Shown: in pieces, positions 1-64,000 of the stretch
How the letters are laid out: each line of letters begins with the position of its first letter
Position numbering within the stretch: position 1 is the stretch's first letter
Origin: a virus
Lineage: Duplodnaviria > Caudoviricetes
Direction: 5' to 3' (one strand)
IMG/VR virus record: IMGVR_UViG_3300042465_005116
Location: 32,001-96,000 of that record
Length of the DNA: 64,000 nt
Position numbers and translations under genes: made by a program
The notes under the pieces: model-generated
Told to the model about the DNA's origin: nothing
The model's input: only the letters and a program-made list of their open reading frames with translations
Databases searched by the model: none

Positions 1-779
1 TCTTTACCAATAAAGCATCCACCTTCACATTTACTTCCACCATAAGTTTTACCTTTTTGTAATGATGCTTCGTTTACTGATTCAAATAATGCTCTGTCTC
101 CACTAATATCCTGTTTATCAAAATATGCTATTTTCTTTTTACCTTTTTCTATTTGATATACCTTCCATCCTTTGTTGGTTGGTTCAATTAGTTCTATCTC
201 AATATTTGGATTATGTTTATGAGTAAGTTTATCTCCTGATTTATTTGCTTCGTTTACTGATTCTTTTAGTTTACTTACATAATCTGCTACAACATCATTA
301 ACTGTCTTTTGTATCAATTGTAAGTATTTTGGGTCATCTTCGGTTCGTACTCTTACAGCGGTTTTACCCTGTTGTGTTAATTTTAATGCTACCTTTCCAT
401 TAGCATGTGTTAAATTATAATGCCTAACATCTAATGTATAGTTTTTAAGTTTTTCTGCCATTTTTAAACCAACAGATACATCTGCATGACCTAATTTTTG
501 TTGTGGTAAACTCGATGCGGGGGTTGTACTAATAATATAATCCGGTGATTTGAATTTTGCTTCATTTACCGATTCATCAATATTATTAATATCATTATTT
601 ACTAATGTATAACCGAATTGTGTTGCAGTTTTTTTTCTTTTTTTATCAGAATTTTTACCAGAAAAGGCATGAGGAGTATCATAGCCATCAACATTACCTG
701 TCACATTGGCTTCATCTAATTCATCTTCGACTTCCTTAATAAGTTCGTCTATAAAAGATTTAATATTTTTTTCTGACAT
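1..779 (-). CDS. Hypothetical head-region protein, runs off the left window edge (missing from ORF track)
   Basis: ATG at 779-777 (MSEKNIKSFIDELIKEVEDELDEANVTGNVDGYDTPHAF...). Manual translation of the start and of internal segments shows an open frame with ESVNEA three times. Overlaps the stop of 760..1629. Confidence 0.7.
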   Translation of the reverse strand, partial: MSEKNIKSFIDELIKEVEDELDEANVTGNVDGYDTPHAFSGKNSDKKRKKTATQFGYTLVNNDINNIDESVNEAKFKSPDYIISTTPASSLPQQKLGHADVSVGLKMAEKLKNYTLDVRHYNLTHANGKVALKLTQQGKTAVRVRTEDDPKYLQLIQKTVNDVVADYVSKLKESVNEANKSGDKLTHKHNPNIEIELIEPTNKGWKVYQIEKGKKKIAYFDKQDISGDRALFESVNEASLQKGKTYGGSKCEGGCFIGK

Positions 780-1629
780 TGGTTATTTCCTTTATTAATT
801 CATATGATAGCATCAACGCTGAAACCTGTTCATCCGTAATTTTTTTTCCTATCTTTTGTGTTTTTAAAACATTGATAGTTTCTTTTAATTTAATTTTTGT
901 GATTTTATCATTAACTTCGGAATGTAATTTGTGAAGTTCAGTTACTACTTTCTTTAATTGTGAATCGTAGTATTCACCGAATTTAGATGTATTATTAACA
1001 TTATTAATAAATTCTCTTAAAAGACCTTTTTGGTCGTCGTTTAAGTTAGTGTATTTACTATTAAATGTTTCAACTAGTATTTTATATGTCAACAATCTCA
1101 AATCCTTTTCTTGATTCTTATATGTTTCCATTAATTTATCTTCAATCTTCTTAATAGATGTTTGGGTTGTAGATACGTGTTCTACTAATGTAATCTTAGC
1201 ATCAAATACATCCTTAACATTAGTTACATCTTGTATCTTTGCTTCAAAAATCTTATGAACCGATGCTAATACTCTATAATTAGAAACAGGAGAAGCAACA
1301 AATTCTTCAATATCGAAATTTTCTTTAATAGCTTTTACTAAGTTATACTTTTCTCTTAATAATTTAGTTTCATCTAATTTAGTACGAGTTTCGATAATAG
1401 CATCAATAAATTTTTCTGCTTTACTTTCTGAATTATATTTTTCAGTTGTAAGTAAATTGAATAAACGCAATTCCTTTGCTAATTCGGTTTTACCACCAAA
1501 AAATTCTTGTACTATTTTTTTAGCCTTCTCAACTGGAGCATTATTTAAAATCTCCAATGTGATTTGACGAGTTAAGAGTTCAAATAAAAACCCTGTATTT
1601 TTAAATTTCGAATGTTTAATTTTTTTCAT
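760..1629 (-). CDS. Hypothetical alpha-helical protein downstream of portal (head morphogenesis region)
   Basis: 289-aa ORF directly after the portal gene with the recurring upstream motif at 1671; no recognisable catalytic motif. Confidence 0.7.
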   Translation of the reverse strand: MKKIKHSKFKNTGFLFELLTRQITLEILNNAPVEKAKKIVQEFFGGKTELAKELRLFNLLTTEKYNSESKAEKFIDAIIETRTKLDETKLLREKYNLVKAIKENFDIEEFVASPVSNYRVLASVHKIFEAKIQDVTNVKDVFDAKITLVEHVSTTQTSIKKIEDKLMETYKNQEKDLRLLTYKILVETFNSKYTNLNDDQKGLLREFINNVNNTSKFGEYYDSQLKKVVTELHKLHSEVNDKITKIKLKETINVLKTQKIGKKITDEQVSALMLSYELIKEITNVRKKY

Positions 1630-1670
1630 TGTATTTTAAATCCTTATTTTGATAGACTCAAATTTCTATA

Positions 1671-1678
1671 TATAAATA
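1671..1678 (-). promoter_or_regulatory. Recurring intergenic motif TATTTATA (sense strand), candidate late promoter
   Basis: 42 nt upstream of ATG at 1629; same motif precedes 12 minus-strand gene starts. Confidence 0.55.
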
Positions 1679-1697
1679 TAAAAAATTCTAAGTTAGA

Positions 1698-3428
1698 TTA
1701 ATTTTCCGTATCATCGATAATATTAGTTTCATCTAACATATCTTTAGTTTCGTGTAAATATTTCTTTTTTGATGAAATCCCATTGATGTAATTCATTGCT
1801 TTTGTTTCAGATGTTCTACTTCTCTTTGAAGTTCTCTCATCATCACCTAATGGGTCTCTTCCATAAGGATGTTTGTCTTTACCATAAGTATTACCTTCGC
1901 GGGGTCTACCACCTTTATCCTTCAATTCTGTTTTAAGATTTTCTAAACTTTCTTCAACATCATTTTGTTTTGGAGGGTTTGCAGGGTCATTACCATCGTT
2001 TTCTATTGAGTTATAACGGAATGTATCTTTTAAATCCTCAACCACTTTACCTCTTTGTTCAGTTTGTTCTGTTTCTGATAATTTAAATATATTTTCATAT
2101 ATCCAATCTTTAGATAACATCTTTAAACTTTGCATATCAGTTGCTAAACGGATTTTCTCACTCCATAAGTTTACTTTCTCTTGTTCGTAGATTGTAGATG
2201 GGTTAACTAATCCAATTTCAAAATTAGTCATTTCAGAATCTTGAATACCATTACCATATAAGTGGATAACTGCTATTTTAGATAATTCTGAAGTAATTGT
2301 TCGTTGGATTCTTTCGATTGTTCTTGCAAAACGTACATCTTCTGCTGCTAGGGTTGCTTTACCATTTACATTTTCATCATATCCCAAATATGCTTTAGGA
2401 ATTTTTAATGCTGCAAATAATTTAGCTTTTAAGTAATCAATATCTTCAATTGAAGCGTATTCTAATCCTGCTAAGTTTTCAATAGCAGTTCCACTATCAC
2501 CACCTCTTACTGGTAGATAAAAATCTTCCGTAAGGTTTTGCATATTATACTTTAAATTGTAATCACCACTTGTCTTATCTAAGAATGGAACTTTTTTCAT
2601 CTTATTGATAATCTTTTGCATGTAGTTATCAACTTCCGTTGGTGGAATATTACCAATATCAATTTTGAACACTCTTTTTTCAGGTGCTCTCATAATACGA
2701 TGGATTAACATAGCATCTTCCATTAGGGATAATTGTTTCCACAACCTTCTACCATTCTCAATCATTGATTTACCATAAGGTAACCAGTTTGTATCTGATA
2801 ATAAACGGAAATGTGCCATTTCAAAATTATCATACTCTACTTTACCGATTGGGTCTTCTTGTACTTTGAATTTAACAAGTGAAGTATTCTCAGGGTCATG
2901 TCCTTCTATTCTTTCAGTATTGTATTGTGAGTGTGGAGTAACGTTTACTATACCTTTACCTTCAGCAATCTCAAGTCCTAAAAAGAAATCACCATATTTA
3001 CACATATTACGTGTCCACGGCCATAAGTTAAATTCAACATTAAGAATATCATAGAAAAGGTTTTCTAATAATTCTTGTACTCTTTGATTATCTGAACGTA
3101 TTGTTAAAATATCACCAAATTCATTTTTAAGTGTAGATTCATCAGCGTAAATATCTAATGCAGATGCTATAATTGGGTCTTGGTCCATTGCATCAAAATC
3201 TCTAAATACTTCTCTACGAACTTGAGCGTATGCCATTGATTGTGCACCACCCGCTTGTTCATAAAAAGATTTTTGTATTTTTGTGTATCTATCTTTTAGT
3301 GAAGATAGATTTGTTTGTTGTTTTTCATCCGCATCAAAAACTTTTCGTTTTCCACTAGCATCGACAGTAACTATCGCCTTTGTTGAGAAAAGTTTTTTTA
3401 ACCGATTGAAAAATGTAGTATCTGCCAT
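1698..3428 (-). CDS. gp20: T4-like portal protein
   Basis: Motifs FDAMDQDPIIASALDIYADE, LMEDAMLIHRIMRAPEKRVFKIDIGNIPP, EDFYLPVRGGDSGTAIENLAG, LFAALKIPKAYL; adjacent to terminase. Confidence 0.92.
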   Translation of the reverse strand: MADTTFFNRLKKLFSTKAIVTVDASGKRKVFDADEKQQTNLSSLKDRYTKIQKSFYEQAGGAQSMAYAQVRREVFRDFDAMDQDPIIASALDIYADESTLKNEFGDILTIRSDNQRVQELLENLFYDILNVEFNLWPWTRNMCKYGDFFLGLEIAEGKGIVNVTPHSQYNTERIEGHDPENTSLVKFKVQEDPIGKVEYDNFEMAHFRLLSDTNWLPYGKSMIENGRRLWKQLSLMEDAMLIHRIMRAPEKRVFKIDIGNIPPTEVDNYMQKIINKMKKVPFLDKTSGDYNLKYNMQNLTEDFYLPVRGGDSGTAIENLAGLEYASIEDIDYLKAKLFAALKIPKAYLGYDENVNGKATLAAEDVRFARTIERIQRTITSELSKIAVIHLYGNGIQDSEMTNFEIGLVNPSTIYEQEKVNLWSEKIRLATDMQSLKMLSKDWIYENIFKLSETEQTEQRGKVVEDLKDTFRYNSIENDGNDPANPPKQNDVEESLENLKTELKDKGGRPREGNTYGKDKHPYGRDPLGDDERTSKRSRTSETKAMNYINGISSKKKYLHETKDMLDETNIIDDTEN

Positions 3429-3482
3429 ATTTTATTTTTTATATTAAAATTATATTATTTAATAGTGCATCTTATTATACAC

Positions 3483-3490
3483 TATAAATA
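3483..3490 (-). promoter_or_regulatory. Candidate late promoter motif TATTTATA
   Basis: Intergenic, 55 nt upstream of portal ATG. Confidence 0.55.
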
Positions 3491-3501
3491 TGTTGAATTT
3501 T

Positions 3502-5085
3502 TTATTTAATCAACCAAGTCAAATCTTCGTCTTGATTACCCACTCTCATTGACCACGGATTATCATCCATTGAACTACCACCATAGAAACCAGATTCTTG
3601 TATTTGTTGTTGAATTCCACCTAATGATTTGATAGTTAAATCAATTCCTTCCTGTCTTAATCTCAATGCGGTATCTCTAACCCATAGAGCAATCGATAAC
3701 GCCATCACTAAGTCATCATTGTATCCCCTCATTGCTTCTGCACGATTGTTGTTCCATATAAAGGTAAAAAGCTCCTCTATCAACCTATTAGAACGTATGG
3801 TGATAGATTTCTCTCTGAAGTAATCATCCAACTTTGAAATAATTAGAGGTCTTGTCTTAGATGTGGTTGAAAATCCTGCAACCATACCTCTTTCTTCCGC
3901 CCTAAACTTATTATGCATCTGATGTTCTACATCTACATACTTTAAATCCTTACTCATATAGAATAAGTTTTTATATCCTCTATCAATTACTTGCTGGATA
4001 ACTGCCCAACCAATATTTGCGTTCTCTATTACTAAAAGTGCTTCGTTATAATCAGTTGCTAAGGAAACTAAGAAATTTCCAAAATCTTTTGTATCTAATT
4101 TTCCTTTGTATTCTGCTACTTGTACCGAATTAACAATATCAATCACTTGTGCGGCGGAGTAATCCGTAGAATCTCCACGTGCAACGTCCGCAACAACCAT
4201 ATATGATTTTTGATAATCGGGATATTCCCATTTCCAAAGATTTCCATCAAAGCCAGTTTTTTCTAATGGTTCTTGTACAAAAGATTCTTTATAAAACATT
4301 AGAAGTTGTGGGTCTATGACACTATCACCGGATGATACGAAATCGCAATCACATTCCTGTGCTGCACCCTTTGCTCCCAAAAGTACTTGTTGTTCATCTC
4401 TCCATTCTTGATTTCTTTCGGGGTGAACCGTCCAATGTAAACGGACTGTATTGAATCCATTAGTTCCATCCTCTGCACCAACCCAAGTCCTATGAAAGAA
4501 ATTACCCACACCATTAGGAGTAGAAAGAATAATTGCATTACCACCCGTTGATAGAGTAGATTGTGCAGATATCCAAATTTCTTCAATGTTATCAATGAAT
4601 GCTGCCTCATCAAATACTAATAGGGATAGTGCTTCAGAACGACCAGCATCACCTGCTGCAGAAGTTGCTTTTGCCTGTGAACCATTTGAGTATCGTAATG
4701 AAAGTTTATTATCTTCAACTGTTGTTTGTTTTAACCAACTAGGTAAATATTGATTCATTACCCTAATTTTAGTAATAAGGTTTTTAGCAACTTCTTGTTT
4801 AGTTGCAATTACCAATACGTTAAAATCTTGATTAAATAACATTTTCCACAATGCAAATCCCGCAGTTAAGGTAGATATACCAGTTTGACGAGATTTTAGA
4901 ATGATGTTATATCGATGGTCTTTGAATTGTGTTAGTGTATTTTCTTGAAATGGATATAAATGAAATGGTATTTTACCGCGGACAGGGTGCTGAATCATAC
5001 AATACTTTTTCATAAAGTATATAGGGTCACCAGCACATCGTTGGTATTCTAATTTTATTATATCTTTTAATGAAGCACCTGCCAT
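3502..5085 (-). CDS. gp17: Terminase large subunit (T4 gp17-like)
   Basis: LYPFQ adenine-binding motif, Walker A region ILKSRQTGIST, Walker B LLVFDEAAF, LSTPNG, RNase H-like nuclease VADVARGDSTDYSA and DDLVMA. Confidence 0.95.
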   Translation of the reverse strand: MAGASLKDIIKLEYQRCAGDPIYFMKKYCMIQHPVRGKIPFHLYPFQENTLTQFKDHRYNIILKSRQTGISTLTAGFALWKMLFNQDFNVLVIATKQEVAKNLITKIRVMNQYLPSWLKQTTVEDNKLSLRYSNGSQAKATSAAGDAGRSEALSLLVFDEAAFIDNIEEIWISAQSTLSTGGNAIILSTPNGVGNFFHRTWVGAEDGTNGFNTVRLHWTVHPERNQEWRDEQQVLLGAKGAAQECDCDFVSSGDSVIDPQLLMFYKESFVQEPLEKTGFDGNLWKWEYPDYQKSYMVVADVARGDSTDYSAAQVIDIVNSVQVAEYKGKLDTKDFGNFLVSLATDYNEALLVIENANIGWAVIQQVIDRGYKNLFYMSKDLKYVDVEHQMHNKFRAEERGMVAGFSTTSKTRPLIISKLDDYFREKSITIRSNRLIEELFTFIWNNNRAEAMRGYNDDLVMALSIALWVRDTALRLRQEGIDLTIKSLGGIQQQIQESGFYGGSSMDDNPWSMRVGNQDEDLTWLIK

Positions 5086-5097
5086 TATTGTTTTGTA

Positions 5098-5757
5098 TTA
5101 AACGTAATGTTCACAATTATGTTCTTTTAAAATTTCGAACGCTTTATTACGGAATTCTTCTATTTTTTGTAATTCTTCCTTACCATTTGTAATAATTTCC
5201 ATTATTTCAGCACGAGTATCTTCTACTGAATTTGGTAATTCCCATTTTTCCGTAGTTCCATCCTCATTAACATATTCGTAATAAGGTTTCACATCATCAT
5301 GTGCTTGTTGGAGTTCTTCTAATTTTATTTTACCATCGATTATCATACGAGTGTATATTTTATAATCCTCGTATTGTTCCCATACTCCGGCAACTCGTAC
5401 ATTATGTTCTCTTTCCGCTAAACAATTGATACAATATCCAGTTTTTTTAATAACTTTCTTATGATTACTATTAATCTTTATTGTAGTACAATCTGGGTTA
5501 GAGCATCTTTCTAATTCTGCTATATATTTTCTGATTTCATCAAATGCTTCAGAGTTTTTAGAAGTTTTCATTGTGAATCCTTCTTTTTTCTCATATCTAT
5601 GATGTTCATCTTCCCAAACATCACCAACCTTTCGTTCTACGTTAGCGGTTTCCCATCCAACTGTGGTGTTTTTAGCATATTCACCACCGGTCATAACCAT
5701 ATCCACCAACTTCCTACGAGTTGGATGCATAAACTTTTTATTAAATTCCTTTGCCAT
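5098..5757 (-). CDS. Hypothetical protein with Cys cluster (CSNPDC...CINC), immediately upstream of terminase
   Basis: 219-aa ORF; four Cys suggest Zn binding. Confidence 0.65.
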   Translation of the reverse strand: MAKEFNKKFMHPTRRKLVDMVMTGGEYAKNTTVGWETANVERKVGDVWEDEHHRYEKKEGFTMKTSKNSEAFDEIRKYIAELERCSNPDCTTIKINSNHKKVIKKTGYCINCLAEREHNVRVAGVWEQYEDYKIYTRMIIDGKIKLEELQQAHDDVKPYYEYVNEDGTTEKWELPNSVEDTRAEIMEIITNGKEELQKIEEFRNKAFEILKEHNCEHYV

Positions 5758-5789
5758 TATTATATATTAGGTTTTTATTTTAATATATA

Positions 5790-5797
5790 TATAAGTA
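5790..5797 (-). promoter_or_regulatory. Candidate late promoter motif, TACTTATA variant
   Basis: Intergenic, 33 nt upstream of ATG at 5757. Confidence 0.45.
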
Positions 5798-5810
5798 TAT
5801 ATAAAATAAA

Positions 5811-8800
5811 TTATGCGTAAAAAATACCCAATAATTGATTCAGAGAGGCGAATGCTCCTGTTAATTTGAATGTCTGTCCGTTATATACAAATACAATTCC
5901 TTCGATTGGTACGATTCTTTTAGCACCACCAATTGCATTTAATCTTTTAAGTTCTAATTTTAGTTTATCTATCTTCTTAGGGTCTCCACTTGCCTGAACA
6001 TCCTTTATAGTTTGTTCTAAACGTTTCTTCATATCCCTTAGAGCGGAATCTGGATTAACTGTTAATACCGATGCGGTAAATTCTAATACATCTGCCCCAA
6101 CTCCTAAGAAAATATCTTCAAATTTCATTAAGTTATCTTTTGAAATACCCTTATGGTCTTCTTTATCTATCTTAGTAGCCCATGCAAGAGTTTTTTCATC
6201 CTTAATTGAATTCTTATCAATACGAAATCCCTTTTCGTTAAACGCCCATCTCTTAACTAACCCCATTTTAGTGGCGTTATCTAATGTAGTTGGTGTTTTC
6301 TTATCTACAAAGTTCTCCCACCATGCTTGATGGTAATCGGCAACACCTGCAGTATCTCCTAATCCAAATTCTTTTTGTAATTTAGATATCATAGTAAGAT
6401 ACTTACCTTTCTTAGATGATAGGTCTTGTGATTTTGGTAACTTTAATACCGGTGGCCCTTGTAGTGTATACTTTGATTGAACATCTGCGTTTACTTGTTT
6501 AAGCATTCCACCCAATACTCTACCTGCTTCTGCCGATTCCCCTATTGCATCACCATTCTCATCGTACTCCATTGTTCCGTGAAATACTAATAATGGTTGT
6601 CCGTAAGGAATGACGTTGACTGAGGTAGGATATATCACCTCTATGTTCATAAAACACGAACCATTCTTAAATACCTTATCTTTTTGTGATTGGGATAATG
6701 ATTTTATAGCATTAGATAGGTCTTTCATCGCAAAATTGTAGGCATCAGTTAATTCACCTCTACCCGCAAACTTATCTGCTACTCCGTTGATATCTAACGC
6801 CCCTGCACCTTTGTTTTTCAAATGTGATTTGTTTCTTGCTGCTACTAATCTACCATCTATCCAACTAATTGCTAATGCTTGACCATCGGTTTTCTCTCTA
6901 GCAAATTCTAAGTTACCATCCAATGCACGATTTACAATATCTTTAAGTTGACCAAATGTTAAATTGATTTCAGTATCAAACGGATGATTCATATGTCCAT
7001 ATGCACCACCTTCCATTATTAGGGATTCATTTATTGATTCCGTATTTAAAGATAATAAATCCCAATCTAATTCTTTACTATCAAAATCAATGCCATTACT
7101 ATAAACATCTTTTACTATTACACCTACTTGTTTCATTTGGTTTGCTAAATCCTTAACAACATTTGGTTTCATATTAATAAGACTTACCGAACCTGCACCA
7201 TTATATTCATACCCACTTCCCTCATATTTACGGAAACCTCTTACACTAGTACTATATGATTCTACTTTTTTTATACGATTCTTTTTAAAAATAGCATTTA
7301 TTTCTTTTTTTACAATATTTCTTTCAGCTTCATTTATAGATTCAGTTGTGAATACAGGAGTAGATGATTTGAAATCAGCTTTTCTCATTACCGTCTTAGC
7401 AATCAATCTATTAGCCACTTTAATAAATGCTATATTGATATTTGATACTCTATCTTTAACTACAAACTCTTTATATTGTTTTAGGAACTCTAAAAATTTC
7501 TTTTTGTTTCTAGCCAATCTTTTGAATAATCCTGTTAATTCTGCAGGAGATATTTCTTTACCATTTCGCGGGTCGTTTAACCTTTGAAAGAAATGGTCAG
7601 TTTCTTTTCCTAAATCAACATCAGTTGGATTCATTTGTGAATCGGCATATTTTTCAACCGCATCCATATCGGTTTTTGCCATTTCAACTTTAACTTTTTC
7701 TCTTAATACTGCACTTTGAGATGAATAAAAGTATCTATCAATTAATTTATTTTCTAATTTTTTAAATCCAATATTTTTATGACAATTATGGAATGGATTT
7801 TGTTGTTTCACCAAAAGTATTTGATGTGTTATCTCGTGTAATATTGCCCTTTCTATATCAGTAACCTTACTCAAATCAAAAGTAATATATTCTGGTATAA
7901 ATGTTTTAGTATCAAATGTAGTTGCAGCACCTGCACGACCAACTGAACCAAATTTAATTGCGATGGGTTTTATCTTTAAATCTTTACAAATTTCTTTGTA
8001 GTAATTTACAACACTTTCTTTTTTAACTTCGGTTAATGGTTCGTTAGGTATATCATCAACTTGTACCGCTATTTCCTCTAAATCATCTTGACCTGAATCT
8101 TTTACTTTAAAATTAGCTTTTTTATTATCGTATTTTCTCGAATGTGTTCTTGCCCAATCTGCGTAATTATTAACTGTTCCATCATAGTAATAATTTTCTT
8201 TAATATCACCCTTTTCATCTTTGTTAGAATTAAATGATTCTATTGCAGAAGCCATTACTTCATTTGGTATTTTTGCACTTTCTAATTTCTTACTTATAAT
8301 AGCTATGAATTTTAACATATCTGCATCTGATTCTTCCTCTCCTGCAAATAGTGCTGCTTTACCTGCACCTATTGCTATAGTTTCAACAACTATATGAGGA
8401 ATAAATTCCACCATTAAGTGTTTACCAAAAGCAGCAGCTCCATGTGCCAAACCACCACCAGCCGCACCAAATGTTGCTGCTAATGCAACTTTTTTAGCTA
8501 CACTAATTAAAGCCTTTTTTTCAGAATCAGAAACTTTACCACCACTAAAAAAGTTTTTAACACCACTACCGGCTTCTTTAAACAAATGAACTTCATGTTT
8601 AGCACCATGTTTAATTGCTTCTAATGCACCTTTAGCTTTGTCTTTAACTGCTTCTCCAAAACTTCTTCGTTCTGGTGATTCTCCCTTGTGTACTTTTTGT
8701 ATGAAAAATTGTTTTTCGTCTATACTCCAATTCTTTACACCATCTTTAATTTTTTGAAGAGCCATTGGAGCATTTTTATTTATATCTACCTTTGGAGTAT

Positions 8801-10763
8801 CTCGTGGTGTTTCTTCTTCATCATAGTTAAATTCACCATCGTAATCTAGTATCTTTACAGGTAATTTTTTACCATATGCAGTAAATGACATTAAACGAGT
8901 ATTTCCTGCTAATAAATGCAATTTACCATTCTTATCTCTTAATACTAATGGTGGAGGAACATCACTACCACCTTCAATACCTTTTTCTAATCTATCCCAA
9001 TCTTTACCATATTCATCTGCAAGTTCTTTACCTCTTGCTTTCATCGAATCTTTGCCACCCTCTTCACTTGCCGAAAGAATATCACCAACATCAGTATTAC
9101 TCATGTTTTGTAGTTCTTCAGATGAGATATAAACAGGTTTAGCATCTTTCATTTTTTGAATCATTTCTGATTCATCTTTAAATGCGTTTGGTGCAACTTT
9201 CTTAGTTACATCATTTTCAAAATATTCACCCGTTTCACCTTTATATTCTTCATCACTATAATCTCTGATGGTGGTTACTTTTGCTCTATCATCATCTAAA
9301 ATTTCCCAACCATCTTTTCCACTTGTCCAATCTTCAGCCGGTTCTTTTGTAGGTTCTTGTTTTGGTTCTTCTTTAGGTTGTTTAACACTTTTATCGTGTT
9401 TAAACATATCCGCCCCTTGTACTGCTTGACCAGTTGGTTTAGCTTCACCACCCTTATCATCTCCCCCAATAGGACTATATTTTCCACTATCATCTTTTTT
9501 AAATAGTGGTGCACCTTCTACATCTTTTTTACTTTTTTCTTTGTATTTACCATACCCAACGTGCACGTATTTATCATCTTCGCCATCACTTTCAAATAGT
9601 GAATCTAATAAATCAGAATAATCAGATATTAATTCTGAAATAGAATCTTTTTGTTTTACTTTCTTTTTCAATCGTTTTTCCACCTTTTCAATTTTTTCAA
9701 TATCTTGAGTTACATCAACATCATCGAAACCAAATGGATATGTAGTTGGTTTATTCAAACTTCTAGCGTTGTTTTTTGATTTGATTTTAAATGTTATTTG
9801 GTTTTCATCATCTGCTGCGTAAATTGCATCTGCTTTAGGGAAATCAGTTTGAGTATAACCACCCCTAACAAACCACTCATCACTACTATTAACACCATCA
9901 TCTCCACCCAATACTCTTGCTTTACCTTTTGGTAGGTATCCACCATCTGGTTGTGAATCTTCTCCACCAGAAACTGTTGCTGCTTCTTTAAAAATATTTT
10001 GTTTTGGTATTATTCTAAATGTAGCTACTTTTTTACCATTAATGGTTGGCATTCCATGTTCATCTTTGCCAATTGATTTAACTACTGTTTTTTTATTTTT
10101 AAATTTACCCATTAAAATAGTATCGCCTATTTCAACATCTAATTTAATTTCTTCTTTTATAGATTCACTCAATTTATCCAATTTAAGTGTAATCAATTTA
10201 AATATTTTTTCATCAAACTTTGGATATGCTTTTAAAAATCCTGCTTTCCTTTGTTCTTCATCGCCCTTGCTTAACCAATTTCGTACATTAGTACCGGATA
10301 TTGGGTTTGATTGTGAGGGGGAAACGTATACATAACCTTTATCTTTATATCCTTGTTCTATCTTACCTTTATATTTCTCAAAATACTTTCCACCCAATCT
10401 CATCTCATCTTTTTCACCAACAACACTTATATAACCAGTTGTAGTTTCATCAAAGTTTTTTAAGATTTCAGTTGGTGCATAAGGATTCTTAATCTCAACT
10501 ATTTTGTTTGATGGAATACCAAACATTTTAGTCATGATTATTTTCTTTTCCTTAAAATTAAATGGAGATTGTCTATTATCGGTTTTATTAGATGTTCCAA
10601 TAAACACTTTATCCTTACCAAACTTTTTACAAAGATTTTGATAAGTTGCGTAGTGACCCTTATGAAAAGGCTGGAATCTGCCTGAATATACTACAACAAA
10701 GTTGCGTAATTCAGTTTCTTCTAATAAAATTTGATTGACAAGATATTGACTTAGTTCATTCAT
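5811..10763 (-). CDS. Large multidomain protein: N-terminal cytidyltransferase-like (HIGH) domain, ParB-like domain, HEXXH motif, C-terminal ATP-dependent-ligase-like domain
   Basis: YSGRFQPFHKGH...ISGTNVR (nucleotidyltransferase), PPPLVLRDKNGKLHLLAGNTRL (ParB/Srx-like), ILHEITH, EKTDGQ...EGIVF...FK (ligase motifs I/IV/V-like). Confidence 0.7.
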   Translation of the reverse strand: MNELSQYLVNQILLEETELRNFVVVYSGRFQPFHKGHYATYQNLCKKFGKDKVFIGTSNKTDNRQSPFNFKEKKIIMTKMFGIPSNKIVEIKNPYAPTEILKNFDETTTGYISVVGEKDEMRLGGKYFEKYKGKIEQGYKDKGYVYVSPSQSNPISGTNVRNWLSKGDEEQRKAGFLKAYPKFDEKIFKLITLKLDKLSESIKEEIKLDVEIGDTILMGKFKNKKTVVKSIGKDEHGMPTINGKKVATFRIIPKQNIFKEAATVSGGEDSQPDGGYLPKGKARVLGGDDGVNSSDEWFVRGGYTQTDFPKADAIYAADDENQITFKIKSKNNARSLNKPTTYPFGFDDVDVTQDIEKIEKVEKRLKKKVKQKDSISELISDYSDLLDSLFESDGEDDKYVHVGYGKYKEKSKKDVEGAPLFKKDDSGKYSPIGGDDKGGEAKPTGQAVQGADMFKHDKSVKQPKEEPKQEPTKEPAEDWTSGKDGWEILDDDRAKVTTIRDYSDEEYKGETGEYFENDVTKKVAPNAFKDESEMIQKMKDAKPVYISSEELQNMSNTDVGDILSASEEGGKDSMKARGKELADEYGKDWDRLEKGIEGGSDVPPPLVLRDKNGKLHLLAGNTRLMSFTAYGKKLPVKILDYDGEFNYDEEETPRDTPKVDINKNAPMALQKIKDGVKNWSIDEKQFFIQKVHKGESPERRSFGEAVKDKAKGALEAIKHGAKHEVHLFKEAGSGVKNFFSGGKVSDSEKKALISVAKKVALAATFGAAGGGLAHGAAAFGKHLMVEFIPHIVVETIAIGAGKAALFAGEEESDADMLKFIAIISKKLESAKIPNEVMASAIESFNSNKDEKGDIKENYYYDGTVNNYADWARTHSRKYDNKKANFKVKDSGQDDLEEIAVQVDDIPNEPLTEVKKESVVNYYKEICKDLKIKPIAIKFGSVGRAGAATTFDTKTFIPEYITFDLSKVTDIERAILHEITHQILLVKQQNPFHNCHKNIGFKKLENKLIDRYFYSSQSAVLREKVKVEMAKTDMDAVEKYADSQMNPTDVDLGKETDHFFQRLNDPRNGKEISPAELTGLFKRLARNKKKFLEFLKQYKEFVVKDRVSNINIAFIKVANRLIAKTVMRKADFKSSTPVFTTESINEAERNIVKKEINAIFKKNRIKKVESYSTSVRGFRKYEGSGYEYNGAGSVSLINMKPNVVKDLANQMKQVGVIVKDVYSNGIDFDSKELDWDLLSLNTESINESLIMEGGAYGHMNHPFDTEINLTFGQLKDIVNRALDGNLEFAREKTDGQALAISWIDGRLVAARNKSHLKNKGAGALDINGVADKFAGRGELTDAYNFAMKDLSNAIKSLSQSQKDKVFKNGSCFMNIEVIYPTSVNVIPYGQPLLVFHGTMEYDENGDAIGESAEAGRVLGGMLKQVNADVQSKYTLQGPPVLKLPKSQDLSSKKGKYLTMISKLQKEFGLGDTAGVADYHQAWWENFVDKKTPTTLDNATKMGLVKRWAFNEKGFRIDKNSIKDEKTLAWATKIDKEDHKGISKDNLMKFEDIFLGVGADVLEFTASVLTVNPDSALRDMKKRLEQTIKDVQASGDPKKIDKLKLELKRLNAIGGAKRIVPIEGIVFVYNGQTFKLTGAFASLNQLLGIFYA

Positions 10764-10784
10764 TTGTGTAGTACTCTATTAGTG

Positions 10785-10792
10785 TATAAATA
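10785..10792 (-). promoter_or_regulatory. Candidate late promoter motif TATTTATA
   Basis: Intergenic, 22 nt upstream of ATG at 10763. Confidence 0.55.
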
Positions 10793-10807
10793 TGAATGAG
10801 TTAAGAA

Positions 10808-10927
10808 TTAGTGATTTTTATAAACGAATGGGTCTCTTTTACGGAGTTCTTCTAAACGTTTTTTATATTGTTTTTTTAATTTACGTTGTTTGAACCAATC
10901 TGTTATTTTTTTAATAAGCTTTTTCAT
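10808..10927 (-). CDS. Small basic hypothetical protein, 39 aa (below ORF-track cutoff)
   Basis: Manual translation MKKLIKKITDWFKQRKLKKQYKKRLEELRKRDPFVYKNH*; fills the gap and overlaps the upstream gene end. Confidence 0.6.
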   Translation of the reverse strand: MKKLIKKITDWFKQRKLKKQYKKRLEELRKRDPFVYKNH

Positions 10928-12320
10928 TAATAGTTTTTTTTAAGTTAATTATAAATTCACTTTCAATTTCATCTTTATTATTTGCGTATTCAAACAATAA
11001 ATTTCTATTATAAATAAGTATTTCAAAAATTGATTTATACCACTCATTTAATTCTTCAAAAGATAATGAATTTAATCTCATAATTTCGGCATATATGGAT
11101 TCCATACGTTCTGCATCATCTTTTATATTATCATACTCTTCATTTATAAATGGAGAAAATGTTTTAAATCCTAATTTTTTTAATTCAACAAGTGCACCTG
11201 ACTTATTAACCATTATAAATGGTTGTAAGTGTCCAATTGGTTTCCATGTCTTTTCGGAAAGATATAATCCGGTTTCATAAAAATTAGTTTCTGATAAAAT
11301 ATGAATATATGAATTTAAATAAGGTTCTTTATTTTCAAAATTAAATCCCCAAACTGATTCTATATCGTCATAATCAATTGTTTGTTTTTTTAGTTTAATT
11401 ATATTTTGAAATTCTTTATATGCACTTAATGCTAAATTACTAGTGTGTAAATGATGTGAAAAAAATGAAAGATTATTTTCTCTTTCAAACATATCAATAT
11501 CAAATGAAACTAAATTTTCTTTTATAAAATCAATACCTAATAATGAAAGTAATGTAATACGTTGTGGTCTTAATCGTCTATTCATAAATAAAAATTTATG
11601 TTTTCTAATAGAAAAATTAATATCACTTTCTTTTACAATAGTACTTGTATTATTAACGTGTTCCCAAAAATTATCCTTTACTCCATTAAAAATTTGTTGC
11701 ATTTCTAATGATTTCATTCTTAATGACCATCCCCAATAAATTACTTTCATTTTATCAGTAATATTATTTTCTAAACAAATTTTATTGTGCAGTTCCTCAA
11801 TATCAACACTAGAAATTGTGAATATAACTTTATTAGCGGGAATTTCATATTTTTTAAACAATTCGTATAAATACACTATTAAATGCTCTTCAAATACACC
11901 TTCAGTTGAAAAATTAATATGTAAATAAAAATTAGGTGTATTTTTTATTTCTGTTAATGCATGGGTTGATATAAAATCTATAAAATTCCATTCTGAAAAT
12001 TGAGTTTGTTTTCCTAAAAATTGTGAAAAACTTCCAAATGGTTCTACTAAATATACAAAACTTTTATTACTTTTTATTCTAATATCATAATACTCATTGA
12101 AGGATAATTTAGTATATAAGTTTGTATTTAAATTTAAATTTGCATTATAAACGGGTGGTTGTAAATAATTTTTAAAAAAATGTTCACTAACTGAACTATT
12201 TACTTCCCCACCTTCTTCAAAAAATTTGTAAGAATAAAAATAATTAAACGCGTTTGGAATCCAACCAGATGGGCCAAAGAAATCATAAACTGCGTGAAAA
12301 TTATCAATCGTATTATGCAT
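10911..12320 (-). CDS. Putative glycosyltransferase-like protein (paralog 1 of 3, SET-x-TEK-QPF-LGFKTF family)
   Basis: KFLFMNRRLRPQR and SETNFY..LSEKTWKPIGHLQPFIM..LGFKTF..EYD shared with 15543..16733 and 21505..22941; TEK motif reminiscent of GT10. Confidence 0.45.
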   Translation of the reverse strand: MHNTIDNFHAVYDFFGPSGWIPNAFNYFYSYKFFEEGGEVNSSVSEHFFKNYLQPPVYNANLNLNTNLYTKLSFNEYYDIRIKSNKSFVYLVEPFGSFSQFLGKQTQFSEWNFIDFISTHALTEIKNTPNFYLHINFSTEGVFEEHLIVYLYELFKKYEIPANKVIFTISSVDIEELHNKICLENNITDKMKVIYWGWSLRMKSLEMQQIFNGVKDNFWEHVNNTSTIVKESDINFSIRKHKFLFMNRRLRPQRITLLSLLGIDFIKENLVSFDIDMFERENNLSFFSHHLHTSNLALSAYKEFQNIIKLKKQTIDYDDIESVWGFNFENKEPYLNSYIHILSETNFYETGLYLSEKTWKPIGHLQPFIMVNKSGALVELKKLGFKTFSPFINEEYDNIKDDAERMESIYAEIMRLNSLSFEELNEWYKSIFEILIYNRNLLFEYANNKDEIESEFIINLKKTINEKAY

Positions 12321-12858
12321 AGTATAATTCAGGGTATTCTGCTAATACATGAATACCAATATTTTCGGTTGCGTATTTATATGATAATTCAACGTCTTGC
12401 CAAGTCTTTAAATCGTGAAATTCTATATTAGGACACATTGATTTAAATTCATCTATATAATTTCCTTTATGTTGATGACCAGGGTCTAATGGTTTATCAG
12501 AACCCTTACCTACTCTAATTAAAATATGAGGATTCCATTGACCATTTGACATTTTCTTAATTTTATCTAAATGATTTACCAATTGATTTGATGCACAAAT
12601 TAAAAAATCCCAACGAGGATAAAATGTAACAACTTTATGACCAGCCATAGCTAATCCTAAACTCATACCTAATTGAGTCTCTTCCATTACTGGAGTTTCT
12701 ATCATTTTTTCTTTTGGTAATCCCTCAATTGTTTTTGACATTGGATTTCCATAATAAACTATTTGTTGACCAATAAATATAGTTGATTCATCTTGCATAA
12801 TAGTTTTCATAGCAGTTGTCAATGCATCAACATATGGTGTAAATTGTGGTGTACTCAT
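12313..12858 (-). CDS. TPP-dependent enzyme, E1-beta/transketolase pyrimidine-binding domain (truncated, no C-terminal domain)
   Basis: ETPVMEETQLGMSLGLAMAG, DFLICASNQLVNHLDK, IRVGKG..GHQH. Confidence 0.85.
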   Translation of the reverse strand: MSTPQFTPYVDALTTAMKTIMQDESTIFIGQQIVYYGNPMSKTIEGLPKEKMIETPVMEETQLGMSLGLAMAGHKVVTFYPRWDFLICASNQLVNHLDKIKKMSNGQWNPHILIRVGKGSDKPLDPGHQHKGNYIDEFKSMCPNIEFHDLKTWQDVELSYKYATENIGIHVLAEYPELYYA

Positions 12859-12866
12859 TTTTTAAT

Positions 12867-13592
12867 TTAATTTGGTTGCCAATTATCTTTTTTTAATTTT
12901 TTAATTATTGATTCTGCGACACATTTATGTCCTTTTAGATTAAGATGTATATCATTTTTTTGTAATCCTTGTGATACAAAATCAGATGCTATTGTTACAT
13001 TGTATTCATCTCTATGTAGAAAGTATTCAAATGAATTTTTTGTATCACCATCTATTTCTATATCAACATGTCTATCTTTAAAATATTTTTGATATAATGG
13101 ATGATTTGGAAATTCTTCATACCAACTAAGTGTTACAACTTTAACACCCTCCGATTCCCATTTAGTAATTTCATTATTTACAAATTCAATTTGCTGTTCT
13201 ATTGACATTACATCACCAGTCAACCAACCTTCCTTTGTACGAATTTTATTTACATAATCTCTATATTGTGATGTAAATTGATATATTATTAATCCCATTT
13301 TTGATATTGGTAGATTAACTGTTTCCTGTAAATAACCATTTACATAATCTTCTATATTTCTTACATTTGAACCACCATTTCCACTATTAGCAATATCCCA
13401 CATTTTGTATTCATTTGCTACGATTCTTAAAAATCTATTTTCATCTTTAAACTTAATGTGGTCTTCAGTTAGGGTGTAATCAAATCGATGATATTCTTTT
13501 AACGCTGGTAAATCTGGTAGATTACTATAAAAATATAATCCCTCACCCCACGTGAACGAACAACCGATACCCAATACACCCTTTGTATTCAT
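12867..13592 (-). CDS. SGNH/GDSL-like hydrolase (possible O-acyl transferase/esterase)
   Basis: Block I GCSFTWGEG, block II GNGGSN, block V DIHLNLKGH. Confidence 0.68.
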   Translation of the reverse strand: MNTKGVLGIGCSFTWGEGLYFYSNLPDLPALKEYHRFDYTLTEDHIKFKDENRFLRIVANEYKMWDIANSGNGGSNVRNIEDYVNGYLQETVNLPISKMGLIIYQFTSQYRDYVNKIRTKEGWLTGDVMSIEQQIEFVNNEITKWESEGVKVVTLSWYEEFPNHPLYQKYFKDRHVDIEIDGDTKNSFEYFLHRDEYNVTIASDFVSQGLQKNDIHLNLKGHKCVAESIIKKLKKDNWQPN

Positions 13593-14584
13593 TATGGTTT
13601 TGAATTTGGATTATATAAATGTTTATTTGCTTTATACCACTCAATGGTTTCTTTAAGAGCTTCTTTTAGATTTCTCTTTGGTTTCCATCCTAAATCATTA
13701 ATCTTTTTAGAAGATAATAATCGGATAGGAATCATTGGTGCCTTATTATTTACAAATTCAATTGGGTTAGTATTACCATCTAATTCTTTAATGGTTGCAA
13801 GTGTTTCATTTACTGTAAATCCTTCACCATAACATACATTAAAAATATCGTATGTATCATTATTCTCTGCTACAAAGATAAACCCATCTGCCATATCTTC
13901 AACGTGTAGTAAATCTCGTACTTCCGTTCCATCACCCCAAACTGGTATTGGATTTAAACCATCTGCTACTTTACGAATGTTTGCCGGAGTAACGTGACAC
14001 TTTTCAAAATCAAACTTATCATTTGGGCCGAATGCGTTTGAAGGTCTAACAATTAAACATTGCATTGGTTCGTGAATTTGGTTAGAAAAGAAATCACATA
14101 ACATTTCGCCATATCTTTTCATACCACCAACTGCTTTGTAAACTGGTAACATAGGAGTTGCGTGAATATTCATATCCTCAGTACAAAATTCAGTACCCAT
14201 ATCTGGATACGTTGTGTTTGATGAAATAAATAAAAATTTACGAACTTTGTTTTTCCAACTTTGCTCTAATAAATTTACATTCATCTCTACATTTGGAGTA
14301 ACGTGTAATAGTGGATTAAATTTAGTATCCAATGCGTTTGATGTGTTTGCTGCACAATGGAATACTACATCAACATCTTTACTGATTAACTGACAAAACT
14401 CTGCAGTTTGTAAATCACCTTTGATATGTTCTATTTCCGATGTTCCTTCAAAATCGTTTCTCAAATCTCTACTGAAAGAGGTTGAGCGAAGGTTTCGATA
14501 ACCCTTCTCATATAATAATCTTAATAAATGTGAACCTATAAATCCACTTGCACCCGTAACTAAAACTTTGTCTGTTTTTTTCAT
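13592..14584 (-). CDS. NAD-dependent epimerase/reductase (GDP-L-fucose synthase-like extended SDR)
   Basis: VLVTGASGFIG, VFHCAA, RPSNAFGP, VWGDGTEVRDLLHVED. Confidence 0.9.
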   Translation of the reverse strand: MKKTDKVLVTGASGFIGSHLLRLLYEKGYRNLRSTSFSRDLRNDFEGTSEIEHIKGDLQTAEFCQLISKDVDVVFHCAANTSNALDTKFNPLLHVTPNVEMNVNLLEQSWKNKVRKFLFISSNTTYPDMGTEFCTEDMNIHATPMLPVYKAVGGMKRYGEMLCDFFSNQIHEPMQCLIVRPSNAFGPNDKFDFEKCHVTPANIRKVADGLNPIPVWGDGTEVRDLLHVEDMADGFIFVAENNDTYDIFNVCYGEGFTVNETLATIKELDGNTNPIEFVNNKAPMIPIRLLSSKKINDLGWKPKRNLKEALKETIEWYKANKHLYNPNSKP

Positions 14585-14587
14585 AAC

Positions 14588-15553
14588 TTATTTTTTGTAT
14601 TCATTTAAATAATAATCAATTGTATGTCTTAATCCTGTCTTTAAGGATATTTTTTGTTTAATTCCAAATGATTCTGCTCTTTCAGTGCTCATTAATCTTT
14701 TCTCATCACCATTTGGTTTTGTTGGGTCCCAGTTTATTTCAACTTTTTCACCATACATCTCTTCGTATATTTCTACAAGAGTTTCTGCAAGTTGTTTAAT
14801 TGTTACACCTGTTCCACTACCTAAATTTATTGGTTGTGTTAATTTTTGTTCGTATGCCTGAATAATTCCATCAGCAACATCTCCTGCATAGATAAAATCT
14901 CTAATTGGAGAACCATCTCCCCAACATACTAATGGATGTTCTTTTTCACCAAATAAACGTTTGATTAGGGATGCAATGACGGTAGATTCTGGACTAAAGT
15001 TATCGTGTCTACCATAAATGTTTGCCGGTCTTACAATTGATACTTTATTCCAATCGTATGATACTGAATATACTTCTGCTTGAAGTTCTCCAAGTCTCTT
15101 AGCCCAACCTGCGTATTTATCCTTTTCTGATGGGAACGTTTTCCAAACATCATCTTCATAAAATACTTCCGCCGGTTGATATACTCCAACTGTCGATGTG
15201 TAAACATACCATTCTACATTTTCTAAACGTGCAGCTTCCATCATATTGGTATTAAACTGCAACATTGGTACGAAATAATCTGCGGGTTGTTCGGCTGCTC
15301 TTTTTGGAGAACCCTTTACGCCTGCAATGTGGAAAATTATATCCTGCCCTTCAACTACTCTTTTACAATTTTTGAATTCTCTCAAATCAGCTTTAATAAA
15401 CTGATAGTTATCTACATTGTATTTTTCTAATTGATTTTCGGGAGTATTAATATCCACTGCGGTTACAAATGCTCCTCTTTGAATACATTTGTCAACCATA
15501 TAATTACCAACTAAGCCGTTGGCACCTGTTATCAAAACCTTTTTACCATTCAT
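14588..15553 (-). CDS. NAD-dependent epimerase/reductase (GDP-sugar epimerase-like extended SDR)
   Basis: VLITGANGLVG, IFHIAG, RPANIYG, WGDGSPIRDFIYAGD, INLGSG. Confidence 0.9.
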   Translation of the reverse strand: MNGKKVLITGANGLVGNYMVDKCIQRGAFVTAVDINTPENQLEKYNVDNYQFIKADLREFKNCKRVVEGQDIIFHIAGVKGSPKRAAEQPADYFVPMLQFNTNMMEAARLENVEWYVYTSTVGVYQPAEVFYEDDVWKTFPSEKDKYAGWAKRLGELQAEVYSVSYDWNKVSIVRPANIYGRHDNFSPESTVIASLIKRLFGEKEHPLVCWGDGSPIRDFIYAGDVADGIIQAYEQKLTQPINLGSGTGVTIKQLAETLVEIYEEMYGEKVEINWDPTKPNGDEKRLMSTERAESFGIKQKISLKTGLRHTIDYYLNEYKK

Positions 15554-16733
15554 TTTCTATTGAATTTAAAATTTTACTAAATTCATCTACTTCCCAAAAG
15601 GTTTGTAGATGTTTTTTATTATATATACATATATCTAAAACTGATTTATAGTTTTTTTCACACTCCTCTAATGACCACTCACTAATTTGGGTTATTAAAT
15701 CAAATATTTTTATTAATCGGTCTTCATTATCAATAATTGAATCATATTTTTCATCCCAAATAGAATCGAATGTTTTGAATCCTAATTCTTTTAATTTTTT
15801 TAAATAATTTGGCGATGATAAAACTATAAATGGTTGTAAACACATTATTGGTTTTAATATTTTTTCCGTAAAAAATATTTGACCATCAGTAAAACACGTT
15901 TCTGTTACAATATGAAAATATGAATCTAAATAATGTTGTTTAAAAAAAGTGTTTCCAACATGGAATCCTTGAATTGATTTTAATCTATTTTGGGTATCCA
16001 ACTCCATTGGTATCTTTGATGTTACCGATTCCTTATATTTTTCTAAATATTTTAATTTTTCAAAATTATTTTCATGCAAATTCATTAATAATGAAAACAA
16101 TGATTTTTTATATAAATTTTCTTTTTCAAAAAATAATGATAAATAGTATCTATGAGGGCGTTGTGAATTTCTATTTAAACATAAAAAATGTTTATTTCGA
16201 TGTGTAATATTACGCACTTCTTCAATGGTCGGTATATCTGATATATAATTTAAATCGTTTAATTCATTTGGATGGTAATTACACATCACAATAAAATGTA
16301 GAGTTGTAAATATTTTAAAATTAGTATTTGTATCTAAAAAATTTTGATTTGAATCCAATAAAATTAAATGAGTTTCATCTAATTCAAATCTATTCAATTC
16401 TTTTATTAAATTATCAAAAAAATCAGATACTATTTCTGTTGCCTCTGCAATTGAGGCCAATAAAATTTTAGTTTTGTTTTGTTTTATTGTTTCAATAAAT
16501 TCTATTGGTAAGGTATCTAATAATGTTTTACCATTTTTATCTTTTCTATAAAAATCTCGTAATGATTCTCTACATTCTAATAAAAATATATTTTTGGTAG
16601 ATGTTGTTTTGTAATTAAAACTTTTATCAAAATTTGGATTATTTATAATATAGTTATACATGCCGGATTGATGAAATAATTCACTTCCATTTGATTCATC
16701 ATTACCAAATACAAAATTTAACGTATTACTCAT
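15543..16733 (-). CDS. Putative glycosyltransferase-like protein (paralog 2 of 3)
   Basis: HFLCLNRNSQRPHR; VTETCF..FFTEKILKPIMCLQPFIV..LGFKTF..EKYD. Confidence 0.45.
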   Translation of the reverse strand: MSNTLNFVFGNDESNGSELFHQSGMYNYIINNPNFDKSFNYKTTSTKNIFLLECRESLRDFYRKDKNGKTLLDTLPIEFIETIKQNKTKILLASIAEATEIVSDFFDNLIKELNRFELDETHLILLDSNQNFLDTNTNFKIFTTLHFIVMCNYHPNELNDLNYISDIPTIEEVRNITHRNKHFLCLNRNSQRPHRYYLSLFFEKENLYKKSLFSLLMNLHENNFEKLKYLEKYKESVTSKIPMELDTQNRLKSIQGFHVGNTFFKQHYLDSYFHIVTETCFTDGQIFFTEKILKPIMCLQPFIVLSSPNYLKKLKELGFKTFDSIWDEKYDSIIDNEDRLIKIFDLITQISEWSLEECEKNYKSVLDICIYNKKHLQTFWEVDEFSKILNSIENEW

Positions 16734-17734
16734 TATTTTCTAATTATTTTTTTTATAGAATTTCTAACAAATTTATTTTCATGTTTAAAACTATCAAATA
16801 AAGATTCGTTTTGTATATATCTCTTTTGACACATTTTATCAAACATAGTATCACCTAATAATATTTGTTGATGTGATATTACTAAGTCTGAAATATTATC
16901 TTTGATATATTGCTTTATTCCATCTACTATTTTTTGTTTATTTTCAAAATCAGATTCAGTTATTTCCCAATCACTATTTACAAATTTACCATCTATTAAA
17001 TCAATATATGTCCCAACTTTATCCACAAAAACAGATTCAAAAAAGATTATATTATCTTTAAATTTTGATTCGTAAAATGGATATAATCCAATTGCATCTT
17101 TTATAGGTAAATTACCTTTATATGTAAAATACTTGCCTCTGAATTTATAACCATAAATTTTTTCTAAATAGTATTGAGTAGTTCCTTGATATCCACTATC
17201 TACCATTAAAATATTTTGTGCCGAACCAATTGTTGTATCAATATACTCTTTATATTCAATTTGAAGTTTTTTTGATTTTGTTATAATTAATTCAACCCAA
17301 TCACTTAAATCTGGCAATCCCTTTGTTGTATCAATCCATTGTTTTGGAACGTTTATTTTAATACCAAATCTATCAAATAATAAATCATTTATATCACCTT
17401 CATATCTGTGTAACTCAAACGATTTATATATTTCAATTTCAGTTGTAAACGATATCATTGATGCTAATTTACGAGAAGTTTTAAAATACACACTATTTGG
17501 CAATTTGTATTTATCTTTATAGGTTTCCCATATATTTTTTAAAAAATATCCTTCTCTGGAATTAAATAGAATTAAATCTGCTCCATCTAAATTATCAATT
17601 AACCATTTAAAATAATTGAATACCAATGGGCCAAAGAATATATATCCTAAATCAAATACTGATTTTGGATTTTTAGTATGTTCTTTATCTAAAAAATTAT
17701 AATCCATAAACTTTGAAACATGATATTCCAACAC
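16733..17734 (-). CDS. Protein resembling the C-terminal region of HAD-associated proteins of polysaccharide loci
   Basis: FNSREGYFL and MVDSGYQGTTQ motifs; real start may be ATG at 17707. Confidence 0.45.
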   Translation of the reverse strand: MLEYHVSKFMDYNFLDKEHTKNPKSVFDLGYIFFGPLVFNYFKWLIDNLDGADLILFNSREGYFLKNIWETYKDKYKLPNSVYFKTSRKLASMISFTTEIEIYKSFELHRYEGDINDLLFDRFGIKINVPKQWIDTTKGLPDLSDWVELIITKSKKLQIEYKEYIDTTIGSAQNILMVDSGYQGTTQYYLEKIYGYKFRGKYFTYKGNLPIKDAIGLYPFYESKFKDNIIFFESVFVDKVGTYIDLIDGKFVNSDWEITESDFENKQKIVDGIKQYIKDNISDLVISHQQILLGDTMFDKMCQKRYIQNESLFDSFKHENKFVRNSIKKIIRK

Positions 17735-18134
17735 TATTCCACATTTGTATTATTTCTTCATCATCATCATAAGCACAGAATACGTCTGATTTGATTATAG
17801 TTTCATATACTTTCTTTTTATACACCGATGCTTTTAAAAAATATGAACTACGATTTCGCATAATTAATTGGTCGTATTCTATTTCATATTTTTTTAACCA
17901 TTCTTCCGTAACGCTTTTAACTGATTCTGGTCTTCCTGTTAAAATAATAACTTCAAATCCATCTTTTTTATATTTTTTTGCCAAATCAATCATAGGATAT
18001 AATGGTTTATCATTTTTTATAAGTTCTACACTATGTGCAATATCCCAATTAATTTTTCCGTTTTCTTTTTTTGCTATAGCAAATCTTTCATTACTAATAC
18101 AAAGTGTATTATCTATATCAATTATTACTTTCAT
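17697..18134 (-). CDS. HAD-family phosphatase (T4 PseT 3'-phosphatase-like)
   Basis: IIDIDNTL motif I, ILTGRP motif II, YDDD motif IV. Confidence 0.85.
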   Translation of the reverse strand: MKVIIDIDNTLCISNERFAIAKKENGKINWDIAHSVELIKNDKPLYPMIDLAKKYKKDGFEVIILTGRPESVKSVTEEWLKKYEIEYDQLIMRNRSSYFLKASVYKKKVYETIIKSDVFCAYDDDEEIIQMWNSVGISCFKVYGL

Positions 18135-19336
18135 AAATCTCTTACACCTTGTTTTTCATAACTAACTGGTACTTTAATTCCGGTGTTACATCCATTACAA
18201 TTATCACAAAATGTAATATATCCTAAATCAGTATAACCTAAATCAAATTTTAATAATTCTTCTTTTGAAATTGTCTTTATATCAACATAATCATTTTCAT
18301 TTAATGGGAATATTTTTGTTCTAACTGCTGATGTATTAAGATGACAATAATAAAACTTACCATCATTTAATCCTCTAAATGGGGCAGTACACGAATCAAA
18401 GTGTTTTATTAATTCATCAGTTGGTAATTTTTTAGAAACCCTTAAATCACCAAAATCATACCATTCAATTTCATTCCTAACATAATGATTAATATTATTA
18501 TTTTTATAAACATCTAAAACTTTTGTTATTTTACTTTTTATAAATTCTAATTTATCACTATAATCACTAACACTTAAAATAACATCATTATCCTTTAATA
18601 ACTGGATAATAGTATCTTTTGGTAAAATTGTACCATTTGTAGTGATTATTAGTTTATCAATTTTGGTTATATAGTTTTCTAATATGTGTTTGATTACATT
18701 TTCTATATTTGGATATAAAAATGGCTCTCCGCCAACTAAATGAAAAACACTTACATAATCTACAATCTTAAAATAGGAATCTATATCAGAAATTATCGTA
18801 TCTAACTCCATGTGAACCGGGAATTCGTAATGCGGCATGAACATATTACAATGTGAGCAGTTCAAACTACATTTTTCGGTTACTAATACATCTGATTGGA
18901 ATATATGAACTATATTTTTGTATTTAAAGGGCCAAATTGATGCAATATTCTTATACCAAGTCCATTTTACATCATTTTTTTCTAAAAATTCTTTGTATTT
19001 TTGTTTATACACATCAGTTGTTACAATAACTTGTGTATTTGGTGTAATTTCAAAATTATCTATGTGAATTAGTTCAATATTTTTTCTTTTTAGTTCAATA
19101 TTTTTAGATTGATGATAAAAAGAACTAATTTCGTTGATATTATTTAAGGTAGTTGTATTTTTTACATCGTGGTCAACGATATATTTAATTTTTAACACAT
19201 TTTCACCTAATAATAAATCAATAGTTCTAATAAATTGGATGCATTCTTTACTTGCACCAAATAAAACATATTCAGTATCTAAGTTCCAATCTGAAATGAA
19301 CTTATCAAAATTATGTAACTCATTATTATATAACAT
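18131..19336 (-). CDS. Radical SAM protein with N-terminal accessory domain
   Basis: CSLNCSHC, VGGEPFLYP, TTNGT, C-terminal Cys cluster CDNCNGC. Confidence 0.9.
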   Translation of the reverse strand: MLYNNELHNFDKFISDWNLDTEYVLFGASKECIQFIRTIDLLLGENVLKIKYIVDHDVKNTTTLNNINEISSFYHQSKNIELKRKNIELIHIDNFEITPNTQVIVTTDVYKQKYKEFLEKNDVKWTWYKNIASIWPFKYKNIVHIFQSDVLVTEKCSLNCSHCNMFMPHYEFPVHMELDTIISDIDSYFKIVDYVSVFHLVGGEPFLYPNIENVIKHILENYITKIDKLIITTNGTILPKDTIIQLLKDNDVILSVSDYSDKLEFIKSKITKVLDVYKNNNINHYVRNEIEWYDFGDLRVSKKLPTDELIKHFDSCTAPFRGLNDGKFYYCHLNTSAVRTKIFPLNENDYVDIKTISKEELLKFDLGYTDLGYITFCDNCNGCNTGIKVPVSYEKQGVRDL

Positions 19337-19340
19337 ATTG

Positions 19341-19979
19341 TTAAAATACTACCCATTTACCTGTTCCGTAATGCGGATATTTTGATTTATATTTATAATA
19401 GATTACATCTTCTGGTATTTCTCTTTGAATTTCTCCCCAAGTATGTGAGGTTGGGGTATTTGTAGATACTTCATTATCTTCAACTACAAAATAAAGGGGT
19501 AAATTATGATTTCTAGCGTATTTATGTACTTCATAAAAGATTCCTGTTTCAAAAGTCATATCACCAATGAAACACCATACCTTTTTATCTTCACCTTTTA
19601 GTTTTATTGATTCAGCTGCACCTAAAGCAATTGGTAAAATCCCAGTTACTATTGCTGATGAGTAAAAATTACACTTTTTATTTACAATTGTTATACTTCG
19701 ACCATCTAAAATCTCATCTTTTAACCAAGATTCATCAATCCCATGCAAAAGTGCATGATAATGAGACCTCCAAGTAGAAAATACCCAATCATCTACCCCC
19801 ACTTTTTTGAATATTTCTATTAATTCATCCTCGTTTCCATTTGATAAATGTATTGGGCCTCGAATATCTCCTGTTTCCCAATGTTTAATAATATCATCTT
19901 CAAATTGAATGAGTTGTTCTTTTGTAAGATTACCATCAATCCATCTATCTTCGTGATAATTTAAATTTTTAATTTCCAT
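19341..19979 (-). CDS. TPP-dependent enzyme, E1-alpha-like (pyrophosphate-binding) subunit, short form
   Basis: GPIHLSNGNE, STWRSHYHAL, GDMTFETG...VVEDN (GDG..N TPP motif variant). Confidence 0.88.
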   Translation of the reverse strand: MEIKNLNYHEDRWIDGNLTKEQLIQFEDDIIKHWETGDIRGPIHLSNGNEDELIEIFKKVGVDDWVFSTWRSHYHALLHGIDESWLKDEILDGRSITIVNKKCNFYSSAIVTGILPIALGAAESIKLKGEDKKVWCFIGDMTFETGIFYEVHKYARNHNLPLYFVVEDNEVSTNTPTSHTWGEIQREIPEDVIYYKYKSKYPHYGTGKWVVF

Positions 19980-20553
19980 TTTTATCTCTATTTGAAAGTA
20001 TTGGTTGTGCTACGGGCCATTCAACATTAAATCGTTTATCGTTAAACACTATTGTTTTTTGTTTATTCTCATCGTTATATTCACCTTCATATGCCATTTT
20101 GTAAAAAAAGATAGAATTATCCTCCATCACATAATGACCATTAGCAAACATTGGTGGAATTAGAACTTGAGTACCAGTTTCCGGTGAAATTATAAAAGAT
20201 TCCCATTTACCATAAGTTGGTGAGTTTGGTCTAACATCCATTACAACCAAATATATACGACCATGCAGACAACTTACTAATTTCCAAGTCTTTTCATCAT
20301 AGTGCATTCCTCTCAATACACCTACTTTTGATTTTGAGAACCTATCGTGTTTAAATTCTAACCCATTGTTGCGTTCAGCGGCGGGCAACAAACGGTCATA
20401 ATACTCTGAGTGATAAGTTGTAGAGATTGAACCTCTATATTCGTAATACGTGGATGGTTGTACGATTTTTATCTCTGGTAATACCAATCCATTGTAATAG
20501 TGAAAATCATTCCACTCTCGTTCTTTGTAAAATATACTACGTCCTGTTGCCAT
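19969..20553 (-). CDS. rmlC: dTDP-4-dehydrorhamnose 3,5-epimerase family (cupin)
   Basis: SKSKVGVLRGMHY, KLVSCLHG, DVRPNSPTYGKW, IPPMFANG. Confidence 0.9.
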   Translation of the reverse strand: MATGRSIFYKEREWNDFHYYNGLVLPEIKIVQPSTYYEYRGSISTTYHSEYYDRLLPAAERNNGLEFKHDRFSKSKVGVLRGMHYDEKTWKLVSCLHGRIYLVVMDVRPNSPTYGKWESFIISPETGTQVLIPPMFANGHYVMEDNSIFFYKMAYEGEYNDENKQKTIVFNDKRFNVEWPVAQPILSNRDKNGN

Positions 20554-21508
20554 AACTTAAAGGGAATCCATTTCTATATTTTGAAGATAAGTCTTGGATT
20601 AAAATTTTATATGTTTTTATTAATTCTACGATTCCATCATCTAAACTATATTGTGGAGTCCAACCTAATGCTTCTAATTTAGAATTAGAAACAATATAAT
20701 CTCTTTTATCGGGGTCTTCATAATAATCCGAATATGTGATTGCAAAATCGGGTACATATTCTTTGATTTTTTCTACTAATTGCTGTTTTGATAAATTAGC
20801 GTTTGAAAGGCCCACATTAAATACGTCTCCTTTTAATTTTTCATAATTTTCTATCATATACACAAATGTATTTGCAACATCTCTGATATGAATGTAGTTT
20901 CTTATGAAATTTTTCTCAAAAATGGTGATGTACTTATCAGTTAATGCTTTGTAAACAAATTCGTTAACAAGTAAGTCCATTCTCATTCGTGGTGATGAAC
21001 CAAAGACGGTGGCAAGTCTAATTGAAATACCACCATAGTTTAATACTTCTCTCTCAGCATTAACTTTGGTTACACCATAATGAGAAATGGGGTTTAGTGG
21101 ACTCTCTTCAGTACACTCACCATTCTCTCCTATCCCATACCCACTATTTGTGTTGGGGTATATAATCTTTTTATTAGTATTCTTTATTCTATCACATATA
21201 AACTTTACTTGAGTATAATTGACTGCAGTAGCAAGGTCTTTATCTCTATCACATGCAGGAAATCCTACGATTGCTGCCAGAGGAATTATTACATCTGCTT
21301 CATCTACATATTTTGAAAGTTTTTCCTGGTCTCTAACATCCCCATAAACAAATTCAAAATTCTTTCTCCAACTATAATGTATTAATGATGTTTGATTGTA
21401 CATTAAATTATCATAAACTGTAAGTTTAGTAACTCCACCATTATTAAATAGACGTTCAATTAAAACTGAACCTAAATAACCTGCACCACCTGTAATTAAA
21501 ATATTCAT
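20537..21508 (-). CDS. NAD-dependent NDP-sugar epimerase/dehydratase
   Basis: ILITGGAGYLG, canonical YGVTK, RLATVFG, RNYIHIRD. Confidence 0.92.
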   Translation of the reverse strand: MNILITGGAGYLGSVLIERLFNNGGVTKLTVYDNLMYNQTSLIHYSWRKNFEFVYGDVRDQEKLSKYVDEADVIIPLAAIVGFPACDRDKDLATAVNYTQVKFICDRIKNTNKKIIYPNTNSGYGIGENGECTEESPLNPISHYGVTKVNAEREVLNYGGISIRLATVFGSSPRMRMDLLVNEFVYKALTDKYITIFEKNFIRNYIHIRDVANTFVYMIENYEKLKGDVFNVGLSNANLSKQQLVEKIKEYVPDFAITYSDYYEDPDKRDYIVSNSKLEALGWTPQYSLDDGIVELIKTYKILIQDLSSKYRNGFPLSYGNRT

Positions 21509-22941
21509 ATTAAATCTTTATTTAAAGCTTTATAAATTGTGTTTCCTAAATATTCGGGTAATAAATAACTTTGATATATTTTTACTAAATTATTAAAATT
21601 ATGTTCTAATACTTCAAACATATCAAAATAAATTTCATGTATTTCATCAATATCTAATTTAGATATTTTTAAGATTTCATTGTATGCTAATTCGAATCGT
21701 TTGTTTGTATTTATTTCTAAATCATATGATTCATCAACCCATTTATCAAATGTTTTAAACCCCAACTCTTTTAATGATTTTAATGTATATGGATTACCAA
21801 ATATAATAAATGGTTGTAAATTTATTACGGGTCTTAATGTTTTTTCAGTTATAAATGTATAATCAGAATGACAAGATGTTTCACACACAATATTAAAATA
21901 TGAATTTAAAAAATGCTCTTTTGTACTAATTTGATTATCTGCTCTAGCACATACATCAGCATCATCGTGGTCTAATTTTAATGGGTATGATTCATCAACA
22001 AATTTTTTTAAAATTTCTCTATCCTCTTTTGAAAATTTTAAAGTTTCAAATTCTAAATTACTAATTGATTTTAAAACATTATCATATTCTGATAACGCAC
22101 GTGATTCATATAATGAAACTAATGATTCTTTTAAAATTCCATCATTATATAATTTAGAAATAACATATGGACGATGTAATCTATTTGAATTACGATTATA
22201 TGATAAAAATTTATATTTTCTTATATTGGAATATGAATTAAAAGCATCATCATTTTTAACAAAAGTTAATTCTTTATTTGTCATAGAATCCGGTCTACCA
22301 TATACACGTGGGTCAAACCCCATTAAGATATACCAGGGAAATGTTTCGACTGAAAATTCATATTTTTGTGAATCTTTTTTTATTTGAAAATTATTATTTA
22401 CAAAAAAAACATCTTCTTTTTTAAATCCGTTTTTACTAACAAACCCATTAAAAAGTTCAATAGTTTTATCTGTTATTTCATAAGAACCTTCTCTCCAATC
22501 CATAATAAGTAAAATACAATTTTTATTATTTTTAATTAAATTGATTGTTGCTGGAGCTAATTTAAAATTATCAAACCCAAATTGTCTATGAACTGATATA
22601 GTATCCGCTTCTAATATTACTACATTTAAAATATCATCTTTTAATTCGGTTTCATTTATTTGGTATGGTAATTTAAATTTTACTATTGGTATTCTGTGTG
22701 CTTCATTTGAAAATTTTGATTTATACTCTTTTAAATAATTTAAAAATGGAGTATCAACATATCGTAATTCATATTTTTCTTTTGGTCTTGTTGGACGAGT
22801 TAAATGAACATCAAAATCTTTTATTTTTTTTAAATTATTTAAAAAAATTTCAGGCAAATCTTGTTGAGCATATCCAGAAAAAAGATATCCATTTGGTGTT
22901 ATATATTCACTTATTATATTAATTTTAGAATATAAAGACAT
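21505..22941 (-). CDS. Putative glycosyltransferase-like protein (paralog 3 of 3)
   Basis: KFLSYNRNSNRLHR; VCETS..FITEKTLRPVINLQPFII..LGFKTF..ESYD. Confidence 0.45.
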   Translation of the reverse strand: MSLYSKINIISEYITPNGYLFSGYAQQDLPEIFLNNLKKIKDFDVHLTRPTRPKEKYELRYVDTPFLNYLKEYKSKFSNEAHRIPIVKFKLPYQINETELKDDILNVVILEADTISVHRQFGFDNFKLAPATINLIKNNKNCILLIMDWREGSYEITDKTIELFNGFVSKNGFKKEDVFFVNNNFQIKKDSQKYEFSVETFPWYILMGFDPRVYGRPDSMTNKELTFVKNDDAFNSYSNIRKYKFLSYNRNSNRLHRPYVISKLYNDGILKESLVSLYESRALSEYDNVLKSISNLEFETLKFSKEDREILKKFVDESYPLKLDHDDADVCARADNQISTKEHFLNSYFNIVCETSCHSDYTFITEKTLRPVINLQPFIIFGNPYTLKSLKELGFKTFDKWVDESYDLEINTNKRFELAYNEILKISKLDIDEIHEIYFDMFEVLEHNFNNLVKIYQSYLLPEYLGNTIYKALNKDLI

Positions 22942-22943
22942 AC

Positions 22944-23726
22944 TTAAATTAGAGTAGAAGATTTTTTATTTATACTATTCATTAATTCAACTTCGTAATT
23001 TTTAAAAGTTTCAATATACCACTGTCTTCTATGTCTTAGGTGGTTACAATGACCAGATTTATCTGATATTGTTGAGTATGTGCTTGAAACTCCATCATAT
23101 TCAAACCAAGTGTTTTCATATTTTGCATCATGCATTATTTCATCAAAATATATTTCGTCTTCTAATACTATTTTTGGAATAAAATAATCAACTGCTTTTA
23201 AGTAATCAATACTACCTGCCCAAAACCCATTATGTGGTATTGAATTTTTGTGATGATATGCACATCCTATATAAGTGTTACACCAACTGTAATCAATAAG
23301 GTCACCTGTATATTTATTTGCTGATGACATCATTAATTCATCTAATTCATTGTAGAAACAAACTACAAATTCTTTGTTTACACTATCATGTGAAACAAAT
23401 ACCTTTAACCATTCTTGATTTTCAATTTTTTGTGGTACAAAGACGTGGTTAAATTTTGGTTCTGCATCCGGTGTTTCCTTTGTCCACCAATCAAATTTAA
23501 TATATCCATCTAATGTTATATACAACCCTAAATGTAATCCTGGTTTACCAATAATACAACATGCATTATTTTCACCTTCATCTTTTTTAATTGCTTCAAA
23601 ATTTGTTTTAAATTTAGTAAACAAAGTAAAATCTCCTTGTACCCAAGCAGCTGAATTCTTATCTTTTAATCCATGTTGGTTTTCTATACAAATTTCCCAC
23701 CAATCTTTATAATTTATTTCTATCAT
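22944..23726 (-). CDS. Probable LamG/concanavalin A-like beta-sandwich protein
   Basis: Aromatic beta-rich pattern with TYIGCA...FWAGSIDYLK, matching the LamG-like inserts of the neighbouring GT7 genes. Confidence 0.5.
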   Translation of the reverse strand: MIEINYKDWWEICIENQHGLKDKNSAAWVQGDFTLFTKFKTNFEAIKKDEGENNACCIIGKPGLHLGLYITLDGYIKFDWWTKETPDAEPKFNHVFVPQKIENQEWLKVFVSHDSVNKEFVVCFYNELDELMMSSANKYTGDLIDYSWCNTYIGCAYHHKNSIPHNGFWAGSIDYLKAVDYFIPKIVLEDEIYFDEIMHDAKYENTWFEYDGVSSTYSTISDKSGHCNHLRHRRQWYIETFKNYEVELMNSINKKSSTLI

Positions 23727-25138
23727 AATTTTGTGTTTTTACATATGTTCCAAAAATTTTCAAACTCAGGAAAGGTCTTTAAAAAATCAGTTCCTCTTCT
23801 CTTATCGTGGTTTGAAAAGAATTGATAAAAATTATATCTTCTCATATTTTTTAACCAATCTTCCTCATCAGATATATACCAATCATAAATTCTTTTTATT
23901 TTTGCAATTTCCATATCACCATAACCTGCTTCGGTTTTTGCTGCGTATGGAGTTGCTAAAAAATCCATTAATTTTGCTTGATTTAATATATCATTACCCC
24001 AATCATGTGAATCATCTGCCATTAAAGTTTTAACTGCTTGGTGTTGTGGGTGTCTTAAATAAGAACTATCTAATAATACGGCGTTTGGCCAATATCTATC
24101 AACACTCTTATGATTATATTTTATATCGTAGATATCAGTAATCAGTCCACCAAAATTTGGAACTGATAACGCGTTATAAGTTGTCATAAATGTGATATTT
24201 ACGCGAGGACATTTTAATAAAATTTTATTAACATTATCCATAAACTGATTATACACTAATCCGTTTCTAATATATTCCGCTTGTTCTCCCTTTGAATCGC
24301 ATGATGTAAATATTACAAAATCTTTTACCTTATCACCTTCCGTAATTCTATTTATTTTTTCTATAAATTTATCAATTAATTTATCAGGTACACCTAAGTT
24401 TGAATTGATTGCTAATGATAAATTTTTATTTGGATTTTTTTCATCAATTATATAATCTAATACCTTCCATGTATCTTTTGACATTAGAGGTTCACCACCA
24501 GTGATTCTAAAGGTATGTAAATCCCTATATAACTCAGGCCACCATTTCCAAAATGCTTCTACATATGGATTTTCTTGTGATAATGGTATTGGCATTTTAT
24601 CTTCTTGTCTAAGATATGCTAAATCATTAAAATTATCAGTAGTTGGATAACCACCATGCTCTTCGATTTCCTCCATCCATCTAGTTGAGAATTGAGGTGA
24701 ACAATATGAACATTTAAAATTACATGCGTTTGAAAAAGAAACTTCTGCGTACTTTGGATTATAATCTGCTTTCCAATCCAATGCTTTAATCTCATTCATA
24801 TGTGGATAAGACCAAGGTTCGCCTGATTTAAATATTCTATCTGAAAACTCCGTTGAATTATCTTCAACATTCCAACAATAATCACATTCACTTGGACGTT
24901 TTCCTTCTAACATTTCTTTTCTACGAATTTTTTTGAATCGCGTGTTGTGAAGTGCAGATGGGTTTCGTCTAATTTCTCTTTCAGGTATTGGGTGAGTACC
25001 CGGATGGTGACAAGAGTGAGTATGCCCTATTTGTAAGTGCATTGTTACTTGTGTCCACTTTGCTAAACACATACCACAACCGGTTTTACTTAATTCATTC
25101 TTAACTTTTAAAGAATGCTCGTGAAATTTATTTTCCAT
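23723..25138 (-). CDS. Radical SAM protein with N-terminal twitch/SPASM-like Cys/His cluster
   Basis: CNFKCSYC, ITGGEP, INSN; N-terminal CLAKW..HSCHH..CDYCW. Confidence 0.88.
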   Translation of the reverse strand: MENKFHEHSLKVKNELSKTGCGMCLAKWTQVTMHLQIGHTHSCHHPGTHPIPEREIRRNPSALHNTRFKKIRRKEMLEGKRPSECDYCWNVEDNSTEFSDRIFKSGEPWSYPHMNEIKALDWKADYNPKYAEVSFSNACNFKCSYCSPQFSTRWMEEIEEHGGYPTTDNFNDLAYLRQEDKMPIPLSQENPYVEAFWKWWPELYRDLHTFRITGGEPLMSKDTWKVLDYIIDEKNPNKNLSLAINSNLGVPDKLIDKFIEKINRITEGDKVKDFVIFTSCDSKGEQAEYIRNGLVYNQFMDNVNKILLKCPRVNITFMTTYNALSVPNFGGLITDIYDIKYNHKSVDRYWPNAVLLDSSYLRHPQHQAVKTLMADDSHDWGNDILNQAKLMDFLATPYAAKTEAGYGDMEIAKIKRIYDWYISDEEDWLKNMRRYNFYQFFSNHDKRRGTDFLKTFPEFENFWNICKNTKL

Positions 25139-25170
25139 AACTTAAAAATTCATTTATATACATATATATA

Positions 25171-26610
25171 TTAAAGTTTTACATTTATCAACTTTGCTTT
25201 CGGTGCTAAATTTTCAATATTAATTAACTCATATTTTAATTGAGCAATTCCATCTAATTTATAATCCCATTTACCTTGTTGCATCTGTAAAACGTATCTT
25301 TTTTCATTTCGTGCCGTAGTTTCTCCCTTTGCCCACTTATCTACTCCACCTACTTTAATTAAACCTTCATCTTGATGTGGTAAACATTTCAATCTACCAG
25401 CAATTCGATGTGGTATTATAGTATATGGTATTTTTATCTCCTCTATTTTGTTTTCACAATTATATGCTATACCATTATTATCATTACCACTTTTATCAGT
25501 TACAATTCCATCTTCAAAATCATAATGTAAAATTAAATCGGCATTAATAGGTATATTTGGTATTTGTTCTACTTCGCCTTTTGATAATGCTCTGTCCCAC
25601 ATTTTAACTTCTCCTATATCACCTTTGAACCACTTACTAACATCATCTGCTGCAACTGAAGTGGTTGTTCCTAAATAATAATCAACCATACCATAACGTT
25701 TTAACATTCCTGCAAATTGTTGTGGAGAATGAGTACCAGTTCCGTGTCTTGCATCAGATTCTTTTCCATTCATATAAAAATGAATATTATTATCATCAAC
25801 TACAAGTGTAACCCATGTCCATTGGTTTTCATATCGTTTCATCCATTGATATAAATGTTCTCTTTGGTTATTCCAAAGTTGTGCAGTGTATGCTCTACTA
25901 TTATTATAACTCAATCCGTAATCATAACCTGGTCTGCGTAGTATTGGATATTCACAAAATCTTCTTTCAGTATCACCTACTAACCAAATTGGAACTTTTT
26001 CCTCTTGTTGGTGTGCACGAACTAATATTGAAATTGTATGAGAACGTGATGTTAAATTTCTTAAACTTCTTGTTGTAGGAATATGAACATATGAACTTTT
26101 ACCATCAAACGATAAAAAATGTTTAGGGGTTGATGGGTAATTCATATATGAATTGTTTGCATATCCTTCTAATATACATCTCCAAAATAGGTCATCATCT
26201 TCCATACCCCAATCCCAATAATCGTTTGAATATCCGTTGGTGCGTTCCACTTGTTCCTTTGAAAAAATGACTGCTCCACCAAAATACTCTTCGTATTTCA
26301 ACTTGTAATCCATTTGAGAGATATTTGTAGCGATGTGTATTGGGTGTTTGTCTGGAAATGAGTAATCACATCCCTCTTCAGGTATCATATCAATATCATG
26401 CCAAACTATATAATCACACCCATCTTCAAATGCGTGTTTTGCTGCAACGTTTTTCATTGCACCCCTATTGAATAATTTATCATCAACTTGATGCCCAAAA
26501 TAAATACAATAATCAATACCTTGTTCTTCAAGATACTTTCCTACTGTTGGGATAAACTCTTTTAAATGAGATTCTCTATTTCTATAAGGTACACATACTC
26601 CTAATTTCAT
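25171..26610 (-). CDS. GT7 (beta-1,4-galactosyltransferase-like) glycosyltransferase with inserted LamG-like domain
   Basis: VPYRNR, FNRG..KN, HDIDMIP (DxD), YFGG, NGYSNDYWDWGMEDDDL, then LamG-like segment, then LPH...DGIAQLKY tail. Confidence 0.85.
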   Translation of the reverse strand: MKLGVCVPYRNRESHLKEFIPTVGKYLEEQGIDYCIYFGHQVDDKLFNRGAMKNVAAKHAFEDGCDYIVWHDIDMIPEEGCDYSFPDKHPIHIATNISQMDYKLKYEEYFGGAVIFSKEQVERTNGYSNDYWDWGMEDDDLFWRCILEGYANNSYMNYPSTPKHFLSFDGKSSYVHIPTTRSLRNLTSRSHTISILVRAHQQEEKVPIWLVGDTERRFCEYPILRRPGYDYGLSYNNSRAYTAQLWNNQREHLYQWMKRYENQWTWVTLVVDDNNIHFYMNGKESDARHGTGTHSPQQFAGMLKRYGMVDYYLGTTTSVAADDVSKWFKGDIGEVKMWDRALSKGEVEQIPNIPINADLILHYDFEDGIVTDKSGNDNNGIAYNCENKIEEIKIPYTIIPHRIAGRLKCLPHQDEGLIKVGGVDKWAKGETTARNEKRYVLQMQQGKWDYKLDGIAQLKYELINIENLAPKAKLINVKL

Positions 26611-28073
26611 TATATATCTACTTTTATATGTGATACTGATGGTGAAATTACTTTATTTTCTAATTCAGTATATCGCAATGTATTTAATCCATCAATATGA
26701 TAATCCACAATACCAGTTCGTACTTTATTATAATATTTTAATTGATTTTTTCTAGTTTCATCGTGTACCCAACGATTACCAATTGAAGAATTTGATTTAT
26801 GTTTTAAAGATTTAAATTTACCATTTCTTCTATATGGTTTTGGTAAAAATGTATTAAATGATTGTGATAATTTTTCAATACTAACATTATTTAATTTAGC
26901 CTGATATTCTCCAACCAAATCTACACACTTTATATTATTTGATAATTCAGGTAGTAATTGAAAATATAAAAACTCTGATGATTTAAAGTTACCAAAATTT
27001 CTAATTTTTGGTTTTACTTTATTTTTACATATTTCTATGATTTCGTTTGGTTCTAATGCACTATCATACATTTCAACATTAGCTATATTACCATAAAAGA
27101 AATCTTTATTAGTATTCTTACCATTTGCTGCACCTATATAAATATTCTTACTTGATAAGTCTAATATTTCAGCATCCATTTTAACACTATCAATAAGATT
27201 ACCATCTAAATAAAAATATAACATATTAGTATCTTTAAATACCATAGTTAAGTGAACCCAACGTTCTCCTAATATTTCAGTTGTTATTGAGTATGGGTTT
27301 TTATTTTTATCAAACGTTTGACAGAAAAATCTACGAAACGAATTATAAAAAATACCAATATTATATCCCGGTATTGATATTATTGGATATTCATCGTAAT
27401 CTTTGTTTCGATTTATTTGCACGTCTACAGGTTTTACCATTACTGATAATGTAAAATCATTTGATAGATACGATGGTGTTTTTGCTTGTAATTCTATATA
27501 AGAATTATTACCATCAAATTTAAATGTTTCAAATATTTCAACATCACAATTATCTGAATCTTCAACATCCAATTCTAAATCAGATTCTAAACATCTTATT
27601 AATAAATCATCATCTTCAAATCCCCATCCTAAGTATTCGTTTGAATATCCATTTATTTTTTCAAAATCTGCTTTATTAAAAAGAGTAACTCCTCCAAAAT
27701 AATCAAAAAATGAAATTTCATAATCATTTTCTTGTAAATGAGTTGCTAGGTGTAGTGGTTTATCAGTATATGAATAATCTACGTTAATTGGTAACATATC
27801 TACATCGTGAAATACAAAATAATCACAATTATGATTGCATGCAATTTTATAACCTACATTTAATAGTTTACCACGATTAAATGGTTTGTCATCATTTTGT
27901 TCGATAACAAAAATTTGGTAGGTATAATTAGTCAGATATTTTTCCATATGTTTTAAAAACCTATTGAGTTGGGTTTCTCTATTACGATATGGAACAATAA
28001 CCGCTAGTTTATGCTGTTGGTGTATCACCTTCTGTTTCATTTGTTTCAATTTCTGGTTCGGTTCTTTCTGCAT
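26610..28073 (-). CDS. GT7 glycosyltransferase with inserted LamG-like domain (start uncertain)
   Basis: VPYRNR, FNRGKLLN, FHDVDMLP, NGYSNEYLGWGFEDDDL, LamG-like insert, LKH..DGLNTLRY. Confidence 0.85.
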   Translation of the reverse strand: MQKEPNQKLKQMKQKVIHQQHKLAVIVPYRNRETQLNRFLKHMEKYLTNYTYQIFVIEQNDDKPFNRGKLLNVGYKIACNHNCDYFVFHDVDMLPINVDYSYTDKPLHLATHLQENDYEISFFDYFGGVTLFNKADFEKINGYSNEYLGWGFEDDDLLIRCLESDLELDVEDSDNCDVEIFETFKFDGNNSYIELQAKTPSYLSNDFTLSVMVKPVDVQINRNKDYDEYPIISIPGYNIGIFYNSFRRFFCQTFDKNKNPYSITTEILGERWVHLTMVFKDTNMLYFYLDGNLIDSVKMDAEILDLSSKNIYIGAANGKNTNKDFFYGNIANVEMYDSALEPNEIIEICKNKVKPKIRNFGNFKSSEFLYFQLLPELSNNIKCVDLVGEYQAKLNNVSIEKLSQSFNTFLPKPYRRNGKFKSLKHKSNSSIGNRWVHDETRKNQLKYYNKVRTGIVDYHIDGLNTLRYTELENKVISPSVSHIKVDI

Positions 28074-28305
28074 CTCTTGCCGGTCTATTTACTGAACCTA
28101 CTGTTTTAGCTTTTGCAATCATATAAAATTCATTTAAATACCATTCAATCCTTTCAGACCAAACATCTACTTCTAATGCATAAACCCAGTCGTTCATATC
28201 TTCCAATGTATCAGCAATACGTTCTAATGCTTTAGTACGTCTTTCTTCCAAATTTACGGATTCGCTTTTTGCCGTTTCGTTTCCTTTAATTAATTCCTTT
28301 GCCAT
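28009..28305 (-). CDS. Small acidic hypothetical protein
   Basis: 98-aa ORF filling the gap between GT7 paralogs; 3' end overlaps the next ORF. Confidence 0.6.
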   Translation of the reverse strand: MAKELIKGNETAKSESVNLEERRTKALERIADTLEDMNDWVYALEVDVWSERIEWYLNEFYMIAKAKTVGSVNRPARDAERTEPEIETNETEGDTPTA

Positions 28306-28330
28306 TTTTGTTTTGTTTTTTTTAAATTTA

Positions 28331-29818
28331 TTAAGTTACAATTCTTAGTAATGTATACCCATCTTTCATTTCTGAATTTAAGATTGTATATTTTATATTA
28401 GATAATCCTATTTTTTTAAAATCTATTTTATCAGTTAACGCCTCATTAAAAAATATATCTGCATTTTCCTCAACATCTGGGTCATATCTATAATATTTTT
28501 GTATAATATTATCATCTCCTACGTGTATTAGTGATTTATACGTTCCATCTAATCTAGTTGGTAAAGATATCTCATCTAATAGATTTATAGTTTCATTGAA
28601 TATTGAATATTTACCTTCTACCTTTACGTGATTTCCAGCTTTACCTTTGTCTAATTTAAGTTCTGCAATACCACTAACATTATATGCGGTATCAAATCTA
28701 AAAATATTAGTTGGTATCAATCCTTCAATACTAGCAAGTTTATCCAAATATGAAATACCATCATAATATAATTTTTTAAGTTGTTCATCCGTTAATGTAT
28801 CACTAAATGTAATTATATCTGCTAATTGGATTGCTGATTGTGAATCTGAAATTTTAATACATCTATCTGAATAATTAAAGGTTTCAAATTTACCTAATTT
28901 TTTTTCTTGTACTTTTTTATTGTTCAATACAAGTTTAATTTTATTATTAGGTTTATCATAAATTAAAACTGCGTTATTCCACTTATCTTTATTGTATTCA
29001 ATACAAACATCAAAATGGTGTTCGGTATTACTCCAAATTTGTCCATTTAAATATCGACTACCAACTTCATTTTCAGATAAAAATAATCCAGTATCTGGTC
29101 CATCAAATGCAAATAAGTTTATTTTATGCATTACCTCCGATATATCTTTAAACCATAATGATATTGTAAAAGATGAATCAGTAAATCCTTGCATTAAGGA
29201 ATTCTGTGGTCCGTATAATCGAGTTTCTTTTGGTAAATCAATTCCTTTGATTGTATGGGTTTTATTAATGTTTGATATCTCAACATTTTCAATTCTATAT
29301 GGTAACACATCCCACAAATCATAATATGAATATACTTGTTGTGCATCATAATATTGTTCTAAATATACTCCTGCTTTTTCCAATCGCATTAGTAAATCTA
29401 AATCTTCAAATCCATATCCCCAATACTCATTAGAGTATCCGTTAGCCATTTCAAAATCTTCCCTATTAATTAATACAACTCCGCCAAAATATTGTGGGTA
29501 AGGTAATTTATTATTGTGTGCTTCTACGTTTGTTGCAAGGTGAGTCGGAACTGCTGGATAATTATAATCACACGAATCATTTATCGGTAACATATCAATA
29601 TCATGAAAACAAAAATATGTGTATTCTTTTGGTATTTCGTTTATTACCGCGTTACATAACTTACCATAATTAAATGGTCTATCATCTGCTTGTTCTGCTA
29701 TAAAAATAGTATAATCAATTCCTTTATTTGCAAGGAATCTATTCATGTGTGGTATAAAGACATTTAAATGTGCTTGTCTATCACGATATGGTACTATGAT
29801 TGCTAATTTATCTATCAT
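28331..29818 (-). CDS. GT7 glycosyltransferase with inserted LamG-like domain
   Basis: VPYRDR, FNYGKLCN, FHDIDMLP, YFGG, NGYSNEYWGYGFEDLDL, LamG-like insert, LIH..GLSNIKY. Confidence 0.85.
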   Translation of the reverse strand: MIDKLAIIVPYRDRQAHLNVFIPHMNRFLANKGIDYTIFIAEQADDRPFNYGKLCNAVINEIPKEYTYFCFHDIDMLPINDSCDYNYPAVPTHLATNVEAHNNKLPYPQYFGGVVLINREDFEMANGYSNEYWGYGFEDLDLLMRLEKAGVYLEQYYDAQQVYSYYDLWDVLPYRIENVEISNINKTHTIKGIDLPKETRLYGPQNSLMQGFTDSSFTISLWFKDISEVMHKINLFAFDGPDTGLFLSENEVGSRYLNGQIWSNTEHHFDVCIEYNKDKWNNAVLIYDKPNNKIKLVLNNKKVQEKKLGKFETFNYSDRCIKISDSQSAIQLADIITFSDTLTDEQLKKLYYDGISYLDKLASIEGLIPTNIFRFDTAYNVSGIAELKLDKGKAGNHVKVEGKYSIFNETINLLDEISLPTRLDGTYKSLIHVGDDNIIQKYYRYDPDVEENADIFFNEALTDKIDFKKIGLSNIKYTILNSEMKDGYTLLRIVT

Positions 29819-30669
29819 ATTTTAATTATAATTCTAGTTAATCTATCCCATTTAATGTAATCAAAATGATTATTTGTATTCATCTTTTCAAACATAAATT
29901 TATCGTTATTTATATCAATTTTAAAATCATTCCATTGAATTGCGTTATACATTAATTCATATTCAGTTGAAAACGCGTATTCTTTTTTAATATCAGCAAC
30001 CGCCTTAATTCTATCTACACAAGTACTATCCCATTTGAAATGATGTACTTGTATTAATCCTTCACCATCTCCAATTGGGTAACGTTTTGGATGAGATTCT
30101 CCCCAACTATTTGTTCCATCCTCAAACTCAGCGTAATGTTGGCCGGATGATATTTTAATAAACCCTTTCATAATACAAACCTTATTTGGACAAGCCCCAC
30201 TCATTGGATATCTAAAAAATCCAGCAAGTGGGAATTGTGTCCAAATATTTGTATGTTCATTTATCTGAGGAAACTCTCCATTTTCTCCTATCCTGTCAAT
30301 AAACCCACCTGTAACAAATTCCCAATTATTTTCTTCACAATCAGAAATTAATTCTCTAATTGGTTTTGGATAAATGTGAAACTCATCGTCATCTGAAACT
30401 ACCCACCAATCATTGGGGTGTAATAATTTTGTTTCGTTATATAATTGTGTAACATATTCCCAATTAAATTTTTCTTTTATTTCTCGTCTAACAATTTTTG
30501 CTTTAGGAAATTCTTTTACAATCTCATAAACAATATCATATGTGCTAAACTCATCCCATTCATATACAACAACATATATTTCATCAACTAAATCATTATA
30601 GTGATTTAACATATGACGTAGAGTATTTGTTCTACTTCCTGTTACTGTAACTAATCTAATTTTTTGCAT
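29815..30669 (-). CDS. GT-A fold glycosyltransferase (GT2/GT92-like)
   Basis: WWVVSDDDEF DxD motif; late QVHHFKW motif. Confidence 0.62.
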   Translation of the reverse strand: MQKIRLVTVTGSRTNTLRHMLNHYNDLVDEIYVVVYEWDEFSTYDIVYEIVKEFPKAKIVRREIKEKFNWEYVTQLYNETKLLHPNDWWVVSDDDEFHIYPKPIRELISDCEENNWEFVTGGFIDRIGENGEFPQINEHTNIWTQFPLAGFFRYPMSGACPNKVCIMKGFIKISSGQHYAEFEDGTNSWGESHPKRYPIGDGEGLIQVHHFKWDSTCVDRIKAVADIKKEYAFSTEYELMYNAIQWNDFKIDINNDKFMFEKMNTNNHFDYIKWDRLTRIIIKI

Positions 30670-31442
30670 CTCTGAATAAATGTTAACCCCGTAGAAGTTG
30701 GTTTGTTTCTTAATATCCCGTTATTAAAAAAATTAAATATTTCCCAATTGCCGGTTTCTTTTAATTCTTTTATTAATTTAGATGGGCCAGATGAAAACTC
30801 ATGAAAGTCATTTTTGGGTTTTACATCATCCGTAACAATTAATTCCTTTTCAAATGATACATCGGTATCGTGAATTGATATTATACCATAAGGTGAAAGA
30901 AGTTGTGAATATAATTCAAAATCATTTTTTACATCTTCATAGGAATGACCTGCATCTATATGTAGATAATCAATTTTAATATCTTCTTTAACAAAATAAT
31001 TATAAAATGCGTTTTCAGTAGTATCTATGATAAATCTACAAGGAAAATTAGTTCTAAAAAAAGAATTTTCAGATTCCCAATCGGTATGACCACCGATTCC
31101 ATTTGAAGCATCTACTAAAATTGTAGTACCACAATCACCCCACTCCATCATTTTATTTCCACTAAATATTTGTTGGTCGTGTAAATCAATTCTAGCTTGT
31201 GACATTAATCGCGGAATAAATCCACCACCACTCCCCAAGCATACACATGTTTTTGCTCTGAGGTATTGGATTGTTGCATAAATTAATAATCCATCCCCAA
31301 TATGTAAATCAGTAGCTCCATGTGACCATCGATATGCAACGGGTTGGTATTCAAAATATTCATCACCCTTAGTGTCTATTTTTTTAGTTCTATTATTGGT
31401 AAAAAAATCTTTTAAAATATTATAGTTGAGAATACTGCCCAT
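30651..31442 (-). CDS. Class I SAM-dependent methyltransferase (Methyltransf_24-like)
   Basis: VCLGSGGG, IDYLHIDAGHSYEDVKND, GIISIHDT. Confidence 0.82.
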   Translation of the reverse strand: MGSILNYNILKDFFTNNRTKKIDTKGDEYFEYQPVAYRWSHGATDLHIGDGLLIYATIQYLRAKTCVCLGSGGGFIPRLMSQARIDLHDQQIFSGNKMMEWGDCGTTILVDASNGIGGHTDWESENSFFRTNFPCRFIIDTTENAFYNYFVKEDIKIDYLHIDAGHSYEDVKNDFELYSQLLSPYGIISIHDTDVSFEKELIVTDDVKPKNDFHEFSSGPSKLIKELKETGNWEIFNFFNNGILRNKPTSTGLTFIQRCKKLD

Positions 31443-31566
31443 ACATTGAATAATGTGAATAAAATGCTAGAAATATGCTATTAGCTTAATAGTAATATAA
31501 GTTAATTAAGATAGTATAAGTGATAGTGTAATAGCTTAGTAGCTTATCCCCCTACCCCCTTTAGTA

Positions 31567-31574
31567 TATAAATA
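31567..31574 (-). promoter_or_regulatory. Candidate late promoter motif TATTTATA
   Basis: In the 181-nt noncoding gap, 125 nt upstream of 31442. Confidence 0.45.
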
Positions 31575-31623
31575 TATAAAAATATACCAAACGATAAAAA
31601 AACTGAAAAATAAATATTTGGAA

Positions 31624-32661
31624 TTATCCTAAAATTGCTGTACGGACTTTATCAATCCATACGTCTTTATTATCAAATTTTATCATATATTCTTTAAGAT
31701 TTTTGATGTTTGCAACCCTCTCTTCATGTGAATCTTTGAGGATTTGTTTAACACATTCATCAAATTCATTTTTGGTTGAAACCCTATATTTGTATTCAAC
31801 CTCCGGTGCCCAATCTTTATTTATTATTGGTAATTTACCATAATCTACTGCTTGAAATATTGAATATCCAAATGGTTCTTTAAAATACGCTGCGTGAAAT
31901 ATACCAAAATTTTTCAACATAAAAAAATGATGATGATTAACATCCCATTGAAAAACTTCCATTCCTTTTAATGAGTAGGTACTACTATCTTTAAGATTTT
32001 GTAAATCAAACTGATTTGTTAGAATATATCCTTTATGGTCGTTTAACCAATGTACACATTTTCTTGATTCAATACGAGAAGCAAATCCAATTTTACCATT
32101 ATCAACATGAGTAGTGAGCGGTAAGTTATTTTTAAACTCATAAAAATTTGGAACGTTATATGTGTAGTTTGGATGTTCATCAATCATAGTTGTGGTATTA
32201 TTACCTACCCAAATTCTACGATTAAATGTTGCTAAATACTCATCATAAAAATCTGAATCAACTTGAGTATTATATTGTAACCTTTTTAGTTCCGGAATAG
32301 CAGAAATTGCGGCATCCATTTCTCTAGCATATGCATGAACAAAGACAGTTTTAAATTTATCTTCAAAATGCCAAATGTGCGGTCTTAAATGATAATGTGG
32401 ATGTAATACATGAATTTCTTCACACTCATCTAACCACGTTCTAGTCTTTTCAGGGTCATCGTAGTGAAAATGATGAACCAATCCCTTCGGTAAGTATTTT
32501 GATTCGAATGAAGCGGGTCTCTTGGAGTCAATAAGTAATCTCCAATCCCTTTTGACAGGTAGTGTTGGCCAAACTAATTCTAAAAAATAATTAGTCCATA
32601 TATCGGCCCCACCCATAACAGTATTACCACATCCAGTTGTAACTAAAACCTTTATACTCAT
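31624..32661 (-). CDS. Probable GT-B (GT4-like) glycosyltransferase
   Basis: N-terminal GGADIW loop; C-terminal KEPFGYSIFQAVDYGKLPII resembling the GT4 ExFG..EA motif. Confidence 0.6.
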   Translation of the reverse strand: MSIKVLVTTGCGNTVMGGADIWTNYFLELVWPTLPVKRDWRLLIDSKRPASFESKYLPKGLVHHFHYDDPEKTRTWLDECEEIHVLHPHYHLRPHIWHFEDKFKTVFVHAYAREMDAAISAIPELKRLQYNTQVDSDFYDEYLATFNRRIWVGNNTTTMIDEHPNYTYNVPNFYEFKNNLPLTTHVDNGKIGFASRIESRKCVHWLNDHKGYILTNQFDLQNLKDSSTYSLKGMEVFQWDVNHHHFFMLKNFGIFHAAYFKEPFGYSIFQAVDYGKLPIINKDWAPEVEYKYRVSTKNEFDECVKQILKDSHEERVANIKNLKEYMIKFDNKDVWIDKVRTAILG

Positions 32662-32667
32662 AACATA

Positions 32668-32675
32668 TATAAATA
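32668..32675 (-). promoter_or_regulatory. Candidate late promoter motif TATTTATA
   Basis: Intergenic, 7 nt upstream of ATG at 32661. Confidence 0.4.
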
Positions 32676-32690
32676 TATAAAAATTAAATT

Positions 32691-33242
32691 TTAAACAAAC
32701 GATTTTTCTCTAACCCACACAATTGCAATCCACTTTGTACCACTAATAACTGGCAATCCTGCATGTAAACTTTCAAAATCTAAACTACCATCTATTTTTA
32801 GATTACTCCACATTAACATACGACCAGTTTTTGGTGTTACTTTTATTTTTTTAGTAGGAAATTCGGTTTCACCCCCTTCAAATTCATCGTTTAAATAAAA
32901 TAAACAAGATACCACCCTCTGACCACCTGATTTCATAGTAGTATCGTAATAATCAGTATTTGGATGGAAAAAATCATGATGTGTTTTATATTCACCACCA
33001 ACGTTATATTTTACAATATGTATTTGTTCTTGATTTTCAATTGGAAGTCCTGATTTACTTGAAATTATTTTTTTTATTTTTGTTGTTAATTCTGTTTTTG
33101 AATGAATCCACGTATTTTCAGCAACCCTATAATTTTCAATTGGAGTTCCTAATGTAGAAGCACTTATCATATTTGCAGAACCCATTTCAATTAGTTCTTT
33201 ACATTCTGCTTCAGATATTTCATAATCAATTATTGCTATCAT
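32691..33242 (-). CDS. Prolyl 4-hydroxylase-like 2OG-Fe(II) oxygenase
   Basis: EQIHIVKYNVG, HHD (HxD), QRVVSCLFYLND, GGETEFP, LHAGLPV..GTKW (distal His and 2OG-binding Lys). Confidence 0.92.
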   Translation of the reverse strand: MIAIIDYEISEAECKELIEMGSANMISASTLGTPIENYRVAENTWIHSKTELTTKIKKIISSKSGLPIENQEQIHIVKYNVGGEYKTHHDFFHPNTDYYDTTMKSGGQRVVSCLFYLNDEFEGGETEFPTKKIKVTPKTGRMLMWSNLKIDGSLDFESLHAGLPVISGTKWIAIVWVREKSFV

Positions 33243-33245
33243 AAC

Positions 33246-34103
33246 TTATTTTTTACAAGTTGTACATTCTTTATAAACTTCATTTACCCATTCTAAAGTA
33301 GTTCTTTCAGTTCCACCATAATCTTTTAAACCAGTAACAAAATCCATATTTGGATTGAATTTACTCCAATTACATAATTCTCTATAAGAACTATTATAAT
33401 TTGGAATATATTTATGCCAAATTATATTTTTTCTAATTGCAAATACATCATAACCACTTTTAAATAGTAAAAGGGAATATATTTCTTGTTCTTTAGTTGG
33501 GTTGTAATATTCGTTTACTTTTAATATATTTACAATTTCACCACTACCAAATAAGTTACCTCCTGATATATTCATCACTTTTTCATAACCATCAATTGGG
33601 TGTCTCATACAATGTGGGGGAATAAATTCAGGTGTCCACGTCGGTGCATTAGATGTATATATTGTGGCAACGTTTCGTTTACTATATACATCATATGTTT
33701 CATTAAATTCAAAAATCTGTGGAAATACACTAATAACTCCCTTTGATGGTATTTCACTTAATTGATTAATATATTCATCATCCCACCCTATCAAAAATCT
33801 AGAATGAGAATCTACACATAAAAAATAATCTTCATTATTATATAAATTTTCCATTATTAAATTCCTAGCCCATCCACATCCTTGTGCATCAGAAGCTAGT
33901 ATTTGCATAAATTTTACATTTAAATAAAATAGATGGTTATTAATTAAATCTGTTATTCTTTTTTGTTCTACCTCAGTATCTTGCAAACACACTCCAATAA
34001 ATACATTATTTGGATTATTCGCTTTATTAAAACAATCTATTATAGTGTTAACAACATCAAAATCTTTATATGAAGCTATACTTACAAATATCGTTTTATT
34101 CAT
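33246..34103 (-). CDS. GT60-like (Skp1-hydroxyproline GlcNAc transferase Gnt1 family) glycosyltransferase
   Basis: TIFVSIASYKD, FIGVCLQ, AQGCGWAR, EDYFLCVDSHSRFLIGWD (DSH motif), later EQ..S..LF..GYD..IWH. Confidence 0.8.
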   Translation of the reverse strand: MNKTIFVSIASYKDFDVVNTIIDCFNKANNPNNVFIGVCLQDTEVEQKRITDLINNHLFYLNVKFMQILASDAQGCGWARNLIMENLYNNEDYFLCVDSHSRFLIGWDDEYINQLSEIPSKGVISVFPQIFEFNETYDVYSKRNVATIYTSNAPTWTPEFIPPHCMRHPIDGYEKVMNISGGNLFGSGEIVNILKVNEYYNPTKEQEIYSLLLFKSGYDVFAIRKNIIWHKYIPNYNSSYRELCNWSKFNPNMDFVTGLKDYGGTERTTLEWVNEVYKECTTCKK

Positions 34104-34112
34104 AATTATTTA

Positions 34113-35732
34113 TTATTCTATTTGTTTTACTTCTGCTCGGTTATGTACTAATATACCACTGCCAAAGTATACGTCATCATCTTCAATATTAACACTAACA
34201 GTTTGACAAGTTTCATTAATGAATTCAATGTCGCGTATTCTAACCCATATATCATTGGTATTAAATAAATAATCACCCACTAATAAATTATAAACCTTAC
34301 AAAACTTATATTCATTACCTCTTTTTATAAACACAGGATGTTCATATGTTATTCGTATTGATTTATTTATAATATAATAATTGGAATAAGACCCATGCAT
34401 TAAAGTTACAACCCTTGCTGTTGATGGTTCAAACCAAAATTTAGTATCAGAAAAATTAACCCAATTTTTTTCAATATCCTTATCTAATCCTTCTATTGAT
34501 AAACTACTAAGAATATCTCCCAATACTAAATCTTCAATTAATTTATTACTACCATCAGCCATTTTAATTTCAGTACCATAAAGAAAACACGGGTCTTCTT
34601 CCGGTGGAGGAGGTGGTGGTGGAGTTGGTGTTGGTGGAGGCGGAGGTGGTGCCGGACAACTACTTACTGTATTAATAAACCCATTACCTTCTACATAGTA
34701 AACTGAAGTTCCGTTTGAATAATATCCATCGGCTGCATTCGAACTACCATCACTAGCTGATTTTAATACACATTGTGCAATAAGTGATGAACAAGTACTC
34801 CATACTTCCGTAGTTACACCCATAGCACATGCCAACGAATCATCTCCCGCATTATATCCAAAATTAAATGAATAATATGTTGGAGGTGCCGGCGTAGGCG
34901 GAGGTGGAGTTGGTGGTGCAACATAACATGCAACAGCACTTATCCCATATCTAACACCCGCTCCAGTTGTAGCGTTATAAATATAAACACCATAACTTCC
35001 ACCATAATCACCTACACCTGTAAAAGTGTACGATGTTGCACTACCAATTGATAACGTAGCCAATGCTGCAGGACTAGCAGTATCCACACTATATCCAACG
35101 TAACAATCACTTCCACCATTTGCTATATTTTCTATAAATATTCGACCACTTGCACCCGTTGTTCCACTACAATCTTGTGTAACAGTAGCAGTTACCGCAG
35201 GTGGTGGAGTTGGTGGTGGTGGAGTTGGTGGTGGTGGAGTTGGACACGTACATCCATTAATGCCAGTTGCACGAAAAAGATGAGTATCAGTTGGAGTGTA
35301 TGATGTTCCTACTGCTATATAACAAATTTCATTTACATCATCGTATATATTTGTTCCGTAATTATAACTTCCAAAAATATGTCCCTGTGCTACCCCACCC
35401 GTACCACATTGTGATAAATATGTATATACCTGAGGAGCCGGTGTTGGAGGTGGTGGAGTTGGAGGAGCCGGAGTTGGTGGAGCCGGTGTTGGTGGAGCCG
35501 GAGTTGGAGGTGCCGGTGTTGGAGGTGCTGGAGTTGGAGGTGCAGGTGTTGGAGGAGCTGGAGTTGGAGGAGTTCCTGTTCCTCTTCCAAGAAACTCATC
35601 CATACCATGTGGTTTTGTAGGAATCCCATATGCTATAGCAGCCGTATCCATATCAACTTGAGTACCTGATGCAATATTTCTATCGGTATTAAATAAATTA
35701 AATGATATTTCTCCTGTAGACGGTAATGCCAT
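34113..35732 (-). CDS. Pro/Thr-rich, Cys-rich putative virion (tail-fibre-associated) protein with C-terminal Hint domain
   Basis: N-terminus MALPSTGEISF; four Pro-rich blocks separating Cys-rich segments; Hint CFLYGT...EHP...ILVHN; translationally coupled to tail fibre stop. Confidence 0.8.
   Translation of the reverse strand: MALPSTGEISFNLFNTDRNIASGTQVDMDTAAIAYGIPTKPHGMDEFLGRGTGTPPTPAPPTPAPPTPAPPTPAPPTPAPPTPAPPTPAPPTPPPPTPAPQVYTYLSQCGTGGVAQGHIFGSYNYGTNIYDDVNEICYIAVGTSYTPTDTHLFRATGINGCTCPTPPPPTPPPPTPPPAVTATVTQDCSGTTGASGRIFIENIANGGSDCYVGYSVDTASPAALATLSIGSATSYTFTGVGDYGGSYGVYIYNATTGAGVRYGISAVACYVAPPTPPPPTPAPPTYYSFNFGYNAGDDSLACAMGVTTEVWSTCSSLIAQCVLKSASDGSSNAADGYYSNGTSVYYVEGNGFINTVSSCPAPPPPPPTPTPPPPPPPEEDPCFLYGTEIKMADGSNKLIEDLVLGDILSSLSIEGLDKDIEKNWVNFSDTKFWFEPSTARVVTLMHGSYSNYYIINKSIRITYEHPVFIKRGNEYKFCKVYNLLVGDYLFNTNDIWVRIRDIEFINETCQTVSVNIEDDDVYFGSGILVHNRAEVKQIE
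34140..34589 (-). other. Hint (intein-like autoprocessing) domain, 150 aa, no endonuclease
   Basis: Starts CFLYGTEIKMADG..IEDLVLGD, block B-like ITYEHP, ends NIEDDDVYFGSGILVHN; +1 residue is Arg. Confidence 0.85.
35433..35570 (-). repeat. 15-bp coding tandem repeat, (PPTPA/PPTPP) x9
   Basis: 46 codons; units vary at synonymous positions. Further Pro-rich blocks near 35200-35245, 34885-34920 and 34600-34655. Confidence 0.95.
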
Positions 35733-38700
35733 TACTTATTCTCTTTTAACTCGTTAATTTCTTTTTTCAATTCCTTAATACACTCAACTAATAAGGGTAC
35801 AATTTTTTCGTATTTGATAGCAAGGTATCCATCTACTCTTTTTACCACAACCTCGGGTAAAATTGTTTCTACTTGTTGAGCAATTAAACCTACATCGTGT
35901 TTTCTTATAAAGTAATTATCTTCGCCCTTACCACCACTTTCTTTTTGAATATATTCATCTGTCCAATCAAATTCTACCCCATCTAATTTTTCTATTTTAT
36001 CAAGAGCTTTTCCTATTGGTATAATATTTTCTTTTAATCTTTTATCTGAAGTAGCGAATGCAGTTATATTTCCGGTAGCAGTAATACCACCACCAACTGC
36101 AACGAAATTAGTATTTGCCTCATTTCTTTCAACTTTAAGATATCTATCAGTACTTGCTACAACTTGGAAACCACCCGCAACTAATTCAGTTTTCGATACT
36201 TGTTGTGATACCGATATAGTACTTATCTTTGGAGTGTTATAAGAGACACTAACATCAAAAGTTGCAACTGTTCCTGAATCACGATACGCAACACATACTC
36301 CATTTTTAATATAAGGTACAAAATAATATGTTGTACTTGGTGATAATGAAATAGCCCCGGTTAAAGTACCAAACGCATCACCGCTGGCCCAACCAAATTG
36401 CTCTTCTATGATAGTGTTACCATATCCAAATACCTCTGAAAAATTTATTGCTTTCGATATATCTAAAACTTCATTAGCTATACCTGTACCACCCGCTCTA
36501 ACGGAAATCCCTATGGTATAGTAGTGTTGTACATAACTTATATAAGGAGTATTTCCCCCAAATGGTTGATTACCCGGTTCTAAATATACACTATAATTTG
36601 AAAGTACCCCATGCCATAAATTTGTACTTATGGAATAAATTCCAGTAGTCCCAGCACTTGTAGTAAAACTAGGTGATGAACCAGGAGTCCATTCTAAATA
36701 TGTTGGGTCCATATTAGCAGATATTTGTGTAACATATTGGGAAGTGTTACCAGCATATTGTTGCTGAGTATTATAATTTGTTACTGAAGTTGGACTTATT
36801 GTTACACTACCGGCACTTAAACTACTCAATGTAGAGGCGTTACTTATATCTACCCTTAATGCAGTACCCTCATAAATTTCAATAGCAGGTCTTGCTGCGT
36901 TTAATCTTAATTTTTCAGTTGAATCTCGTATACTTGTAGGAGTTACAGTCCAACCCCCAATGTTACCGGTGGTAGCCGAAACTCTACCAGTAATATCCGC
37001 ACCGGTTGCAAACAATATACCGGCATTAGTTACCCTAAACGGGGCATTACCAAATGTAGCATTTCCTAACCACATTCCATTACTATCTGCTTTAAAAATA
37101 GTATTTGAACTACCAATTGAAATTGCTCCGGTACTATCTAATATTGCTGCTCCACCTGTTAAAGTGGTTGCACCCAATGTCCACCCACCAATAGTACCAG
37201 AAGTTGCTTTTAAAACTCCCGCGGGTGTTACACTAAATTCTGCACTTCCAAATGTTTCATTACCTAAATAAATTCCACTAGTATCCGCAGTAAATACACT
37301 TTCACCACTACCAATTCGAATAGAACCATTAAACGTTCCTGTTGCTGCGGATAATGCACCACTAAACGTTCCTCCACCATTAACAGTTAAAGATGTTCCA
37401 TCCCATAATAGGGAATTACTAGCAGATTTTAAAGACAATCTATATACGGGTGAACTACTAACATTAACCACCCCCATAAAAATACCATTTACATTATACC
37501 CTTGTGAACCGGCTGATGAACTTTGTCCGATAGATATGTACGGATAGGCACTGCCACCTGCTAAAGTAATATTTGCTGCTGCCATTGCACCATTCGAATT
37601 CGTACCAATGTTTAAAGTGTTTTGAACAAACGAATCTTCAAATATACCTATTTTAGCTGCAACAAAGAAATCTTGTGCACCTAACGATATCCAACCCGTT
37701 TGTGCTGCTTGATGTGGTGCACCATTTATTACGTTTCCTGTTGCTGAAAGATGTTGTCTAGTAGTTGCGTAGTATGTATTATACGGAGCGTTTCCATTTG
37801 TACTCCATAAGACAGTATCTCTTCTACCAGTCCCCGTTGTTAACCCATCTGAAAATTGATAGGTTCTACCACTTGTCCAAACTCCGGTATGAACCACACC
37901 AGGACCTGTTTGACCCGTTGCACCATCATCTCCATCAGTTCCATCAGTTCCATCAGTTCCATCAGTTCCATCAGTTCCGTTAATTGTTACATTTACTTTA
38001 TGTTCTTTAGTTATTGTACCGGTAGTTCCTTCCGAATTTACATATGTTATAGTAATAGCTACAGTCGTACCTGCATCGGTAGTTGGTGTGGTTGGTGTTA
38101 TAGTTGTAGTTCCCGTTCCACCTGTTAATGAAATTTGATATGTATTTATTGCACCACCAGTTGAATATGTATAATTTGTTCCACCTTCGTTTACACTAAT
38201 TGTAAATGTAGCAGGTGTAGCATATACCCCAGCGTTTGTTTTTGTAATCGATTGACCTTCATTTGATAACGTTGCAATTACTACCGGTGCAGCTTTTTTA
38301 ACTTTTGATAAACTTAATGTATCAGTTAGAGTTCTACTTGTCCCTTCAGAATCCGTAACTACTGCTGATATTGCTATTGTTGTAGAATTTGTTCCCGCTG
38401 CTAAAGTTTTTCCATTTAACGTTACCAACCCACTTGCAGCAGTAGTTGATATTGATGTAATATCTGAAGATGTTGCAGTTAACGATGTTATTGTTTTTGT
38501 TGTAGTAGAACCATTATAAGTTTCCCTTACAACTATTGTTGAATTTGCAAATGAATCAATTTGTGCACCGGTTGATTTAGCAGTTACACTTTGGTCTTTT
38601 GGTGTTGCAGAAATTGCAAGAACCGGAGCAGCTTTTTTATTTTTTGTATAAGTTGCAGTTTTTATAACACTTGTGGTATCTCCGGCACCATCTTTATAAT

Positions 38701-41302
38701 TAATTGTAATATCTAAAGAACCAGAATCTGCTGCAAGTGCGGTTATACCATATACGTTTGTAGATGGATTTGTAATATTTGGAGTACAACCTATTCCGCT
38801 TAAATTAGTTATTGCAAATGTATTATTAGCTCTAAGATTATCATTATCATCATCAAATGTAATAGTCTCATTTCCCACTTTTACGTTTACCGAACCACTT
38901 GTAAAAACAAAATCACCATTTGCTACAACTCCAGTTGAAAGTGCAGGCAAGGATGTATTATCATTTGTTAATGTAACTGATAATCCATCTAATATTTTTA
39001 CAGGAGTTATGGTTACCGCATCTGAAAATTTATTTCCAAATTGGTCAGACCCTGTGAATGAATATGTAGTAGAACCACTTAAAAATGGATATGCAGAACC
39101 AGCTAATGTGAATAACGTTACACCTGAAGTAGCATCAGTTGCTCCAATAGTTAAAGGTGGTTTTAAACTACCAGAATTTACTTCTAATGTACCAGTAGTT
39201 GATGCTAAATTTTTTCTTTTAGCCTCTATTGTAATTACTTGGCCTGATGGATTTAAGGATAAATCAGTTGCCTTATAAATAAATTGGTTAGCGTTTGAAG
39301 TTGTAAATAGACCGGGTGCATTTTCTCCATCTTCAAATCTATAAATGGTTTCGAACTCATTTAACCCATCACATGATGCAGTATAAGTTATAGAACCAAT
39401 TAATACTGATGGTACACTACCACTAAAATTAGCAATAGTTAAACTTGCACCACCATCTCCTGCGTTTGTTAAAAGACCAGGATATGTTCCCGCATAACTA
39501 GCAGGAACTATATAATTACCATCTGTATCAAACGCAGCAGATGCATAAGTAACCGAACCTGTTAAATTAGTTCTACTAATTGAGAATCCAACTTGTTGAA
39601 AAGCAGGATTACCAAACGAACCACTCGTAAAACGAAATGCAGTTCTATCTGATTCAAATGTTAAGATTTTTGAGGTAGTTGTAAAACTGTTACCACCATT
39701 AAATGTTTTTGAAGTTTTTACATCAACGGGAATATAATTGTTATTTATATCGTAAAATTCAAATTTGAAATCATATGTCTCACTCGCAAGTTTACGAGGA
39801 ATATCTTGTATTAAAGTAAATTCATCAGGTGAAAACGAAGTTTCTTGTGCGTTTTGTAAACTCACATTTGCCAAATACCAATCATCACCCGCAAACTCAA
39901 ATACTAATTTAGCATCTCCAGTCTTAGTAGCCTTTACATTTTGAGTTACGTTTTGTTTTGTAGTATATATCGCCGAATTAGTAACATTTACGATAGTTTG
40001 TTGTGGATAATCCGAACCACTAAAATATGCTTTTAAAGTTTTAGTCGAATCATTTGAACCACTTAGGAGTGTTTTGAATGAAAGGGTATACTCAACTCCC
40101 TCTGTCAGAGATAGAGATTGAGATGTAATAAAAAGGGCAGTATTATCATAATTTGAACCACTATAATCTACCTTAACCGATGCGTTTAATTTATCTACAT
40201 TAATTGTAATTGGATGTGCAGTTGAACCACTTACCCAATAATTTTTTATATTGGTATCCGTAAACTGACCATAGGATAATTCCGTATTAGCAGTTGTTGT
40301 TATATCTTTTAGTATTTCTGATGATTCTAATTTAGTATCTTGTATGAATTGGTAATCACCAACTTCGTTTCTAGATTTTCTATAAACCTTTACTCTCGCT
40401 ACATCACCAACAAATGTTTTTAAATCTGATAATTGAATTTTAGCAAAAGAACCCGTCAACGCCGAGTTGATAATCGTCTGACCTTCAATATGGTCAAATG
40501 TAGTTGTGTAGGCAGTAGCAGGAAAATTTGAAACGGATGATGATACCGCATATGGAATATCTACAAATATTTCTTTGTTATTTAAGACCTCTCTTATAGT
40601 TGCCGAATACCCTAATGATGGTATTGTTATGGTATTTTCATCAACGGATGATGTCCAATTTGAACCATCGGTAATTTTTAATTTATATAAAGTTCCGGCT
40701 GTCCAAGTTCGAATATCAGTACCATAAACTGGTTGTTGTGGGATACCTTCAACCAATCCCGTTTGAGTAACTGATGGGGTTGTTATATTAAAAATGGGTT
40801 TATTTATCTCATCAATTGTAATTTTTGGTCTTTTATAAAACCTAACAATAGTTTCATTCGAAAGATTTTTATTTACATTAAACGTTCTCTCCCACTTAAT
40901 ATTATAGATACCACTCCACTCAGCAGGAATATCTCTAACTACTCCGGTCTCATCAATATAGGTTTTTAATTCACCTAATACAGTAATTTTTCCTAAACCA
41001 ATAGGGGTATCCTCATAGACATGAACTGATACAATTTTTGAAATTCCTTCGTAGTATTCTGGTATACCATTACCCGGCTCGTAATAAATCGGTGTGCCGG
41101 TAACATCTAATATCTCAATTTTAATTTCAGTTGTTTCCTTTAAATGTTCAGAACCCTCTATAAGAAACCCATTCTTACCACCGGTGAAGGTATCTTTAAA
41201 TTCGGTAATTCTAAAATATTCAGACGTTCTAACTTGGTCATTTATAAATGTACCAAAGTTTGATAAGTTTTGATACGAAGCGAACGATTTAATTATTGCC
41301 AT
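35732..41302 (-). CDS. Long tail fibre protein with C-terminal intramolecular chaperone (peptidase S74)
   Basis: C-terminal ATSDKRLKENI..DGVEFDW..GLIAQQVE..PEVV..KYEKIVPLLVECIKEL; Gly/Ser/Thr-rich fibre repeats (IGGWT twice); two KKAAPV Ig-like units; short collagen-like stretch. Confidence 0.87.
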   Translation of the reverse strand: MAIIKSFASYQNLSNFGTFINDQVRTSEYFRITEFKDTFTGGKNGFLIEGSEHLKETTEIKIEILDVTGTPIYYEPGNGIPEYYEGISKIVSVHVYEDTPIGLGKITVLGELKTYIDETGVVRDIPAEWSGIYNIKWERTFNVNKNLSNETIVRFYKRPKITIDEINKPIFNITTPSVTQTGLVEGIPQQPVYGTDIRTWTAGTLYKLKITDGSNWTSSVDENTITIPSLGYSATIREVLNNKEIFVDIPYAVSSSVSNFPATAYTTTFDHIEGQTIINSALTGSFAKIQLSDLKTFVGDVARVKVYRKSRNEVGDYQFIQDTKLESSEILKDITTTANTELSYGQFTDTNIKNYWVSGSTAHPITINVDKLNASVKVDYSGSNYDNTALFITSQSLSLTEGVEYTLSFKTLLSGSNDSTKTLKAYFSGSDYPQQTIVNVTNSAIYTTKQNVTQNVKATKTGDAKLVFEFAGDDWYLANVSLQNAQETSFSPDEFTLIQDIPRKLASETYDFKFEFYDINNNYIPVDVKTSKTFNGGNSFTTTSKILTFESDRTAFRFTSGSFGNPAFQQVGFSISRTNLTGSVTYASAAFDTDGNYIVPASYAGTYPGLLTNAGDGGASLTIANFSGSVPSVLIGSITYTASCDGLNEFETIYRFEDGENAPGLFTTSNANQFIYKATDLSLNPSGQVITIEAKRKNLASTTGTLEVNSGSLKPPLTIGATDATSGVTLFTLAGSAYPFLSGSTTYSFTGSDQFGNKFSDAVTITPVKILDGLSVTLTNDNTSLPALSTGVVANGDFVFTSGSVNVKVGNETITFDDDNDNLRANNTFAITNLSGIGCTPNITNPSTNVYGITALAADSGSLDITINYKDGAGDTTSVIKTATYTKNKKAAPVLAISATPKDQSVTAKSTGAQIDSFANSTIVVRETYNGSTTTKTITSLTATSSDITSISTTAASGLVTLNGKTLAAGTNSTTIAISAVVTDSEGTSRTLTDTLSLSKVKKAAPVVIATLSNEGQSITKTNAGVYATPATFTISVNEGGTNYTYSTGGAINTYQISLTGGTGTTTITPTTPTTDAGTTVAITITYVNSEGTTGTITKEHKVNVTINGTDGTDGTDGTDGTDGDDGATGQTGPGVVHTGVWTSGRTYQFSDGLTTGTGRRDTVLWSTNGNAPYNTYYATTRQHLSATGNVINGAPHQAAQTGWISLGAQDFFVAAKIGIFEDSFVQNTLNIGTNSNGAMAAANITLAGGSAYPYISIGQSSSAGSQGYNVNGIFMGVVNVSSSPVYRLSLKSASNSLLWDGTSLTVNGGGTFSGALSAATGTFNGSIRIGSGESVFTADTSGIYLGNETFGSAEFSVTPAGVLKATSGTIGGWTLGATTLTGGAAILDSTGAISIGSSNTIFKADSNGMWLGNATFGNAPFRVTNAGILFATGADITGRVSATTGNIGGWTVTPTSIRDSTEKLRLNAARPAIEIYEGTALRVDISNASTLSSLSAGSVTISPTSVTNYNTQQQYAGNTSQYVTQISANMDPTYLEWTPGSSPSFTTSAGTTGIYSISTNLWHGVLSNYSVYLEPGNQPFGGNTPYISYVQHYYTIGISVRAGGTGIANEVLDISKAINFSEVFGYGNTIIEEQFGWASGDAFGTLTGAISLSPSTTYYFVPYIKNGVCVAYRDSGTVATFDVSVSYNTPKISTISVSQQVSKTELVAGGFQVVASTDRYLKVERNEANTNFVAVGGGITATGNITAFATSDKRLKENIIPIGKALDKIEKLDGVEFDWTDEYIQKESGGKGEDNYFIRKHDVGLIAQQVETILPEVVVKRVDGYLAIKYEKIVPLLVECIKELKKEINELKENK
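37898..37978 (-). repeat. Collagen-like Gly-X-Y stretch, (GTD)5-GDD-GAT-GQT-GPG
   Basis: 9-bp unit ccatcagtt repeated five times on the plus strand. Confidence 0.9.
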
Positions 41303-41327
41303 TGGAATCCTTTGTTATAGCAATAAA

Positions 41328-41335
41328 TATAAGTA
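41328..41335 (-). promoter_or_regulatory. Candidate late promoter motif TACTTATA for the tail fibre/glycan operon
   Basis: 26 nt upstream of ATG at 41302. Confidence 0.5.
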
Positions 41336-41360
41336 AAAAAGATTGTATTATATTTATTCT

Positions 41361-41390
41361 ATGGAAACCCATAGAAACCAATAGAAATGA
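41361..41390 (+). repeat. Three imperfect 10-bp direct repeats (ATGGAAACCC / ATAGAAACCA / ATAGAAATGA), candidate operator
   Basis: Directly visible; the third unit overlaps the ATG of the RHH gene. Confidence 0.6.
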
Positions 41391-41557
41391 ACAAATATAC
41401 GACAATTCAAATAAAAAAAGATACCCATGCACTTCTACAAGAATATTGTAGAGAACACGGGTATACGTTAAGTGGGTTGGTAGACTCGTTAATTAAACAA
41501 AGAATTAACAAACCTAAACCAACCAATATATTAGCGGTTAAAACTTTACATAGCTAA
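41387..41557 (+). CDS. Ribbon-helix-helix DNA-binding protein, 56 aa (below ORF-track cutoff)
   Basis: Manual translation MNKYTTIQIKKDTHALLQEYCREHGYTLSGLVDSLIKQRINKPKPTNILAVKTLHS*: alternating beta strand, helix, G-x-T-L-S turn, helix. Preceded by TATTTATT at 41351 on the plus strand. Confidence 0.7.
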   Translation: MNKYTTIQIKKDTHALLQEYCREHGYTLSGLVDSLIKQRINKPKPTNILAVKTLHS

Positions 41558-44500
41558 ATCCATTTGTTTTTTTAATTTCTATTAAACCATCCACCACATC
41601 TCTCATTGAGTCGATATGGGATATAATCATTACAAAATCAAATTGTGTCTTCAAATAAGTGAATAACATGAATAGGGATTGTAGGTTCTCACTATCTAAT
41701 GTTCCGAACCCTTCATCTATAACTAGGAAGTTAGGACGAGGAAGGTTACATACGTTGATTAAAGCCACCCTAATTGCAAGTCCAGAGATAAACCTCTCCA
41801 TACCACTACACATCTCCAAAGACCACTTATTATCCCCGTATACGAGGTAAGCGTTGATGTTTTTACCATCCATCTCTAATTGCATTCCAAACTCAACAAT
41901 TTGTGCCAAAATGTTATTAACCTCACCCTCAATCATTGGTAAAGATTTTTCAATCAATTCATATGATACCCCATCTTTATTTAGGGCGTTAAGATAATAT
42001 TCGTATAATTTCGATTGTTCCTCTAAATCCTTAACCTCTTTGATTTTATCCTCTAAGGTATCTCTTTGCGATTGTAGGGATGAAACTCTACCATTTAATT
42101 CTAATAACTTTTTATTTGTTTTTGTAAATAAAATTTTATTAGCATCTAAGGTTTCTCTTACAATTTTGATTTCTTCTCTGATTTCACCATTCTTTTTGAT
42201 TTGTTCTTCGTTCTTGTAATACTCATCAATTAGTTTAATTTGTTCGGCAATTTGTGTTTGAACTCTAATTTCTTCAGTTTCGGATGTTGATAACTTGTTA
42301 ATAAGTGAAGAAATTTCTCTATCAATTTTAACTTCTTTCTCCTTTGTATCGGTTAAATTAGTCCAATCCGTCTCATATTGGGTCAATGATGTAATCTTCA
42401 ACTCTAACGCCTCCTTTGTATTATTTGCAGTAACAATGAATCCATTTACTTCAATTAATGTTTTTTCTACATCATCTTTACTTTGTAGGATTGTTTCCGA
42501 ATTTTCCATACAAATATTACAATCTGGGTTATATTTGTGTAAATCCAAATGTTCTTTTTTATCAACTAACGATGTATGCCAAATCCCTAATTTATCTAAT
42601 TCGTGTTTAGTATTACCTAAATCCGTTTTAGCAACTCCTAGTTCCTTTATCTTTGTTTCTAACTCATCTTCATTAAAACCATCAATTATTTCTTCTAATT
42701 GTAATTGTAAAGCCTCTAACTTACCAATACGGTCTTGCGTAGCATTTTTAGTATCTAATACCTCAGTCTCCTTATCAGTAAGAATTTTCTTTCTTTTTTC
42801 TAATTCCTCTATTCCAATATTATCTGAGTTTAATTTTACAATTTTACCATTCAAACGAATTAAATCTTTATTTAAGGATTCCTCTTCAGTTTTAATTCCA
42901 CCCAATTCAATATCAACTAATTTGTATTCATTTGTTGATTCGGTCAATTGAGTTTTGATATCGGCTAACTTAGAAGTAAAATCATCAGATTTGAATTTTT
43001 TGATTAAAGTAGCATTATCTCTATTCTCATCTGCGGCAACTGTATATAATTTATCAAAAATATCTACGCCAATAAATTGAGAAAGTATCTCTTTTCTTTC
43101 TGATTGTGATTTATCGATGAATAGTGCGTTATTACCTTGTAGGGAAAGGGATGTTAGAACAAAATCCTCAAATTTACCTAAATATCTTTCAATATTTTTA
43201 TTAGTATCCCTTCGTTGTTCACCATTTAATGATGTAGTAACTCCGGCATCTTCTTTCCAAAAGTTTACGTTTACTGAAAGGTTTGTTCCCTTACGAGTCC
43301 ACCTTGCACTACGTTCAATGAAGTAATCCACTCCATCAATTTCAAAATTAAATTTACAATAGAAATTATCTTTTTGATTATTTAGGATATTTTTTGATGA
43401 TGAACTTCTTGATGTTTTATCAAAGATACAAAATGAAAGGGCATCAAAAAGAGATGATTTACCACTTGCATTCGGTGCAAATATACCTATCACTCCCTGT
43501 GCGTTTTCAAATCTAACTTTGTTACCTTCACCATATGAGAACATATTTGAGAACTCTAAAGTCTTAGGCACCCAAAGAATATTTTCAGCCAATTCTGAAT
43601 CATCAATTCGGTGATTAATCTCCTTATTGATTTCAGAAATTTTATCTAAATCAGAATCCTCTAATAGAAATTGTCTTTCTAAATAATCTCTAATCAATTG
43701 ATTTTGAAAAGTTTCATCTTTTACATTACCAACAATATTTTTGTTTAATTTTGAATTTGTTTTTAATTGACCAATAGTATCCGTTCTTGTGACTGTTACC
43801 TCTGCTACATTAAATAATTCTTTAAGTTCGGTAATACGCAACTTCATTTCTGATGCTTCGGTATTAGTGAATCTTAATCTTAAACGTGGGTTCTTAGGTA
43901 ATTTTGTATCAATCTCATCATATACCCATTGTGGTATCTGTCCGTTGACTACATCAATTGTAAGGAATCCATAATCATTATGAAGATGGTGTTCGGTAAA
44001 TGTACGAGTTGGAACATCCCATAATAAATACCCGTGATTCTCCAACATCTCTCCGTGATTTTGTTGAACCATTGAACCTGCATATGCTACGTGTTCCCAT
44101 CCTTCACCAAATGTTTGACGTTTGTGGATATCACCTAACATTGCCATATCAAATCCTTCAAACATATCGACGGTGAAAGAATTTGATGATACTACATACC
44201 CAATATCAGTTTGTGCTTTATTTACCGGCCCGTGGAAAAGACAGATTTTGTTTTCCCCTTCAATATCTTTCGCCAACGGCCAATTTTCCTTCTTATCCAA
44301 TATGGAATAAACAACAAAAGTAATATTATTGTAATTGTAGACACCAGTATCGCGGAGATAATGGATGTGAGGATTATTAAGATTATCGATAATAGGCGTA
44401 AGAACATCTAATCTATGGTTATTGTTTAAGTTACAATCATGGTTACCTGTTATTAAGAAAGTTTCCCTTAGTTTTGAACATTCTGTTAAGAACCAACTAA

Positions 44501-44693
44501 TCTCCCTAATAAGTTCAGGAGACATTTCAGTTTTAGCATGTGCAATATCCCCTGCTAAATAAATAATAGAATCTTGAATTTTATCGTCTTCTACTTGTTT
44601 TAAAAACTTTTTGAATACCTCTTTGTATTCTTTGTGTCTTTGCAAATTTCTAATGTGTAAATCTGCTAAGTGATATATTTTGTTAATAATCAT
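41538..44693 (-). CDS. Fused SbcD/Mre11-like nuclease and SbcC/Rad50-like ATPase (T4 gp47-gp46 fusion)
   Basis: HLADLH, GDIAH, GNHD, GDIH (metallophosphoesterase); APNASGKSS Walker A; CNIC zinc hook in coiled coil; CSGMER signature; VIDEGFGTLD Walker B; ISH. Confidence 0.93.
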   Translation of the reverse strand: MIINKIYHLADLHIRNLQRHKEYKEVFKKFLKQVEDDKIQDSIIYLAGDIAHAKTEMSPELIREISWFLTECSKLRETFLITGNHDCNLNNNHRLDVLTPIIDNLNNPHIHYLRDTGVYNYNNITFVVYSILDKKENWPLAKDIEGENKICLFHGPVNKAQTDIGYVVSSNSFTVDMFEGFDMAMLGDIHKRQTFGEGWEHVAYAGSMVQQNHGEMLENHGYLLWDVPTRTFTEHHLHNDYGFLTIDVVNGQIPQWVYDEIDTKLPKNPRLRLRFTNTEASEMKLRITELKELFNVAEVTVTRTDTIGQLKTNSKLNKNIVGNVKDETFQNQLIRDYLERQFLLEDSDLDKISEINKEINHRIDDSELAENILWVPKTLEFSNMFSYGEGNKVRFENAQGVIGIFAPNASGKSSLFDALSFCIFDKTSRSSSSKNILNNQKDNFYCKFNFEIDGVDYFIERSARWTRKGTNLSVNVNFWKEDAGVTTSLNGEQRRDTNKNIERYLGKFEDFVLTSLSLQGNNALFIDKSQSERKEILSQFIGVDIFDKLYTVAADENRDNATLIKKFKSDDFTSKLADIKTQLTESTNEYKLVDIELGGIKTEEESLNKDLIRLNGKIVKLNSDNIGIEELEKRKKILTDKETEVLDTKNATQDRIGKLEALQLQLEEIIDGFNEDELETKIKELGVAKTDLGNTKHELDKLGIWHTSLVDKKEHLDLHKYNPDCNICMENSETILQSKDDVEKTLIEVNGFIVTANNTKEALELKITSLTQYETDWTNLTDTKEKEVKIDREISSLINKLSTSETEEIRVQTQIAEQIKLIDEYYKNEEQIKKNGEIREEIKIVRETLDANKILFTKTNKKLLELNGRVSSLQSQRDTLEDKIKEVKDLEEQSKLYEYYLNALNKDGVSYELIEKSLPMIEGEVNNILAQIVEFGMQLEMDGKNINAYLVYGDNKWSLEMCSGMERFISGLAIRVALINVCNLPRPNFLVIDEGFGTLDSENLQSLFMLFTYLKTQFDFVMIISHIDSMRDVVDGLIEIKKTNGFSYVKF

Positions 44694-45628
44694 AATTGAT
44701 TTAATTTCTGAAGAATTACATCTTCATAATTTGTTTCTGTTTTGTTTTTGATAATTTTATTGATTTCACTAAACCCAATATCAGCTGCATCTTTACCAGA
44801 TGGAATAATATTTTTTATTTGGAATCCTTGCTTTTGAAAATACATTGTATAGTATAGTGCTTGGTCTTGTGCATCGGTATCTAATAGAATGTTTAGATTA
44901 CGAACCCCTCTTTCATATATACTATCCATTAATTTTTTAGGAATAAATTTTCCTAATATTGGAATAGCGTTTCTCCTAACTGCCAATGCATCAAACGCAC
45001 CCTCACAAATAGTAATGGGTTCGTTCCAATTAATTTGGTTTTCAAACATAATTACATTCTTTGAAACAGGTGGGTTTTTATATTTGTATGGTTCATCATC
45101 AAATACGGAACGGGCGATAAAGTAATTTAATTTATTGTTTATATCATATGATGGTATAATAATTCTACCTGAATATAACCCACCATCACAATATCCAATA
45201 TTATATTTAATAATATCTGAATTTCGTATTCCTCTTAATGTTGCATAGTGTTTTACCTTTTTATATATGGGTTTAAAACCAGTTGGTATTTCTGCTAACG
45301 ATTTAAATTCTTTCGGTAATCGTAATTCAATTTGGTCTTCCTCTATTTGAGATGATACAATATAATCATCACCATATATCTCATATACCTTACGAAGTTT
45401 GGAAACATCGACTTGTAACTTTTTAAGTAATCCTTGTATTCTCTTACCCTTAGAATCACACACCCAACAATGCCATTGTTGTGTATCTAAATTCACTTGG
45501 AGTTTCTTTTTATGATGATGACAAAATGGACAATAATGAGCCTGTTCATTTCCTTTCAGAGATGAACCTGGTCCTAAGACATCATCTAAAATACTAACGA
45601 TTGTTAATTTATCTGTATTTGATACCAT
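44690..45628 (-). CDS. DNA primase (CHC2 zinc finger + Toprim)
   Basis: CPFCHH..CWVC, GRIIIP, YKYKNP, ICEGAFDA, LLDTDA. Confidence 0.88.
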   Translation of the reverse strand: MVSNTDKLTIVSILDDVLGPGSSLKGNEQAHYCPFCHHHKKKLQVNLDTQQWHCWVCDSKGKRIQGLLKKLQVDVSKLRKVYEIYGDDYIVSSQIEEDQIELRLPKEFKSLAEIPTGFKPIYKKVKHYATLRGIRNSDIIKYNIGYCDGGLYSGRIIIPSYDINNKLNYFIARSVFDDEPYKYKNPPVSKNVIMFENQINWNEPITICEGAFDALAVRRNAIPILGKFIPKKLMDSIYERGVRNLNILLDTDAQDQALYYTMYFQKQGFQIKNIIPSGKDAADIGFSEINKIIKNKTETNYEDVILQKLNQL

Positions 45629-45651
45629 ATATTATAACGCTACTAATATAG

Positions 45652-45683
45652 TAAAGATACGAAATAAATCTGATATTTCCAAA
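45652..45683 (-). promoter_or_regulatory. Bacteroidota sigma70-type promoter (-33 TTTG, 20 nt, -7 TATCTTTA)
   Basis: Minus strand TTTGGAAATATCAGATTTATTTCGTATCTTTA, upstream of primase. Confidence 0.7.
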
Positions 45684-45718
45684 TTTATGTACGTTTATTA
45701 TATTTGCATTAAGTCTAA

Positions 45719-45750
45719 CAAAGATACAACAAATTTATGAGATTTCCAAA
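45719..45750 (-). promoter_or_regulatory. Bacteroidota sigma70-type promoter (-33 TTTG, 20 nt, -7 TATCTTTG)
   Basis: Minus strand TTTGGAAATCTCATAAATTTGTTGTATCTTTG, a full match to TTTG-N19-21-TAnnTTTG. Confidence 0.8.
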
Positions 45751-46139
45751 TCTCTTTTGAAGAATTTTCCCATTAAGTTCTCATTTAGGGATTTTTCATC
45801 TGCCAATACGTTGTTCGCAAATTGTTCTTGTAATTCGTAATATGTGAGGGCTTTCTTTGATTGACAAAATCGTAAGATTTCTTTGGTAATGGGTTCATTT
45901 GTCCATGTTTTAACAACATCATTTGATGAACAATAATCTTGCCATTTCATTTCTTTGACAACTTTACGATTTCGTTTATACCCCTTTAATGGGGCTAGAG
46001 TTCTATGTGAGTATAAACTTTTTTTACCAATATAATATTGGCCGGTTATATTGTGGGTTATTTTATAAATAAAACCAATTGTACCTTCGGGCATTTCAGA
46101 TATTTCTGATATAACCTTTTCTTTATATATCCAATTCAT
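45735..46139 (-). CDS. GIY-YIG-like nuclease domain protein
   Basis: GFIYKITHNITGQYYIGKK, YCSS, conserved Glu (YYELQEQ) and Asn (LNEN). Confidence 0.7.
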   Translation of the reverse strand: MNWIYKEKVISEISEMPEGTIGFIYKITHNITGQYYIGKKSLYSHRTLAPLKGYKRNRKVVKEMKWQDYCSSNDVVKTWTNEPITKEILRFCQSKKALTYYELQEQFANNVLADEKSLNENLMGKFFKRDLEIS

Positions 46140-46695
46140 AATTAAAATTTTGAAAATCGTCTTTGTATTTAGTTCTAACCCAATCTTTTACCCAATCTTC
46201 CCTATACAAAGATTTATAATATTTGTGTTGATTTAAAGTTGGGTGTCTTTCGTATATAGTGTTTTTATTAAGATGTGGTATTCTAGGAATAGGGTGACCC
46301 AATTTTTTAAATAGAAAATTTATATCGTTTGTGTAATTTTCATACCTGCCTATAAAACTAATATTTCTTTTATCAGTTCTATTATTATTTAAAAAAAATG
46401 TTTGAGGATAATATAAAAAATTATGTTCAAAAATGGTTTTAATAAAATTACCAAAGGTTTTATCACACCCCATTCGTACTTCATGATGATACCACGATGC
46501 TAATCTTGTAAATGGGTTTCTTACAAATGTAAAAATAAAATAATCTTCAATATTACCAAATGCCGATAAATCGTCATGAGTAGTTACAAATTCCGTTCCT
46601 TTAATTGTTAGTAGAATTTCACTAAGGGAATTCCCACCTGTTTTAGGTATATGAAGAAACGCCCACTTTTCGGAATGGTTTATTAATAACGCCAA
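46123..46695 (-). CDS. Sulfotransferase family 2 protein (TTG start)
   Basis: 5'-PSB FLHIPKTGGNSL, 3'-PB FVRNPFTRLASWY, IGRYEN, HLN. Confidence 0.85.
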   Translation of the reverse strand: MALLINHSEKWAFLHIPKTGGNSLSEILLTIKGTEFVTTHDDLSAFGNIEDYFIFTFVRNPFTRLASWYHHEVRMGCDKTFGNFIKTIFEHNFLYYPQTFFLNNNRTDKRNISFIGRYENYTNDINFLFKKLGHPIPRIPHLNKNTIYERHPTLNQHKYYKSLYREDWVKDWVRTKYKDDFQNFNYELDI

Positions 46696-46705
46696 ACGGA
46701 TTTAT

Positions 46706-46888
46706 TTAAGGTTTAACAGTTGTAGAATACTTTGTATCCTTTAATTTACCACCTCTAGATTTTGCAAGTTTTGCTTCATCTACATTTGCTTTGAAAGATT
46801 TATCTTCAGAAAGAGGTGTCTTATCTTTAGATTTATCTGCCAATTTAGCAAAATCAGAATTTTTATATAAGTCTAATATACTAGCCAT
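46706..46888 (-). CDS. Small hypothetical protein
   Basis: 60-aa ORF with its own upstream TATTTATA motif. Confidence 0.55.
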   Translation of the reverse strand: MASILDLYKNSDFAKLADKSKDKTPLSEDKSFKANVDEAKLAKSRGGKLKDTKYSTTVKP

Positions 46889-46915
46889 AATTATTTACCT
46901 TGTTTGTTATATGCT

Positions 46916-46923
46916 TATAAATA
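46916..46923 (-). promoter_or_regulatory. Candidate late promoter motif TATTTATA
   Basis: 28 nt upstream of ATG at 46888. Confidence 0.5.
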
Positions 46924-46926
46924 TCA

Positions 46927-48042
46927 TTAAGTATCAAAACGAACTAAAAAGTTAAGATTGTAATCCGGTAAGTTTTTTATTGGTTTTGGTAATTTGGCAA
47001 CAACTAATAGATTATCATCATCATCGTACAATCCAATTGTAGTGATGTAGGTTGTTAAATAAGAACCGGTCGGGTCAGTTGATACATTTGTATAATAATC
47101 CTCCCACGAACCACTAACTGAACCAATAGACCCGCTAAAAAACTCTCTACGTGATATATCTAATACTTCTTTTATTTTTCTAGTTCCTGCTGGGAATGAA
47201 TTGTTTACTCCTGTTATTTCAAAATCATATGAACCACTAACTAACACATTAACAGCGGATGGATTTTGTGAATAGTTGAACTCTCCACTATTAGCAGAAA
47301 TTAAAACCTCAGTTTCATATATTGTTTGAGTTGAACGATAATCTAATTGGTATTCATTAATTTCAATGTCATTAGTAAGGGTAATTAACCCATCGGTATA
47401 AAATATATTACCATGCGTTTTTAATTTTATATTAGTATTTTCAAAATTTAATTCTGCTGTAAAGTTTATTTTATTATTTTGAAAATCAATTGCAATTATA
47501 AAATACTCATCCGTATCTCCATTATAAATTAGAGTAGATGAGCCATCATTTAAATCCATTGATAGGACTTCAATATTATAAGTAGCAATACCATCAGTAA
47601 TAGTTAAATACCCAACTCCGTTATTGTCTAAATCAAGACTAACTAAAGTATAGGAATTACCAACTTCTCTAATAACACCATGTCCATCATCAACTAAATC
47701 TAATCCCCCTGCCGATAATACAACACTTTGTTTTTTTATCGCCTCACCAAATTTATTTCTATCAATTGGTATTATTTGAAATAAATTCGGTATTACTCTT
47801 TCTGATGTTAGTTCTGATAAATCGTTGGTTGCCCCAAATGTTGTAAATGCATTACCTTCATTCGAATAGTATTTACTTTTCAATGAATTATATAATGCGT
47901 GAACTAAATTTGCTTCATCTACAAACAAACCAGTTTTATTTTCTACCTTTATAATAGGATATTCACTTTCGCTGGTATTCCAAAGTTTGTATACATTGAA
48001 CGACCTATTTGAAATATTTGATTTGGGTATTGATTTAAACAT
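46927..48042 (-). CDS. Putative baseplate/tail structural protein
   Basis: C-terminal YITTIGLYDDDDNLLVVAKLPKPI paralogous to 48160..49377. Confidence 0.6.
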   Translation of the reverse strand: MFKSIPKSNISNRSFNVYKLWNTSESEYPIIKVENKTGLFVDEANLVHALYNSLKSKYYSNEGNAFTTFGATNDLSELTSERVIPNLFQIIPIDRNKFGEAIKKQSVVLSAGGLDLVDDGHGVIREVGNSYTLVSLDLDNNGVGYLTITDGIATYNIEVLSMDLNDGSSTLIYNGDTDEYFIIAIDFQNNKINFTAELNFENTNIKLKTHGNIFYTDGLITLTNDIEINEYQLDYRSTQTIYETEVLISANSGEFNYSQNPSAVNVLVSGSYDFEITGVNNSFPAGTRKIKEVLDISRREFFSGSIGSVSGSWEDYYTNVSTDPTGSYLTTYITTIGLYDDDDNLLVVAKLPKPIKNLPDYNLNFLVRFDT

Positions 48043-48059
48043 AGTGAATTCCTTACCTA

Positions 48060-48067
48060 TATAAGTA
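48060..48067 (-). promoter_or_regulatory. Candidate late promoter motif TACTTATA
   Basis: 18 nt upstream of ATG at 48042, just downstream of the terminator. Confidence 0.5.
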
Positions 48068-48074
48068 TTTTAAT

Positions 48075-48105
48075 AAACAAAAACCCAACTTTTTAGGGTT
48101 GGGTT
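48075..48105 (-). terminator. Rho-independent terminator
   Basis: Minus strand AACCCAAC-CCTAAAAA-GTTGGGTT followed by TTTGTTT, downstream of 48160..49377. Confidence 0.8.
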
Positions 48106-48159
48106 CGTTAAATATGTTATTTGGTTTTTGTTCTACGATACTCCCAAATAATTTTTTAA

Positions 48160-49377
48160 TTAGAAATCTAATTTAACCGCTATTAAAACTTCCTTATCAA
48201 ACGATTTTGCAATCGGTTGTGAAGTTTTAGCAACTGCTAACATTTCGTTAGCATCGTTGTATAGACCAATTGTTGTAATATATGTTTTTGGGTCTCTTTC
48301 AAATGTTGATTCAACAAATGAACCATCAGATGAACCACTTGTAAATGTTGGGTTATTTGAGAAGTTAAATTCTCTATTTGTTGCTCTTACAAAGTAATGA
48401 GAGGTTGAAACGTTTTCAGTTCTTCTTGCTTCAAAATCTGCTCCACCCTTAATTGCATTGTACAATAAGAATTGATTTTTACCTTCGTATTCAACACCAC
48501 TATAAATTGATTTTCCACTAACTGAACCACTATCTATTGATGAACCTATTTTTGAATGAATTGCTGTAGGGTTTAATACAATAAGGCCTTGGTCTGGATA
48601 AAATAATCCAAATCCCCTACCATTTGTATCATATCTACCATCAATACTTGCTTCAGCATCTTGTCCTAAATTTAAAGAACCAGATACAACATAAAATAAT
48701 CTACCTGCTTTACCGACAGTATCAGAGAATTTTTTACCACTATCATCAATAAATGTAGTTATACCATTTGAACCACTTAGGGATAATTCCCAATTACCAG
48801 CATCCATTGTTTCTTTATATCTAGCTCTTGCTACGTTAATAACATAGATATCGCTAGAGTCATGTAAACCTTCACCCGATGCTGAATCAAATGTGAAAAA
48901 TTCGTCCGTTTGGTCTAATAAAATAGAACGATATTGTGCATATGTTGCTTTTGTTGCTAAGGTTGAATCATCATCATTGTTTAATGAGATTGAACCACTT
49001 GCATATTTGTGTCCATATGCTATTGCAAATTGAATATCGGATGAACCAGATTGATATACATCTAAATAATAGTTTGAACTTGCTGCTACCGCTTGAGTTG
49101 AAGATGTTGCATAATAATTTAAACTTCCTACATCACCACTCCAAAGTCCAGTCGTTACAACTTCTACTTTACCTGTAATTTGGTCGAATTCGCCAAATCT
49201 TTTGTAAATGCCAGTTGTAATTGAACCACCTTGTGCAGCTAATTTATCACCACCTGTCACATATTGGTTTATAAGATTTGATAATTGCTCGGTAGTTATA
49301 TTTCCATTACTAGCTTGTAAATACGCTGCTAATTCTGATGTTAAGTTTACTCCTGCTTGTCCTGTAATTTGTGCCAT
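48160..49377 (-). CDS. Putative baseplate/tail structural protein
   Basis: Ser/Gly/Thr-rich; C-terminal YITTIGLYNDANEMLAVAKTSQPI. Confidence 0.6.
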   Translation of the reverse strand: MAQITGQAGVNLTSELAAYLQASNGNITTEQLSNLINQYVTGGDKLAAQGGSITTGIYKRFGEFDQITGKVEVVTTGLWSGDVGSLNYYATSSTQAVAASSNYYLDVYQSGSSDIQFAIAYGHKYASGSISLNNDDDSTLATKATYAQYRSILLDQTDEFFTFDSASGEGLHDSSDIYVINVARARYKETMDAGNWELSLSGSNGITTFIDDSGKKFSDTVGKAGRLFYVVSGSLNLGQDAEASIDGRYDTNGRGFGLFYPDQGLIVLNPTAIHSKIGSSIDSGSVSGKSIYSGVEYEGKNQFLLYNAIKGGADFEARRTENVSTSHYFVRATNREFNFSNNPTFTSGSSDGSFVESTFERDPKTYITTIGLYNDANEMLAVAKTSQPIAKSFDKEVLIAVKLDF

Positions 49378-49394
49378 ATTATTTTATTCTCCGT

Positions 49395-50018
49395 TTAAGC
49401 TATATAAGATACGGTCACAGGAATAGTTTGAGAACCACCTGTTTCGTTACCATATACTGTTATAGTTGTCTTAATAGTTTGTGTTGTATTTGGGTTAGGA
49501 ATGAATGAGAACGTTAATCCTCTTTCTACTGCTGCAGTTGTTGTGATTTCATCGCCTAAGAATACCGGTATTGTACCCGTACCTGCTGCGATACCACTAC
49601 CAACAATTGAACCTGCATTTTTATTTGCTAATACAATTGTATATCCTGACTGTCCGTTTCCACTTGGTGATGTTGTTGGAGTTAAAGATACTTGACCACT
49701 TCTTTGGTTTACTGAAATAGAAGGAACACCAAATTCCACTTTAGGAATTTTAGTTGTACCCTTTGGTAAAGTTACCAATTTGTATTTTAGAACTTGAGTT
49801 TCATCAGGAGATGCTTCAGTTACAGGAATCGCTCTGATTGCTGCATCATAATAAGCAGAACCCTTTGGGTGTGCTGGTTCATAAAGTGTGTAATCAATCT
49901 CATCATCACCTAATGCGAATTTAGTAATGTTAAGACCTTGCCCAGATGCTAATTTTTCTCTACCTTTCTTAGTAAGAATCGCATCGACTGTGATTTCGGA
50001 ATTATCTAAGTATGCCAT
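49395..50018 (-). CDS. Putative baseplate/tail structural protein
   Basis: N-terminal ILTKKGREKLASG..ITKFALGD resembles the N-terminus of phage tail-collar/fibre attachment domains. Confidence 0.55.
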   Translation of the reverse strand: MAYLDNSEITVDAILTKKGREKLASGQGLNITKFALGDDEIDYTLYEPAHPKGSAYYDAAIRAIPVTEASPDETQVLKYKLVTLPKGTTKIPKVEFGVPSISVNQRSGQVSLTPTTSPSGNGQSGYTIVLANKNAGSIVGSGIAAGTGTIPVFLGDEITTTAAVERGLTFSFIPNPNTTQTIKTTITVYGNETGGSQTIPVTVSYIA

Positions 50019-50048
50019 AATTTTTGTATTTTCTTTTTTACTTTCGTA

Positions 50049-50062
50049 TATAAATATAAGTA
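50049..50062 (-). promoter_or_regulatory. Two overlapping candidate late promoter motifs (TACTTATA and TATTTATA)
   Basis: 31 nt upstream of ATG at 50018. Confidence 0.55.
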
Positions 50063-50076
50063 TTTAATAATTTTCA

Positions 50077-53000
50077 TTAATCAACTACTAAAATTGGTTC
50101 TCCACTTCCTCTTCCTGTATCTGAAACTTTTAGTATATTCGGGTTAGTTGTGAATGTTTGAACCGGTGAACCACCTAAAATATTAGTTGTAGAGGTTTGT
50201 TTAGACCCATTAAAATAACTATTTTGTAATCCGGTTGATAAATCACCAGTATTTCTATAATGGGTTGAGAAATAACCATTTAACGGAGTTACCTCTACAA
50301 TATTACCACCAACTGTTGGAGTTGCACCATCCCAATCTAATATAGTAACTTTTGTTCTATAAAAAGTAGTCGAAACTAATTGTGTTCCCATACTTTTATC
50401 TAACGCGTTTATGTTTTCAGGTATATTTTTTGAATAACTTTCTTTTATTAAAAATACTTTATTTCTTTCTTTTATAAAATTACCCCAAACATCTCTATAT
50501 GTTCTAATTACATTTCCATTAGAACCAAACAATCCAAATCCGGCAACAGATAAAGAATTTTTATCTAATCCAACTTGAGTAAACTCAGTTTGGTCGTATT
50601 CACCTCGTATTGAACCTGTTATTTTAGCATCGATTGGTGCAAATATACCACCCATTGTTTTGGTTGAATCAGTTGTAATTGTTCCAAATACATTTGTAGT
50701 ACTAAATGTATCTACTTCTCCATTATAAGAATTATTTGTTGCAACTAAATTTAAATCCCCTTGTGTTTGAATTTTAACGGAATATTGTGGGTTTGTTACA
50801 TTTAAATCAATTGCATTAGATGTAGAAATAAACGCATTTATATTTTGGTATGATGCAAATTGATTTGTAGTTTCATTTGTATCAATAGTAACTTGATGTT
50901 GAATATTTACAGCACTTGGTCTATTCCATTTAACTTTACTTCTTTCTAAAATATGTGGCTCTATTAATAAACCAGATGAAACCTTTGCCCTTGCAGGAAC
51001 TAATGATTCTAATGTTTCAAAAAGTGATTTATCAATATATCTTACTAATTGAATATATTCGTGTGTATTTAAATCATATCTTTGGAAATAATAATTTCTT
51101 AAAGTAGTTAAATCTGAATATGAATCGTTATATTCATCTGCAGGATTACCAATATAATCATCTATATTAAATTCACCCAAAGAACGTAGAATATCCATAT
51201 TCACTTCTTTCATAGGTGAGAAAAATAATCCCAATCTATCCGTATCTATTGGTGCTTGGTCAAATGATTTTTTAGTTGCTCTACTTTTATAGTTTAAATC
51301 ACCTGATAGGGTTTGTGTTTCGAATCGAAATTTATTTCCTACCGTCAATCCACTTGAAGGAACTTTTGCCGTTACTGTTCTTTCATATGGTATGTATTGA
51401 TATGGGTATGTGGTAGTTGTACTAAATCCACTTGCAACCGCAGAACCCGTATATGTTTGTAATATTGCTACATTTTTAACATTATTTATTACACCTAAAT
51501 TTTTTGGATATTCAAAATCCAAACGGAATAATAAATCAACCGATGATGCAGAAATATGTGAACCATCAATTGCATCAGGTAATAAAGTATGGTTATCGAT
51601 ACGAGATTCTGATAATGGAGTTCTCCATAAACGGAATTCATCTAATGAACCAGTTAAACCCTCACCAACATATAATATAGAACCCGATTTCCAAGTAGTT
51701 GAACCGATTGGTAATGATAAAGTAGCATTTGCTTCATTTCTAATTCTTCCTTGAAATCCTTCTTTGAAATATAATTCAAAGACTTCGGTAGTAGACCCAG
51801 TTCTTCTATTTAAAACAATATTTGTATATGCATCATTGTAGAATGGTATATAATCAGTAGATACCGATTCTGTTACATTACTACCTGTAATTTTAAATTC
51901 TAATTTAGCAAGAGAACCCGTTCCTGGTACTAAATCTAATACCCATTTATCAGTTCTTAATAGGCTTTGAGTAACACTACTTTGTAAAGTATTAATACTA
52001 AACTCAATTGCGTTAGGAAAATCAGTTCCATTAGAATCTGAGTAATCTTTAAACGGAATTTGTAAGAATGAACCGGTTTCAAAATGTAAAGAACAGGTTC
52101 TATCATCAAATGTAAACGTTGTAGTTGCAGCAGTAGATGGGTCGTTCGGTCCACCATATTCCATTATTGTTAACATGGATGATGGAACACCATAACAAGC
52201 CATTGCCGCACTTAATGCCCTTTTTGTACCCTTATGTTTCAATAGGTATGGTAGGTTATTTAGTATTCGTCTCCATACTTGATGTTGACGAGATTTCCCA
52301 CTCATTGAAGATGAAGATGAACCATCTGCATTTTTACCAAACGCATATTCCCATAGGTATTGTGATTGAACTCCCATATCGGCGTTCCAACCTAATGATT
52401 CTAACATATGATATATTAAATCATTACCAATACCATCTTCGTATTTGTGTTCTAATTTTTTAGATTGTGCAATTCCTTTTGTATATGACCATAGGGTATC
52501 AAAGTGTTGACCCATCATATTTAAAAATAAAACAAACTCAGCATTTTCAGCATCGTTTGTAATATGTGCAGGAATATTATTTACTAATATATTTTTGTTG
52601 TTGTAATCATATTGTTGTGCATCATATATAATTCCATTATACCAATCGGTAACTGAAGAATCAGTAGATTGACTTACCAAATAACCACCTGCTCCTGGAT
52701 ATGTTAATGTACCATCCGAACCAGATGTTGTATATAAATATTTTTCAAATCCATCAAATCCGGCTTTAACTTTATTTTTACTTTGAACGTGTTTTTGTAA
52801 TTCTAATGATGATGTTACTGAACCCGATGTATACGATAAACTACTTGATACAAAATTTATTTTAGTATCATAAAATTCAATTAATTCTACTTTATATAAA
52901 AAGTTTTTAACTCTTTCTTCTGCTGATGAGTATTTTACAAAGTTAGACCACGCATAAGTTGAACCACTTTCATATTGAATATTTAAATTCTCCAATGAAA

Positions 53001-55152
53001 ATTCACTTGAACTTACATATGAGTTAATTAAATCAGTAGAGGTATTAGAACCGCTTGAAATTAAATCATCTAATATTTGATATCCAATTTCATCACCAAT
53101 TGTTACATTAAAATTTGGTTTTAATGGTGTACAATCACTTTTTAATTCATCAATAATAGTAACTTGTTCTATTATAGGAATCGATTGAATTTTAGATATC
53201 CATAATTGTTGATTAGGTTGTATCTCACGAGGAAGTGGTTCATACAACTTTAAAACTAATGATTTTTGTTCTTTAGTTTTTGTACGAGTTCCCGTTTCTG
53301 CATCAGTTTTATATTCAGAAAAAGTTTCAGTATCAACTCCCCACGTTGCAATTAATTTATTATCACCATCACCTAAGTGCAGATAGTGAGTTAAAAATTT
53401 AGAAATTTCTTCTTCTAATATTTTTTGGTCTAAGTTAATTTCAAACGCACTTCTAATATCTGCAATTACACTACCTCTTCGTAATTTTAAATCTCCCTTA
53501 TCAAATAAAATGGAAATTCTTTCAATCTTACCTTCGGTTAATTCATCACCTTCTGCGTTAAACGGAACTAATAAAATTTCAAATTGAACTTTATCAGTAT
53601 CTTCATTAAATTGATTTTGTGCTTTCTTTAAAACATCTTCTACATTTAATGTAATTAAACCAGAAGGTGATAGTTTACCAAGTGCATATTGTTTATCATA
53701 CTTTGAGACATACATCTCAATGTAGTTTGTATTAATTGATTGCCAACTAATATCAAAATCAACATTAAATCCTTTAAAATCCGCACCTTTAATATTCTGC
53801 GGATAATTAATATGTGTAATATCTGGTCCTGGTAAATAGTATTTATTAACTACATTAATTGTAATCTTTGTAGTTTGACCACTACCTGCTCTATCTGAAC
53901 GAGGTTGTAAATAAACTATGTAGTTACCAACACCATTATAAAAATCGTTTTTAGATAAAACAATTGAACCATTTGGGGATAGGGTACGCTGGGTAGAACC
54001 TAATGAATAGATAATCTCCGATGCGTTAACACTATTATATGGTATGTTTAAATTATTATTACCTGCTATATTAAATTCAAACGATATACCTTCAGTTCGT
54101 AATGTAGGTGCATCTGCTTGGGGTATATTATCATTTGATTTTTTAGAAACGGAAATATTAACTATTACATTGTCAATTCCTGGTTCTAATTTAAAATCTA
54201 ATCTATCATACTTAACACTATTTCCTTTTGTAATTACTTCGTATATAACTGAATGTGTTTGTGTAGATAATCCATTTGAAATAAAATCAATACAATACCC
54301 ACCTGAACTAGGTGAAAAATCAAATTCAGTTCTTCCAGATGTAACATTTCCAGTTATACCATTTGTTGCACGATATGATATTAAATCATTTTGATAAACA
54401 TCACCATTTATTTGTATCCTTGCAACTGCTTCAGGAAGTGGGTCAATTGGTATTGGAAATGATTTTAAATCAAATTTTAATGTAGTACTTAATACAGCAT
54501 CAGTTTCAGTACTTGCTTCTAATATATTTTGTTGAATAAAATTACCATCAATTAATTTTTCAACTATTAATTGATAATAAGTAAAGTATACTAAACTTTC
54601 ATATACCTTTGGTCTTTCTTCCCTTTTTCTAATTACTGCGTTTGGATTATTGGGGTCTTGTTCAAACGTATAACCAATCACATCATCAAATGGAATTTCT
54701 ACCGGTATTTGTTTTCTATTTTCCTTTTTTAAAGTATAAACTTTATAAACATCTGAAGATTCTAATCCTGATTTTTGAAGTGTTATTTGTTTAGGAGTAA
54801 GTAATTCTTTTTGATTAAAACTTAATTGAGTAGGTGTTGTTTTTACATTTTGTATTACACCATCTACCAATACTATTCCATCTTGTGGATTAGATTGTAT
54901 TCCTATTTCAACTACTAAATTTTGTGTATTGTATACGTTAGTTGGTGCATAGGAACACGAACCATCATTATATGTAGCAGATGCGTTATAATTACTAGCA
55001 CGCGGGTCAGTACAACCAAATATTGGCGAGGTTGGGTTTCCCCCTCCGCCTCCGCCACCTCCGCCACGATTATCATTGACGAAATCATTGACGTACGCAG
55101 CATCTTGATTGTTTGGGGTATTACCTCCCTCTTGTTTATTCATTTCTGCCAT
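50077..55152 (-). CDS. Large baseplate/tail protein with GCTD repeat, tail-protein-I-like segment and LamG-like domain
   Basis: GCTDPRASNYNASATYNDGSC; YLLKHKGTKRALSAAMACYG; LDEFRLWRTPL; located in the baseplate cluster. Confidence 0.6.
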   Translation of the reverse strand: MAEMNKQEGGNTPNNQDAAYVNDFVNDNRGGGGGGGGGNPTSPIFGCTDPRASNYNASATYNDGSCSYAPTNVYNTQNLVVEIGIQSNPQDGIVLVDGVIQNVKTTPTQLSFNQKELLTPKQITLQKSGLESSDVYKVYTLKKENRKQIPVEIPFDDVIGYTFEQDPNNPNAVIRKREERPKVYESLVYFTYYQLIVEKLIDGNFIQQNILEASTETDAVLSTTLKFDLKSFPIPIDPLPEAVARIQINGDVYQNDLISYRATNGITGNVTSGRTEFDFSPSSGGYCIDFISNGLSTQTHSVIYEVITKGNSVKYDRLDFKLEPGIDNVIVNISVSKKSNDNIPQADAPTLRTEGISFEFNIAGNNNLNIPYNSVNASEIIYSLGSTQRTLSPNGSIVLSKNDFYNGVGNYIVYLQPRSDRAGSGQTTKITINVVNKYYLPGPDITHINYPQNIKGADFKGFNVDFDISWQSINTNYIEMYVSKYDKQYALGKLSPSGLITLNVEDVLKKAQNQFNEDTDKVQFEILLVPFNAEGDELTEGKIERISILFDKGDLKLRRGSVIADIRSAFEINLDQKILEEEISKFLTHYLHLGDGDNKLIATWGVDTETFSEYKTDAETGTRTKTKEQKSLVLKLYEPLPREIQPNQQLWISKIQSIPIIEQVTIIDELKSDCTPLKPNFNVTIGDEIGYQILDDLISSGSNTSTDLINSYVSSSEFSLENLNIQYESGSTYAWSNFVKYSSAEERVKNFLYKVELIEFYDTKINFVSSSLSYTSGSVTSSLELQKHVQSKNKVKAGFDGFEKYLYTTSGSDGTLTYPGAGGYLVSQSTDSSVTDWYNGIIYDAQQYDYNNKNILVNNIPAHITNDAENAEFVLFLNMMGQHFDTLWSYTKGIAQSKKLEHKYEDGIGNDLIYHMLESLGWNADMGVQSQYLWEYAFGKNADGSSSSSMSGKSRQHQVWRRILNNLPYLLKHKGTKRALSAAMACYGVPSSMLTIMEYGGPNDPSTAATTTFTFDDRTCSLHFETGSFLQIPFKDYSDSNGTDFPNAIEFSINTLQSSVTQSLLRTDKWVLDLVPGTGSLAKLEFKITGSNVTESVSTDYIPFYNDAYTNIVLNRRTGSTTEVFELYFKEGFQGRIRNEANATLSLPIGSTTWKSGSILYVGEGLTGSLDEFRLWRTPLSESRIDNHTLLPDAIDGSHISASSVDLLFRLDFEYPKNLGVINNVKNVAILQTYTGSAVASGFSTTTTYPYQYIPYERTVTAKVPSSGLTVGNKFRFETQTLSGDLNYKSRATKKSFDQAPIDTDRLGLFFSPMKEVNMDILRSLGEFNIDDYIGNPADEYNDSYSDLTTLRNYYFQRYDLNTHEYIQLVRYIDKSLFETLESLVPARAKVSSGLLIEPHILERSKVKWNRPSAVNIQHQVTIDTNETTNQFASYQNINAFISTSNAIDLNVTNPQYSVKIQTQGDLNLVATNNSYNGEVDTFSTTNVFGTITTDSTKTMGGIFAPIDAKITGSIRGEYDQTEFTQVGLDKNSLSVAGFGLFGSNGNVIRTYRDVWGNFIKERNKVFLIKESYSKNIPENINALDKSMGTQLVSTTFYRTKVTILDWDGATPTVGGNIVEVTPLNGYFSTHYRNTGDLSTGLQNSYFNGSKQTSTTNILGGSPVQTFTTNPNILKVSDTGRGSGEPILVVD

Positions 55153-55172
55153 TTATCCTAATCCCTTATTTA

Positions 55173-55180
55173 TATAAGTA
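55173..55180 (-). promoter_or_regulatory. Candidate late promoter motif TACTTATA
   Basis: 21 nt upstream of ATG at 55152. Confidence 0.5.
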
Positions 55181-55196
55181 TCTTTTTATCTATTAC

Positions 55197-57029
55197 TTAT
55201 GTAAAATTTTGTAATGATTGTGTATCGAACTGTCCACCGCCTCCACCGCCGCCAAAACTACCATCATATCCTGCTCCACCACCGAATGTATTTCCGCCAC
55301 CGCCACCTCCGCCTGATATAGGAGTGCTTGGAGTAGTAGGTGTAGTTACACCACCACATGAACCTATAAATGTAACTCGTATATTCGGTCCTTCAGATAT
55401 AGTATTTTCAACTGCACATATTTCTACTGATTGACCGGGTAGTAATGAATGTATTGTTGCTGGTGCACCTGATGAATCTTTATAAAATATAGGAACAGAT
55501 GTTCCATTATTATAATTATATCCATTATTATTATAGTATTGATATCCATTATATCCCGTTCCGCCATACGAATCATATCCATTATAACCATATGGATTAT
55601 AGGTATAATATGAATCATTTAAAACTCTATATAATCCCGTTGTTAACACTTCTCTAATTTTTGGTACTTCTCTTACATCGCCACTAAATGACTCGATTGT
55701 TTGGTATGTAATTGTCAATGATTCATATTCTCTACCAAATACATTAGTTTGTTTATTACCATTCGCATCAGTAAATAGGATTCCACCTTCAGATGACCAA
55801 ACATAGAATGTTTTAGTTGTTGTTACTGCTCTGGTAACATCTGCGTATTTACAAGAACCATCATCTTCAACTGCAAATTTATTATAATTTAAAGCAGATG
55901 AATCCATACAACCTTTAATCTTTTCAATTGGAGTTGCATCTGGTATTGGATTGTATTGACATGAACCATCTGATTCAGTCGCCAATGGATTATAGTTCTT
56001 AGCGTTTCTATCAGTACATCCTCTAACTACTCCTTGTTTGTTACCGATACCAGTAGCCTCATTTGTATTAGCACTGATTATTGATTTTAAAATTTCTTTG
56101 GTTGCATCTAATGTAATTTGTTCTTCTTTTGTTAATATATTATCTTCTTGTATATCTTGTTTAGGTAAATAAAAACTTATAATTTGAATAAGTGAACTAA
56201 TTATAAATTCTTTTATTTTAACTATTGATAATTCTATTGGTTTTGCACTAGGAAGTGGTTTACCATAGTTAAGAGAAGTTATATTAGTATCTCTATTACC
56301 AATAAAATGTTTAGTAGTCTCAACTAATTTTTCTCTAATTGTATTTATAAAATTTTCCCAATTTTGAATTTTGAATTCGGTTTGAATTAACTTTCTATAT
56401 TGTTCTCCCTCTGCAATCGTTCCCTTTTGCATTAAGAATGATTTTAGAATATTTTCTACTTTTAATGATTGTATAAATGGTTCTACAAAATAAATTGTAT
56501 CATCTTTAAATTGACCATCTTTTAATAAAATATTTAATCTGATATCTAAATCTTCAATTGTATTTTCATTAACATCTTTTAATGGTAAAACTCTGATTTC
56601 AGTACGAGATGGTGATATTTCATGTATCCATAATTTATCCTTATCAACTGTTTCAGAACCAACTCTTCTATTTAATAGGGTTGTTTGAGTTTTAAATATA
56701 CCATTAGAATAGCCAGAATCTCTTACTAATTTTTCAGTATCAATAATATATTCCCTAGCACCATTTGTTTTTATATTAGATTTATTTTCACTAAAAATAA
56801 AATATTTTGTAATATTTGCATCATCTAAAAAAATATATCTAACTAAATCTCCATTCTCACCTTGTGGTAATAAATTATCACTAGAATCATACAATATAAA
56901 TTCAATAGTATCGGCATCACCTAACCCAAAGTAAGATTTGGCAACTTCTTTTTCAAAAATTGCTCTATCTTTACTATCAACTTTGTAGCCTTTTTTATCT
57001 ACTATTTCTTTGAATTGATTTATTGCCAT
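55197..57029 (-). CDS. Putative virion structural protein with two GCxD repeats
   Basis: IHEISPSRTEIR segment; GCTDRNAKNYN..DGSC and GCMDSSALNYN..DDGSC; Tyr/Gly/Asn-rich and Gly-rich tracts. Confidence 0.55.
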   Translation of the reverse strand: MAINQFKEIVDKKGYKVDSKDRAIFEKEVAKSYFGLGDADTIEFILYDSSDNLLPQGENGDLVRYIFLDDANITKYFIFSENKSNIKTNGAREYIIDTEKLVRDSGYSNGIFKTQTTLLNRRVGSETVDKDKLWIHEISPSRTEIRVLPLKDVNENTIEDLDIRLNILLKDGQFKDDTIYFVEPFIQSLKVENILKSFLMQKGTIAEGEQYRKLIQTEFKIQNWENFINTIREKLVETTKHFIGNRDTNITSLNYGKPLPSAKPIELSIVKIKEFIISSLIQIISFYLPKQDIQEDNILTKEEQITLDATKEILKSIISANTNEATGIGNKQGVVRGCTDRNAKNYNPLATESDGSCQYNPIPDATPIEKIKGCMDSSALNYNKFAVEDDGSCKYADVTRAVTTTKTFYVWSSEGGILFTDANGNKQTNVFGREYESLTITYQTIESFSGDVREVPKIREVLTTGLYRVLNDSYYTYNPYGYNGYDSYGGTGYNGYQYYNNNGYNYNNGTSVPIFYKDSSGAPATIHSLLPGQSVEICAVENTISEGPNIRVTFIGSCGGVTTPTTPSTPISGGGGGGGNTFGGGAGYDGSFGGGGGGGQFDTQSLQNFT

Positions 57030-58114
57030 GCTAGTATTTTTCTTTTACTCATTTGTTTATTATAAACATAATAACAATATTGTTTACCAAATTTATGAAT
57101 TAACTTTCCTATCCAATTATCGTTAGGTAGGATTCCAACTTCGTATGCCATATGTTCTGTCCACGGCTTTACCATTGTATAAATCCATTTTGTATATTGT
57201 GGTTTTGCTTTCATAAAGTTAACCACATTCTTAGCCCACATCATATATCCTAAAACTAATGATGGGTCTTTCTTATACATCATTTCACCATATAGTTCAT
57301 CCGCGTTCCAAATATGTTGAGGTAAGAATCCTTGTTTGTAAAGTTCATTACAAATAATCTTTTTCTTTTTGGTATTGGCAAGTTGTGCTTGGGTGGCTGA
57401 TGCACTTGCGGTTGCAGCAGCTGCTTGGGCCTGTGATGCTGTAATTTGAGCTTGTGCTAGTAATTGTTGTGCGTTTGTAACTTGATTTTGTAATTCAATT
57501 GCCCTTGCATTTGCAGCTTCTAATTGTGCAGTTAAATTCTTTTGTAATTCATCAAAGGTTTGTTTCTCGGCCTGTAATCCTCTAAGTTGTGCTTCTAATG
57601 AAACCCTTTCAATACCTTCTTTAATACCCTTTGAAAGTGCATTTTGAAAATCTTGAATTAGCGAAACATATTTATTATTTGTAATTTGTGATTCGTTCTC
57701 TGCCGATGCTCTTAATAATCTTTCTACATCTATTTGAGTAGCCAATGCCTCGTTTGCAGTATTTAGAGTTTCAATCTCAGCCAGGGCATCACTTAATTGT
57801 TTACTTAAATCAGTATTTTTTCCTAATGATTCATTATATAATGTTTCTAATCTATCGTATGTTTTTTGAGGAACAACTTTTGGTTGTGGTTTAGCAGGTG
57901 CTGCTATTAATTCATCAACAACTACATTAACTGCTTTTTTTAATTGCTCTTCATTATACTTTGGTCTTTCAACATAACCAGAAGTTTCACCATCAAAATC
58001 TTCAGCAGTGGGTTTGACATAAAAAGTATGATTACCTTGCTCGTTTTGAGAGGTAATCACAGCAGAACCACTTGATATTAATTCTGAAACTCTAAATTCG
58101 TTTTGTAATGACAT
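57020..58114 (-). CDS. Coiled-coil protein with C-terminal KIICxEL...GY..WA domain
   Basis: Long Ala/Gln/Leu heptad region followed by KKKKIICNELYKQG..DELYG..GYMMWA. Confidence 0.55.
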   Translation of the reverse strand: MSLQNEFRVSELISSGSAVITSQNEQGNHTFYVKPTAEDFDGETSGYVERPKYNEEQLKKAVNVVVDELIAAPAKPQPKVVPQKTYDRLETLYNESLGKNTDLSKQLSDALAEIETLNTANEALATQIDVERLLRASAENESQITNNKYVSLIQDFQNALSKGIKEGIERVSLEAQLRGLQAEKQTFDELQKNLTAQLEAANARAIELQNQVTNAQQLLAQAQITASQAQAAAATASASATQAQLANTKKKKIICNELYKQGFLPQHIWNADELYGEMMYKKDPSLVLGYMMWAKNVVNFMKAKPQYTKWIYTMVKPWTEHMAYEVGILPNDNWIGKLIHKFGKQYCYYVYNKQMSKRKILAWQ

Positions 58115-58117
58115 ATC

Positions 58118-59182
58118 TTATTTCTCTATTGTAAACGTTAAATCTTTATCTGAAAAATATTCTATTACACCACTTCTATCTATTTTTATTTCAACATAAT
58201 AACTTCTATTAGTTTCCCAATTCGTTAAATTTAATTTGAAATAATTTCCGTTACTATTACAACTTACTTTTGTATAATCACTAAATGGAATAATAACCTC
58301 ATCAGTAATAACATCTTTAATTTGATAATAAGTTGTAGATGGTAAATATTTTATATCGTTATATGCAAAGGTATTTGAGTAAGTTTTAAGTGGATATTTT
58401 TCTCTAGCAAAAACTCCAATTTCAGGAGTACTTCCTACTTTATATTTTGTTTTTAATTTTTTAAATGTTACATGAATATCATCAGAAGTCAGTTGAGTTA
58501 ACGAACCCGTTATAAATGATTGGTCATTCCAACCAATTCTAACCTTTGGTTGATATATGGTATTGGTTTCTTTTGAAAAGAATTTTAATTGGCCATAATC
58601 TTCCGTATCATTTTCTAATACACTCGAATGTCTTAAAATTATACCCTCATTTGGTAAAGAACCTGATATCCAAGAAGTAAACATAGTTTTTACATTCATA
58701 TTAATATCTGCACTTTGATAACTAAATGATTGTGATGTTGCTGAACCAGTCCACCATACACCACCCTTACCATTATATGAACCCGTTACACTACCTGTAA
58801 TATATAATTCATTTGTAATCCAATCTATTCCAGTTGTTCTATGATTCCATGTAACACCATCCGTTGAGATATCATCAAAACGAGTACCAATTCCCATATC
58901 CCAACTTTGTGTAATTGGATTTGCATAGATTACATAATCTATTGGTATTTCATTTGCTTCACATTCTCTAAGAATTAATTCTGCAGAACTCATAGTAACC
59001 GCACCACTAGCAAGAGATGCAGAAAGAGCAGTTGTTTCAAACTTTATTAGAGTATGAGCAACATCTTTTGAATTTCCATAATAAGTTTTAGAAATTTCTA
59101 ATATTTCATCTAAACCAGTGTTTTGAGTTGGTTGTTGTAAATAGATTGTTGCATCTTTTGATGCTGTTAAAAAAGTATACAT
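58118..59182 (-). CDS. DNRLRE-like domain structural protein
   Basis: KDATIY..NTGLDEILEI..LIKFE; FFSKETNTIYQPK. Confidence 0.55.
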   Translation of the reverse strand: MYTFLTASKDATIYLQQPTQNTGLDEILEISKTYYGNSKDVAHTLIKFETTALSASLASGAVTMSSAELILRECEANEIPIDYVIYANPITQSWDMGIGTRFDDISTDGVTWNHRTTGIDWITNELYITGSVTGSYNGKGGVWWTGSATSQSFSYQSADINMNVKTMFTSWISGSLPNEGIILRHSSVLENDTEDYGQLKFFSKETNTIYQPKVRIGWNDQSFITGSLTQLTSDDIHVTFKKLKTKYKVGSTPEIGVFAREKYPLKTYSNTFAYNDIKYLPSTTYYQIKDVITDEVIIPFSDYTKVSCNSNGNYFKLNLTNWETNRSYYVEIKIDRSGVIEYFSDKDLTFTIEK

Positions 59183-61200
59183 TAAACAACCCTCCCTTTA
59201 ATATCTTTTGCTGGAAACTTAACTTCAAATATTGATGGGTCTAATGATGGGTACACCATTTTACCTTTTGTTGCTTCTGCAATGTTATATGAATTACTTG
59301 AATATTGACCTAAACATTTATTTACTATTTCACATTTTGGAACTGACTGAACTCCTTCTATTCCTGCAATTAATAATTCTAATTCACTTATGTTAATTGC
59401 CATATTAAATGTCCAATCATCTATATTAAAGTAATTTGTAATTTCATCAATACATCTTACTAATACTTCCCTTTTATTATATCCACTATAAGTTCTAATT
59501 TCAAAATCAACACCAATGTTTATAATAAATCCATCCATTAAATTCACACCATCTGTCAACAAACGATATTCATTTAAATAAGTTTTAAGATTTTCTTTTA
59601 GTGCCTGATTTGTTCCAATTTGAACTAAATTCTTATTAGAATTATATCCTAAAATATATAAGTTAATTGCAAATGGATTATTCTTTTCGTTTGTATTATT
59701 TTTCTTTCCTACTAAAAATTTGTTAACCGCATCTTTAATTTCCATTTCACTCTTACCTTGCAAACTTGTTACAATACCTGTAAATTCACTTAGAGTATCT
59801 GGGTTTGCGAGAATAGATGATGGTGAGTTATTATCCAATTCTCCATCCGGTGCACAATATGCTTTAGCAATACCACCATACTTTGCAGGAAGTGATAAGG
59901 CTCTTACTTGATAATCTTTACGAGTCACTGCTCGGTTTTGAGAACCAAACGTTGCCAGGGCGTTCTCTCTAATTTCATCAATAGTTTCCGCTCCCCTTGC
60001 CCCATTTGCTGCTGTTTCGTTTTCAACTGCAATTGAACCCTTAGCTACTCTATATGCCGCCAATTCATCTCCACTAAGTGAAATTGTATCTTCATCAAAG
60101 GAAACGTTTGTTATTCTATTTATTTCACCTTTTGGGGTATTTGCTGAAATACCACCACCCACTAAGTACGAAACTGTAATAGTAGTATTAGCAGGTGCCT
60201 GACCATAACTCCTTGTCTTTAAAAAGTTTGCAGGGTCGAATGATGCACCTAAATTATCTATTGATGAATTTAACCCTAATCCCACATTTTTAAAATTTGG
60301 TATAAGAGTTTCATCAGATGAAGTAGAATTACCACCACCAAATACAATTGTTGTAGTATTATCCGGGTTTACCTTTGTTACAAATCTACGAGAAGTTTTT
60401 ATTAACTTTAAAATATTCGCAACTGAATCTTTAAATTGAACTAAATCTTTATCAGTTTGGTTTGATACCGGATAATCAACAAATACCATCTCTTGTGCAA
60501 GATATGGAACTTCATACCATTTATTTCCACTACTATCTCTTACATCATATATTTGAATTATATTTGTTTCTGCCAAATCTATTTTTGAAAATTCTTGTGC
60601 AGTTCCAAATGCAATATCTACTGTCTTTAATTCTGCAGATATTGCATTAACATACTTTTTAACTAAATAAAAGGTTGGTTCGTTATCAGTATCTTTTCTA
60701 TATATTGTAATCTCTCTTTCATCATCAACACTAAAATCTAATAGCTCAGTTGTTCTAAATAGTGTACCGGTTGTATTTGCTTCTACTACCATCCCCTCTT
60801 TAACTCTAAGAAAATAATCAGAATCAGGCCTATTATTTACACCTAATCCAGTTGCAGGAACTAATTGATAAACTGATAATCTTACTAATGCAGGTGATGT
60901 TACTTTTGGTTTGTATCCTAAATATTGTGCAAGTGCGATAACATTTTCTTTATCTTCCGCATATAACATTAAGGATTCTTTTAATGTATCATCTATATAA
61001 TACCCCAAAACATCTCCAATATACGATGCCATTTCGATGAACATCATACCCGGTGAGGTTTCGTTAAAATCTGAATATGTTTGTGGGAAATAAGTTTTTG
61101 CGTACTCAATTAAGTTTTGACGGAAACCGGCAAAATCTTTATTAAGATATTTTATATCTCTACCTTGATTACTTTTTCTTGTTATACTATTTAATGCCAT
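59182..61200 (-). CDS. gp6: Baseplate wedge protein (T4 gp6-like)
   Basis: NKDF..FRQNL..YSDFNETSPGMMFIEMASYIGDVL; QNRAVTRKDY; follows gp25. Confidence 0.85.
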   Translation of the reverse strand: MALNSITRKSNQGRDIKYLNKDFAGFRQNLIEYAKTYFPQTYSDFNETSPGMMFIEMASYIGDVLGYYIDDTLKESLMLYAEDKENVIALAQYLGYKPKVTSPALVRLSVYQLVPATGLGVNNRPDSDYFLRVKEGMVVEANTTGTLFRTTELLDFSVDDEREITIYRKDTDNEPTFYLVKKYVNAISAELKTVDIAFGTAQEFSKIDLAETNIIQIYDVRDSSGNKWYEVPYLAQEMVFVDYPVSNQTDKDLVQFKDSVANILKLIKTSRRFVTKVNPDNTTTIVFGGGNSTSSDETLIPNFKNVGLGLNSSIDNLGASFDPANFLKTRSYGQAPANTTITVSYLVGGGISANTPKGEINRITNVSFDEDTISLSGDELAAYRVAKGSIAVENETAANGARGAETIDEIRENALATFGSQNRAVTRKDYQVRALSLPAKYGGIAKAYCAPDGELDNNSPSSILANPDTLSEFTGIVTSLQGKSEMEIKDAVNKFLVGKKNNTNEKNNPFAINLYILGYNSNKNLVQIGTNQALKENLKTYLNEYRLLTDGVNLMDGFIINIGVDFEIRTYSGYNKREVLVRCIDEITNYFNIDDWTFNMAINISELELLIAGIEGVQSVPKCEIVNKCLGQYSSNSYNIAEATKGKMVYPSLDPSIFEVKFPAKDIKGRVV

Positions 61201-61205
61201 TATTA

Positions 61206-61637
61206 TTATCCCCTAACTGTAAAAGTTATTTCTTGTGTTTCAATTGTATTTCCGACCGTAAACTGAATTGTCATATGTGCTGTGTGGTTATCCTTCATAG
61301 CATCAGTCATTTCTACATCAATTTCTTCAATATTAATATATGGTAACCAATAACTGACAGTTTGGGTAATTACATCTTGTAATTGTGATTCAAACGTATC
61401 ATCCATTGGTTCAAACAAAAGTGATTGTAATCCTGTACCAAACTCTGGTTGCATTACTCTTTCACCTTTTGCCGTTAATAGTAAATTTTTTAAATTTGCT
61501 TTTGCTTGTTCGAAAGATGTAAAGGCTTGTTCAAAATAACCAGTATTACCTCTTTTAATAGGTAAAGTTATTCCATACGCGTAAGAATCAAATTCTTGCG
61601 TATCCTTTACAATTTTACTACCAAGTACATAAGCCAT
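61206..61637 (-). CDS. gp25: Baseplate wedge/sheath initiator (T4 gp25-like)
   Basis: NLKNLLLTAKGERVMQPEFGTGL..LLFEP; YWLPYINI. Confidence 0.9.
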   Translation of the reverse strand: MAYVLGSKIVKDTQEFDSYAYGITLPIKRGNTGYFEQAFTSFEQAKANLKNLLLTAKGERVMQPEFGTGLQSLLFEPMDDTFESQLQDVITQTVSYWLPYINIEEIDVEMTDAMKDNHTAHMTIQFTVGNTIETQEITFTVRG

Positions 61638-61638
61638 A

Positions 61639-62271
61639 TTATTTCTTAAACCTCTTAACTAATTCCGAATTATCTCTATTTAAAATTCTGTCTAATCCTG
61701 CTAATCCAGTCGTAACACCTAACCCACCTTTTTTAATACCACTTCCTCCCATATCACCATATCCCATTTTAGAAGCCATTTGACTTCTCATTGTTTCAAT
61801 CCCACCTTGTGCACCGCCTCCGTATGATATTGTTTCATCTATATCAGGTTCTGCATCCATATAGTTTGGAATATGTGAATTTGAGTAACTTTCATTTATT
61901 GGTTGTTCCATTTGGTAATTATCTAAAATAGATGAACCACCTCCCACTTGTCCCGCACTTCTTTGTGCAGCAGTAAATGGTTTTGTTTGGTTTAGTATTT
62001 CATTTATAGTTGAATTTCTACTCAATTGTTTTACTGGTTGAACTTGTCTTACTTCTTCTTTAATAGTAGTAGTAGTTGTTCTATCTTTTTCCAATAATAG
62101 AGTTGCTAATTCAAACGGGTCAACTTCTTCCAAAATATCCTTTTTAGGTTTTGGAGCAGAAGTTTCGTTCAATAACTTACTAACTTCCTCCTTAATCATT
62201 TTAGGAAGCTGTTTCTTAATTTCTTGTTCTACAACTAATTTGATTAGTTGTGCTAATTTTTTAGAATCCAT
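61639..62271 (-). CDS. Hypothetical protein
   Basis: 210-aa ORF with upstream TATTTATA motif. Confidence 0.65.
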   Translation of the reverse strand: MDSKKLAQLIKLVVEQEIKKQLPKMIKEEVSKLLNETSAPKPKKDILEEVDPFELATLLLEKDRTTTTTIKEEVRQVQPVKQLSRNSTINEILNQTKPFTAAQRSAGQVGGGSSILDNYQMEQPINESYSNSHIPNYMDAEPDIDETISYGGGAQGGIETMRSQMASKMGYGDMGGSGIKKGGLGVTTGLAGLDRILNRDNSELVKRFKK

Positions 62272-62294
62272 TTTAAAAATATTTGTTAACTTAC

Positions 62295-62302
62295 TATAAA
62301 TA
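62295..62302 (-). promoter_or_regulatory. Candidate late promoter motif TATTTATA
   Basis: 24 nt upstream of ATG at 62271. Confidence 0.55.
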
Positions 62303-62352
62303 TATGTTTTGAGTATTTTGCATTTTTATAAAGGATTTTAACCTAATTTATA

Positions 62353-63366
62353 TTATGCTTTTTTATTTTTCTGAGATGCAACTGCAGCTTTACCATTTTC
62401 ATTTAATCTCCACATAGCAATGGTTGTATTATCAACATGGTTTGCTTGGATGACATTTTGAGAAAAATCACTAACCCATTTCCACCCCGTCCAAACTTGA
62501 ATATGACCATATAATTTACCACCTAAATACCCCATAACAACTATATCACCCACTTGCCATTGTGCAGGATTTTTAGTATAAACCGAATTTATTTTTACTT
62601 TTTCGTTGTAATAAACTTTACCACCTATGTTTCCTGCAAAAGATGCCCTACCACCACCGGTAGATGGGTCTTTGAATGAAAACCAATCTGCATTACCACT
62701 TATTCTACCTAATCCACTTACACCCGTTAATGCAACTACAACCGATTGTGTACCTTGTGGACATAATCCATGTACACCTTTGATATAACCACTTCTTAAA
62801 TTTCCATAATTAACTCTTGGATTTTTACCCAACTTAGGTGCCCATGCACCTGCAATTTTTAATAACTCATCTAAATTTTTATATCCACTCTTCAAATCCG
62901 TATCAGGTTCAAGTGGTTTAAGAATTCCCTGGTCATAAAGTGCTTGGTCTATTTTTTCTGCTTTAGAATTATCTAATTGAGATACCCTTGCACTACCACC
63001 TTCTAAATCATCTTCTACATATGGGTCTTCAAAAATCTTTTTACTAATTTTTTTAACATCTGGATTTATTATATCTTGCACTTCGGGGTCATCTTTATCC
63101 AATCCAACTTTAGACCAATCTAATTTATCATATAATGTTTTGTTATCAGCAATTTGTTCTTCTGCATTAATCGGTGGGTTTGGTGGACTTGGTGATGCCG
63201 GTGGAATAGTATATCCAACAAACGGAACTGCTCCTGGCCCTGGTGTTAATAAGGGTGGATATAGGGATGTAGTTAAAAACATTCCTTGAATCGTAGGTAA
63301 GTGAGTTTGAATCGATGCAATCAATTGGTCTAAAAATACTGCCGAATCATCTGTTGGTTTTGCCAT
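62353..63366 (-). CDS. Protein with C-terminal NlpC/P60-superfamily (Cys-His) peptidoglycan amidase-like domain
   Basis: GLCPQGT (catalytic Cys) ... GDIVVM..YGHIQVWTG..WVSDFSQ. Confidence 0.68.
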   Translation of the reverse strand: MAKPTDDSAVFLDQLIASIQTHLPTIQGMFLTTSLYPPLLTPGPGAVPFVGYTIPPASPSPPNPPINAEEQIADNKTLYDKLDWSKVGLDKDDPEVQDIINPDVKKISKKIFEDPYVEDDLEGGSARVSQLDNSKAEKIDQALYDQGILKPLEPDTDLKSGYKNLDELLKIAGAWAPKLGKNPRVNYGNLRSGYIKGVHGLCPQGTQSVVVALTGVSGLGRISGNADWFSFKDPSTGGGRASFAGNIGGKVYYNEKVKINSVYTKNPAQWQVGDIVVMGYLGGKLYGHIQVWTGWKWVSDFSQNVIQANHVDNTTIAMWRLNENGKAAVASQKNKKA

Positions 63367-63388
63367 TTTGTTTAACTATACTATAATT

Positions 63389-64000
63389 TTATTTTTTATC
63401 TACACAAGTTGGTGGAATTACAAACCCAGAAATAGTTGATACTCTTGGAGTTTTTACAAAACATCCACACCCATTTCTATTGAATCCACCACCACCGGTA
63501 TTCCCTTCTATTGTGGTTATCTTACCATCTTTTGATATTGCTGCTACAACTCCAATGTGATGTTCTTTACCTTCAGGTCCATACAACGCTGCAGCTCCTA
63601 TTTTTGGAGTTTTACTATATGTACCATTTTTTTTACCCCACGTAGCCCAATTCTTACACGACGCAGCACCAGGAGGAGTTTTTAACCCCGCAGATTTCCA
63701 CCAAGCAGTTACAGCAGATGCACACCAGTAATATCCCTCACCTGTTGCTCGGACCTGTCCTTGATTATCTAATCCCGTTAGTTGAACCATTATATCAATA
63801 CGGCCAGGTTTACCCGGCGGGGTCTCTCCTCCCGCTTGATTTCCTCCATAGTTCAATCCTGCACCTTTATTTGCCTTCGTGCCGGTTTCTAATATACCAA
63901 CATCTTTTTTGGCAAATTCAACTATCTTTAATCCAATAGGACATGACGTATCAACATTACCATCAATTTTAACCGGAGTTGAATTTATAGGTTCATTTGA
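63389..64000 (-). CDS. CHAP-domain peptidoglycan hydrolase, 5'-truncated by window edge
   Basis: Frame is open from 64000 (SNEPINSTP..KIVEFAKKDVGILETG..), so the track start at 63856 (TTG) is internal. YWCASAV..PKIG..HHIGVV..TIEGNT. Confidence 0.82.
   Translation of the reverse strand, partial: SNEPINSTPVKIDGNVDTSCPIGLKIVEFAKKDVGILETGTKANKGAGLNYGGNQAGGETPPGKPGRIDIMVQLTGLDNQGQVRATGEGYYWCASAVTAWWKSAGLKTPPGAASCKNWATWGKKNGTYSKTPKIGAAALYGPEGKEHHIGVVAAISKDGKITTIEGNTGGGGFNRNGCGCFVKTPRVSTISGFVIPPTCVDKK

What the first reader, a model, noticed from the sequence alone, without database searches (positions are those of the whole stretch)
10808..34103. ~23 kb glycan-building island wedged between tail fibre and head genes
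Seen: about 25 contiguous, often overlapping genes with at least six recognisable glycosyltransferases (3x GT7, GT-A, GT-B, GT60-like), three further GT-like paralogs, RmlC, three SDRs, a TPP enzyme pair, methyltransferase, SGNH, phosphatase and two radical SAM enzymes. The island is co-oriented downstream of the tail fibre gene and carries late-type motifs rather than host-type promoters. Inference: late-expressed machinery for a complex glycan on virion proteins (shielding, stability or receptor mimicry), comparable in scope to giant-virus glycosylation loci.
Basis: partly seen in the sequence, partly recalled or inferred. Interest (0 to 1): 0.8.

Follow-up and report, generated by a model that had tools for sequence, protein, structure and literature searches.

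The report
Phage glycan-building island beside tail fibre
An uncultured lake-water T4-like phage carries 24 back-to-back genes for sugar tailoring and sugar transfer directly after its tail-fibre gene, and comparison with about 80 related phages suggests that at least part of this machinery sugar-coats a phage-made mucin-like protein, not DNA or the host surface.

Summary
Window 10911-34103 has 24 co-oriented minus-strand ORFs, and 14 of 24 junctions overlap. None has a membrane segment. They lie between an S74-type tail-fibre gene and the terminase/portal module.

I count nine glycosyltransferases:
- three GT7 enzymes with LamG domains
- one GT60-like enzyme
- one GT4-like GT-B (fold-confirmed)
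- three GT-B paralogs (fold-confirmed)
- one weak GT-A

Other products are a prolyl 4-hydroxylase, a free LamG protein, two radical SAM enzymes, a methyltransferase, three SDRs, an RmlC-fold epimerase closest to Campylobacter GDP-heptose epimerases, a split TPP E1 alpha/beta pair and a HAD phosphatase. The SGNH call rests on a motif only.

The island has three modules:
- A: a variable hydroxyproline cassette with its Pro-rich substrate gene (34113-35732, just outside the given coordinates).
- B: a core found after the tail fibre in 52 of 61 informative relatives.
- C: a variable sugar-nucleotide block.

P4H-type oxygenases occur only next to Pro-rich linker proteins. Poly-Thr versions lack them.

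A complete 287-kb relative shows no hydroxymethyl-pyrimidine route and no Und-P machinery. A protein target is favoured, but virion location and late timing remain inferred.

GT-rich islands near tail fibres are published for pelagi- and cyanomyophages. This scan also noted similar islands on other DNA (e1-5341921 and the HPAT/poly-Thr findings).

The parts
35732..41302 (-). Long tail-fibre gene (context, upstream of the island), 1856 aa with a C-terminal Peptidase_S74 chaperone domain
   Evidence: Matches PHROG tail fibre families and PF13884. A tail-fibre homolog lies upstream of the GT-B gene in 61 of 61 related loci with at least 5 kb of upstream sequence.
34113..35732 (-). Probable acceptor protein (539 aa, outside the given coordinates). 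It has a conserved N-terminal ~50 aa, a (PPTPA)9 tract and three more Pro-rich linkers between Cys-containing modules, and a C-terminal Hint-like domain from Cys381.
   Evidence: Translation. Its start overlaps the tail-fibre stop. Weak hits to Hint families. Homologs sharing the N-terminal domain lie at the same position in relatives, with Pro-rich, Pro/Thr-rich or poly-Thr linkers.
33246..34103 (-). GT60-like (Gnt1-type) polypeptide GlcNAc-transferase
   Evidence: PF11397 at E 3.5e-36, 125.8 bits against a cut-off of 21. Found only in loci that also have a P4H and Pro-rich linker proteins.
32691..33242 (-). Prolyl 4-hydroxylase (2OG-Fe(II) oxygenase, collagen P4H type)
   Evidence: PF13640 at E 8e-18. 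Full-length match to the P4Hs of B. anthracis, Chlamydomonas, human C-P4H alpha-2 and PBCV-1 (E 4e-28 to 1e-15), with aligned H.D, H and K positions.
32668..32676 (-). Promoter-like motif ATATTTATA before the GT-B gene
   Evidence: Present upstream of the GT-B gene in 15 of 79 relatives.
31624..32661 (-). GT-B fold glycosyltransferase, GT4-like, and the first gene of conserved module B
   Evidence: No profile hit. The AF2 model (pLDDT 78) matches PimA, BshA and tll1591 at probability 1.0 and TM 0.6. T4 AGT and BGT rank only 26 and 38. Atlas neighbours are GT4/GT1. There are 241 relatives in IMG/VR.
31567..31575 (-). Promoter-like motif ATATTTATA in the 181-nt gap before the methyltransferase gene
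   Evidence: Present within 120 nt upstream of the MTase gene in 27 of 64 relatives.
30651..31442 (-). Class I SAM methyltransferase (Methyltransf_24), inferred sugar O-methyltransferase
   Evidence: PF13578 at E 3.5e-10. Conserved at 58-98% in module B of relatives.
29815..30669 (-). Probable GT-A (GT2-like) glycosyltransferase
   Evidence: Glyco_tranf_2_4 at E 3.7e-4, below cut-off. Invariant SDDDE in six homologs. No PDB sequence match.
28331..29818 (-). GT7-LamG enzyme 3 (EDLD variant of the EDDD motif)
   Evidence: Glyco_transf_7N and 7C plus a weak Laminin_G_3 hit. Sequence shown.
28009..28305 (-). Conserved 98-aa acidic protein of unknown role between GT7 genes. It overlaps the annotated start of the next gene by 65 nt.
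   Evidence: Conserved at 54-100% in 9 loci. Translation.
26610..28073 (-). GT7-LamG enzyme 2
   Evidence: Pfam GT7N, GT7C and Laminin_G_3. Human B4GalT1 at E 5e-30 with FNRgkLLNVG, DVD and GWGfEDDD aligned. A DGLNTLRY...IKVDI tail follows the LamG segment.
25171..26610 (-). GT7-LamG enzyme 1 (the most conserved, 72-96% in relatives)
   Evidence: No homolog in 50,697 GenBank phage records at E 1e-8.
23723..25138 (-). Twitch-domain radical SAM enzyme
   Evidence: NF033640 N_Twi_rSAM at 329 bits against a cut-off of 170. Conserved in module B.
22944..23726 (-). Free-standing LamG/ConA-like protein, partner of the radical SAM enzyme
   Evidence: Atlas feature and structure neighbours are Laminin_G_3 proteins and the LamG part of GT7-LamG enzymes (TM 0.68-0.77), plus a 931-aa radical SAM fusion.
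21505..22941 (-). GT-B paralog (478 aa)
   Evidence: Shares a ~210-aa C-terminal domain with 10911 and 15543. Belongs to the family folded.
20537..21508 (-). Extended SDR acting on NDP-sugars (epimerase, dehydratase or reductase; subtype unresolved)
   Evidence: PF01370 at E 1e-32. All NCBIfam hits are below cut-off.
19969..20553 (-). RmlC-fold 3,5-epimerase, closest to GDP-4-keto-heptose 3,5-/3-epimerases
   Evidence: PF00908 at 137.8 bits. Entries named GDP-D-glycero-4-keto-D-lyxo-heptose 3,5-epimerase score E 8e-48, against E 3.5e-26 or weaker for the next group, all deposited as dTDP RmlC. Some entries in the top group are themselves deposited as TDP-4-keto-rhamnose 3,5-epimerase.
19341..19979 (-). 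Truncated TPP enzyme half, PDH E1 alpha-like (PP domain)
   Evidence: PF00676 at E 8e-13 and TIGR03182 at E 2.7e-23.
18131..19336 (-). Radical SAM enzyme with a ~150-aa N-terminal extension
   Evidence: PF04055 at E 6e-12. Generic rSAM/SPASM hits.
17697..18134 (-). HAD-family phosphatase (PNKP/acid-phosphatase-B type)
   Evidence: PF25109 at E 6e-18.
16733..17734 (-). 333-aa protein of unknown function
   Evidence: No hit in Pfam, NCBIfam, PHROGs or PDB. 50% identical in G001.
15543..16733 (-). GT-B paralog (396 aa), the one that was folded
   Evidence: AF2 pLDDT 94. Foldseek matches OtsA, WaaG and the chlorovirus NY2A GT (3oy2) at probability 1.0. 132 hypothetical homologs, one fused to a DegT aminotransferase.
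14588..15553 (-). Extended SDR, GDP-L-fucose-synthase-like (below cut-off)
13592..14584 (-). Extended SDR, GDP-L-fucose-synthase/GalE-like (below cut-off)
12867..13592 (-). 241-aa protein with an SGNH-like N-terminal motif only
   Evidence: N-terminus GIGCSFTWGEG. No profile hit. Weak GDSL hits occur in other small proteins of relatives.
12313..12858 (-). Truncated TPP enzyme half, PDH E1 beta-like (PYR domain)
   Evidence: Transket_pyr at E 1e-4, below cut-off. NF006667 at E 1e-13.
10911..12320 (-). GT-B paralog (469 aa), the last gene of the island
   Evidence: 77% identical in G001.

Best explanation
The stretch is a real, three-module glycosylation island of an uncultured freshwater T4-like jumbo myovirus, probably with a Bacteroidota host. 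All of its enzymes are soluble, so they should work in the infected cell's cytoplasm.

Module C (10911-22941) is inferred to take host nucleotide sugars, most likely GDP-linked 4-keto sugars. It would re-shape them by epimerisation, reduction, a possible TPP-dependent two-carbon branch and radical SAM chemistry. Three GT-B paralogs would then transfer the products.

Module B (22944-32661) holds a GT4-like GT-B, a methyltransferase, a GT-A-like enzyme, three GT7 enzymes that each carry a LamG domain, and a twitch radical SAM enzyme with its own LamG partner. It is inferred to build and edit an oligosaccharide. The LamG domains would read the acceptor, much as the lectin domain of polypeptide GalNAc-transferases does.

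Module A (32691-34103, plus the substrate gene 34113-35732) is inferred to hydroxylate prolines in the (PPTPA)n linkers of a modular protein translated together with the tail fibre. A GT60 enzyme would then start an O-glycan on Hyp or Thr.

The product is most likely a mucin- or extensin-like phage glycoprotein associated with the tail fibre. The glycan would differ from phage to phage.

Shown here: gene content, protein folds, modular architecture, synteny, and co-variation of enzymes with linker type.

Inferred: the acceptor of modules B and C, virion location, the sugar identities, and late timing.
For: - No protein has a TM-like segment.
- Synteny: the whole island is conserved at 50-93% aa identity in a complete 287-kb relative. 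Module B follows the tail fibre in 52 of 61 informative loci, and a tail fibre lies upstream in 61 of 61.
- L011 has the 'empty' site: tail fibre, Pro-rich proteins, GT60, GT2, P4H, then directly the polyprotein, terminase and portal.
- Co-variation: every related locus with Pro-rich linkers carries a P4H-type oxygenase next to it, in at least six different gene arrangements. These include the Hyp-specific families GT60 and HPAT (PF23452, 26-42 bits over a cut-off of 23.9). Two poly-Thr arrangements lack P4H, and loci without the linker protein never have P4H.
- GT60 enzymes transfer GlcNAc to Hyp (Gnt1) or to Thr (T. cruzi) (PMC6939170). B4GalT-type GT7 enzymes extend GlcNAc (established knowledge).
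- PDH E1 alpha/beta pairs add two-carbon branches to NDP-deoxysugars (PMC4802897).
- The complete relative has only a canonical ThyA (PFNIASY Asn). It has no Tet_JBP, C5 DNA methylase, AGT, Bac_transf, Wzx-type flippase or NTP_transferase.
- The island shares the motif ATATTTATA with the portal and prohead genes.
Against: - Module B occurs in many relatives that lack module A and the linker protein, including a relative 95-99% identical in module B (L001). Its acceptor therefore cannot be only that protein.
- No virion proteomics exist, and the N-terminal domain of the linker protein has no annotated homolog.
- Soluble GTs can also act on Und-PP-linked intermediates supplied by the host, so the absence of membrane proteins does not exclude host-surface remodelling. 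That is the published reading for similar islands (PMC7029224, PMC12801897).
- The related loci are not phylogenetically independent, so the co-variation counts overstate the evidence.
- The GT60-like gene of Xanthomonas phage XacN1 sits among replication genes.
- The GT-A and SGNH assignments are weak.
Confidence: 0.6

Rival explanations
1. Host-surface remodelling. The island would build or alter the host's O-antigen or capsule on host Und-P carriers, using the host's initiation, flipping and ligation machinery. This would block superinfection or change recognition, as proposed for pelagimyophage and cyanophage glycosyltransferase clusters. Only module A would act on a phage protein.
For: This is the published interpretation of GT/deoxysugar/radical SAM cassettes in host-recognition clusters (PMC7029224; PMC12801897). 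The epimerase is closest to Campylobacter capsule heptose enzymes. Module C is hypervariable like an O-antigen locus. Modules B and C occur without module A.
Against: The island has no membrane protein. The complete relative has no phosphoglycosyl transferase or Wzx-type flippase. Four enzymes are coupled to LamG domains, which is unusual for Und-PP-glycan assembly. The GT-B gene is linked to the tail fibre in 61 of 61 loci. The island adjoins a protein-directed Hyp cassette. The phage is lytic and T4-like, whereas classical seroconversion is a trait of temperate phages (established knowledge).
Confidence: 0.22
2. DNA hypermodification. The glycosyltransferases would decorate hydroxymethylated bases of the phage DNA with a complex glycan to evade restriction, as in T-even phages and other hmC phages.
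For: T4-like lineage. Atlas feature neighbours of the GT-B include a DNA alpha-glucosyltransferase cluster, and T4 AGT and BGT appear among the fold matches. Multi-sugar DNA glycans made by phage GTs are reported (Pyle et al. 2024, as cited in PMC12619734).
Against: The complete syntenic relative has a single thymidylate-synthase-family gene with the dUMP-specifying Asn. It has no Tet_JBP, no C5 DNA methylase and no AGT-family hit. AGT and BGT are only generic GT-B matches ranked behind GT4 enzymes. The 2OG oxygenase is of the collagen P4H type, not TET/JBP.
Confidence: 0.04
3. Not one pathway. The region could be a recombination hot-spot behind the tail fibre that collects unrelated accessory cassettes: a Hyp-glycoprotein cassette, a LamG-enzyme cassette and a sugar-nucleotide cassette. 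These would have different targets, and some might make a soluble glycoside or only shift host sugar pools.
For: The modules are gained and lost independently. Very close relatives differ in module A. Module C differs between relatives: a cytidylyltransferase, a DegT aminotransferase, a B12-radical SAM enzyme and DUF5672 appear in others.
Against: All genes are co-oriented and mostly overlapping, with few internal promoter-like motifs. The GT-B paralogs of module C are interleaved with the sugar-tailoring genes. Module order is fixed across relatives.
Confidence: 0.12

Closest known systems
Hypervariable host-recognition cluster (HRC) of aquatic T4-like myophages (pelagimyophages and cyanomyophages; Zaragoza-Solas et al. 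2020, PMC7029224; P-SSM2/S-SCSM1/S-SCSM2R 'LPS/cell-wall' gene sets, PMC12801897)
   Same: A large variable region next to the tail-fibre genes of low-GC aquatic T4-like phages. It holds many glycosyltransferases, deoxysugar enzymes (RmlC, NDP-sugar epimerases) and radical SAM cassettes, and it changes by gain and loss of cassettes. Its function is untested.
   Different: The content here is GT7-LamG enzymes, a twitch radical SAM enzyme with a LamG partner, a P4H with GT60 or HPAT, and a Pro-rich substrate gene. None of these is described in those papers. The published reading is host O-antigen modification, whereas the co-variation found here points to a phage protein acceptor.
Mycobacteriophage virion glycosylation (Che8, Corndog, Myrna; Freeman et al. 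2023, as described in PMC12619734)
   Same: Phage-encoded soluble glycosyltransferases (with a methyltransferase in some phages) modify phage structural proteins in the cytoplasm.
   Different: Those systems have 1-4 GTs, target the C-termini of capsid and tail-tube proteins, and have no prolyl hydroxylase, lectin-coupled GTs or sugar-nucleotide pathway. Here nothing has been shown experimentally.
Skp1 hydroxyproline glycosylation pathway of Dictyostelium/Toxoplasma (PhyA, Gnt1/GT60, PgtA, AgtA; PMC6939170)
   Same: A cytoplasmic P4H followed by a GT60 GlcNAc-transferase and further soluble GTs builds an oligosaccharide on hydroxyproline.
   Different: The phage P4H is closest to collagen, bacterial and algal P4Hs, not tested against PhyA. 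The acceptor is a repetitive Pro-rich linker, not a single Pro of Skp1. The extending enzymes are GT7-LamG and GT-B, not GT2/GT74/GT77. Some relatives use HPAT (GT95) instead of or beside GT60.
Giant-virus glycosylation systems (chlorovirus PBCV-1 capsid glycans with virus-encoded GTs and methyltransferase; PBCV-1 P4H acting on Pro-Ala-Pro-Lys repeats, PMC3634087; mimivirus fibril glycosylation clusters)
   Same: Virus-encoded cytoplasmic machinery for unusual, methylated sugars on virion proteins. A viral P4H is paired with Pro-rich repeat proteins. The folded paralog matches a chlorovirus NY2A GT structure (3oy2) among its top hits.
   Different: The host is bacterial and the gene set differs. 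Here the genes form one compact co-oriented block behind the tail fibre.
Polypeptide GalNAc-transferases (GT27: GT-A catalytic domain plus lectin domain) and plant Hyp O-arabinosyltransferases (HPAT, GT95)
   Same: A GT-A catalytic unit is coupled to a carbohydrate-binding beta-sandwich, which suits dense glycosylation of repetitive Pro/Thr-rich tracts. An HPAT-family domain is present in relatives next to the P4H.
   Different: The phage catalytic domain is GT7, not GT27. The lectin is LamG/ConA-like, not ricin-type, and appears to be inserted before the GT7 C-terminal segment. The window itself has no HPAT.

Membership tests
CAZy GT7 (beta-1,4-Gal/GalNAc-transferase family) | Glyco_transf_7N and Glyco_transf_7C domains above the Pfam cut-offs | tested here: met
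   All three proteins score 62-83 bits (7N) and 66-72 bits (7C) against cut-offs of 27 and 23.
CAZy GT7 (beta-1,4-Gal/GalNAc-transferase family) | DxD metal/donor motif and WGxEDDD catalytic motif aligned to B4GalT1 | tested here: met
   The alignment to 6fwu (E 5e-30) shows FHDVDMLP against FSDVDLIP and GWGFEDDD against GWGGEDDD. Enzyme 3 has EDLD.
CAZy GT7 (beta-1,4-Gal/GalNAc-transferase family) | Contiguous catalytic domain with the C-terminal His/flexible-loop segment | tested here: inconclusive
   The HMMER alignment stops at the EDDD motif. About 160-230 aa of LamG follow. A DGLNTLRY...IKVDI tail then resembles, from my recollection, the B4GalT1 C-terminus. It was not aligned by a tool.
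CAZy GT60 (Gnt1-type polypeptide alpha-GlcNAc-transferase) | Match to PF11397 above cut-off | tested here: met
   125.8 bits against a cut-off of 21. The homolog in L019 scores 73 bits.
CAZy GT60 (Gnt1-type polypeptide alpha-GlcNAc-transferase) | Acts on hydroxyproline (or Thr) of a protein acceptor, dependent on a prolyl hydroxylase | not testable with these tools
   Only genomic association is available: GT60 always occurs with a P4H and Pro-rich linker proteins.
Collagen-type prolyl 4-hydroxylase (2OG-Fe(II) oxygenase, PF13640) | Full-length similarity to characterised P4Hs, with the H-x-D...H iron triad and the 2OG-binding Lys | tested here: met
   E 4e-28 to B. anthracis P4H over residues 2-181. 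HHD, LH and GTKW align to HYD, LH and GEKW.
RmlC (dTDP-4-dehydrorhamnose 3,5-epimerase) equivalog | Score above the TIGR01221 equivalog cut-off | tested here: not met
   119.7 bits against a cut-off of 155.75. The protein is a member of the Pfam dTDP_sugar_isom fold family. It is closest to entries named GDP-4-keto-heptose epimerases (E 8e-48), against E 3.5e-26 or weaker for the next group, all deposited as dTDP RmlC. Some entries in the top group are themselves deposited as TDP-4-keto-rhamnose 3,5-epimerase.
Und-P-dependent O-antigen/capsule locus | Initiating phosphoglycosyl transferase plus a flippase/polymerase or ABC exporter | tested here: not met
   None of the 25 proteins has a TM-like segment. 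The complete relative G001 has no Bac_transf or Polysacc_synt, and the control genomes were positive. WecA-type and Wzy families were not searched.
T-even-type DNA glucosylation system | A route to hydroxymethyl-pyrimidine DNA (dCMP/dUMP hydroxymethylase, or a C5-methylase plus TET) | tested here: not met
   G001 has one PF00303 gene, with the ThyA-type Asn. It has no Tet_JBP or DNA_methylase. The Tet_JBP and AGT searches had no positive control.
Host-recognition-cluster type hypervariable island of aquatic T4-like myophages | Lies next to tail-fibre genes, contains GTs, sugar enzymes and radical SAM genes, and differs between close relatives by cassette gain and loss | tested here: met
   The definition is taken from PMC7029224.
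Mycobacteriophage-type virion glycosylation | Glycans demonstrated on capsid or tail proteins | not testable with these tools
   There is no isolate and no proteomic data.

The most novel reading that the evidence does not exclude
A lineage of lake phages would run a eukaryote-like protein O-glycosylation line in the bacterial cytoplasm. A collagen-type prolyl hydroxylase and Hyp/Thr-specific transferases (GT60, plant-type HPAT) would start glycans on the linkers of a tail-fibre-associated 'beads-on-a-string' protein. GT7 enzymes with built-in LamG lectins, LamG-guided radical SAM enzymes and GT-B paralogs would extend them with phage-made rare sugars. The result would be a mucin- or extensin-like, rapidly diversifying glycan coat on the host-recognition apparatus.
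Probability: 0.45. Interest if true: 0.85.

Novelty: new variant of a known kind. Interest (0 to 1): 0.68.

Why it matters
Glycosyltransferase-rich islands next to the tail fibres of aquatic T4-like phages have been known for twenty years and are routinely labelled 'LPS genes' or host-surface modifiers, without any test. This island offers a handle on the question. Its entry cassette pairs a prolyl hydroxylase and Hyp-specific transferases with a linker protein whose composition (Pro-rich or poly-Thr) predicts which enzymes are present. That points to phage proteins as the acceptors and gives a substrate that can be expressed and analysed by mass spectrometry.

If confirmed, it would extend virion glycosylation from mycobacteriophages to abundant freshwater phages of Gram-negative hosts. 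It would also show hydroxyproline O-glycosylation outside eukaryotes and add lectin-inserted GT7 enzymes to the enzymology of dense protein glycosylation. The ecological relevance would be to host range, particle stability and grazing or immune recognition.

Tried and rejected
- T4 late promoter: TATAAATA is not enriched (26 against 22 expected). On the coding strand only one copy is intergenic. The sigma-70 scan found fewer sites than shuffles gave.
- Nucleotide search of the island against GenBank phages gave no match. GT7-LamG protein against cultured phages gave no match. The linker-protein N-terminus against cultured phages gave no match. In the large protein collection it found only hypothetical proteins.
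- PDB sequence searches found nothing useful for the GT60-like enzyme, the GT-B profile, the GT-A profile, the 333-aa protein or the methyltransferase. The twitch radical SAM enzyme gave only marginal MoaA hits.
- NCBIfam and PHROGs gave nothing for the three paralogs, the 333-aa, 260-aa and 345-aa proteins, or the 241-aa 'SGNH' protein.
- Rfam found no family in the window. The 181-nt leader before the methyltransferase gene folds no better than shuffled sequence (z 0.86).
- DNA-modification reading: rejected as the leading idea after the G001 searches.
- XacN1 GT60-like gene: its context is replication genes and a carbamoyltransferase, so it gives no support for a protein target there.
- Metatranscriptomes: four freshwater RNA libraries hold short contigs (150-570 nt, 90-100% identity) scattered over the island and the tail fibre. 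Contigs cannot show strand, level or timing, and DNA carry-over is possible, so I do not count this as evidence of late expression. Parts without cover mean nothing.
- The Freeman et al. 2023 paper could not be read.
- 'Moraphage' paper (PMC12619734): it describes large freshwater Bacteroidota phages with core GTs. I could not establish that this phage belongs to that lineage.

Full report
**What the window is**

All long ORFs lie on the minus strand, and GC is about 0.30. The portal (1698-3428, Portal_T4) and terminase (3502-5085) are T4-like. The portal is only 52% identical to Microcystis phage Mel-JY01 and 46% identical to Flavobacterium phage immuto. No genome is held for the window.

The island DNA occurs in at least 16 lake-water metagenome runs. 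A 287,455-bp IMG/VR contig rated 100% complete (G001) is a syntenic relative.

**The observation**

From 10911 to 34103 there are 24 ORFs. Fourteen of the 24 junctions overlap, and there is one 181-nt gap. None of the 25 proteins, counting the neighbour at 34113-35732, has a hydrophobic segment long enough to span a membrane.

*Profile searches*
- Three GT7N+GT7C+Laminin_G_3 proteins.
- A PF11397 (GT60) protein.
- A 2OG-FeII_Oxy_3 protein.
- Methyltransf_24.
- A weak Glyco_tranf_2_4 hit.
- Two radical SAM proteins, one a full-length NF033640 twitch-domain member.
- dTDP_sugar_isom.
- Three extended SDRs.
- PDH E1 alpha-like and beta-like halves.
- A HAD phosphatase.

*Enzymes checked in more detail*
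- GT7 enzyme 2 aligns to human B4GalT1 at E 5e-30, with the DxD and WGxEDDD motifs in place.
- The oxygenase aligns end to end with B. anthracis, Chlamydomonas, human collagen and PBCV-1 prolyl 4-hydroxylases.
- The epimerase is much closer to Campylobacter entries named GDP-4-keto-heptose 3,5-/3-epimerases (E 8e-48) than to the next group, all deposited as dTDP RmlC (E 3.5e-26 or weaker), though some top-group entries are themselves deposited as TDP-4-keto-rhamnose epimerase. Two SDRs score best against GDP-L-fucose synthase. GDP-linked 4-keto sugars are therefore the likeliest substrates; this is inference.

*Unannotated proteins*
- The proteins at 10911, 15543 and 21505 are paralogs. An AF2 model of 15543-16733 (47-sequence alignment, pLDDT 94) has a GT-B fold.
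- The protein at 31624-32661 (pLDDT 78) is GT-B/GT4-like. The T4 DNA glucosyltransferases appear only as generic, lower-ranked matches.
- The protein at 22944-23726 is a free LamG/ConA-like protein. Its Atlas model superposes on the LamG part of GT7-LamG proteins, and elsewhere this domain is fused to a radical SAM enzyme.
- The 333-aa protein, the 98-aa protein and the 241-aa 'SGNH' protein stay unassigned.

The island therefore encodes nine glycosyltransferase-type proteins. Eight are well supported and one is weak.

**Architecture from relatives**

Protein-guided scans of IMG/VR gave 12 and then 79 related loci. Three modules emerge.

*Module B* runs from the GT-B gene to the twitch radical SAM enzyme with its LamG partner (22944-32661). 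At least 5 of 6 marker genes are present in 52 of 61 loci that have 6 kb or more downstream. A tail-fibre homolog lies upstream on the same strand in 61 of 61 loci that have 5 kb or more upstream.

*Module C* (10911-22941) is conserved gene for gene only in G001 (50-93% aa identity). Other relatives carry different tailoring genes there: a small cytidylyltransferase, a second twitch radical SAM enzyme, DUF5672, a DegT aminotransferase and a B12-radical SAM enzyme.

*Module A* is the most variable.
- The window has the 539-aa linker protein, GT60 and P4H.
- A relative 95-99% identical in module B (L001) has none of these, and also has a swapped distal tail fibre.
- L011 has module A but lacks modules B and C. 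It runs straight on into the polyprotein, terminase and portal, which marks the island as an insertion at this site.

**The acceptor question**

The gene after the tail fibre (34113-35732) starts on the tail-fibre stop codon. It encodes a conserved ~50-aa N-terminus, a (PPTPA)9 tract and further Pro-rich linkers between Cys-containing modules, and a Hint-like C-terminal domain.

An HMM of the N-terminus finds homologs at the same position in relatives. Their linker composition predicts the neighbouring enzymes:
- Pro-rich or Pro/Thr-rich linkers are always accompanied by a P4H-type oxygenase, in at least six arrangements:
  - with GT60;
  - with GT60, HPAT and SGNH;
  - with an HPAT-SGNH fusion and a second 2OG domain;
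  - with DUF7796 and DUF6065;
  - with DUF6065 alone;
  - flanked by two 2OG oxygenases.
- The two poly-Thr arrangements have no P4H. They carry a different 311-aa protein instead, fused in one case to a radical SAM/SPASM enzyme.
- Loci without the linker protein never have P4H.

HPAT (PF23452) is the plant hydroxyproline O-arabinosyltransferase family. GT60 contains the Hyp-specific Gnt1 and a Thr-specific trypanosome enzyme (PMC6939170). A viral P4H acting on Pro-rich repeats is known from PBCV-1 (PMC3634087).

This co-variation is the strongest evidence that module A hydroxylates and glycosylates the linker protein. The loci are related, so the counts are not independent events. The six or more distinct arrangements are the better measure.

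**Rivals**

*DNA glycosylation.* G001 has a single thymidylate-synthase-family gene with the dUMP-type Asn. It has no Tet_JBP, no C5 methylase and no AGT-family hit. The Tet_JBP and AGT searches had no positive control.

*Host-surface remodelling.* G001 lacks Bac_transf, a Wzx-type flippase and any NTP_transferase, so the phage depends on host-activated sugars. It could in principle act on host Und-PP intermediates. This rival remains open for modules B and C, because they occur without module A. It is also the published reading for comparable islands (PMC7029224, PMC12801897).

*Points against host-surface remodelling.*
- Four enzymes are coupled to LamG domains.
- The GT-B gene is invariably linked to the tail fibre.
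- The island adjoins a protein-directed cassette.

**Expression**

ATATTTATA has 12 of 13 copies on the coding strand. Eight of those lie in the 2.5% of the window that is intergenic. It precedes the portal, a prohead gene, the polyprotein and other genes, and it occurs at 32668 and 31567 inside the island. It recurs upstream of the methyltransferase gene in 27 of 64 relatives.

The Bacteroidota-type TAnnTTTG is intergenic only before the primase and the tail fibre. The island therefore shares a phage-specific signal with the head genes, but that this signal is 'late' is inference. Metatranscriptome contigs cover scattered parts of the island and the tail fibre, which is weak evidence.

**Comparison and novelty**

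The kind of feature is published: a hypervariable GT, sugar and radical SAM island beside the tail fibres of aquatic T4-like myophages. What I did not find in the literature searches or in cultured phages is this content:
- GT7 enzymes with a LamG domain;
- LamG-partnered radical SAM enzymes;
- P4H with GT60 or HPAT cassettes matched to Pro-rich substrates.

The GT7 C-terminal tail after the LamG segment (DGLNTLRY...IKVDI) resembles, from my memory, the B4GalT1 C-terminus. That fits earlier scan notes that LamG is inserted inside the catalytic domain. I did not test this with a tool.

The scan has noted similar islands and HPAT/poly-Thr pairings on other DNA.

**Verdict**

- That this is a glycan-building island is near certain.
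- A phage-protein acceptor has a probability of about 0.6.
- Virion location and late timing remain inferred.

Noticed in passing
window 34116-34592 (minus strand; residues 381-539 of the 539-aa protein): C-terminal Hint/intein-like domain (starts CFLYGTEI, ends VHN followed by R). It could cleave itself off or transfer the Pro-rich protein onto another molecule. Several Hint families give weak hits. L019-L021 carry the same domain, and L086 and L088 have Hint proteins right after the tail fibre.
   Followed up: partly
window 1671, 3483, 10785, 31567, 32668, 46916, 50049, 62295 (minus strand): The phage-specific intergenic motif ATATTTATA (often TATATTTATATA) precedes structural and island genes. 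It is not the T4 late consensus on the coding strand.
   Followed up: partly
window 41303-41537 and 45629-45734: The only intergenic copies of the Bacteroidota-type -7 motif TAnnTTTG on the coding strand lie before the tail-fibre and primase genes. This is consistent with a Bacteroidota host.
   Followed up: no
window 5811-10763: A 1650-aa protein directly downstream of the island begins with a cytidylyltransferase-like HxGH domain (PF01467, phrog_395). Its C-terminal 410 aa are conserved in L011 and G001. It is conserved where the island is absent, so it is probably not part of the island.
   Followed up: partly
window 46123-46695: A Sulfotransfer_2 (galactose-3-O-sulfotransferase-like) gene lies 5 kb upstream of the tail fibre and is conserved in G001. 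It could sulfate a glycan.
   Followed up: no
L071:5891-7897 and L003:3711-4646: Beside poly-Thr linker proteins sits an unannotated 311-aa domain, which in L071 is fused to a radical SAM/SPASM enzyme. It is a candidate Thr-directed modification enzyme, possibly the SERGT/HPAT-like family noted elsewhere in the scan.
   Followed up: no
L004:11440-11850, L006, L010 (between two GT7-LamG genes): A 136-137-aa cytidylyltransferase-like gene is inserted inside module B of some relatives. This hints at a CDP-activated substituent, such as glycerol phosphate, on their glycan.
   Followed up: no
window 28009-28305: A conserved acidic 98-aa ORF lies between GT7 genes and overlaps the annotated start of GT7 enzyme 2 by 65 nt. 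That enzyme probably starts further in. Some relatives have an extra 185-212-aa ORF here.
   Followed up: partly
L017 (Xanthomonas phage XacN1, AP018399.1 222135-223508): The only cultured-phage homologs of the GT60-like enzyme (24-27% identity) are in Xanthomonas jumbo phages. There the gene lies next to a carbamoyltransferase and replication genes.
   Followed up: partly

What the first reader, a model, noticed from the sequence alone, without database searches (positions are those of the whole stretch)
12313..19979. Split, minimal TPP enzyme pair among NDP-sugar genes: branched-chain sugar synthesis rather than pyruvate dehydrogenase
Seen: a 212-aa E1-alpha-like gene (19341..19979) abutting rmlC, and a 181-aa E1-beta-like gene (12313..12858) lacking its C-terminal domain. 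No E2, E3 or lipoyl domain is present in the window. Known: TPP enzymes such as YerE (yersiniose A) and AviB1/AviB2 (avilamycin eurekanate) add a pyruvate-derived two-carbon branch to NDP-4-keto sugars. Inference: the phage makes a C-branched sugar for its glycan.
Basis: partly seen in the sequence, partly recalled or inferred. Interest (0 to 1): 0.65.

Follow-up and report, generated by a model that had tools for sequence, protein, structure and literature searches.

The report
Two-piece mini thiamine enzyme in sugar pathway
Two short genes of this lake-water phage are the two halves of one stripped-down thiamine-dependent enzyme that sits among genes making a reactive 4-keto sugar nucleotide, so it most likely builds an unusual carbon-branched sugar rather than burning pyruvate.

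Summary
ORF 19341-19979(-), 212 aa, is the diphosphate-binding (PP) half of an E1-type thiamine enzyme. ORF 12313-12858(-), 181 aa, is the pyrimidine-binding (Pyr) half. Both lack the C-terminal parts of true E1 subunits. They are one enzyme in two pieces: one PHROG profile covers both, they are fused in cyanophages and in many cellular MAG contigs, and no record with enough sequence has alpha without beta. It is not pyruvate dehydrogenase. The E2-docking domain is missing, and no E2 or lipoyl domain occurs in the window or in four complete related phage genomes.

The 'rmlC' is closest to Campylobacter GDP-4-keto-heptose 3,5-epimerases. The gene before it strongly matches PDB 6VO6, which I recall (unverified here) as the Cj1427 GDP-heptose C4-dehydrogenase. 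No 4,6-dehydratase is present. In DPANN archaea the beta half is fused to a 6VO6-type dehydrogenase or to a radical SAM/SPASM enzyme.

A two-carbon branch added to a GDP-4-keto sugar is therefore the best reading, but it is untested.

The scan found the same mini enzyme before on other phage DNA (e1-5339682) and reached the same conclusion. I rate it a new variant of a known kind.

The parts
19341..19979 (-). ALPHA: PP (diphosphate-binding) half of a minimal E1-type ThDP enzyme, 212 aa
   Evidence: E1_dh 8e-13; TIGR03182 82 bits; phrog_34187 positions 6-198 of 405. AF2 pLDDT 94. Best fold matches are human and bacterial E1 alpha, TM 0.64-0.69 on the query but about 0.39 on the target. Invariant in 100 relatives: H44, N49, E50, R71, H75, G139, D140, E167, N169, H203.
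12313..12858 (-). BETA: Pyr (pyrimidine-binding) half of the same enzyme, 181 aa, no Transketolase_C domain
   Evidence: NF006667 1.1e-13; phrog_34187 positions 238-374 of 405. AF2 pLDDT 93.7. E1 beta N-terminal half: TM 0.87 on the query, 0.49 on the target. Invariant in 95 relatives: E54, E59, G68, R82, P123, G127, H130.
20537..21508 (-). SDR323: sugar-nucleotide C4-dehydrogenase candidate (PDB 6VO6 type)
   Evidence: phmmer 3.8e-106, 358 bits, residues 2-303 to 6VO6/6VO8. Lies directly before the epimerase and ALPHA. A homologue of at least 45% identity is present in 63 of 75 related phage loci.
19969..20553 (-).
   Evidence: PF00908 3.6e-40. Best PDB matches are 8DB5/8DCO/7AN4/7M14, GDP-D-glycero-4-keto-D-lyxo-heptose 3,5-epimerases, at 162-166 bits, against 95 bits or less for true RmlC. 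An RmlC-type gene is present in 76 of 76 phage loci with room upstream.
14588..15553 (-). SDR321: GDP-fucose-synthase-like reductase, the gene most often lying between ALPHA and BETA
   Evidence: NF047922 128 bits. PDB matches are GalE/GDP-fucose synthase, with Y...K kept. Lies between ALPHA and BETA in 63 of 72 phage loci. The minimal loci read ALPHA-SDR321-BETA.
13592..14584 (-). SDR330: second GDP-fucose-synthase-like SDR
   Evidence: NF047922 144 bits. PDB 8RDG and 7ANH. Median 73% identity across related loci.
10911..12320 (-). 469-aa protein of a virus-only family (paralogues at 21505-22941 and 15543-16733), overlapping the end of BETA
   Evidence: No Pfam, NCBIfam or PHROG match. A family member follows BETA in 38 of 59 phage loci. 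Fused to BETA in phage locus L060. Atlas gives only a weak lead to GT10 fucosyltransferases.
16733..19336 (-). Optional module right after ALPHA: radical SAM (18131-19336), HAD phosphatase (17697-18134), 333-aa unknown (16733-17734)
   Evidence: Radical_SAM 6e-12 and HAD_PNKP 6e-18; SPASM/twitch-type NCBIfam matches. Present in 18 of 82 loci, always as a block.
12867..13592 (-). 241-aa unknown protein just before BETA
   Evidence: No family except a weak arginyltransferase-like match, 1e-3. Homologues in 36 loci at about 26% identity.

Best explanation
The two ORFs encode the PP half and the Pyr half of one heteromeric, domain-minimal thiamine-diphosphate (ThDP) enzyme of the E1 (alpha-keto acid dehydrogenase 2) lineage. 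It works without E2 or E3.

Proposed pathway:
1. The 6VO6-type dehydrogenase SDR323 oxidises C4 of a host-supplied GDP-sugar (manno-heptose or mannose type).
2. The abutting cupin epimerises C3/C5 of the 4-keto intermediate.
3. The alpha/beta enzyme decarboxylates a 2-oxo acid, most simply pyruvate, to the ThDP-bound acyl carbanion and adds it to the sugar ketone. This gives a C-branched (acetyl, then 1-hydroxyethyl) sugar nucleotide.
4. SDR321 and/or SDR330 reduce a remaining carbonyl.
5. The neighbouring transferases put the sugar on a phage or host glycan.

Shown here: the fold, the cofactor and catalytic residues, the pairing of the two halves, the absence of PDH partners, and the identity of the neighbouring enzyme families.

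Inferred: the acceptor, the donor, the position of the branch and the fate of the sugar.
For: One enzyme in two pieces:
- phrog_34187 covers alpha at positions 6-198 and beta at 238-374.
- Single-ORF fusions occur in cyanophages S-SM2 and P-TIM68 and in contigs of 15 or more cellular MAGs/SAGs.
- Every record with enough sequence that has alpha also has beta.

Active enzyme:
- Invariant GD...N metal ligands, Pyr-domain Glu59, and the two E1 histidines (alpha H203, beta H130) in 100 and 95 diverse relatives.
- Confident complete domains, pLDDT 94.

Not PDH:
- No Transketolase_C, E2 or lipoyl domain in four complete relatives, and no E2 or E3 in the window.

Keto-sugar link:
- SDR323 matches 6VO6 at 358 bits.
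- The epimerase matches GDP-4-keto-heptose epimerases at 166 bits.
- SDR323, epimerase and ALPHA are contiguous, as in 41 of 75 related loci.
- In a Woesearchaeota contig, beta is fused to a 6VO6-type SDR.
- In three other DPANN contigs, beta is fused to a radical SAM/SPASM enzyme.
- In SAR11, a gmd-like 4,6-dehydratase directly precedes alpha-beta.
- In a 735-kb phage, two NDP-hexose C-methyltransferases flank the pair.

Precedent:
- E1-type pairs (AviB1/B2, Pau11/12, AlmDI/DII, and KbDH-alpha/beta assayed in vitro) add a pyruvate-derived C2 branch to keto sugars (PMC4425429, PMC4753412, PMC12247030).
Against: - No assay exists, and no characterised member of this mini family is known.
- The characterised sugar-branching E1 pairs are full length (325 and 345 aa, PMC4425429).
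- The fused clade sits in a different context (Zn-ADH, PfkB kinase, nucleotidyltransferase, GmhA). That context would also fit a chain-building reaction on a sugar phosphate.
- Two Fcl-like reductases are not needed if C4 becomes a tertiary alcohol.
- The identification of 6VO6 as Cj1427 rests on my memory of Huddleston et al. 2020; the paper is not held.
- The related phages lack a sugar nucleotidyltransferase, so the starting sugar is unknown.
Confidence: 0.55

Rival explanations
1. The mini enzyme performs a different ThDP carboligation or ketol transfer on a sugar, not a C4 branch. Two examples: a transketolase- or DXS-like extension of an aldehyde or sugar phosphate to a higher-carbon sugar, or the use of a longer 2-oxo acid donor such as 2-oxoglutarate or a hydroxy-oxo acid.
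For: - The fused clade (S-SM2, P-TIM68, a B. breve MAG, a Methanosarcinales MAG) lies beside Zn-ADH, a PfkB kinase, a nucleotidyltransferase and GmhA, that is, heptose-phosphate building genes.
- A Pacearchaeota locus has an HldE-like kinase/nucleotidyltransferase.
- Beta's second-best fold matches are DXS.
- YerE relatives use C4-C8 donors (PMC9306805).
Against: - Sequence and fold rank E1 first for both halves.
- Both E1 histidines are kept.
- In the window's clade the immediate partners make and epimerise a 4-keto sugar nucleotide, not sugar phosphates.
- The review of E1-type branching enzymes finds only C2 donors (PMC12247030).
Confidence: 0.2
2. It is a plain decarboxylase. It removes CO2 from a 2-oxo acid, a small metabolite or a keto-acid sugar, and releases the aldehyde. 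No C-C bond to a sugar is formed.
For: - All E1-type enzymes catalyse decarboxylation as their first half-reaction.
- Minimal two-domain ThDP enzymes known from the literature (sulfopyruvate and phosphonopyruvate decarboxylases; my own knowledge) are decarboxylases.
Against: - Those decarboxylases belong to the other ThDP superfamily, with the opposite domain order.
- No gene making a 2-oxo-acid sugar (NeuB/KdsA type) was seen among the annotated neighbours.
- Fusions to a C4-dehydrogenase and the tight operon with a 4-keto epimerase point to a ketone partner.
Confidence: 0.1
3. It is an auxiliary central-metabolism gene pair: a phage E1 that plugs into the host pyruvate, acetoin or 2-oxo acid dehydrogenase complex.
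For: Best family names are PDH E1 alpha and beta. JGI annotates homologues as 'pyruvate dehydrogenase E1 component alpha subunit'.
Against: - Scores are far below the family cut-offs: 82 against 394 bits, and 51 against 321 bits.
- The E1-beta C-terminal domain, which docks on E2 in solved complexes (1W85 title), is absent from the protein and from complete relatives.
- E2 and lipoyl domains are absent.
- The genes are never near energy-metabolism genes but always in glycan clusters.
Confidence: 0.03

Closest known systems
E1-type (alpha-keto acid dehydrogenase 2) sugar-branching pairs of actinomycete antibiotics: AviB1/AviB2, Pau11/Pau12, AlmDI/DII, KbDH-alpha/beta
   Same: A separate alpha (PP) and beta (Pyr) subunit of the E1 lineage, encoded without E2/E3 inside a deoxy/keto-sugar cluster. 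These pairs are proposed, and for KbDH shown in vitro, to add a pyruvate-derived C2 unit to a sugar ketone (PMC4425429, PMC4753412, PMC12247030).
   Different: - Those subunits are full length (Pau11 325 aa, Pau12 345 aa). Here they are 212 and 181 aa, with the alpha C-terminal third and the whole beta C-terminal domain missing.
- Here the setting is phage or uncultured-microbe glycan clusters, not antibiotic clusters.
- The partners are GDP-heptose-type enzymes.
- The genes are often dispersed, or fused to each other or to other enzymes.
- The phylogenetic relation was not tested.
YerE / ErwE family (ALS-like ThDP flavoenzymes of O-antigen branched sugars)
   Same: The same logic: a nucleotide-4-keto sugar plus a 2-oxo acid gives a C4 acyl branch, followed by a reductase (PMC9306805, PMC12247030).
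   Different: - A different ThDP superfamily and domain order (Pyr-middle-PP in one about 560-aa chain).
- An ALS-like enzyme of that kind lies beside the mini pair in SAR11 and Woesearchaeota loci, so the two are not interchangeable copies.
Heterotetrameric E1 of pyruvate, branched-chain 2-oxo acid and acetoin dehydrogenase complexes
   Same: The fold of both halves, the ThDP/Mg motif, the catalytic Glu and the two active-site His residues.
   Different: - It lacks about 110-150 residues of alpha and about 145 of beta, including the E2-binding domain.
- No E2, E3 or lipoyl partner is present.
- The alpha branch is very long from AcoA in the tree.
Campylobacter jejuni capsule heptose pathway Cj1427 (C4-dehydrogenase), Cj1430/MlghB (C3/C5-epimerase), Cj1428/MlghC (C4-reductase)
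   Same: The window's SDR323, cupin epimerase and Fcl-like SDRs are the closest relatives of these solved enzymes. The pathway makes and handles a GDP-4-keto-heptose without 6-deoxygenation (PMC10680097, PMC7949155).
   Different: - No ThDP enzyme is part of the Campylobacter pathway as described.
- The related phages lack the GmhA/kinase/nucleotidyltransferase steps, so they must start from a host sugar nucleotide.
Other minimal or split ThDP enzymes: sulfopyruvate decarboxylase ComD/ComE, phosphonopyruvate decarboxylase, split-gene transketolase (6YAJ)
   Same: ThDP enzymes reduced to, or divided into, PP and Pyr parts (own knowledge; 6YAJ appears among beta's fold matches).
   Different: ComDE and Ppd belong to the decarboxylase superfamily, with the order Pyr then PP. 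Split transketolase keeps the third domain. Neither lies in keto-sugar nucleotide clusters.

Membership tests
E1 component of 2-oxo acid dehydrogenase complexes (PDH/BCKDH/acetoin) | PP domain with the ThDP-Mg motif GDG-x(25-30)-N | tested here: met
   G139-D140-(M141)...E167-D168-N169. G139, D140 and N169 are invariant in 100 relatives. The third residue is M in the window's own clade, while the family consensus is G.
E1 component of 2-oxo acid dehydrogenase complexes (PDH/BCKDH/acetoin) | Pyr domain with the cofactor-activating Glu and the beta-subunit His | tested here: met
   E59 and H130 are invariant in 95 relatives. They align with the Glu of 'TPISE' and the His of 'AAQHS' in human E1 beta.
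E1 component of 2-oxo acid dehydrogenase complexes (PDH/BCKDH/acetoin) | Full-length alpha (about 320-370 aa) and beta with a C-terminal Transketolase_C domain that docks on E2 | tested here: not met
   Alpha covers profile 6-170 of 300 and beta covers 6-135 of 327. TM on the target is only 0.39 and 0.49. PF02780 is absent from 5 related phage records, 4 of them complete.
E1 component of 2-oxo acid dehydrogenase complexes (PDH/BCKDH/acetoin) | E2 (lipoyl acyltransferase) and E3 partners | tested here: not met
   PF00198 and PF00364 are absent from 4 complete relatives. tblastn with an E2 and an E3 finds nothing in the window. The window's own whole genome is not held.
E1-type sugar C-branching enzymes (AviB1/B2, Pau11/12, AlmDI/DII, KbDH) | Alpha+beta pair without E2/E3, encoded among enzymes that make a keto sugar | tested here: met
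   6VO6-type dehydrogenase, then 4-keto epimerase, then ALPHA. The same association holds across phage, SAR11 and DPANN loci.
E1-type sugar C-branching enzymes (AviB1/B2, Pau11/12, AlmDI/DII, KbDH) | Common descent with the characterised pairs (tree placement) | not tested
E1-type sugar C-branching enzymes (AviB1/B2, Pau11/12, AlmDI/DII, KbDH) | Pyruvate-dependent acetyl transfer to a sugar ketone | not testable with these tools
   This needs an enzyme assay.
YerE-like ThDP flavoenzymes | Single chain with TPP_enzyme_N, M and C domains | tested here: not met
   Alpha has only a marginal TPP_enzyme_C match (2.9e-5) and no N or M domain. The domain order in the fused forms is PP then Pyr.
Transketolase / DXS | Best match to Transketolase_N or DXP_synthase_N, plus a third (C) domain | tested here: not met
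   DXP_synthase_N scores 25.9 bits against 48.5 for E1_dh. DXS ranks after all E1 beta chains in the fold search. No C domain is present.
phrog_34187 (phage protein family of unknown function) | Match to the 405-position profile | tested here: met
   Alpha 2.4e-49 at positions 6-198; beta 3.8e-22 at positions 238-374.

The most novel reading that the evidence does not exclude
Large aquatic phages, and many uncultured bacteria and DPANN archaea, use an undescribed smallest form of E1-type thiamine enzyme (PP plus Pyr domains only, about 390 residues in one or two chains). It docks on the enzyme that creates a sugar ketone, either a Cj1427-type dehydrogenase or a radical SAM/SPASM oxidase, and channels that unstable intermediate into a C-C bond. 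The product is a carbon-branched heptose or hexose not yet seen in any glycan. The phage displays this sugar on its own fibre glycoproteins.
Probability: 0.35. Interest if true: 0.75.

Novelty: new variant of a known kind. Interest (0 to 1): 0.6.

Why it matters
Homologues of these genes are annotated as 'pyruvate dehydrogenase E1' or 'transketolase central region'. In virome surveys they could be counted as central-carbon auxiliary genes. The evidence here says they belong to glycan synthesis.

If the chemistry is confirmed, three things follow:
- It would be the most compact E1-type carboligase known, which makes it attractive for biocatalysis of tertiary alcohols.
- It would add a branched higher-carbon sugar to the known sugar repertoire.
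- It would show that phages build chemically elaborate glycans with their own enzymes.

The family is large, with about 210 clusters at 50% identity, and it has no characterised member.

Tried and rejected
Contexts came from the search for related loci instead.
- The window's whole genome is not held. The E2/E3 test was therefore run on four complete relatives and, by tblastn, on the window.
No gmd match appeared, and no dTDP-glucose dehydratase match reached its cut-off in the relatives. The window's three SDRs score far below every 4,6-dehydratase model's cut-off and lack the dehydratase Asp/Glu after the catalytic Ser/Thr (sequence).
- I tested whether the radical SAM next to ALPHA is the same as the one beside the pair in a 735-kb phage and in Pacearchaeota. 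Those two are homologous to each other (3e-27). The window's radical SAM shares only the generic core with them.
- I first took the long beta ORFs of L106, L107 and L126 for SDR fusions like L105. BLAST and Pfam showed they are radical SAM/SPASM fusions.
- The 'no beta' loci turned out to be contig ends, flanks too short, or fusions missed by tblastn.
- Literature searches found no description of the mini family or of a ThDP step in heptose pathways.
- The PDB code 6VO6 could not be tied to Cj1427 in the held papers.
- PADLOC was not searched. Nothing suggested a defence role.

Full report
**Setting.** The window is AT-rich (25-38% G+C) and every sizeable ORF is on the minus strand. PHROG matches to portal, large terminase, baseplate wedge and tail fibre proteins mark it as a large T4-like phage. 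Earlier notes of this scan call it an uncultured lake-water phage. The finding lies in a block of about 20 kb of sugar-related genes, between the head/packaging genes and the tail-fibre gene.

**Observation.**
- Alpha (19341-19979, 212 aa) matches Pfam E1_dh over profile positions 6-170 of 300. It matches the PDH E1-alpha model TIGR03182 over 16-179 of 315, at 82 bits against a cut-off of 394.
- Beta (12313-12858, 181 aa) matches the PDH E1-beta model NF006667 over 6-135 of 327, at 51 bits against a cut-off of 321. Its Transket_pyr match falls below Pfam's threshold.
- I used a complete acetoin-dehydrogenase operon as probe (a bacterial contig filed under a phage name). AcoA aligns only with its first 187 of 320 residues and AcoB only with residues 6-136 of 339. 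The E2 and E3 find nothing in the window.

**The halves are complete, compact domains.**
- AlphaFold models on alignments of 100 and 95 natural relatives are confident, with pLDDT 94 and 93.7.
- For alpha, the best solved matches are E1 alpha of human PDH, Geobacillus PDH and Thermus BCKDH. TM is 0.64-0.69 normalised on alpha but about 0.39 on the target.
- For beta, the best matches are E1 beta chains, with TM 0.87 on beta and 0.49 on the target. DXS follows.
- So alpha lacks the C-terminal third of E1 alpha and beta lacks the whole third domain.

**The two genes are one enzyme.**
- A single phage family profile, phrog_34187 (405 positions, function unknown), matches alpha at 6-198 and beta at 238-374.
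- In cyanophages S-SM2 and P-TIM68 both parts are one annotated protein, named 'transketolase central region-containing protein'.
- I fetched 80 viral loci and 78 loci from cellular assemblies. Across these and four loci from the phage-genome collection, the arrangement was 17 fused, 48 adjacent, 71 with beta further downstream, 9 with beta upstream and 17 without a beta.
- The 17 'without' resolve as follows. Some are contig ends. Some have beta more than 10 kb away in the same record. One has beta on another contig of the same MAG. Two are fusions and one is an adjacent pair that tblastn missed. One is the full-length AcoB of the bacterial operon.
- No record with enough sequence has alpha alone.

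**It looks catalytically active.**
- In 100 diverse alphas, H44, N49, E50, D64, R71, H75, G139, D140, E167, N169 and H203 never vary.
- D140 and N169 are the metal ligands of the ThDP motif.
- H203 aligns with the His of the E1-alpha 'Y-x-G-H' motif of AcoA. The deletion relative to AcoA removes the segment between the motif Asn and this His, and everything after it.
- In 95 betas, E54, E59, G68, R82, P123, G127 and H130 never vary. E59 and H130 align with the cofactor-activating Glu and the active-site His of human E1 beta.

**It is not a dehydrogenase complex.**
- Five related phage records, four of them complete by CheckV, have no match to the E2 catalytic domain, the lipoyl domain or Transketolase_C. 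The same searches hit 10 to 14 of 14 control genomes.
- The third domain of E1 beta is the part that docks on E2 (solved complex 1W85). Without it, a link to a host complex is unlikely.

**The neighbours are more specific than 'NDP-sugar genes'.**
- SDR323 (20537-21508) matches PDB 6VO6/6VO8 at 3.8e-106, 358 bits, over its whole length. The next hit scores 76 bits. [quoted passage not shown] The held papers describe the enzyme (PMC10680097) but not the PDB code.
Four of them are named GDP-D-glycero-4-keto-D-lyxo-heptose 3- or 3,5-epimerases. True RmlC chains score at most 95 bits.
- SDR321 and SDR330 are GDP-fucose-synthase-like, as are the Campylobacter C4-reductases (PMC7949155).
- None of the SDRs reaches a dehydratase cut-off. 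The complete relatives have no gmd match and no dTDP-glucose dehydratase match above cut-off. Only one of five has a sugar nucleotidyltransferase.
- The module therefore resembles the Campylobacter scheme: oxidise C4, epimerise, reduce. It would act on a host-supplied GDP-sugar, with a ThDP enzyme inserted into the scheme.

**Conservation of the arrangement in the phage clade.**
- An RmlC-type gene is present in 76 of 76 loci with room, and lies within 650 bases upstream of alpha in 55 of 75.
- A homologue of SDR323 with at least 45% identity is present in 63 of 75 loci.
- The contiguous triad SDR323-epimerase-ALPHA occurs in 41 of 75.
- SDR321 lies between alpha and beta in 63 of 72.
- A member of the 469/478/396-aa family follows beta in 38 of 59.
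- The smallest versions read epimerase ... ALPHA-SDR321-BETA.
- Alpha is among the most conserved genes of the block, with a median identity of 74%.

**Wider family.**
- A profile search of 1.84 billion representatives gives 212 clusters at E<=1e-30 and 3,215 at 1e-10. The latter include ordinary E1 alpha.
- In a tree rooted on AcoA, the mini family splits into two parts. One is a SAR11/marine proteobacterial clade with adjacent genes (support 95), sister to a phage clade of 33 rows with dispersed genes (support 97) that holds the window. The other is a clade of DPANN archaea and assorted bacteria, with the fused forms nested inside it (support 99).
- Dispersal of the two genes is thus a derived trait of these phages.

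**Contexts outside the phage clade point the same way.**
- In Pelagibacter HIMB1412, a gmd-like 4,6-dehydratase directly precedes alpha-beta in a glycan locus. That locus also holds a PglK-like flippase, GT2 transferases, an ALS-like ThDP enzyme and a split transketolase.
- In a 735-kb phage, the order is C-methyltransferase, methyltransferase, unknown, BETA, radical SAM/SPASM, ALPHA, C-methyltransferase.
- In a Woesearchaeota contig, beta is fused to an SDR whose best solved relative is again 6VO6 (158 bits, next hit 118). The cluster also holds a C-methyltransferase fused to a 4,6-dehydratase, and an ALS-like ThDP enzyme.
- In three other DPANN contigs, beta is fused to a radical SAM/SPASM enzyme. 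A homologous radical SAM sits beside the pair in Pacearchaeota and in the 735-kb phage.
- In phage locus L060, beta is fused to a member of the 469-aa family.
- So beta is fused to an SDR of the 6VO6 (C4-dehydrogenase) type, and separately to a radical SAM/SPASM enzyme. Radical SAM/SPASM enzymes include alcohol-to-ketone dehydrogenases such as BtrN (my own knowledge). These fusions fit a ThDP enzyme that needs a freshly made sugar ketone.

**Mechanism.** I propose the following steps.
1. SDR323 makes the GDP-4-keto sugar.
2. The cupin equilibrates C3/C5.
3. Alpha/beta decarboxylates pyruvate and adds the hydroxyethyl-ThDP carbanion to C4.
4. An Fcl-like SDR reduces the acetyl side chain, or reduces unbranched 4-keto sugar in a parallel route.

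This is the logic of YerE, and of the E1-type pairs AviB1/B2, Pau11/12, AlmDI/DII and KbDH-alpha/beta. KbDH has been shown in vitro to couple pyruvate to sugar-like ketones (PMC12247030, PMC4425429, PMC4753412, PMC9306805). The donor, the position of the branch and the product are inferred.

The main rival is another carboligation. The fused clade lies with GmhA, a PfkB kinase, a nucleotidyltransferase and a Zn-ADH, which would also suit chain building on a sugar phosphate.

**Novelty and limits.**
- E1-type sugar branching is known, but only with full-length subunits in actinomycete antibiotic clusters. I found no paper on this domain-minimal family, on a ThDP step beside Cj1427-type enzymes, or on such genes in phages.
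- This scan met the same mini enzyme before in other phage genomes. One follow-up (e1-5339682) reached the same reading. My analysis arrived at it independently, before that look-up.

Noticed in passing
L106:10624-12258 (also L107, L126): In three DPANN archaeal contigs the Pyr half of the mini ThDP enzyme is fused to a radical SAM/SPASM domain. A homologous radical SAM lies beside the pair in a Pacearchaeota contig (L116) and in the 735-kb phage LR756501 (L084). A ThDP and radical-SAM partnership on sugars has, to my knowledge, not been described.
   Followed up: partly
L060:8054-9829; window 10911-12320, 15543-16733, 21505-22941: Three paralogues of a virus-only family without any Pfam, NCBIfam or PHROG match lie in the cluster. 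One overlaps the end of BETA, and in phage L060 a family member is fused to BETA. The Atlas gives only a weak lead to GT10 fucosyltransferases. Possibly these are the transferases for the product.
   Followed up: partly
P0140, P0182, P0125 (representatives library): Some alpha homologues are interrupted by inteins (Hint/intein splicing domain; LAGLIDADG). One carries an N-terminal APH-like kinase domain.
   Followed up: partly
window 13592-14584: In the alignment of SDR330 to PDB 8RDG, the catalytic Tyr of the YxxxK motif falls on Val152, and a Tyr lies three residues earlier. The protein is nevertheless highly conserved (median 73%). It may be an atypical SDR, or the alignment may be shifted.
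   Followed up: no
window 23723-25138 and 18131-19336: Two radical SAM enzymes lie in the sugar block. One is a clear member of the twitch-domain family NF033640 (329 bits). The other, directly after ALPHA, belongs to an optional radical SAM-HAD-unknown module found in 18 of 82 related loci.
   Followed up: partly
L093 (Pelagibacter sp. HIMB1412, 1.3-Mb contig): A SAR11 surface-glycan locus carries three different ThDP enzymes side by side: the mini alpha/beta pair, an ALS-like enzyme and a split transketolase. They sit behind a gmd-like 4,6-dehydratase.
   Followed up: partly
L086, L087, L088: Contigs binned as Flavobacteriales, Pelagibacterales and Saccharibacteria MAGs carry the phage-type cluster (GT7, twitch radical SAM, dispersed alpha). 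L086 and L088, the two that were in the tree, fall inside the phage clade of the alpha tree. They are probably phage DNA in MAG bins, so they are unreliable as host evidence.
   Followed up: no
L085 (CAKLQF020000010.1, 'Acinetobacter phage MD-2021a'): This record of the phage collection is ordinary bacterial chromosome (trpB, aroC, lipA, acoABCL, budC), not phage.
   Followed up: no
window 25171-26610: A glycosyltransferase combines animal-type GT7 (beta-1,4-galactosyltransferase) N and C regions with a LamG/concanavalin-like domain. Two similar genes follow at 26610-29818.
   Followed up: no

What the first reader, a model, noticed from the sequence alone, without database searches (positions are those of the whole stretch)
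32691..35732. Prolyl hydroxylase + hydroxyproline GlcNAc-transferase + (PPTPA)n substrate: a phage-encoded eukaryote-like O-glycosylation system
Seen: three consecutive genes, separated by 9 and 3 nt, directly after the tail fibre. They encode a protein with (PPTPA)9 and three more Pro/Thr tracts separating Cys-rich domains, a GT60-like transferase (IFVSIASY, DSH) and a prolyl 4-hydroxylase. Known: in Dictyostelium/Toxoplasma PhyA hydroxylates a Skp1 Pro and GT60 Gnt1 adds GlcNAc, which is then extended by Gal/Fuc transferases. Trypanosome GT60 enzymes modify Thr in mucins, and chlorovirus PBCV-1 P4H acts on its own Pro-rich repeats. Inference: the phage hydroxylates and glycosylates its own extensin/mucin-like virion protein (on Hyp and/or Thr), with GT7, GT-A, GT-B and sugar-synthesis genes downstream elongating the chain. 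I do not know of a characterised bacteriophage example.
Basis: partly seen in the sequence, partly recalled or inferred. Interest (0 to 1): 0.95.

Follow-up and report, generated by a model that had tools for sequence, protein, structure and literature searches.

The report
Phage proline-hydroxylase and sugar-transferase fibre cassette
A large lake-water phage encodes, right after its tail fibre, a proline/threonine-repeat protein plus a prolyl 4-hydroxylase and a GlcNAc-transferase of the protist Skp1 type. The same trio recurs in many other uncultured phages, so phages probably build plant- or mucin-like sugar-coated fibre proteins, which has not been tested at the bench.

Summary
Three tightly packed minus-strand genes follow the tail fibre.

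- **Repeat protein (539 aa):** (PPTPA)9 plus three more Pro/Thr tracts, and a C-terminal self-cleaving Hint domain.
- **GT60 transferase (285 aa):** PF11397, E 3.5e-36. The fold model's best match is Dictyostelium Gnt1.
- **Prolyl 4-hydroxylase (183 aa):** collagen/algal type. All PDB hits (E <= 0.01) are P4Hs, and the HxD..H..K residues are present.

- Among 86 GT60 loci, almost all from viral contigs, a P4H gene lies within 4.2 kb on the same strand in 46 (30 of 50 dereplicated clusters).
- The pairing appears in four different gene orders, including crAss-like contigs.
- Pro/Thr-tract proteins lie beside the pair (19/30 clusters with P4H against 3/20 without, p 0.001) and share a small phage-specific domain with the window's protein.
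- In other viral contigs the P4H is followed by one polypeptide that fuses a hydroxyproline-arabinosyltransferase-family domain, an O-FucT domain and GT60.
- No protein in the window has a membrane segment.

Best reading (0.6): cytoplasmic hydroxylation and O-glycosylation of the phage's own fibre-associated repeat protein. Whether the sugar goes on Hyp or Thr is open, and one lineage has lost the P4H domain. No biochemistry exists and I found no paper on it. This scan has noted P4H+GT60 pairs before on other DNA (bacteria and one actinophage).

The parts
35732..41302 (-). Tail fibre gene (1856 aa) with a short (GTD)n collagen-like stretch and a C-terminal Peptidase_S74 intramolecular chaperone. 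Its stop codon overlaps the start of the repeat-protein gene by 1 nt.
   Evidence: (PF13884 at E 4.8e-15; phrog_5668 tail fibre at 2.9e-33).
34113..35732 (-). Repeat protein P0001 (539 aa), the candidate substrate. It consists of an N-terminal module, four Pro/Thr tracts separating three globular Cys-containing modules, and a C-terminal Hint domain.
35574..35732 (-). N-terminal module (residues 1-53, starting 'MALPSTGEISF'). It is conserved at the start of repeat proteins in relatives L002, L003 and L051, and in protein P0061.
35433..35573 (-). (PPTPA)9 tract, residues 54-100.
   Evidence: (15-nt period, 9.4 copies).
35196..35243 (-). Pro/Thr tract 2, residues 164-179 (PTPPPPTPPPPTPPPA).
34878..34919 (-). 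Pro/Thr tract 3, residues 272-285.
34653..34880 (-). Small globular module C (residues 285-360, consensus 'YYFD..SF..AT..Y.D..L....A..GYYSDG'). It is homologous to modules repeated in the Pro/Thr-tract proteins that flank P4H and GT60 in crAss-like contigs. The fold appears phage-specific.
   Evidence: pLDDT 91; no PDB match; ESM Atlas matches at TM 0.76-0.88, all to Uroviricota proteins, some with Peptidase_S74.
34602..34655 (-). Pro/Thr tract 4, residues 360-377, leading into the Hint domain.
34140..34589 (-). C-terminal Hint (intein-like) domain, residues 382-531. It has Cys382 at position 1, T462-x-x-H465, and H530-N531 followed by Arg. It is non-splicing and presumably cleaves itself off.
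   Evidence: phrog_38766 at 1.9e-10; 1841 representatives, in the 150 listed nearly always at the extreme C-terminus.
33246..34103 (-). GT60-family (PF11397) polypeptide GlcNAc-transferase-like enzyme, 285 aa. It is soluble, and D98-S99-H100 is invariant.
   Evidence: pLDDT 91.4; GT-A fold, matches to ppGalNAc-T and SpsA; top hit Dictyostelium Gnt1 at E 4.5e-18.
32691..33242 (-). Minimal prolyl 4-hydroxylase (183 aa, catalytic domain only) with H88-x-D90, H160 and K170.
   Evidence: (3itq at 3.7e-28; Chlamydomonas, human C-P4H alpha-2 and PBCV-1 P4H).
31624..32661 (-). GT-B-like protein (345 aa). It is conserved after the P4H gene in relative L003.
   Evidence: no Pfam match; 36% identity to the L003 neighbour; ESM feature score 0.97 to GT4/GT1/AGT clusters; a lead only.
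25171..31442 (-). Probable glycan-tailoring and elongation genes: a methyltransferase (30651-31442), a GT-A-like gene (29815-30669) and three GT7 genes with LamG domains (28331-29818, 26610-28073, 25171-26610).
   Evidence: syntenic in L003.
12313..25138 (-). Sugar-nucleotide and tailoring island: two radical SAM genes, three SDR epimerase/dehydratases, an RmlC-like epimerase, TPP enzyme halves and a HAD phosphatase. Its link to the same glycan is inferred only.

Best explanation
The three genes form a phage-encoded, cytoplasmic protein O-glycosylation cassette. Its substrate is the phage's own fibre-associated repeat protein.

**Shown here**
- The enzyme families.
- That the enzymes are soluble.
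- The tight operon-like packing behind the tail fibre.
- The conserved linkage of P4H, GT60 and Pro/Thr-tract proteins in several phage lineages.

**Inferred**
1. During late infection the repeat protein is made together with the tail fibre.
2. The minimal prolyl 4-hydroxylase uses O2, 2-oxoglutarate and Fe(II) to convert prolines of the PPTPA/PPTPP tracts to 4-hydroxyproline.
3. The GT60 enzyme transfers a HexNAc, most likely GlcNAc from the host's UDP-GlcNAc. The acceptor is the new Hyp hydroxyl (Gnt1-like) and/or the Thr of the same tracts (like the pp-alpha-GlcNAc transferases of protist mucins).
4. The downstream soluble transferases (GT-B-like, GT-A-like, three GT7-LamG) and the sugar-nucleotide genes extend and tailor the glycan in this phage.
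5. The C-terminal Hint domain cleaves itself off at Cys382.

The mature product would be small phage-specific binding-type modules strung on stiff, protease-resistant, glycosylated polyproline-II linkers. That makes it an extensin- or mucin-like appendage attached at or near the tail fibre.
For: **Families**
- PF11397 at 3.5e-36, and PF13640 with H88/D90/H160/K170.
- The GT60 model has pLDDT 91. Its best Swiss-Prot structural match is Skp1-Hyp GlcNAc-transferase Gnt1 at E 4.5e-18, nine orders of magnitude better than the next hit.
- PDB fold matches are polypeptide GalNAc-transferases and SpsA.

**Linkage**
- Close relatives L001, L002, L003 and L008 have the order fibre, repeat protein(s), GT60, P4H, with a GT2-family gene between GT60 and P4H in L001-L003 and a GT32-like domain fused to GT60 in L008.
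- crAss-like contigs have (TP)n proteins, a two-domain P4H, a radical SAM/SPASM gene, GT60, then another (TP)n protein.
- 46 of 86 loci, or 30 of 50 clusters, carry the P4H. It is always on the same strand, always within 4.2 kb, and never elsewhere in 1.25 Mb.
- P4H-linked GT60s form three deep clades.
- Tract association is 19/30 against 3/20 clusters, p 0.0012.

**Substrate and chemistry**
- Substrate modules are homologous across lineages. Their fold is found only in phage proteins, some of them S74 fibres.
- A fusion of HPAT (Hyp O-arabinosyltransferase family), O-FucT and GT60 lies directly after the P4H in a further viral class.
- No membrane segment exists in any of the 46 window proteins, so no lipid-linked polysaccharide machinery is encoded.
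- P4H and Gnt1 are fused in Pythium (cited in PMC8724618).
Against: - There is no biochemical, proteomic or expression evidence, and no RNA run was listed.
- Virion location is inferred only from gene position and from Hint and domain relatives annotated as virion or tail proteins.
- Pro/Thr linkers are common and can be unmodified.
- L011/L014 lost the P4H catalytic domain but keep GT60 and the repeat proteins. Hydroxylation is therefore not indispensable and Thr may be the acceptor.
- In PBCV-1, the one studied viral P4H, Hyp was not detected in virions (PMC7019647).
- The fused-GT class mostly lacks nearby tract proteins within the sequence held.
- The statistics come from related contigs and are not fully independent.
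Confidence: 0.6

Rival explanations
1. Same substrate, but the two enzymes act in parallel rather than in series. GT60 adds GlcNAc directly to the Thr residues of the tracts (mucin type, as in Trypanosoma cruzi and Dictyostelium GT60 enzymes). The P4H only stiffens or stabilises the polyproline-II linkers, and no sugar is attached to Hyp.
For: - GT60 includes Ser/Thr-directed pp-alpha-GlcNAc transferases (PMC8724618).
- In the aggregate of P4H-linked loci Thr and Ser follow Pro as the commonest tract residues (P 1618, T 978, S 349).
- L011/L014 keep GT60 and the repeat proteins without the P4H domain.
- Structural neighbours include Ser/Thr-directed ppGalNAc-Ts.
Against: - The best structural match by a wide margin is the Hyp-directed Gnt1.
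- The very tight and widespread P4H-GT60 linkage, the Pythium fusion and the HPAT-family fusion next to the P4H all point to glycosylated Hyp.
- Some tracts in relatives are nearly pure poly-Pro.
Confidence: 0.2
2. The enzymes do not act on the repeat protein. They belong to a phage island that remodels host cell-surface glycans or host proteins, for example for superinfection exclusion, as proposed for glycosyltransferase and 2OG-oxygenase clusters of jumbo cyanophages. On this view the neighbourhood with Pro/Thr-tract fibre proteins reflects the usual clustering of accessory genes near tail fibres.
For: - A large sugar-nucleotide and GT island follows.
- Iyer et al. 2021 read similar phage clusters as capsular-polysaccharide modification systems (PMC7824862).
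- GT60 in Xanthomonas jumbo phage XacN1 sits with a carbamoyltransferase, without a P4H or repeat protein.
- Bacterial GT60 loci mostly lack a P4H.
Against: - No membrane protein, flippase, polymerase or initiating phosphoglycosyltransferase is encoded in the window.
- Both enzymes belong to families whose characterised members act on polypeptides.
- The trio stays linked through four different gene orders and in minimal cassettes without the sugar island, as in L001.
- The repeat proteins are homologous, not merely nearby.
Confidence: 0.12
3. The substrate is another phage structural protein, such as the tail fibre itself with its short collagen-like (GTD)n stretch, as for collagen-type P4Hs. 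The Pro/Thr tracts are plain unmodified linkers.
For: The closest solved relative, Bacillus anthracis P4H, is from an enzyme family best known for hydroxylating collagen (its collagen-like peptide substrates are from my own knowledge). The fibre has a weak collagen match (PF01391 at E 0.01).
Against: The collagen-like stretch holds a single Pro (GPG) and no X-Pro-Gly run. The feature conserved across lineages is the Pro/Thr tract, not collagen repeats.
Confidence: 0.05

Closest known systems
Skp1 hydroxyproline glycosylation pathway of Dictyostelium, Toxoplasma and Pythium (PhyA prolyl 4-hydroxylase, then Gnt1 of GT60, then further soluble transferases)
   Same: - A soluble cytoplasmic P4H is paired with a GT60 GlcNAc-transferase-family enzyme.
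- Gnt1 is the best structural match of the phage enzyme.
- The two activities are physically coupled: fused in Pythium, adjacent or near-adjacent genes in phages.
- Further soluble transferases follow. A GT2-family gene sits right after GT60 in relatives L001-L003.
   Different: - The substrate is a repetitive Pro/Thr tract of a phage fibre-associated protein, not a single Pro of Skp1. Pfam scans of the ORFs between 3.5 and 41 kb gave no Skp1 family match.
- The P4H is collagen/algal-type. No PhyA or PHD-type chain appears among the PDB hits.
- The later transferases (GT7-LamG, GT-B-like) differ from PgtA, AgtA, Glt1 and Gat1.
- The likely role is structural, not oxygen sensing.
Plant and green-algal hydroxyproline-rich glycoproteins (extensins, arabinogalactan proteins): P4H plus HPAT (GT95) or Hyp-GALT (GT31)
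   Same: - The substrates are repetitive Pro-rich tracts, including TP/SP/AP-type motifs in the crAss-like relatives.
- The P4H subfamily matches: Chlamydomonas P4H is hit at 1.9e-24.
- An HPAT-family domain is fused to GT60 next to the P4H in other viral contigs.
   Different: - The plant pathway runs in the ER and Golgi with membrane-anchored enzymes, whereas here everything is soluble.
- The window itself has GT60 but no HPAT, GT31 or GT77 match.
- The repeat motif is PPTPA, not SPPPP.
Mucin-type O-GlcNAc initiation by GT60 pp-alpha-GlcNAc transferases (Trypanosoma cruzi, Dictyostelium GntB)
   Same: The enzyme family is GT60 and the acceptor regions are Thr/Pro-rich repeats (PMC8724618). 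From my own knowledge, T. cruzi extends GlcNAc with beta-1,4-Gal, which would parallel the GT7 genes here.
   Different: Those enzymes are Golgi type II membrane proteins and no P4H is involved. The phage enzyme is a 285-aa soluble catalytic domain genetically tied to a P4H.
Chlorovirus PBCV-1 prolyl 4-hydroxylase
   Same: It is a small virus-encoded P4H (hit at 1.2e-15) that hydroxylates Pro-rich repeat peptides in vitro.
   Different: It comes from a eukaryotic virus with no linked GT60. Its role is unknown and Hyp was not detected in virions (PMC7019647).
Mycobacteriophage virion glycosylation (phage-encoded glycosyltransferases modifying capsid and tail-tube proteins)
   Same: A phage glycosylates its own structural proteins in the host cytoplasm with its own transferases. 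I know of the published work from memory; among the papers searched, PMC11256854 mentions it.
   Different: There is no hydroxylase step, the transferase families differ, the acceptors are C-terminal tails of capsid and tail-tube proteins, and the hosts are actinobacteria.

Membership tests
GT60 / PF11397 (UDP-GlcNAc:polypeptide alpha-GlcNAc transferases, including Gnt1) | Sequence match to the family model above the curated threshold | tested here: met
   PF11397 at E 3.5e-36, 125.8 bits against a cut-off of 21.
GT60 / PF11397 (UDP-GlcNAc:polypeptide alpha-GlcNAc transferases, including Gnt1) | GT-A fold with a DxD-like metal/nucleotide motif (DxH) | tested here: met
   The AF2 model has pLDDT 91.4 and matches GT-A structures (SpsA, ppGalNAc-Ts). 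D98-S99-H100 is invariant in 17 aligned relatives. That DxH is the family's motif is from my own knowledge.
GT60 / PF11397 (UDP-GlcNAc:polypeptide alpha-GlcNAc transferases, including Gnt1) | Closest characterised relative is a GT60 enzyme | tested here: met
   The top Swiss-Prot structural match is Dictyostelium Skp1-Hyp GlcNAc-transferase Q8T1C6 at E 4.5e-18 and 21% identity. The next hit scores 1.8e-9.
GT60 / PF11397 (UDP-GlcNAc:polypeptide alpha-GlcNAc transferases, including Gnt1) | Transfers alpha-GlcNAc from UDP-GlcNAc to Hyp or Thr/Ser of a polypeptide | not testable with these tools
   This needs an enzyme assay. No solved GT60 structure was found by sequence.
Prolyl 4-hydroxylase (collagen/algal/bacterial P4H type, 2OG-Fe(II) oxygenase) | 2OG-Fe(II) oxygenase domain with the His-x-Asp...His iron triad and a Lys ten residues after the second His | tested here: met
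   PF13640 at 8.3e-18. H88, D90, H160 and K170 align with Bacillus anthracis P4H. The +10 Lys rule is from my own knowledge of P4Hs.
Prolyl 4-hydroxylase (collagen/algal/bacterial P4H type, 2OG-Fe(II) oxygenase) | Nearest solved relatives are peptidyl-prolyl 4-hydroxylases | tested here: met
   All nine PDB hits are P4Hs: 3itq at 3.7e-28, Chlamydomonas at 1.9e-24, human C-P4H alpha-2 at 3.5e-23 and PBCV-1 at 1.2e-15.
Prolyl 4-hydroxylase (collagen/algal/bacterial P4H type, 2OG-Fe(II) oxygenase) | Hydroxylates peptidyl proline at C4 | not testable with these tools
   This needs an assay on (PPTPA)n peptides.
Skp1 modification pathway (PhyA + Gnt1) | The P4H is of the PhyA / HIF-PHD subfamily | tested here: not met
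   No PHD- or PhyA-type chain appears among the PDB hits at E <= 0.01. All hits are collagen/algal/bacterial-type P4Hs.
Skp1 modification pathway (PhyA + Gnt1) | The substrate is Skp1 | tested here: not met
   Pfam scans of the ORFs between 3.5 and 41 kb gave no Skp1 family match. The genetically linked candidate substrate is a Pro/Thr-repeat protein.
Hint / intein superfamily (non-splicing, C-terminal autoprocessing type) | Cys/Ser at position 1, TxxH block, terminal His-Asn | tested here: met
   C382, T462-Y-E-H465 and H530-N531 are present. Pfam hits in the window protein itself are weak, but relatives reach Hint, Hint_2 and PT-HINT. The family has 1841 representatives.
Hint / intein superfamily (non-splicing, C-terminal autoprocessing type) | Cys/Ser/Thr at +1 after His-Asn (required for protein splicing) | tested here: not met
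   HN is followed by Arg and only 8 residues. The domain is therefore not a splicing intein.
Hydroxyproline-rich glycoprotein systems (extensin/AGP type) | Hyp-directed glycosyltransferase (HPAT/GT95, GT31 GALT) | tested here: inconclusive
   There is no HPAT match in the window. PF23452 HPAT passes its threshold (43.4 and 31.9 bits against 23.9) in the fusion proteins beside the P4H in viral contigs L034 and L031.

The most novel reading that the evidence does not exclude
Hydroxyproline-linked O-glycans, so far known only from eukaryotes, are made by bacteriophages. A widespread aquatic phage cassette (P4H + GT60, sometimes with an HPAT-family domain and a radical SAM/SPASM enzyme) would turn Pro/Thr-repeat fibre proteins into extensin- or mucin-like glycoprotein appendages. 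This would also explain why prolyl 4-hydroxylase is among the most abundant yet 'cryptic' auxiliary genes of aquatic viromes.
Probability: 0.45. Interest if true: 0.9.

Novelty: new variant of a known kind. Interest (0 to 1): 0.8.

Why it matters
- **New domain of life for a known chemistry.** Hyp-O-glycosylation is regarded as eukaryotic (plant and algal cell walls, protist Skp1). A phage version with an obvious, genetically linked substrate would extend it to viruses of bacteria. It would also offer a minimal soluble two-enzyme system (183 aa and 285 aa) that is easy to test in E. coli.
- **An answer for a cryptic abundant gene.** A Baltic Sea virome survey found viral 'P4HA' among the most abundant auxiliary genes, in 62% of its water stations, and calls its use 'cryptic' (PMC9301287). 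This finding gives a concrete, testable function.
- **Phage biology.** Glycosylated, stiff Pro-rich stalks on fibres would bear on adsorption, particle stickiness to polysaccharide gels, protease resistance and host range.
- **Tools.** The enzymes could serve for making Hyp-glycopeptides in bacteria.

Tried and rejected
- **DNA similarity.** A blastn search of the three genes against 50,697 phage records found nothing.
- **Solved GT60 structure.** Neither phmmer nor a profile search found one in the PDB.
- **NCBIfam.** It gave nothing useful.
- **Isolate phages.** GT60 occurs only in Xanthomonas jumbo phages XacN1 and Xoo-sp13, without a P4H. The closest isolate by SbcC and P4H, Microcystis phage Mel-JY01, has a lone P4H among hypothetical genes.
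- **GT2 orthology.** I tested whether the GT2 gene between GT60 and P4H in relatives has an orthologue in the window. It does not (E 0.15 against 29815-30669).
- **Other domains in the window.** The HPAT and O-FucT domains and the second domain of the long P4H have no counterpart in the window.
- **Second domain of the two-domain P4H.** It has no PDB sequence relative. By eye it carries HxD..H..R.
- **Promoters and terminators.** Sigma-70 promoter and terminator scans were at chance level.
- **Expression.** No RNA run was listed.
- **Read laying.** It only showed the same sequence in several lakes, and that the Pro-tract DNA attracts contigs of other organisms.
- **Literature.** Searches for GT60 plus phage, P4H plus phage, and phage O-glycosylation found no description of this cassette.
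- **Collagen-like stretch of the fibre.** I rejected it as substrate because it holds one Pro.
- **Lipid-linked surface polysaccharide pathway.** I rejected it as the main reading because no protein of the window has a membrane segment.

Full report
**1. What is in the sequence**

All genes of the 64-kb window lie on the minus strand, and GC content is about 30%. The finding covers three ORFs: 34113-35732 (539 aa), 33246-34103 (285 aa) and 32691-33242 (183 aa). They are separated by 9 and 3 nt. The first ATG shares one base with the stop codon of the preceding gene.

That preceding gene (35732-41302) encodes an 1856-aa tail fibre. It has a Peptidase_S74 chaperone end (E 4.8e-15) and matches tail-fibre PHROGs.

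The 539-aa protein has this layout:
- a 53-residue N-terminal module;
- (PPTPA)9 at residues 54-100;
- three further Pro/Thr tracts at 164-179, 272-285 and 360-377, so that the four tracts total 95 residues (65 P, 18 T, 12 A);
- three globular stretches holding 11 Cys;
- a C-terminal Hint domain, described in section 6.

The first tract is a 15-nt DNA period with 9.4 copies. No other ORF in the window has such a tract.

**2. The two enzymes**

*Transferase.* The 285-aa protein matches PF11397 (GT60) at E 3.5e-36. Seventeen relatives share an invariant D98-S99-H100. An AlphaFold model (pLDDT 91.4) has a GT-A fold. Its PDB neighbours are SpsA and polypeptide GalNAc-transferases. Among Swiss-Prot models, the best match is Dictyostelium Skp1-hydroxyproline GlcNAc-transferase Gnt1 at E 4.5e-18, against 1.8e-9 for the next hit.

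*Hydroxylase.* The 183-aa protein matches PF13640. Its PDB hits are exclusively prolyl 4-hydroxylases: Bacillus anthracis at 3.7e-28, Chlamydomonas, human collagen P4H alpha-2 and PBCV-1. H88-x-D90, H160 and K170 are in place. It is of the collagen/algal type, not the PhyA/PHD type used in the Skp1 pathway.

Neither enzyme, nor any of the 46 proteins of the window, has a membrane-like segment.

**3. Is the trio linked elsewhere?**

*Close relatives (GT60 64-75% identical; L001, L002, L003, L008).* The order is tail fibre, Pro/Thr-tract protein(s), GT60, P4H. A GT2-family gene sits between GT60 and the P4H in L001-L003. In L008 a GT32-like domain is fused to GT60. Synteny with L003 runs from the fibre to the GT7 genes.

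*Contigs with crAss-type muzzle genes (GT60 about 50% identical).* The order is large (TP)n proteins, a two-domain P4H of about 390 aa, a radical SAM/SPASM protein, GT60, then another (TP)n protein.

*Wider scan.* A pattern scan of viral contigs found at least 491 GT60 loci. I analysed 86 loci: the 80 kept from that scan, five more fetched through the look-up of encoding contigs, and the window.
- My own HMM finds a P4H in 46 of them, which is 30 of 50 clusters at 90% identity.
- The P4H is always on the GT60 strand and always within 4.2 kb.
- There is no P4H hit anywhere else in 1.25 Mb.

*Tree.* On a GT60 tree the P4H-linked genes form three deep clades. The giant-virus-like clade has no P4H. 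Two apparent absences (L033, L041) are contig ends.

*Tract association.* Pro-rich tracts on the same strand accompany 19 of 30 P4H-positive clusters and 3 of 20 P4H-negative clusters (Fisher p 0.0012). The clusters are related, so this is not a clean probability.

*Cellular genomes.* In bacterial and archaeal genomes GT60 is common (207 loci). Only 2 of the best 80 have this type of P4H beside it. One of these is a Bacteroidetes single-cell genome.

**4. The candidate substrates are homologous**

Residues 285-360 of the window's protein form a small module with the consensus 'YYFD..SF..AT..Y.D..L....A..GYYSDG'. The module recurs, often several times, in the tract proteins next to P4H and GT60 in the crAss-like contigs.
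- It folds confidently (pLDDT 91).
- It has no PDB match.
- In the ESM Atlas it matches only phage proteins at TM 0.76-0.88, some of them carrying Peptidase_S74 or collagen repeats.

The N-terminal module is likewise shared with tract proteins of L002, L003 and L051.

**5. An independent pointer to hydroxyproline**

In another viral class the P4H gene is followed directly by one 870-1200-aa polypeptide. In five of those contigs (L031, L034, L042, L047, L057) it fuses an O-FucT domain and GT60. In L031 and L034 it also carries a domain of the hydroxyproline O-arabinosyltransferase family (PF23452, 43.4 and 31.9 bits against a cut-off of 23.9). Such contigs are compact and phage-like. L034 goes on to a second GT60, a carbamoyltransferase, a GT17 gene and a family-B DNA polymerase.

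In oomycetes P4H and Gnt1 are fused into one protein, and pairs of Skp1-pathway enzymes are often fused (PMC8724618). Gene adjacency in phages is the prokaryotic equivalent of that link.

**6. The Hint domain**

Residues 382-531 carry Cys382 at position 1, T462-x-x-H465 and a terminal H530-N531. The next residue is Arg and only 8 residues follow, so the domain cannot splice.

An exhaustive search found 1841 representative proteins with this domain. In the 150 listed it sits nearly always at the very C-terminus of proteins from about 100 to 3400 aa, after a Pro- or Gly-rich linker. Relatives match Hint, Hint_2 and PT-HINT models. They include proteins annotated as virion or tail proteins of Erwinia jumbo phages.

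Close relatives of the window's phage carry the same Hint on a separate small 'module + Pro tract' gene (P0057, P0058). Others lack it entirely (L001-L003). Self-cleavage that leaves a mature protein ending in the last Pro tract is the most likely role. This is inferred.

**7. Mechanism proposed**

The steps are stated in the best explanation. The order (hydroxylation first, then HexNAc on Hyp) rests on three points:
- the Gnt1 resemblance;
- the persistent P4H-GT60 coupling;
- the HPAT fusions.

The alternative of HexNAc on Thr remains open. GT60 also holds Thr-directed enzymes. Thr and Ser follow Pro as the commonest tract residues across the P4H-linked loci. L011/L014 have lost the N-terminal P4H domain while keeping the second oxygenase-like domain, the rSAM gene, GT60 and the tract proteins.

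Chain extension by the downstream genes is inference. Those genes are a GT-B-like gene (a lead only), a methyltransferase, a GT-A-like gene, three GT7-LamG genes and the sugar-nucleotide enzymes. Relative L001 lacks most of that island and goes from the P4H through a cytidylyltransferase-like giant protein and two unannotated ORFs to the terminase. This fits a variable outer glycan on a conserved core.

**8. Provenance**

- The protein lies on a contig of up to 229 kb.
- The stretch occurs with no differences in contigs of several independent lake-water metagenomes.
- Some relatives are marine.
- The nearest isolate by SbcC (37%) and P4H (41%) is Microcystis phage Mel-JY01.
- The host is unknown. 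I did not test that.

**9. What is known**

I found no paper describing GT60 in phages or a phage P4H-glycosyltransferase system.

A Baltic Sea virome survey lists P4HA among the most abundant auxiliary genes, in 62% of its water stations. It says its use by viruses 'remains cryptic' (PMC9301287).

For PBCV-1 the P4H acts on peptides in vitro, but no Hyp was detected in virions (PMC7019647). That is a warning against assuming in vivo modification.

A jumbo-phage survey reads phage GT and 2OG-oxygenase clusters as capsule-modification systems (PMC7824862). This is the main rival reading. It is weakened here by the lack of any membrane component and by the conserved tie to homologous repeat proteins.

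This scan has noted P4H+GT60 pairs or fusions before on other DNA: SAR86 and other bacteria, and one freshwater actinophage. Those notes are unchecked by me, apart from my bacterial scan.

**10. Verdict**

The system is a new variant of a known chemistry (P4H followed by a GT60-type transferase) in a new setting, with a new and unusually clear candidate substrate. Confidence in the main reading is 0.6 and interest is 0.8.

Noticed in passing
window 34140-34589 (-): The C-terminal Hint domain of the repeat protein belongs to a very large family (1841 representatives at 50% identity). In the 150 best hits listed the domain sits almost always at the extreme C-terminus of proteins from about 100 to 3400 aa, after a Pro- or Gly-rich linker. 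HN is followed by a non-nucleophile, so the domain cleaves or ligates rather than splices.
   Followed up: partly
window 34653-34880 (-); L005, L009-L013, L019, L022, L026, L039: A small module of about 60-75 aa ('YYFD..SF..AT..Y.D..L....A..GYYSDG') is repeated in phage Pro/Thr-tract proteins. It gives a confident fold model with no PDB match and only phage matches in the ESM Atlas. It may be a new fibre or binding module.
   Followed up: partly
L005 4228-5136, L006 7100-8008, L007 7099-8001 and about 20 further loci: A radical SAM/SPASM gene sits between P4H and GT60 in the crAss-like contigs, overlapping both neighbours. It may be a third modification of the same Cys-containing repeat proteins. 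The Baltic virome paper also lists an abundant, unexplained viral rSAM/SPASM 'AMG'.
   Followed up: no
L031, L034, L042, L047, L057: The P4H is directly followed by an 870-1200-aa polypeptide fusing O-FucT and GT60 (all five), with an N-terminal HPAT-family domain in L031 and L034. In L034 a second GT60, a carbamoyltransferase, a GT17 gene and a family-B DNA polymerase follow. By my GT60 HMM, long GT60 ORFs of the same kind follow the P4H in L039, L040, L044, L045, L048, L050, L058-L061, L072 and L075. These were not Pfam-scanned.
   Followed up: partly
L006 5922-7100 (residues 195-392); L011 about 8500-9090: The long (about 390-420 aa) phage P4Hs carry a second domain with HxD..H..R, like another 2OG oxygenase, and it has no PDB sequence relative. 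In L011/L014 only this second domain survives as a separate ORF while the P4H domain is gone.
   Followed up: partly
window 25171-29818 (-): Three paralogous GT7 (animal beta-1,4-Gal/GalNAc-transferase family) genes each carry a Laminin_G_3/ConA-like lectin domain. They are conserved in relative L003.
   Followed up: partly
window 37923-37978 (-): The tail fibre contains a short collagen-like run, (GTD)5-GDD-GAT-GQT-GPG, encoded by a 9-nt repeat with 6.2 copies. It is Pro-poor and so an unlikely P4H substrate.
   Followed up: no
window 1-64000: None of the 46 predicted proteins has a hydrophobic segment with Kyte-Doolittle mean of at least 1.8 over 19 residues. The whole glyco-island of about 27 kb therefore encodes only soluble proteins.
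   Followed up: yes
window 5811-10763 (-); L001 10513-13953: A giant protein (1650 aa; 1146 aa in L001) with an N-terminal cytidylyltransferase-like domain and an otherwise unannotated body closes the island; a 219-aa ORF (5098-5757) separates it from the terminase gene. It is conserved in the minimal cassette of L001.
   Followed up: no
L096 (single-cell genome of an uncultured Bacteroidetes bacterium, AG-470-E04): A P4H and a 1535-aa ORF with a GT60 domain (long enough to be of the fused class, but not domain-scanned) lie on a 41-kb contig of a Bacteroidetes single-cell assembly. This could be an infecting phage and a hint to the host phylum.
   Followed up: no
window 32691-35732: The same sequence, with no differences, is present in contigs from several independent lake-water metagenomes. 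The Pro-tract coding DNA (34603-34656, 35200-35243) attracts many contigs of other organisms in those lakes.
   Followed up: partly
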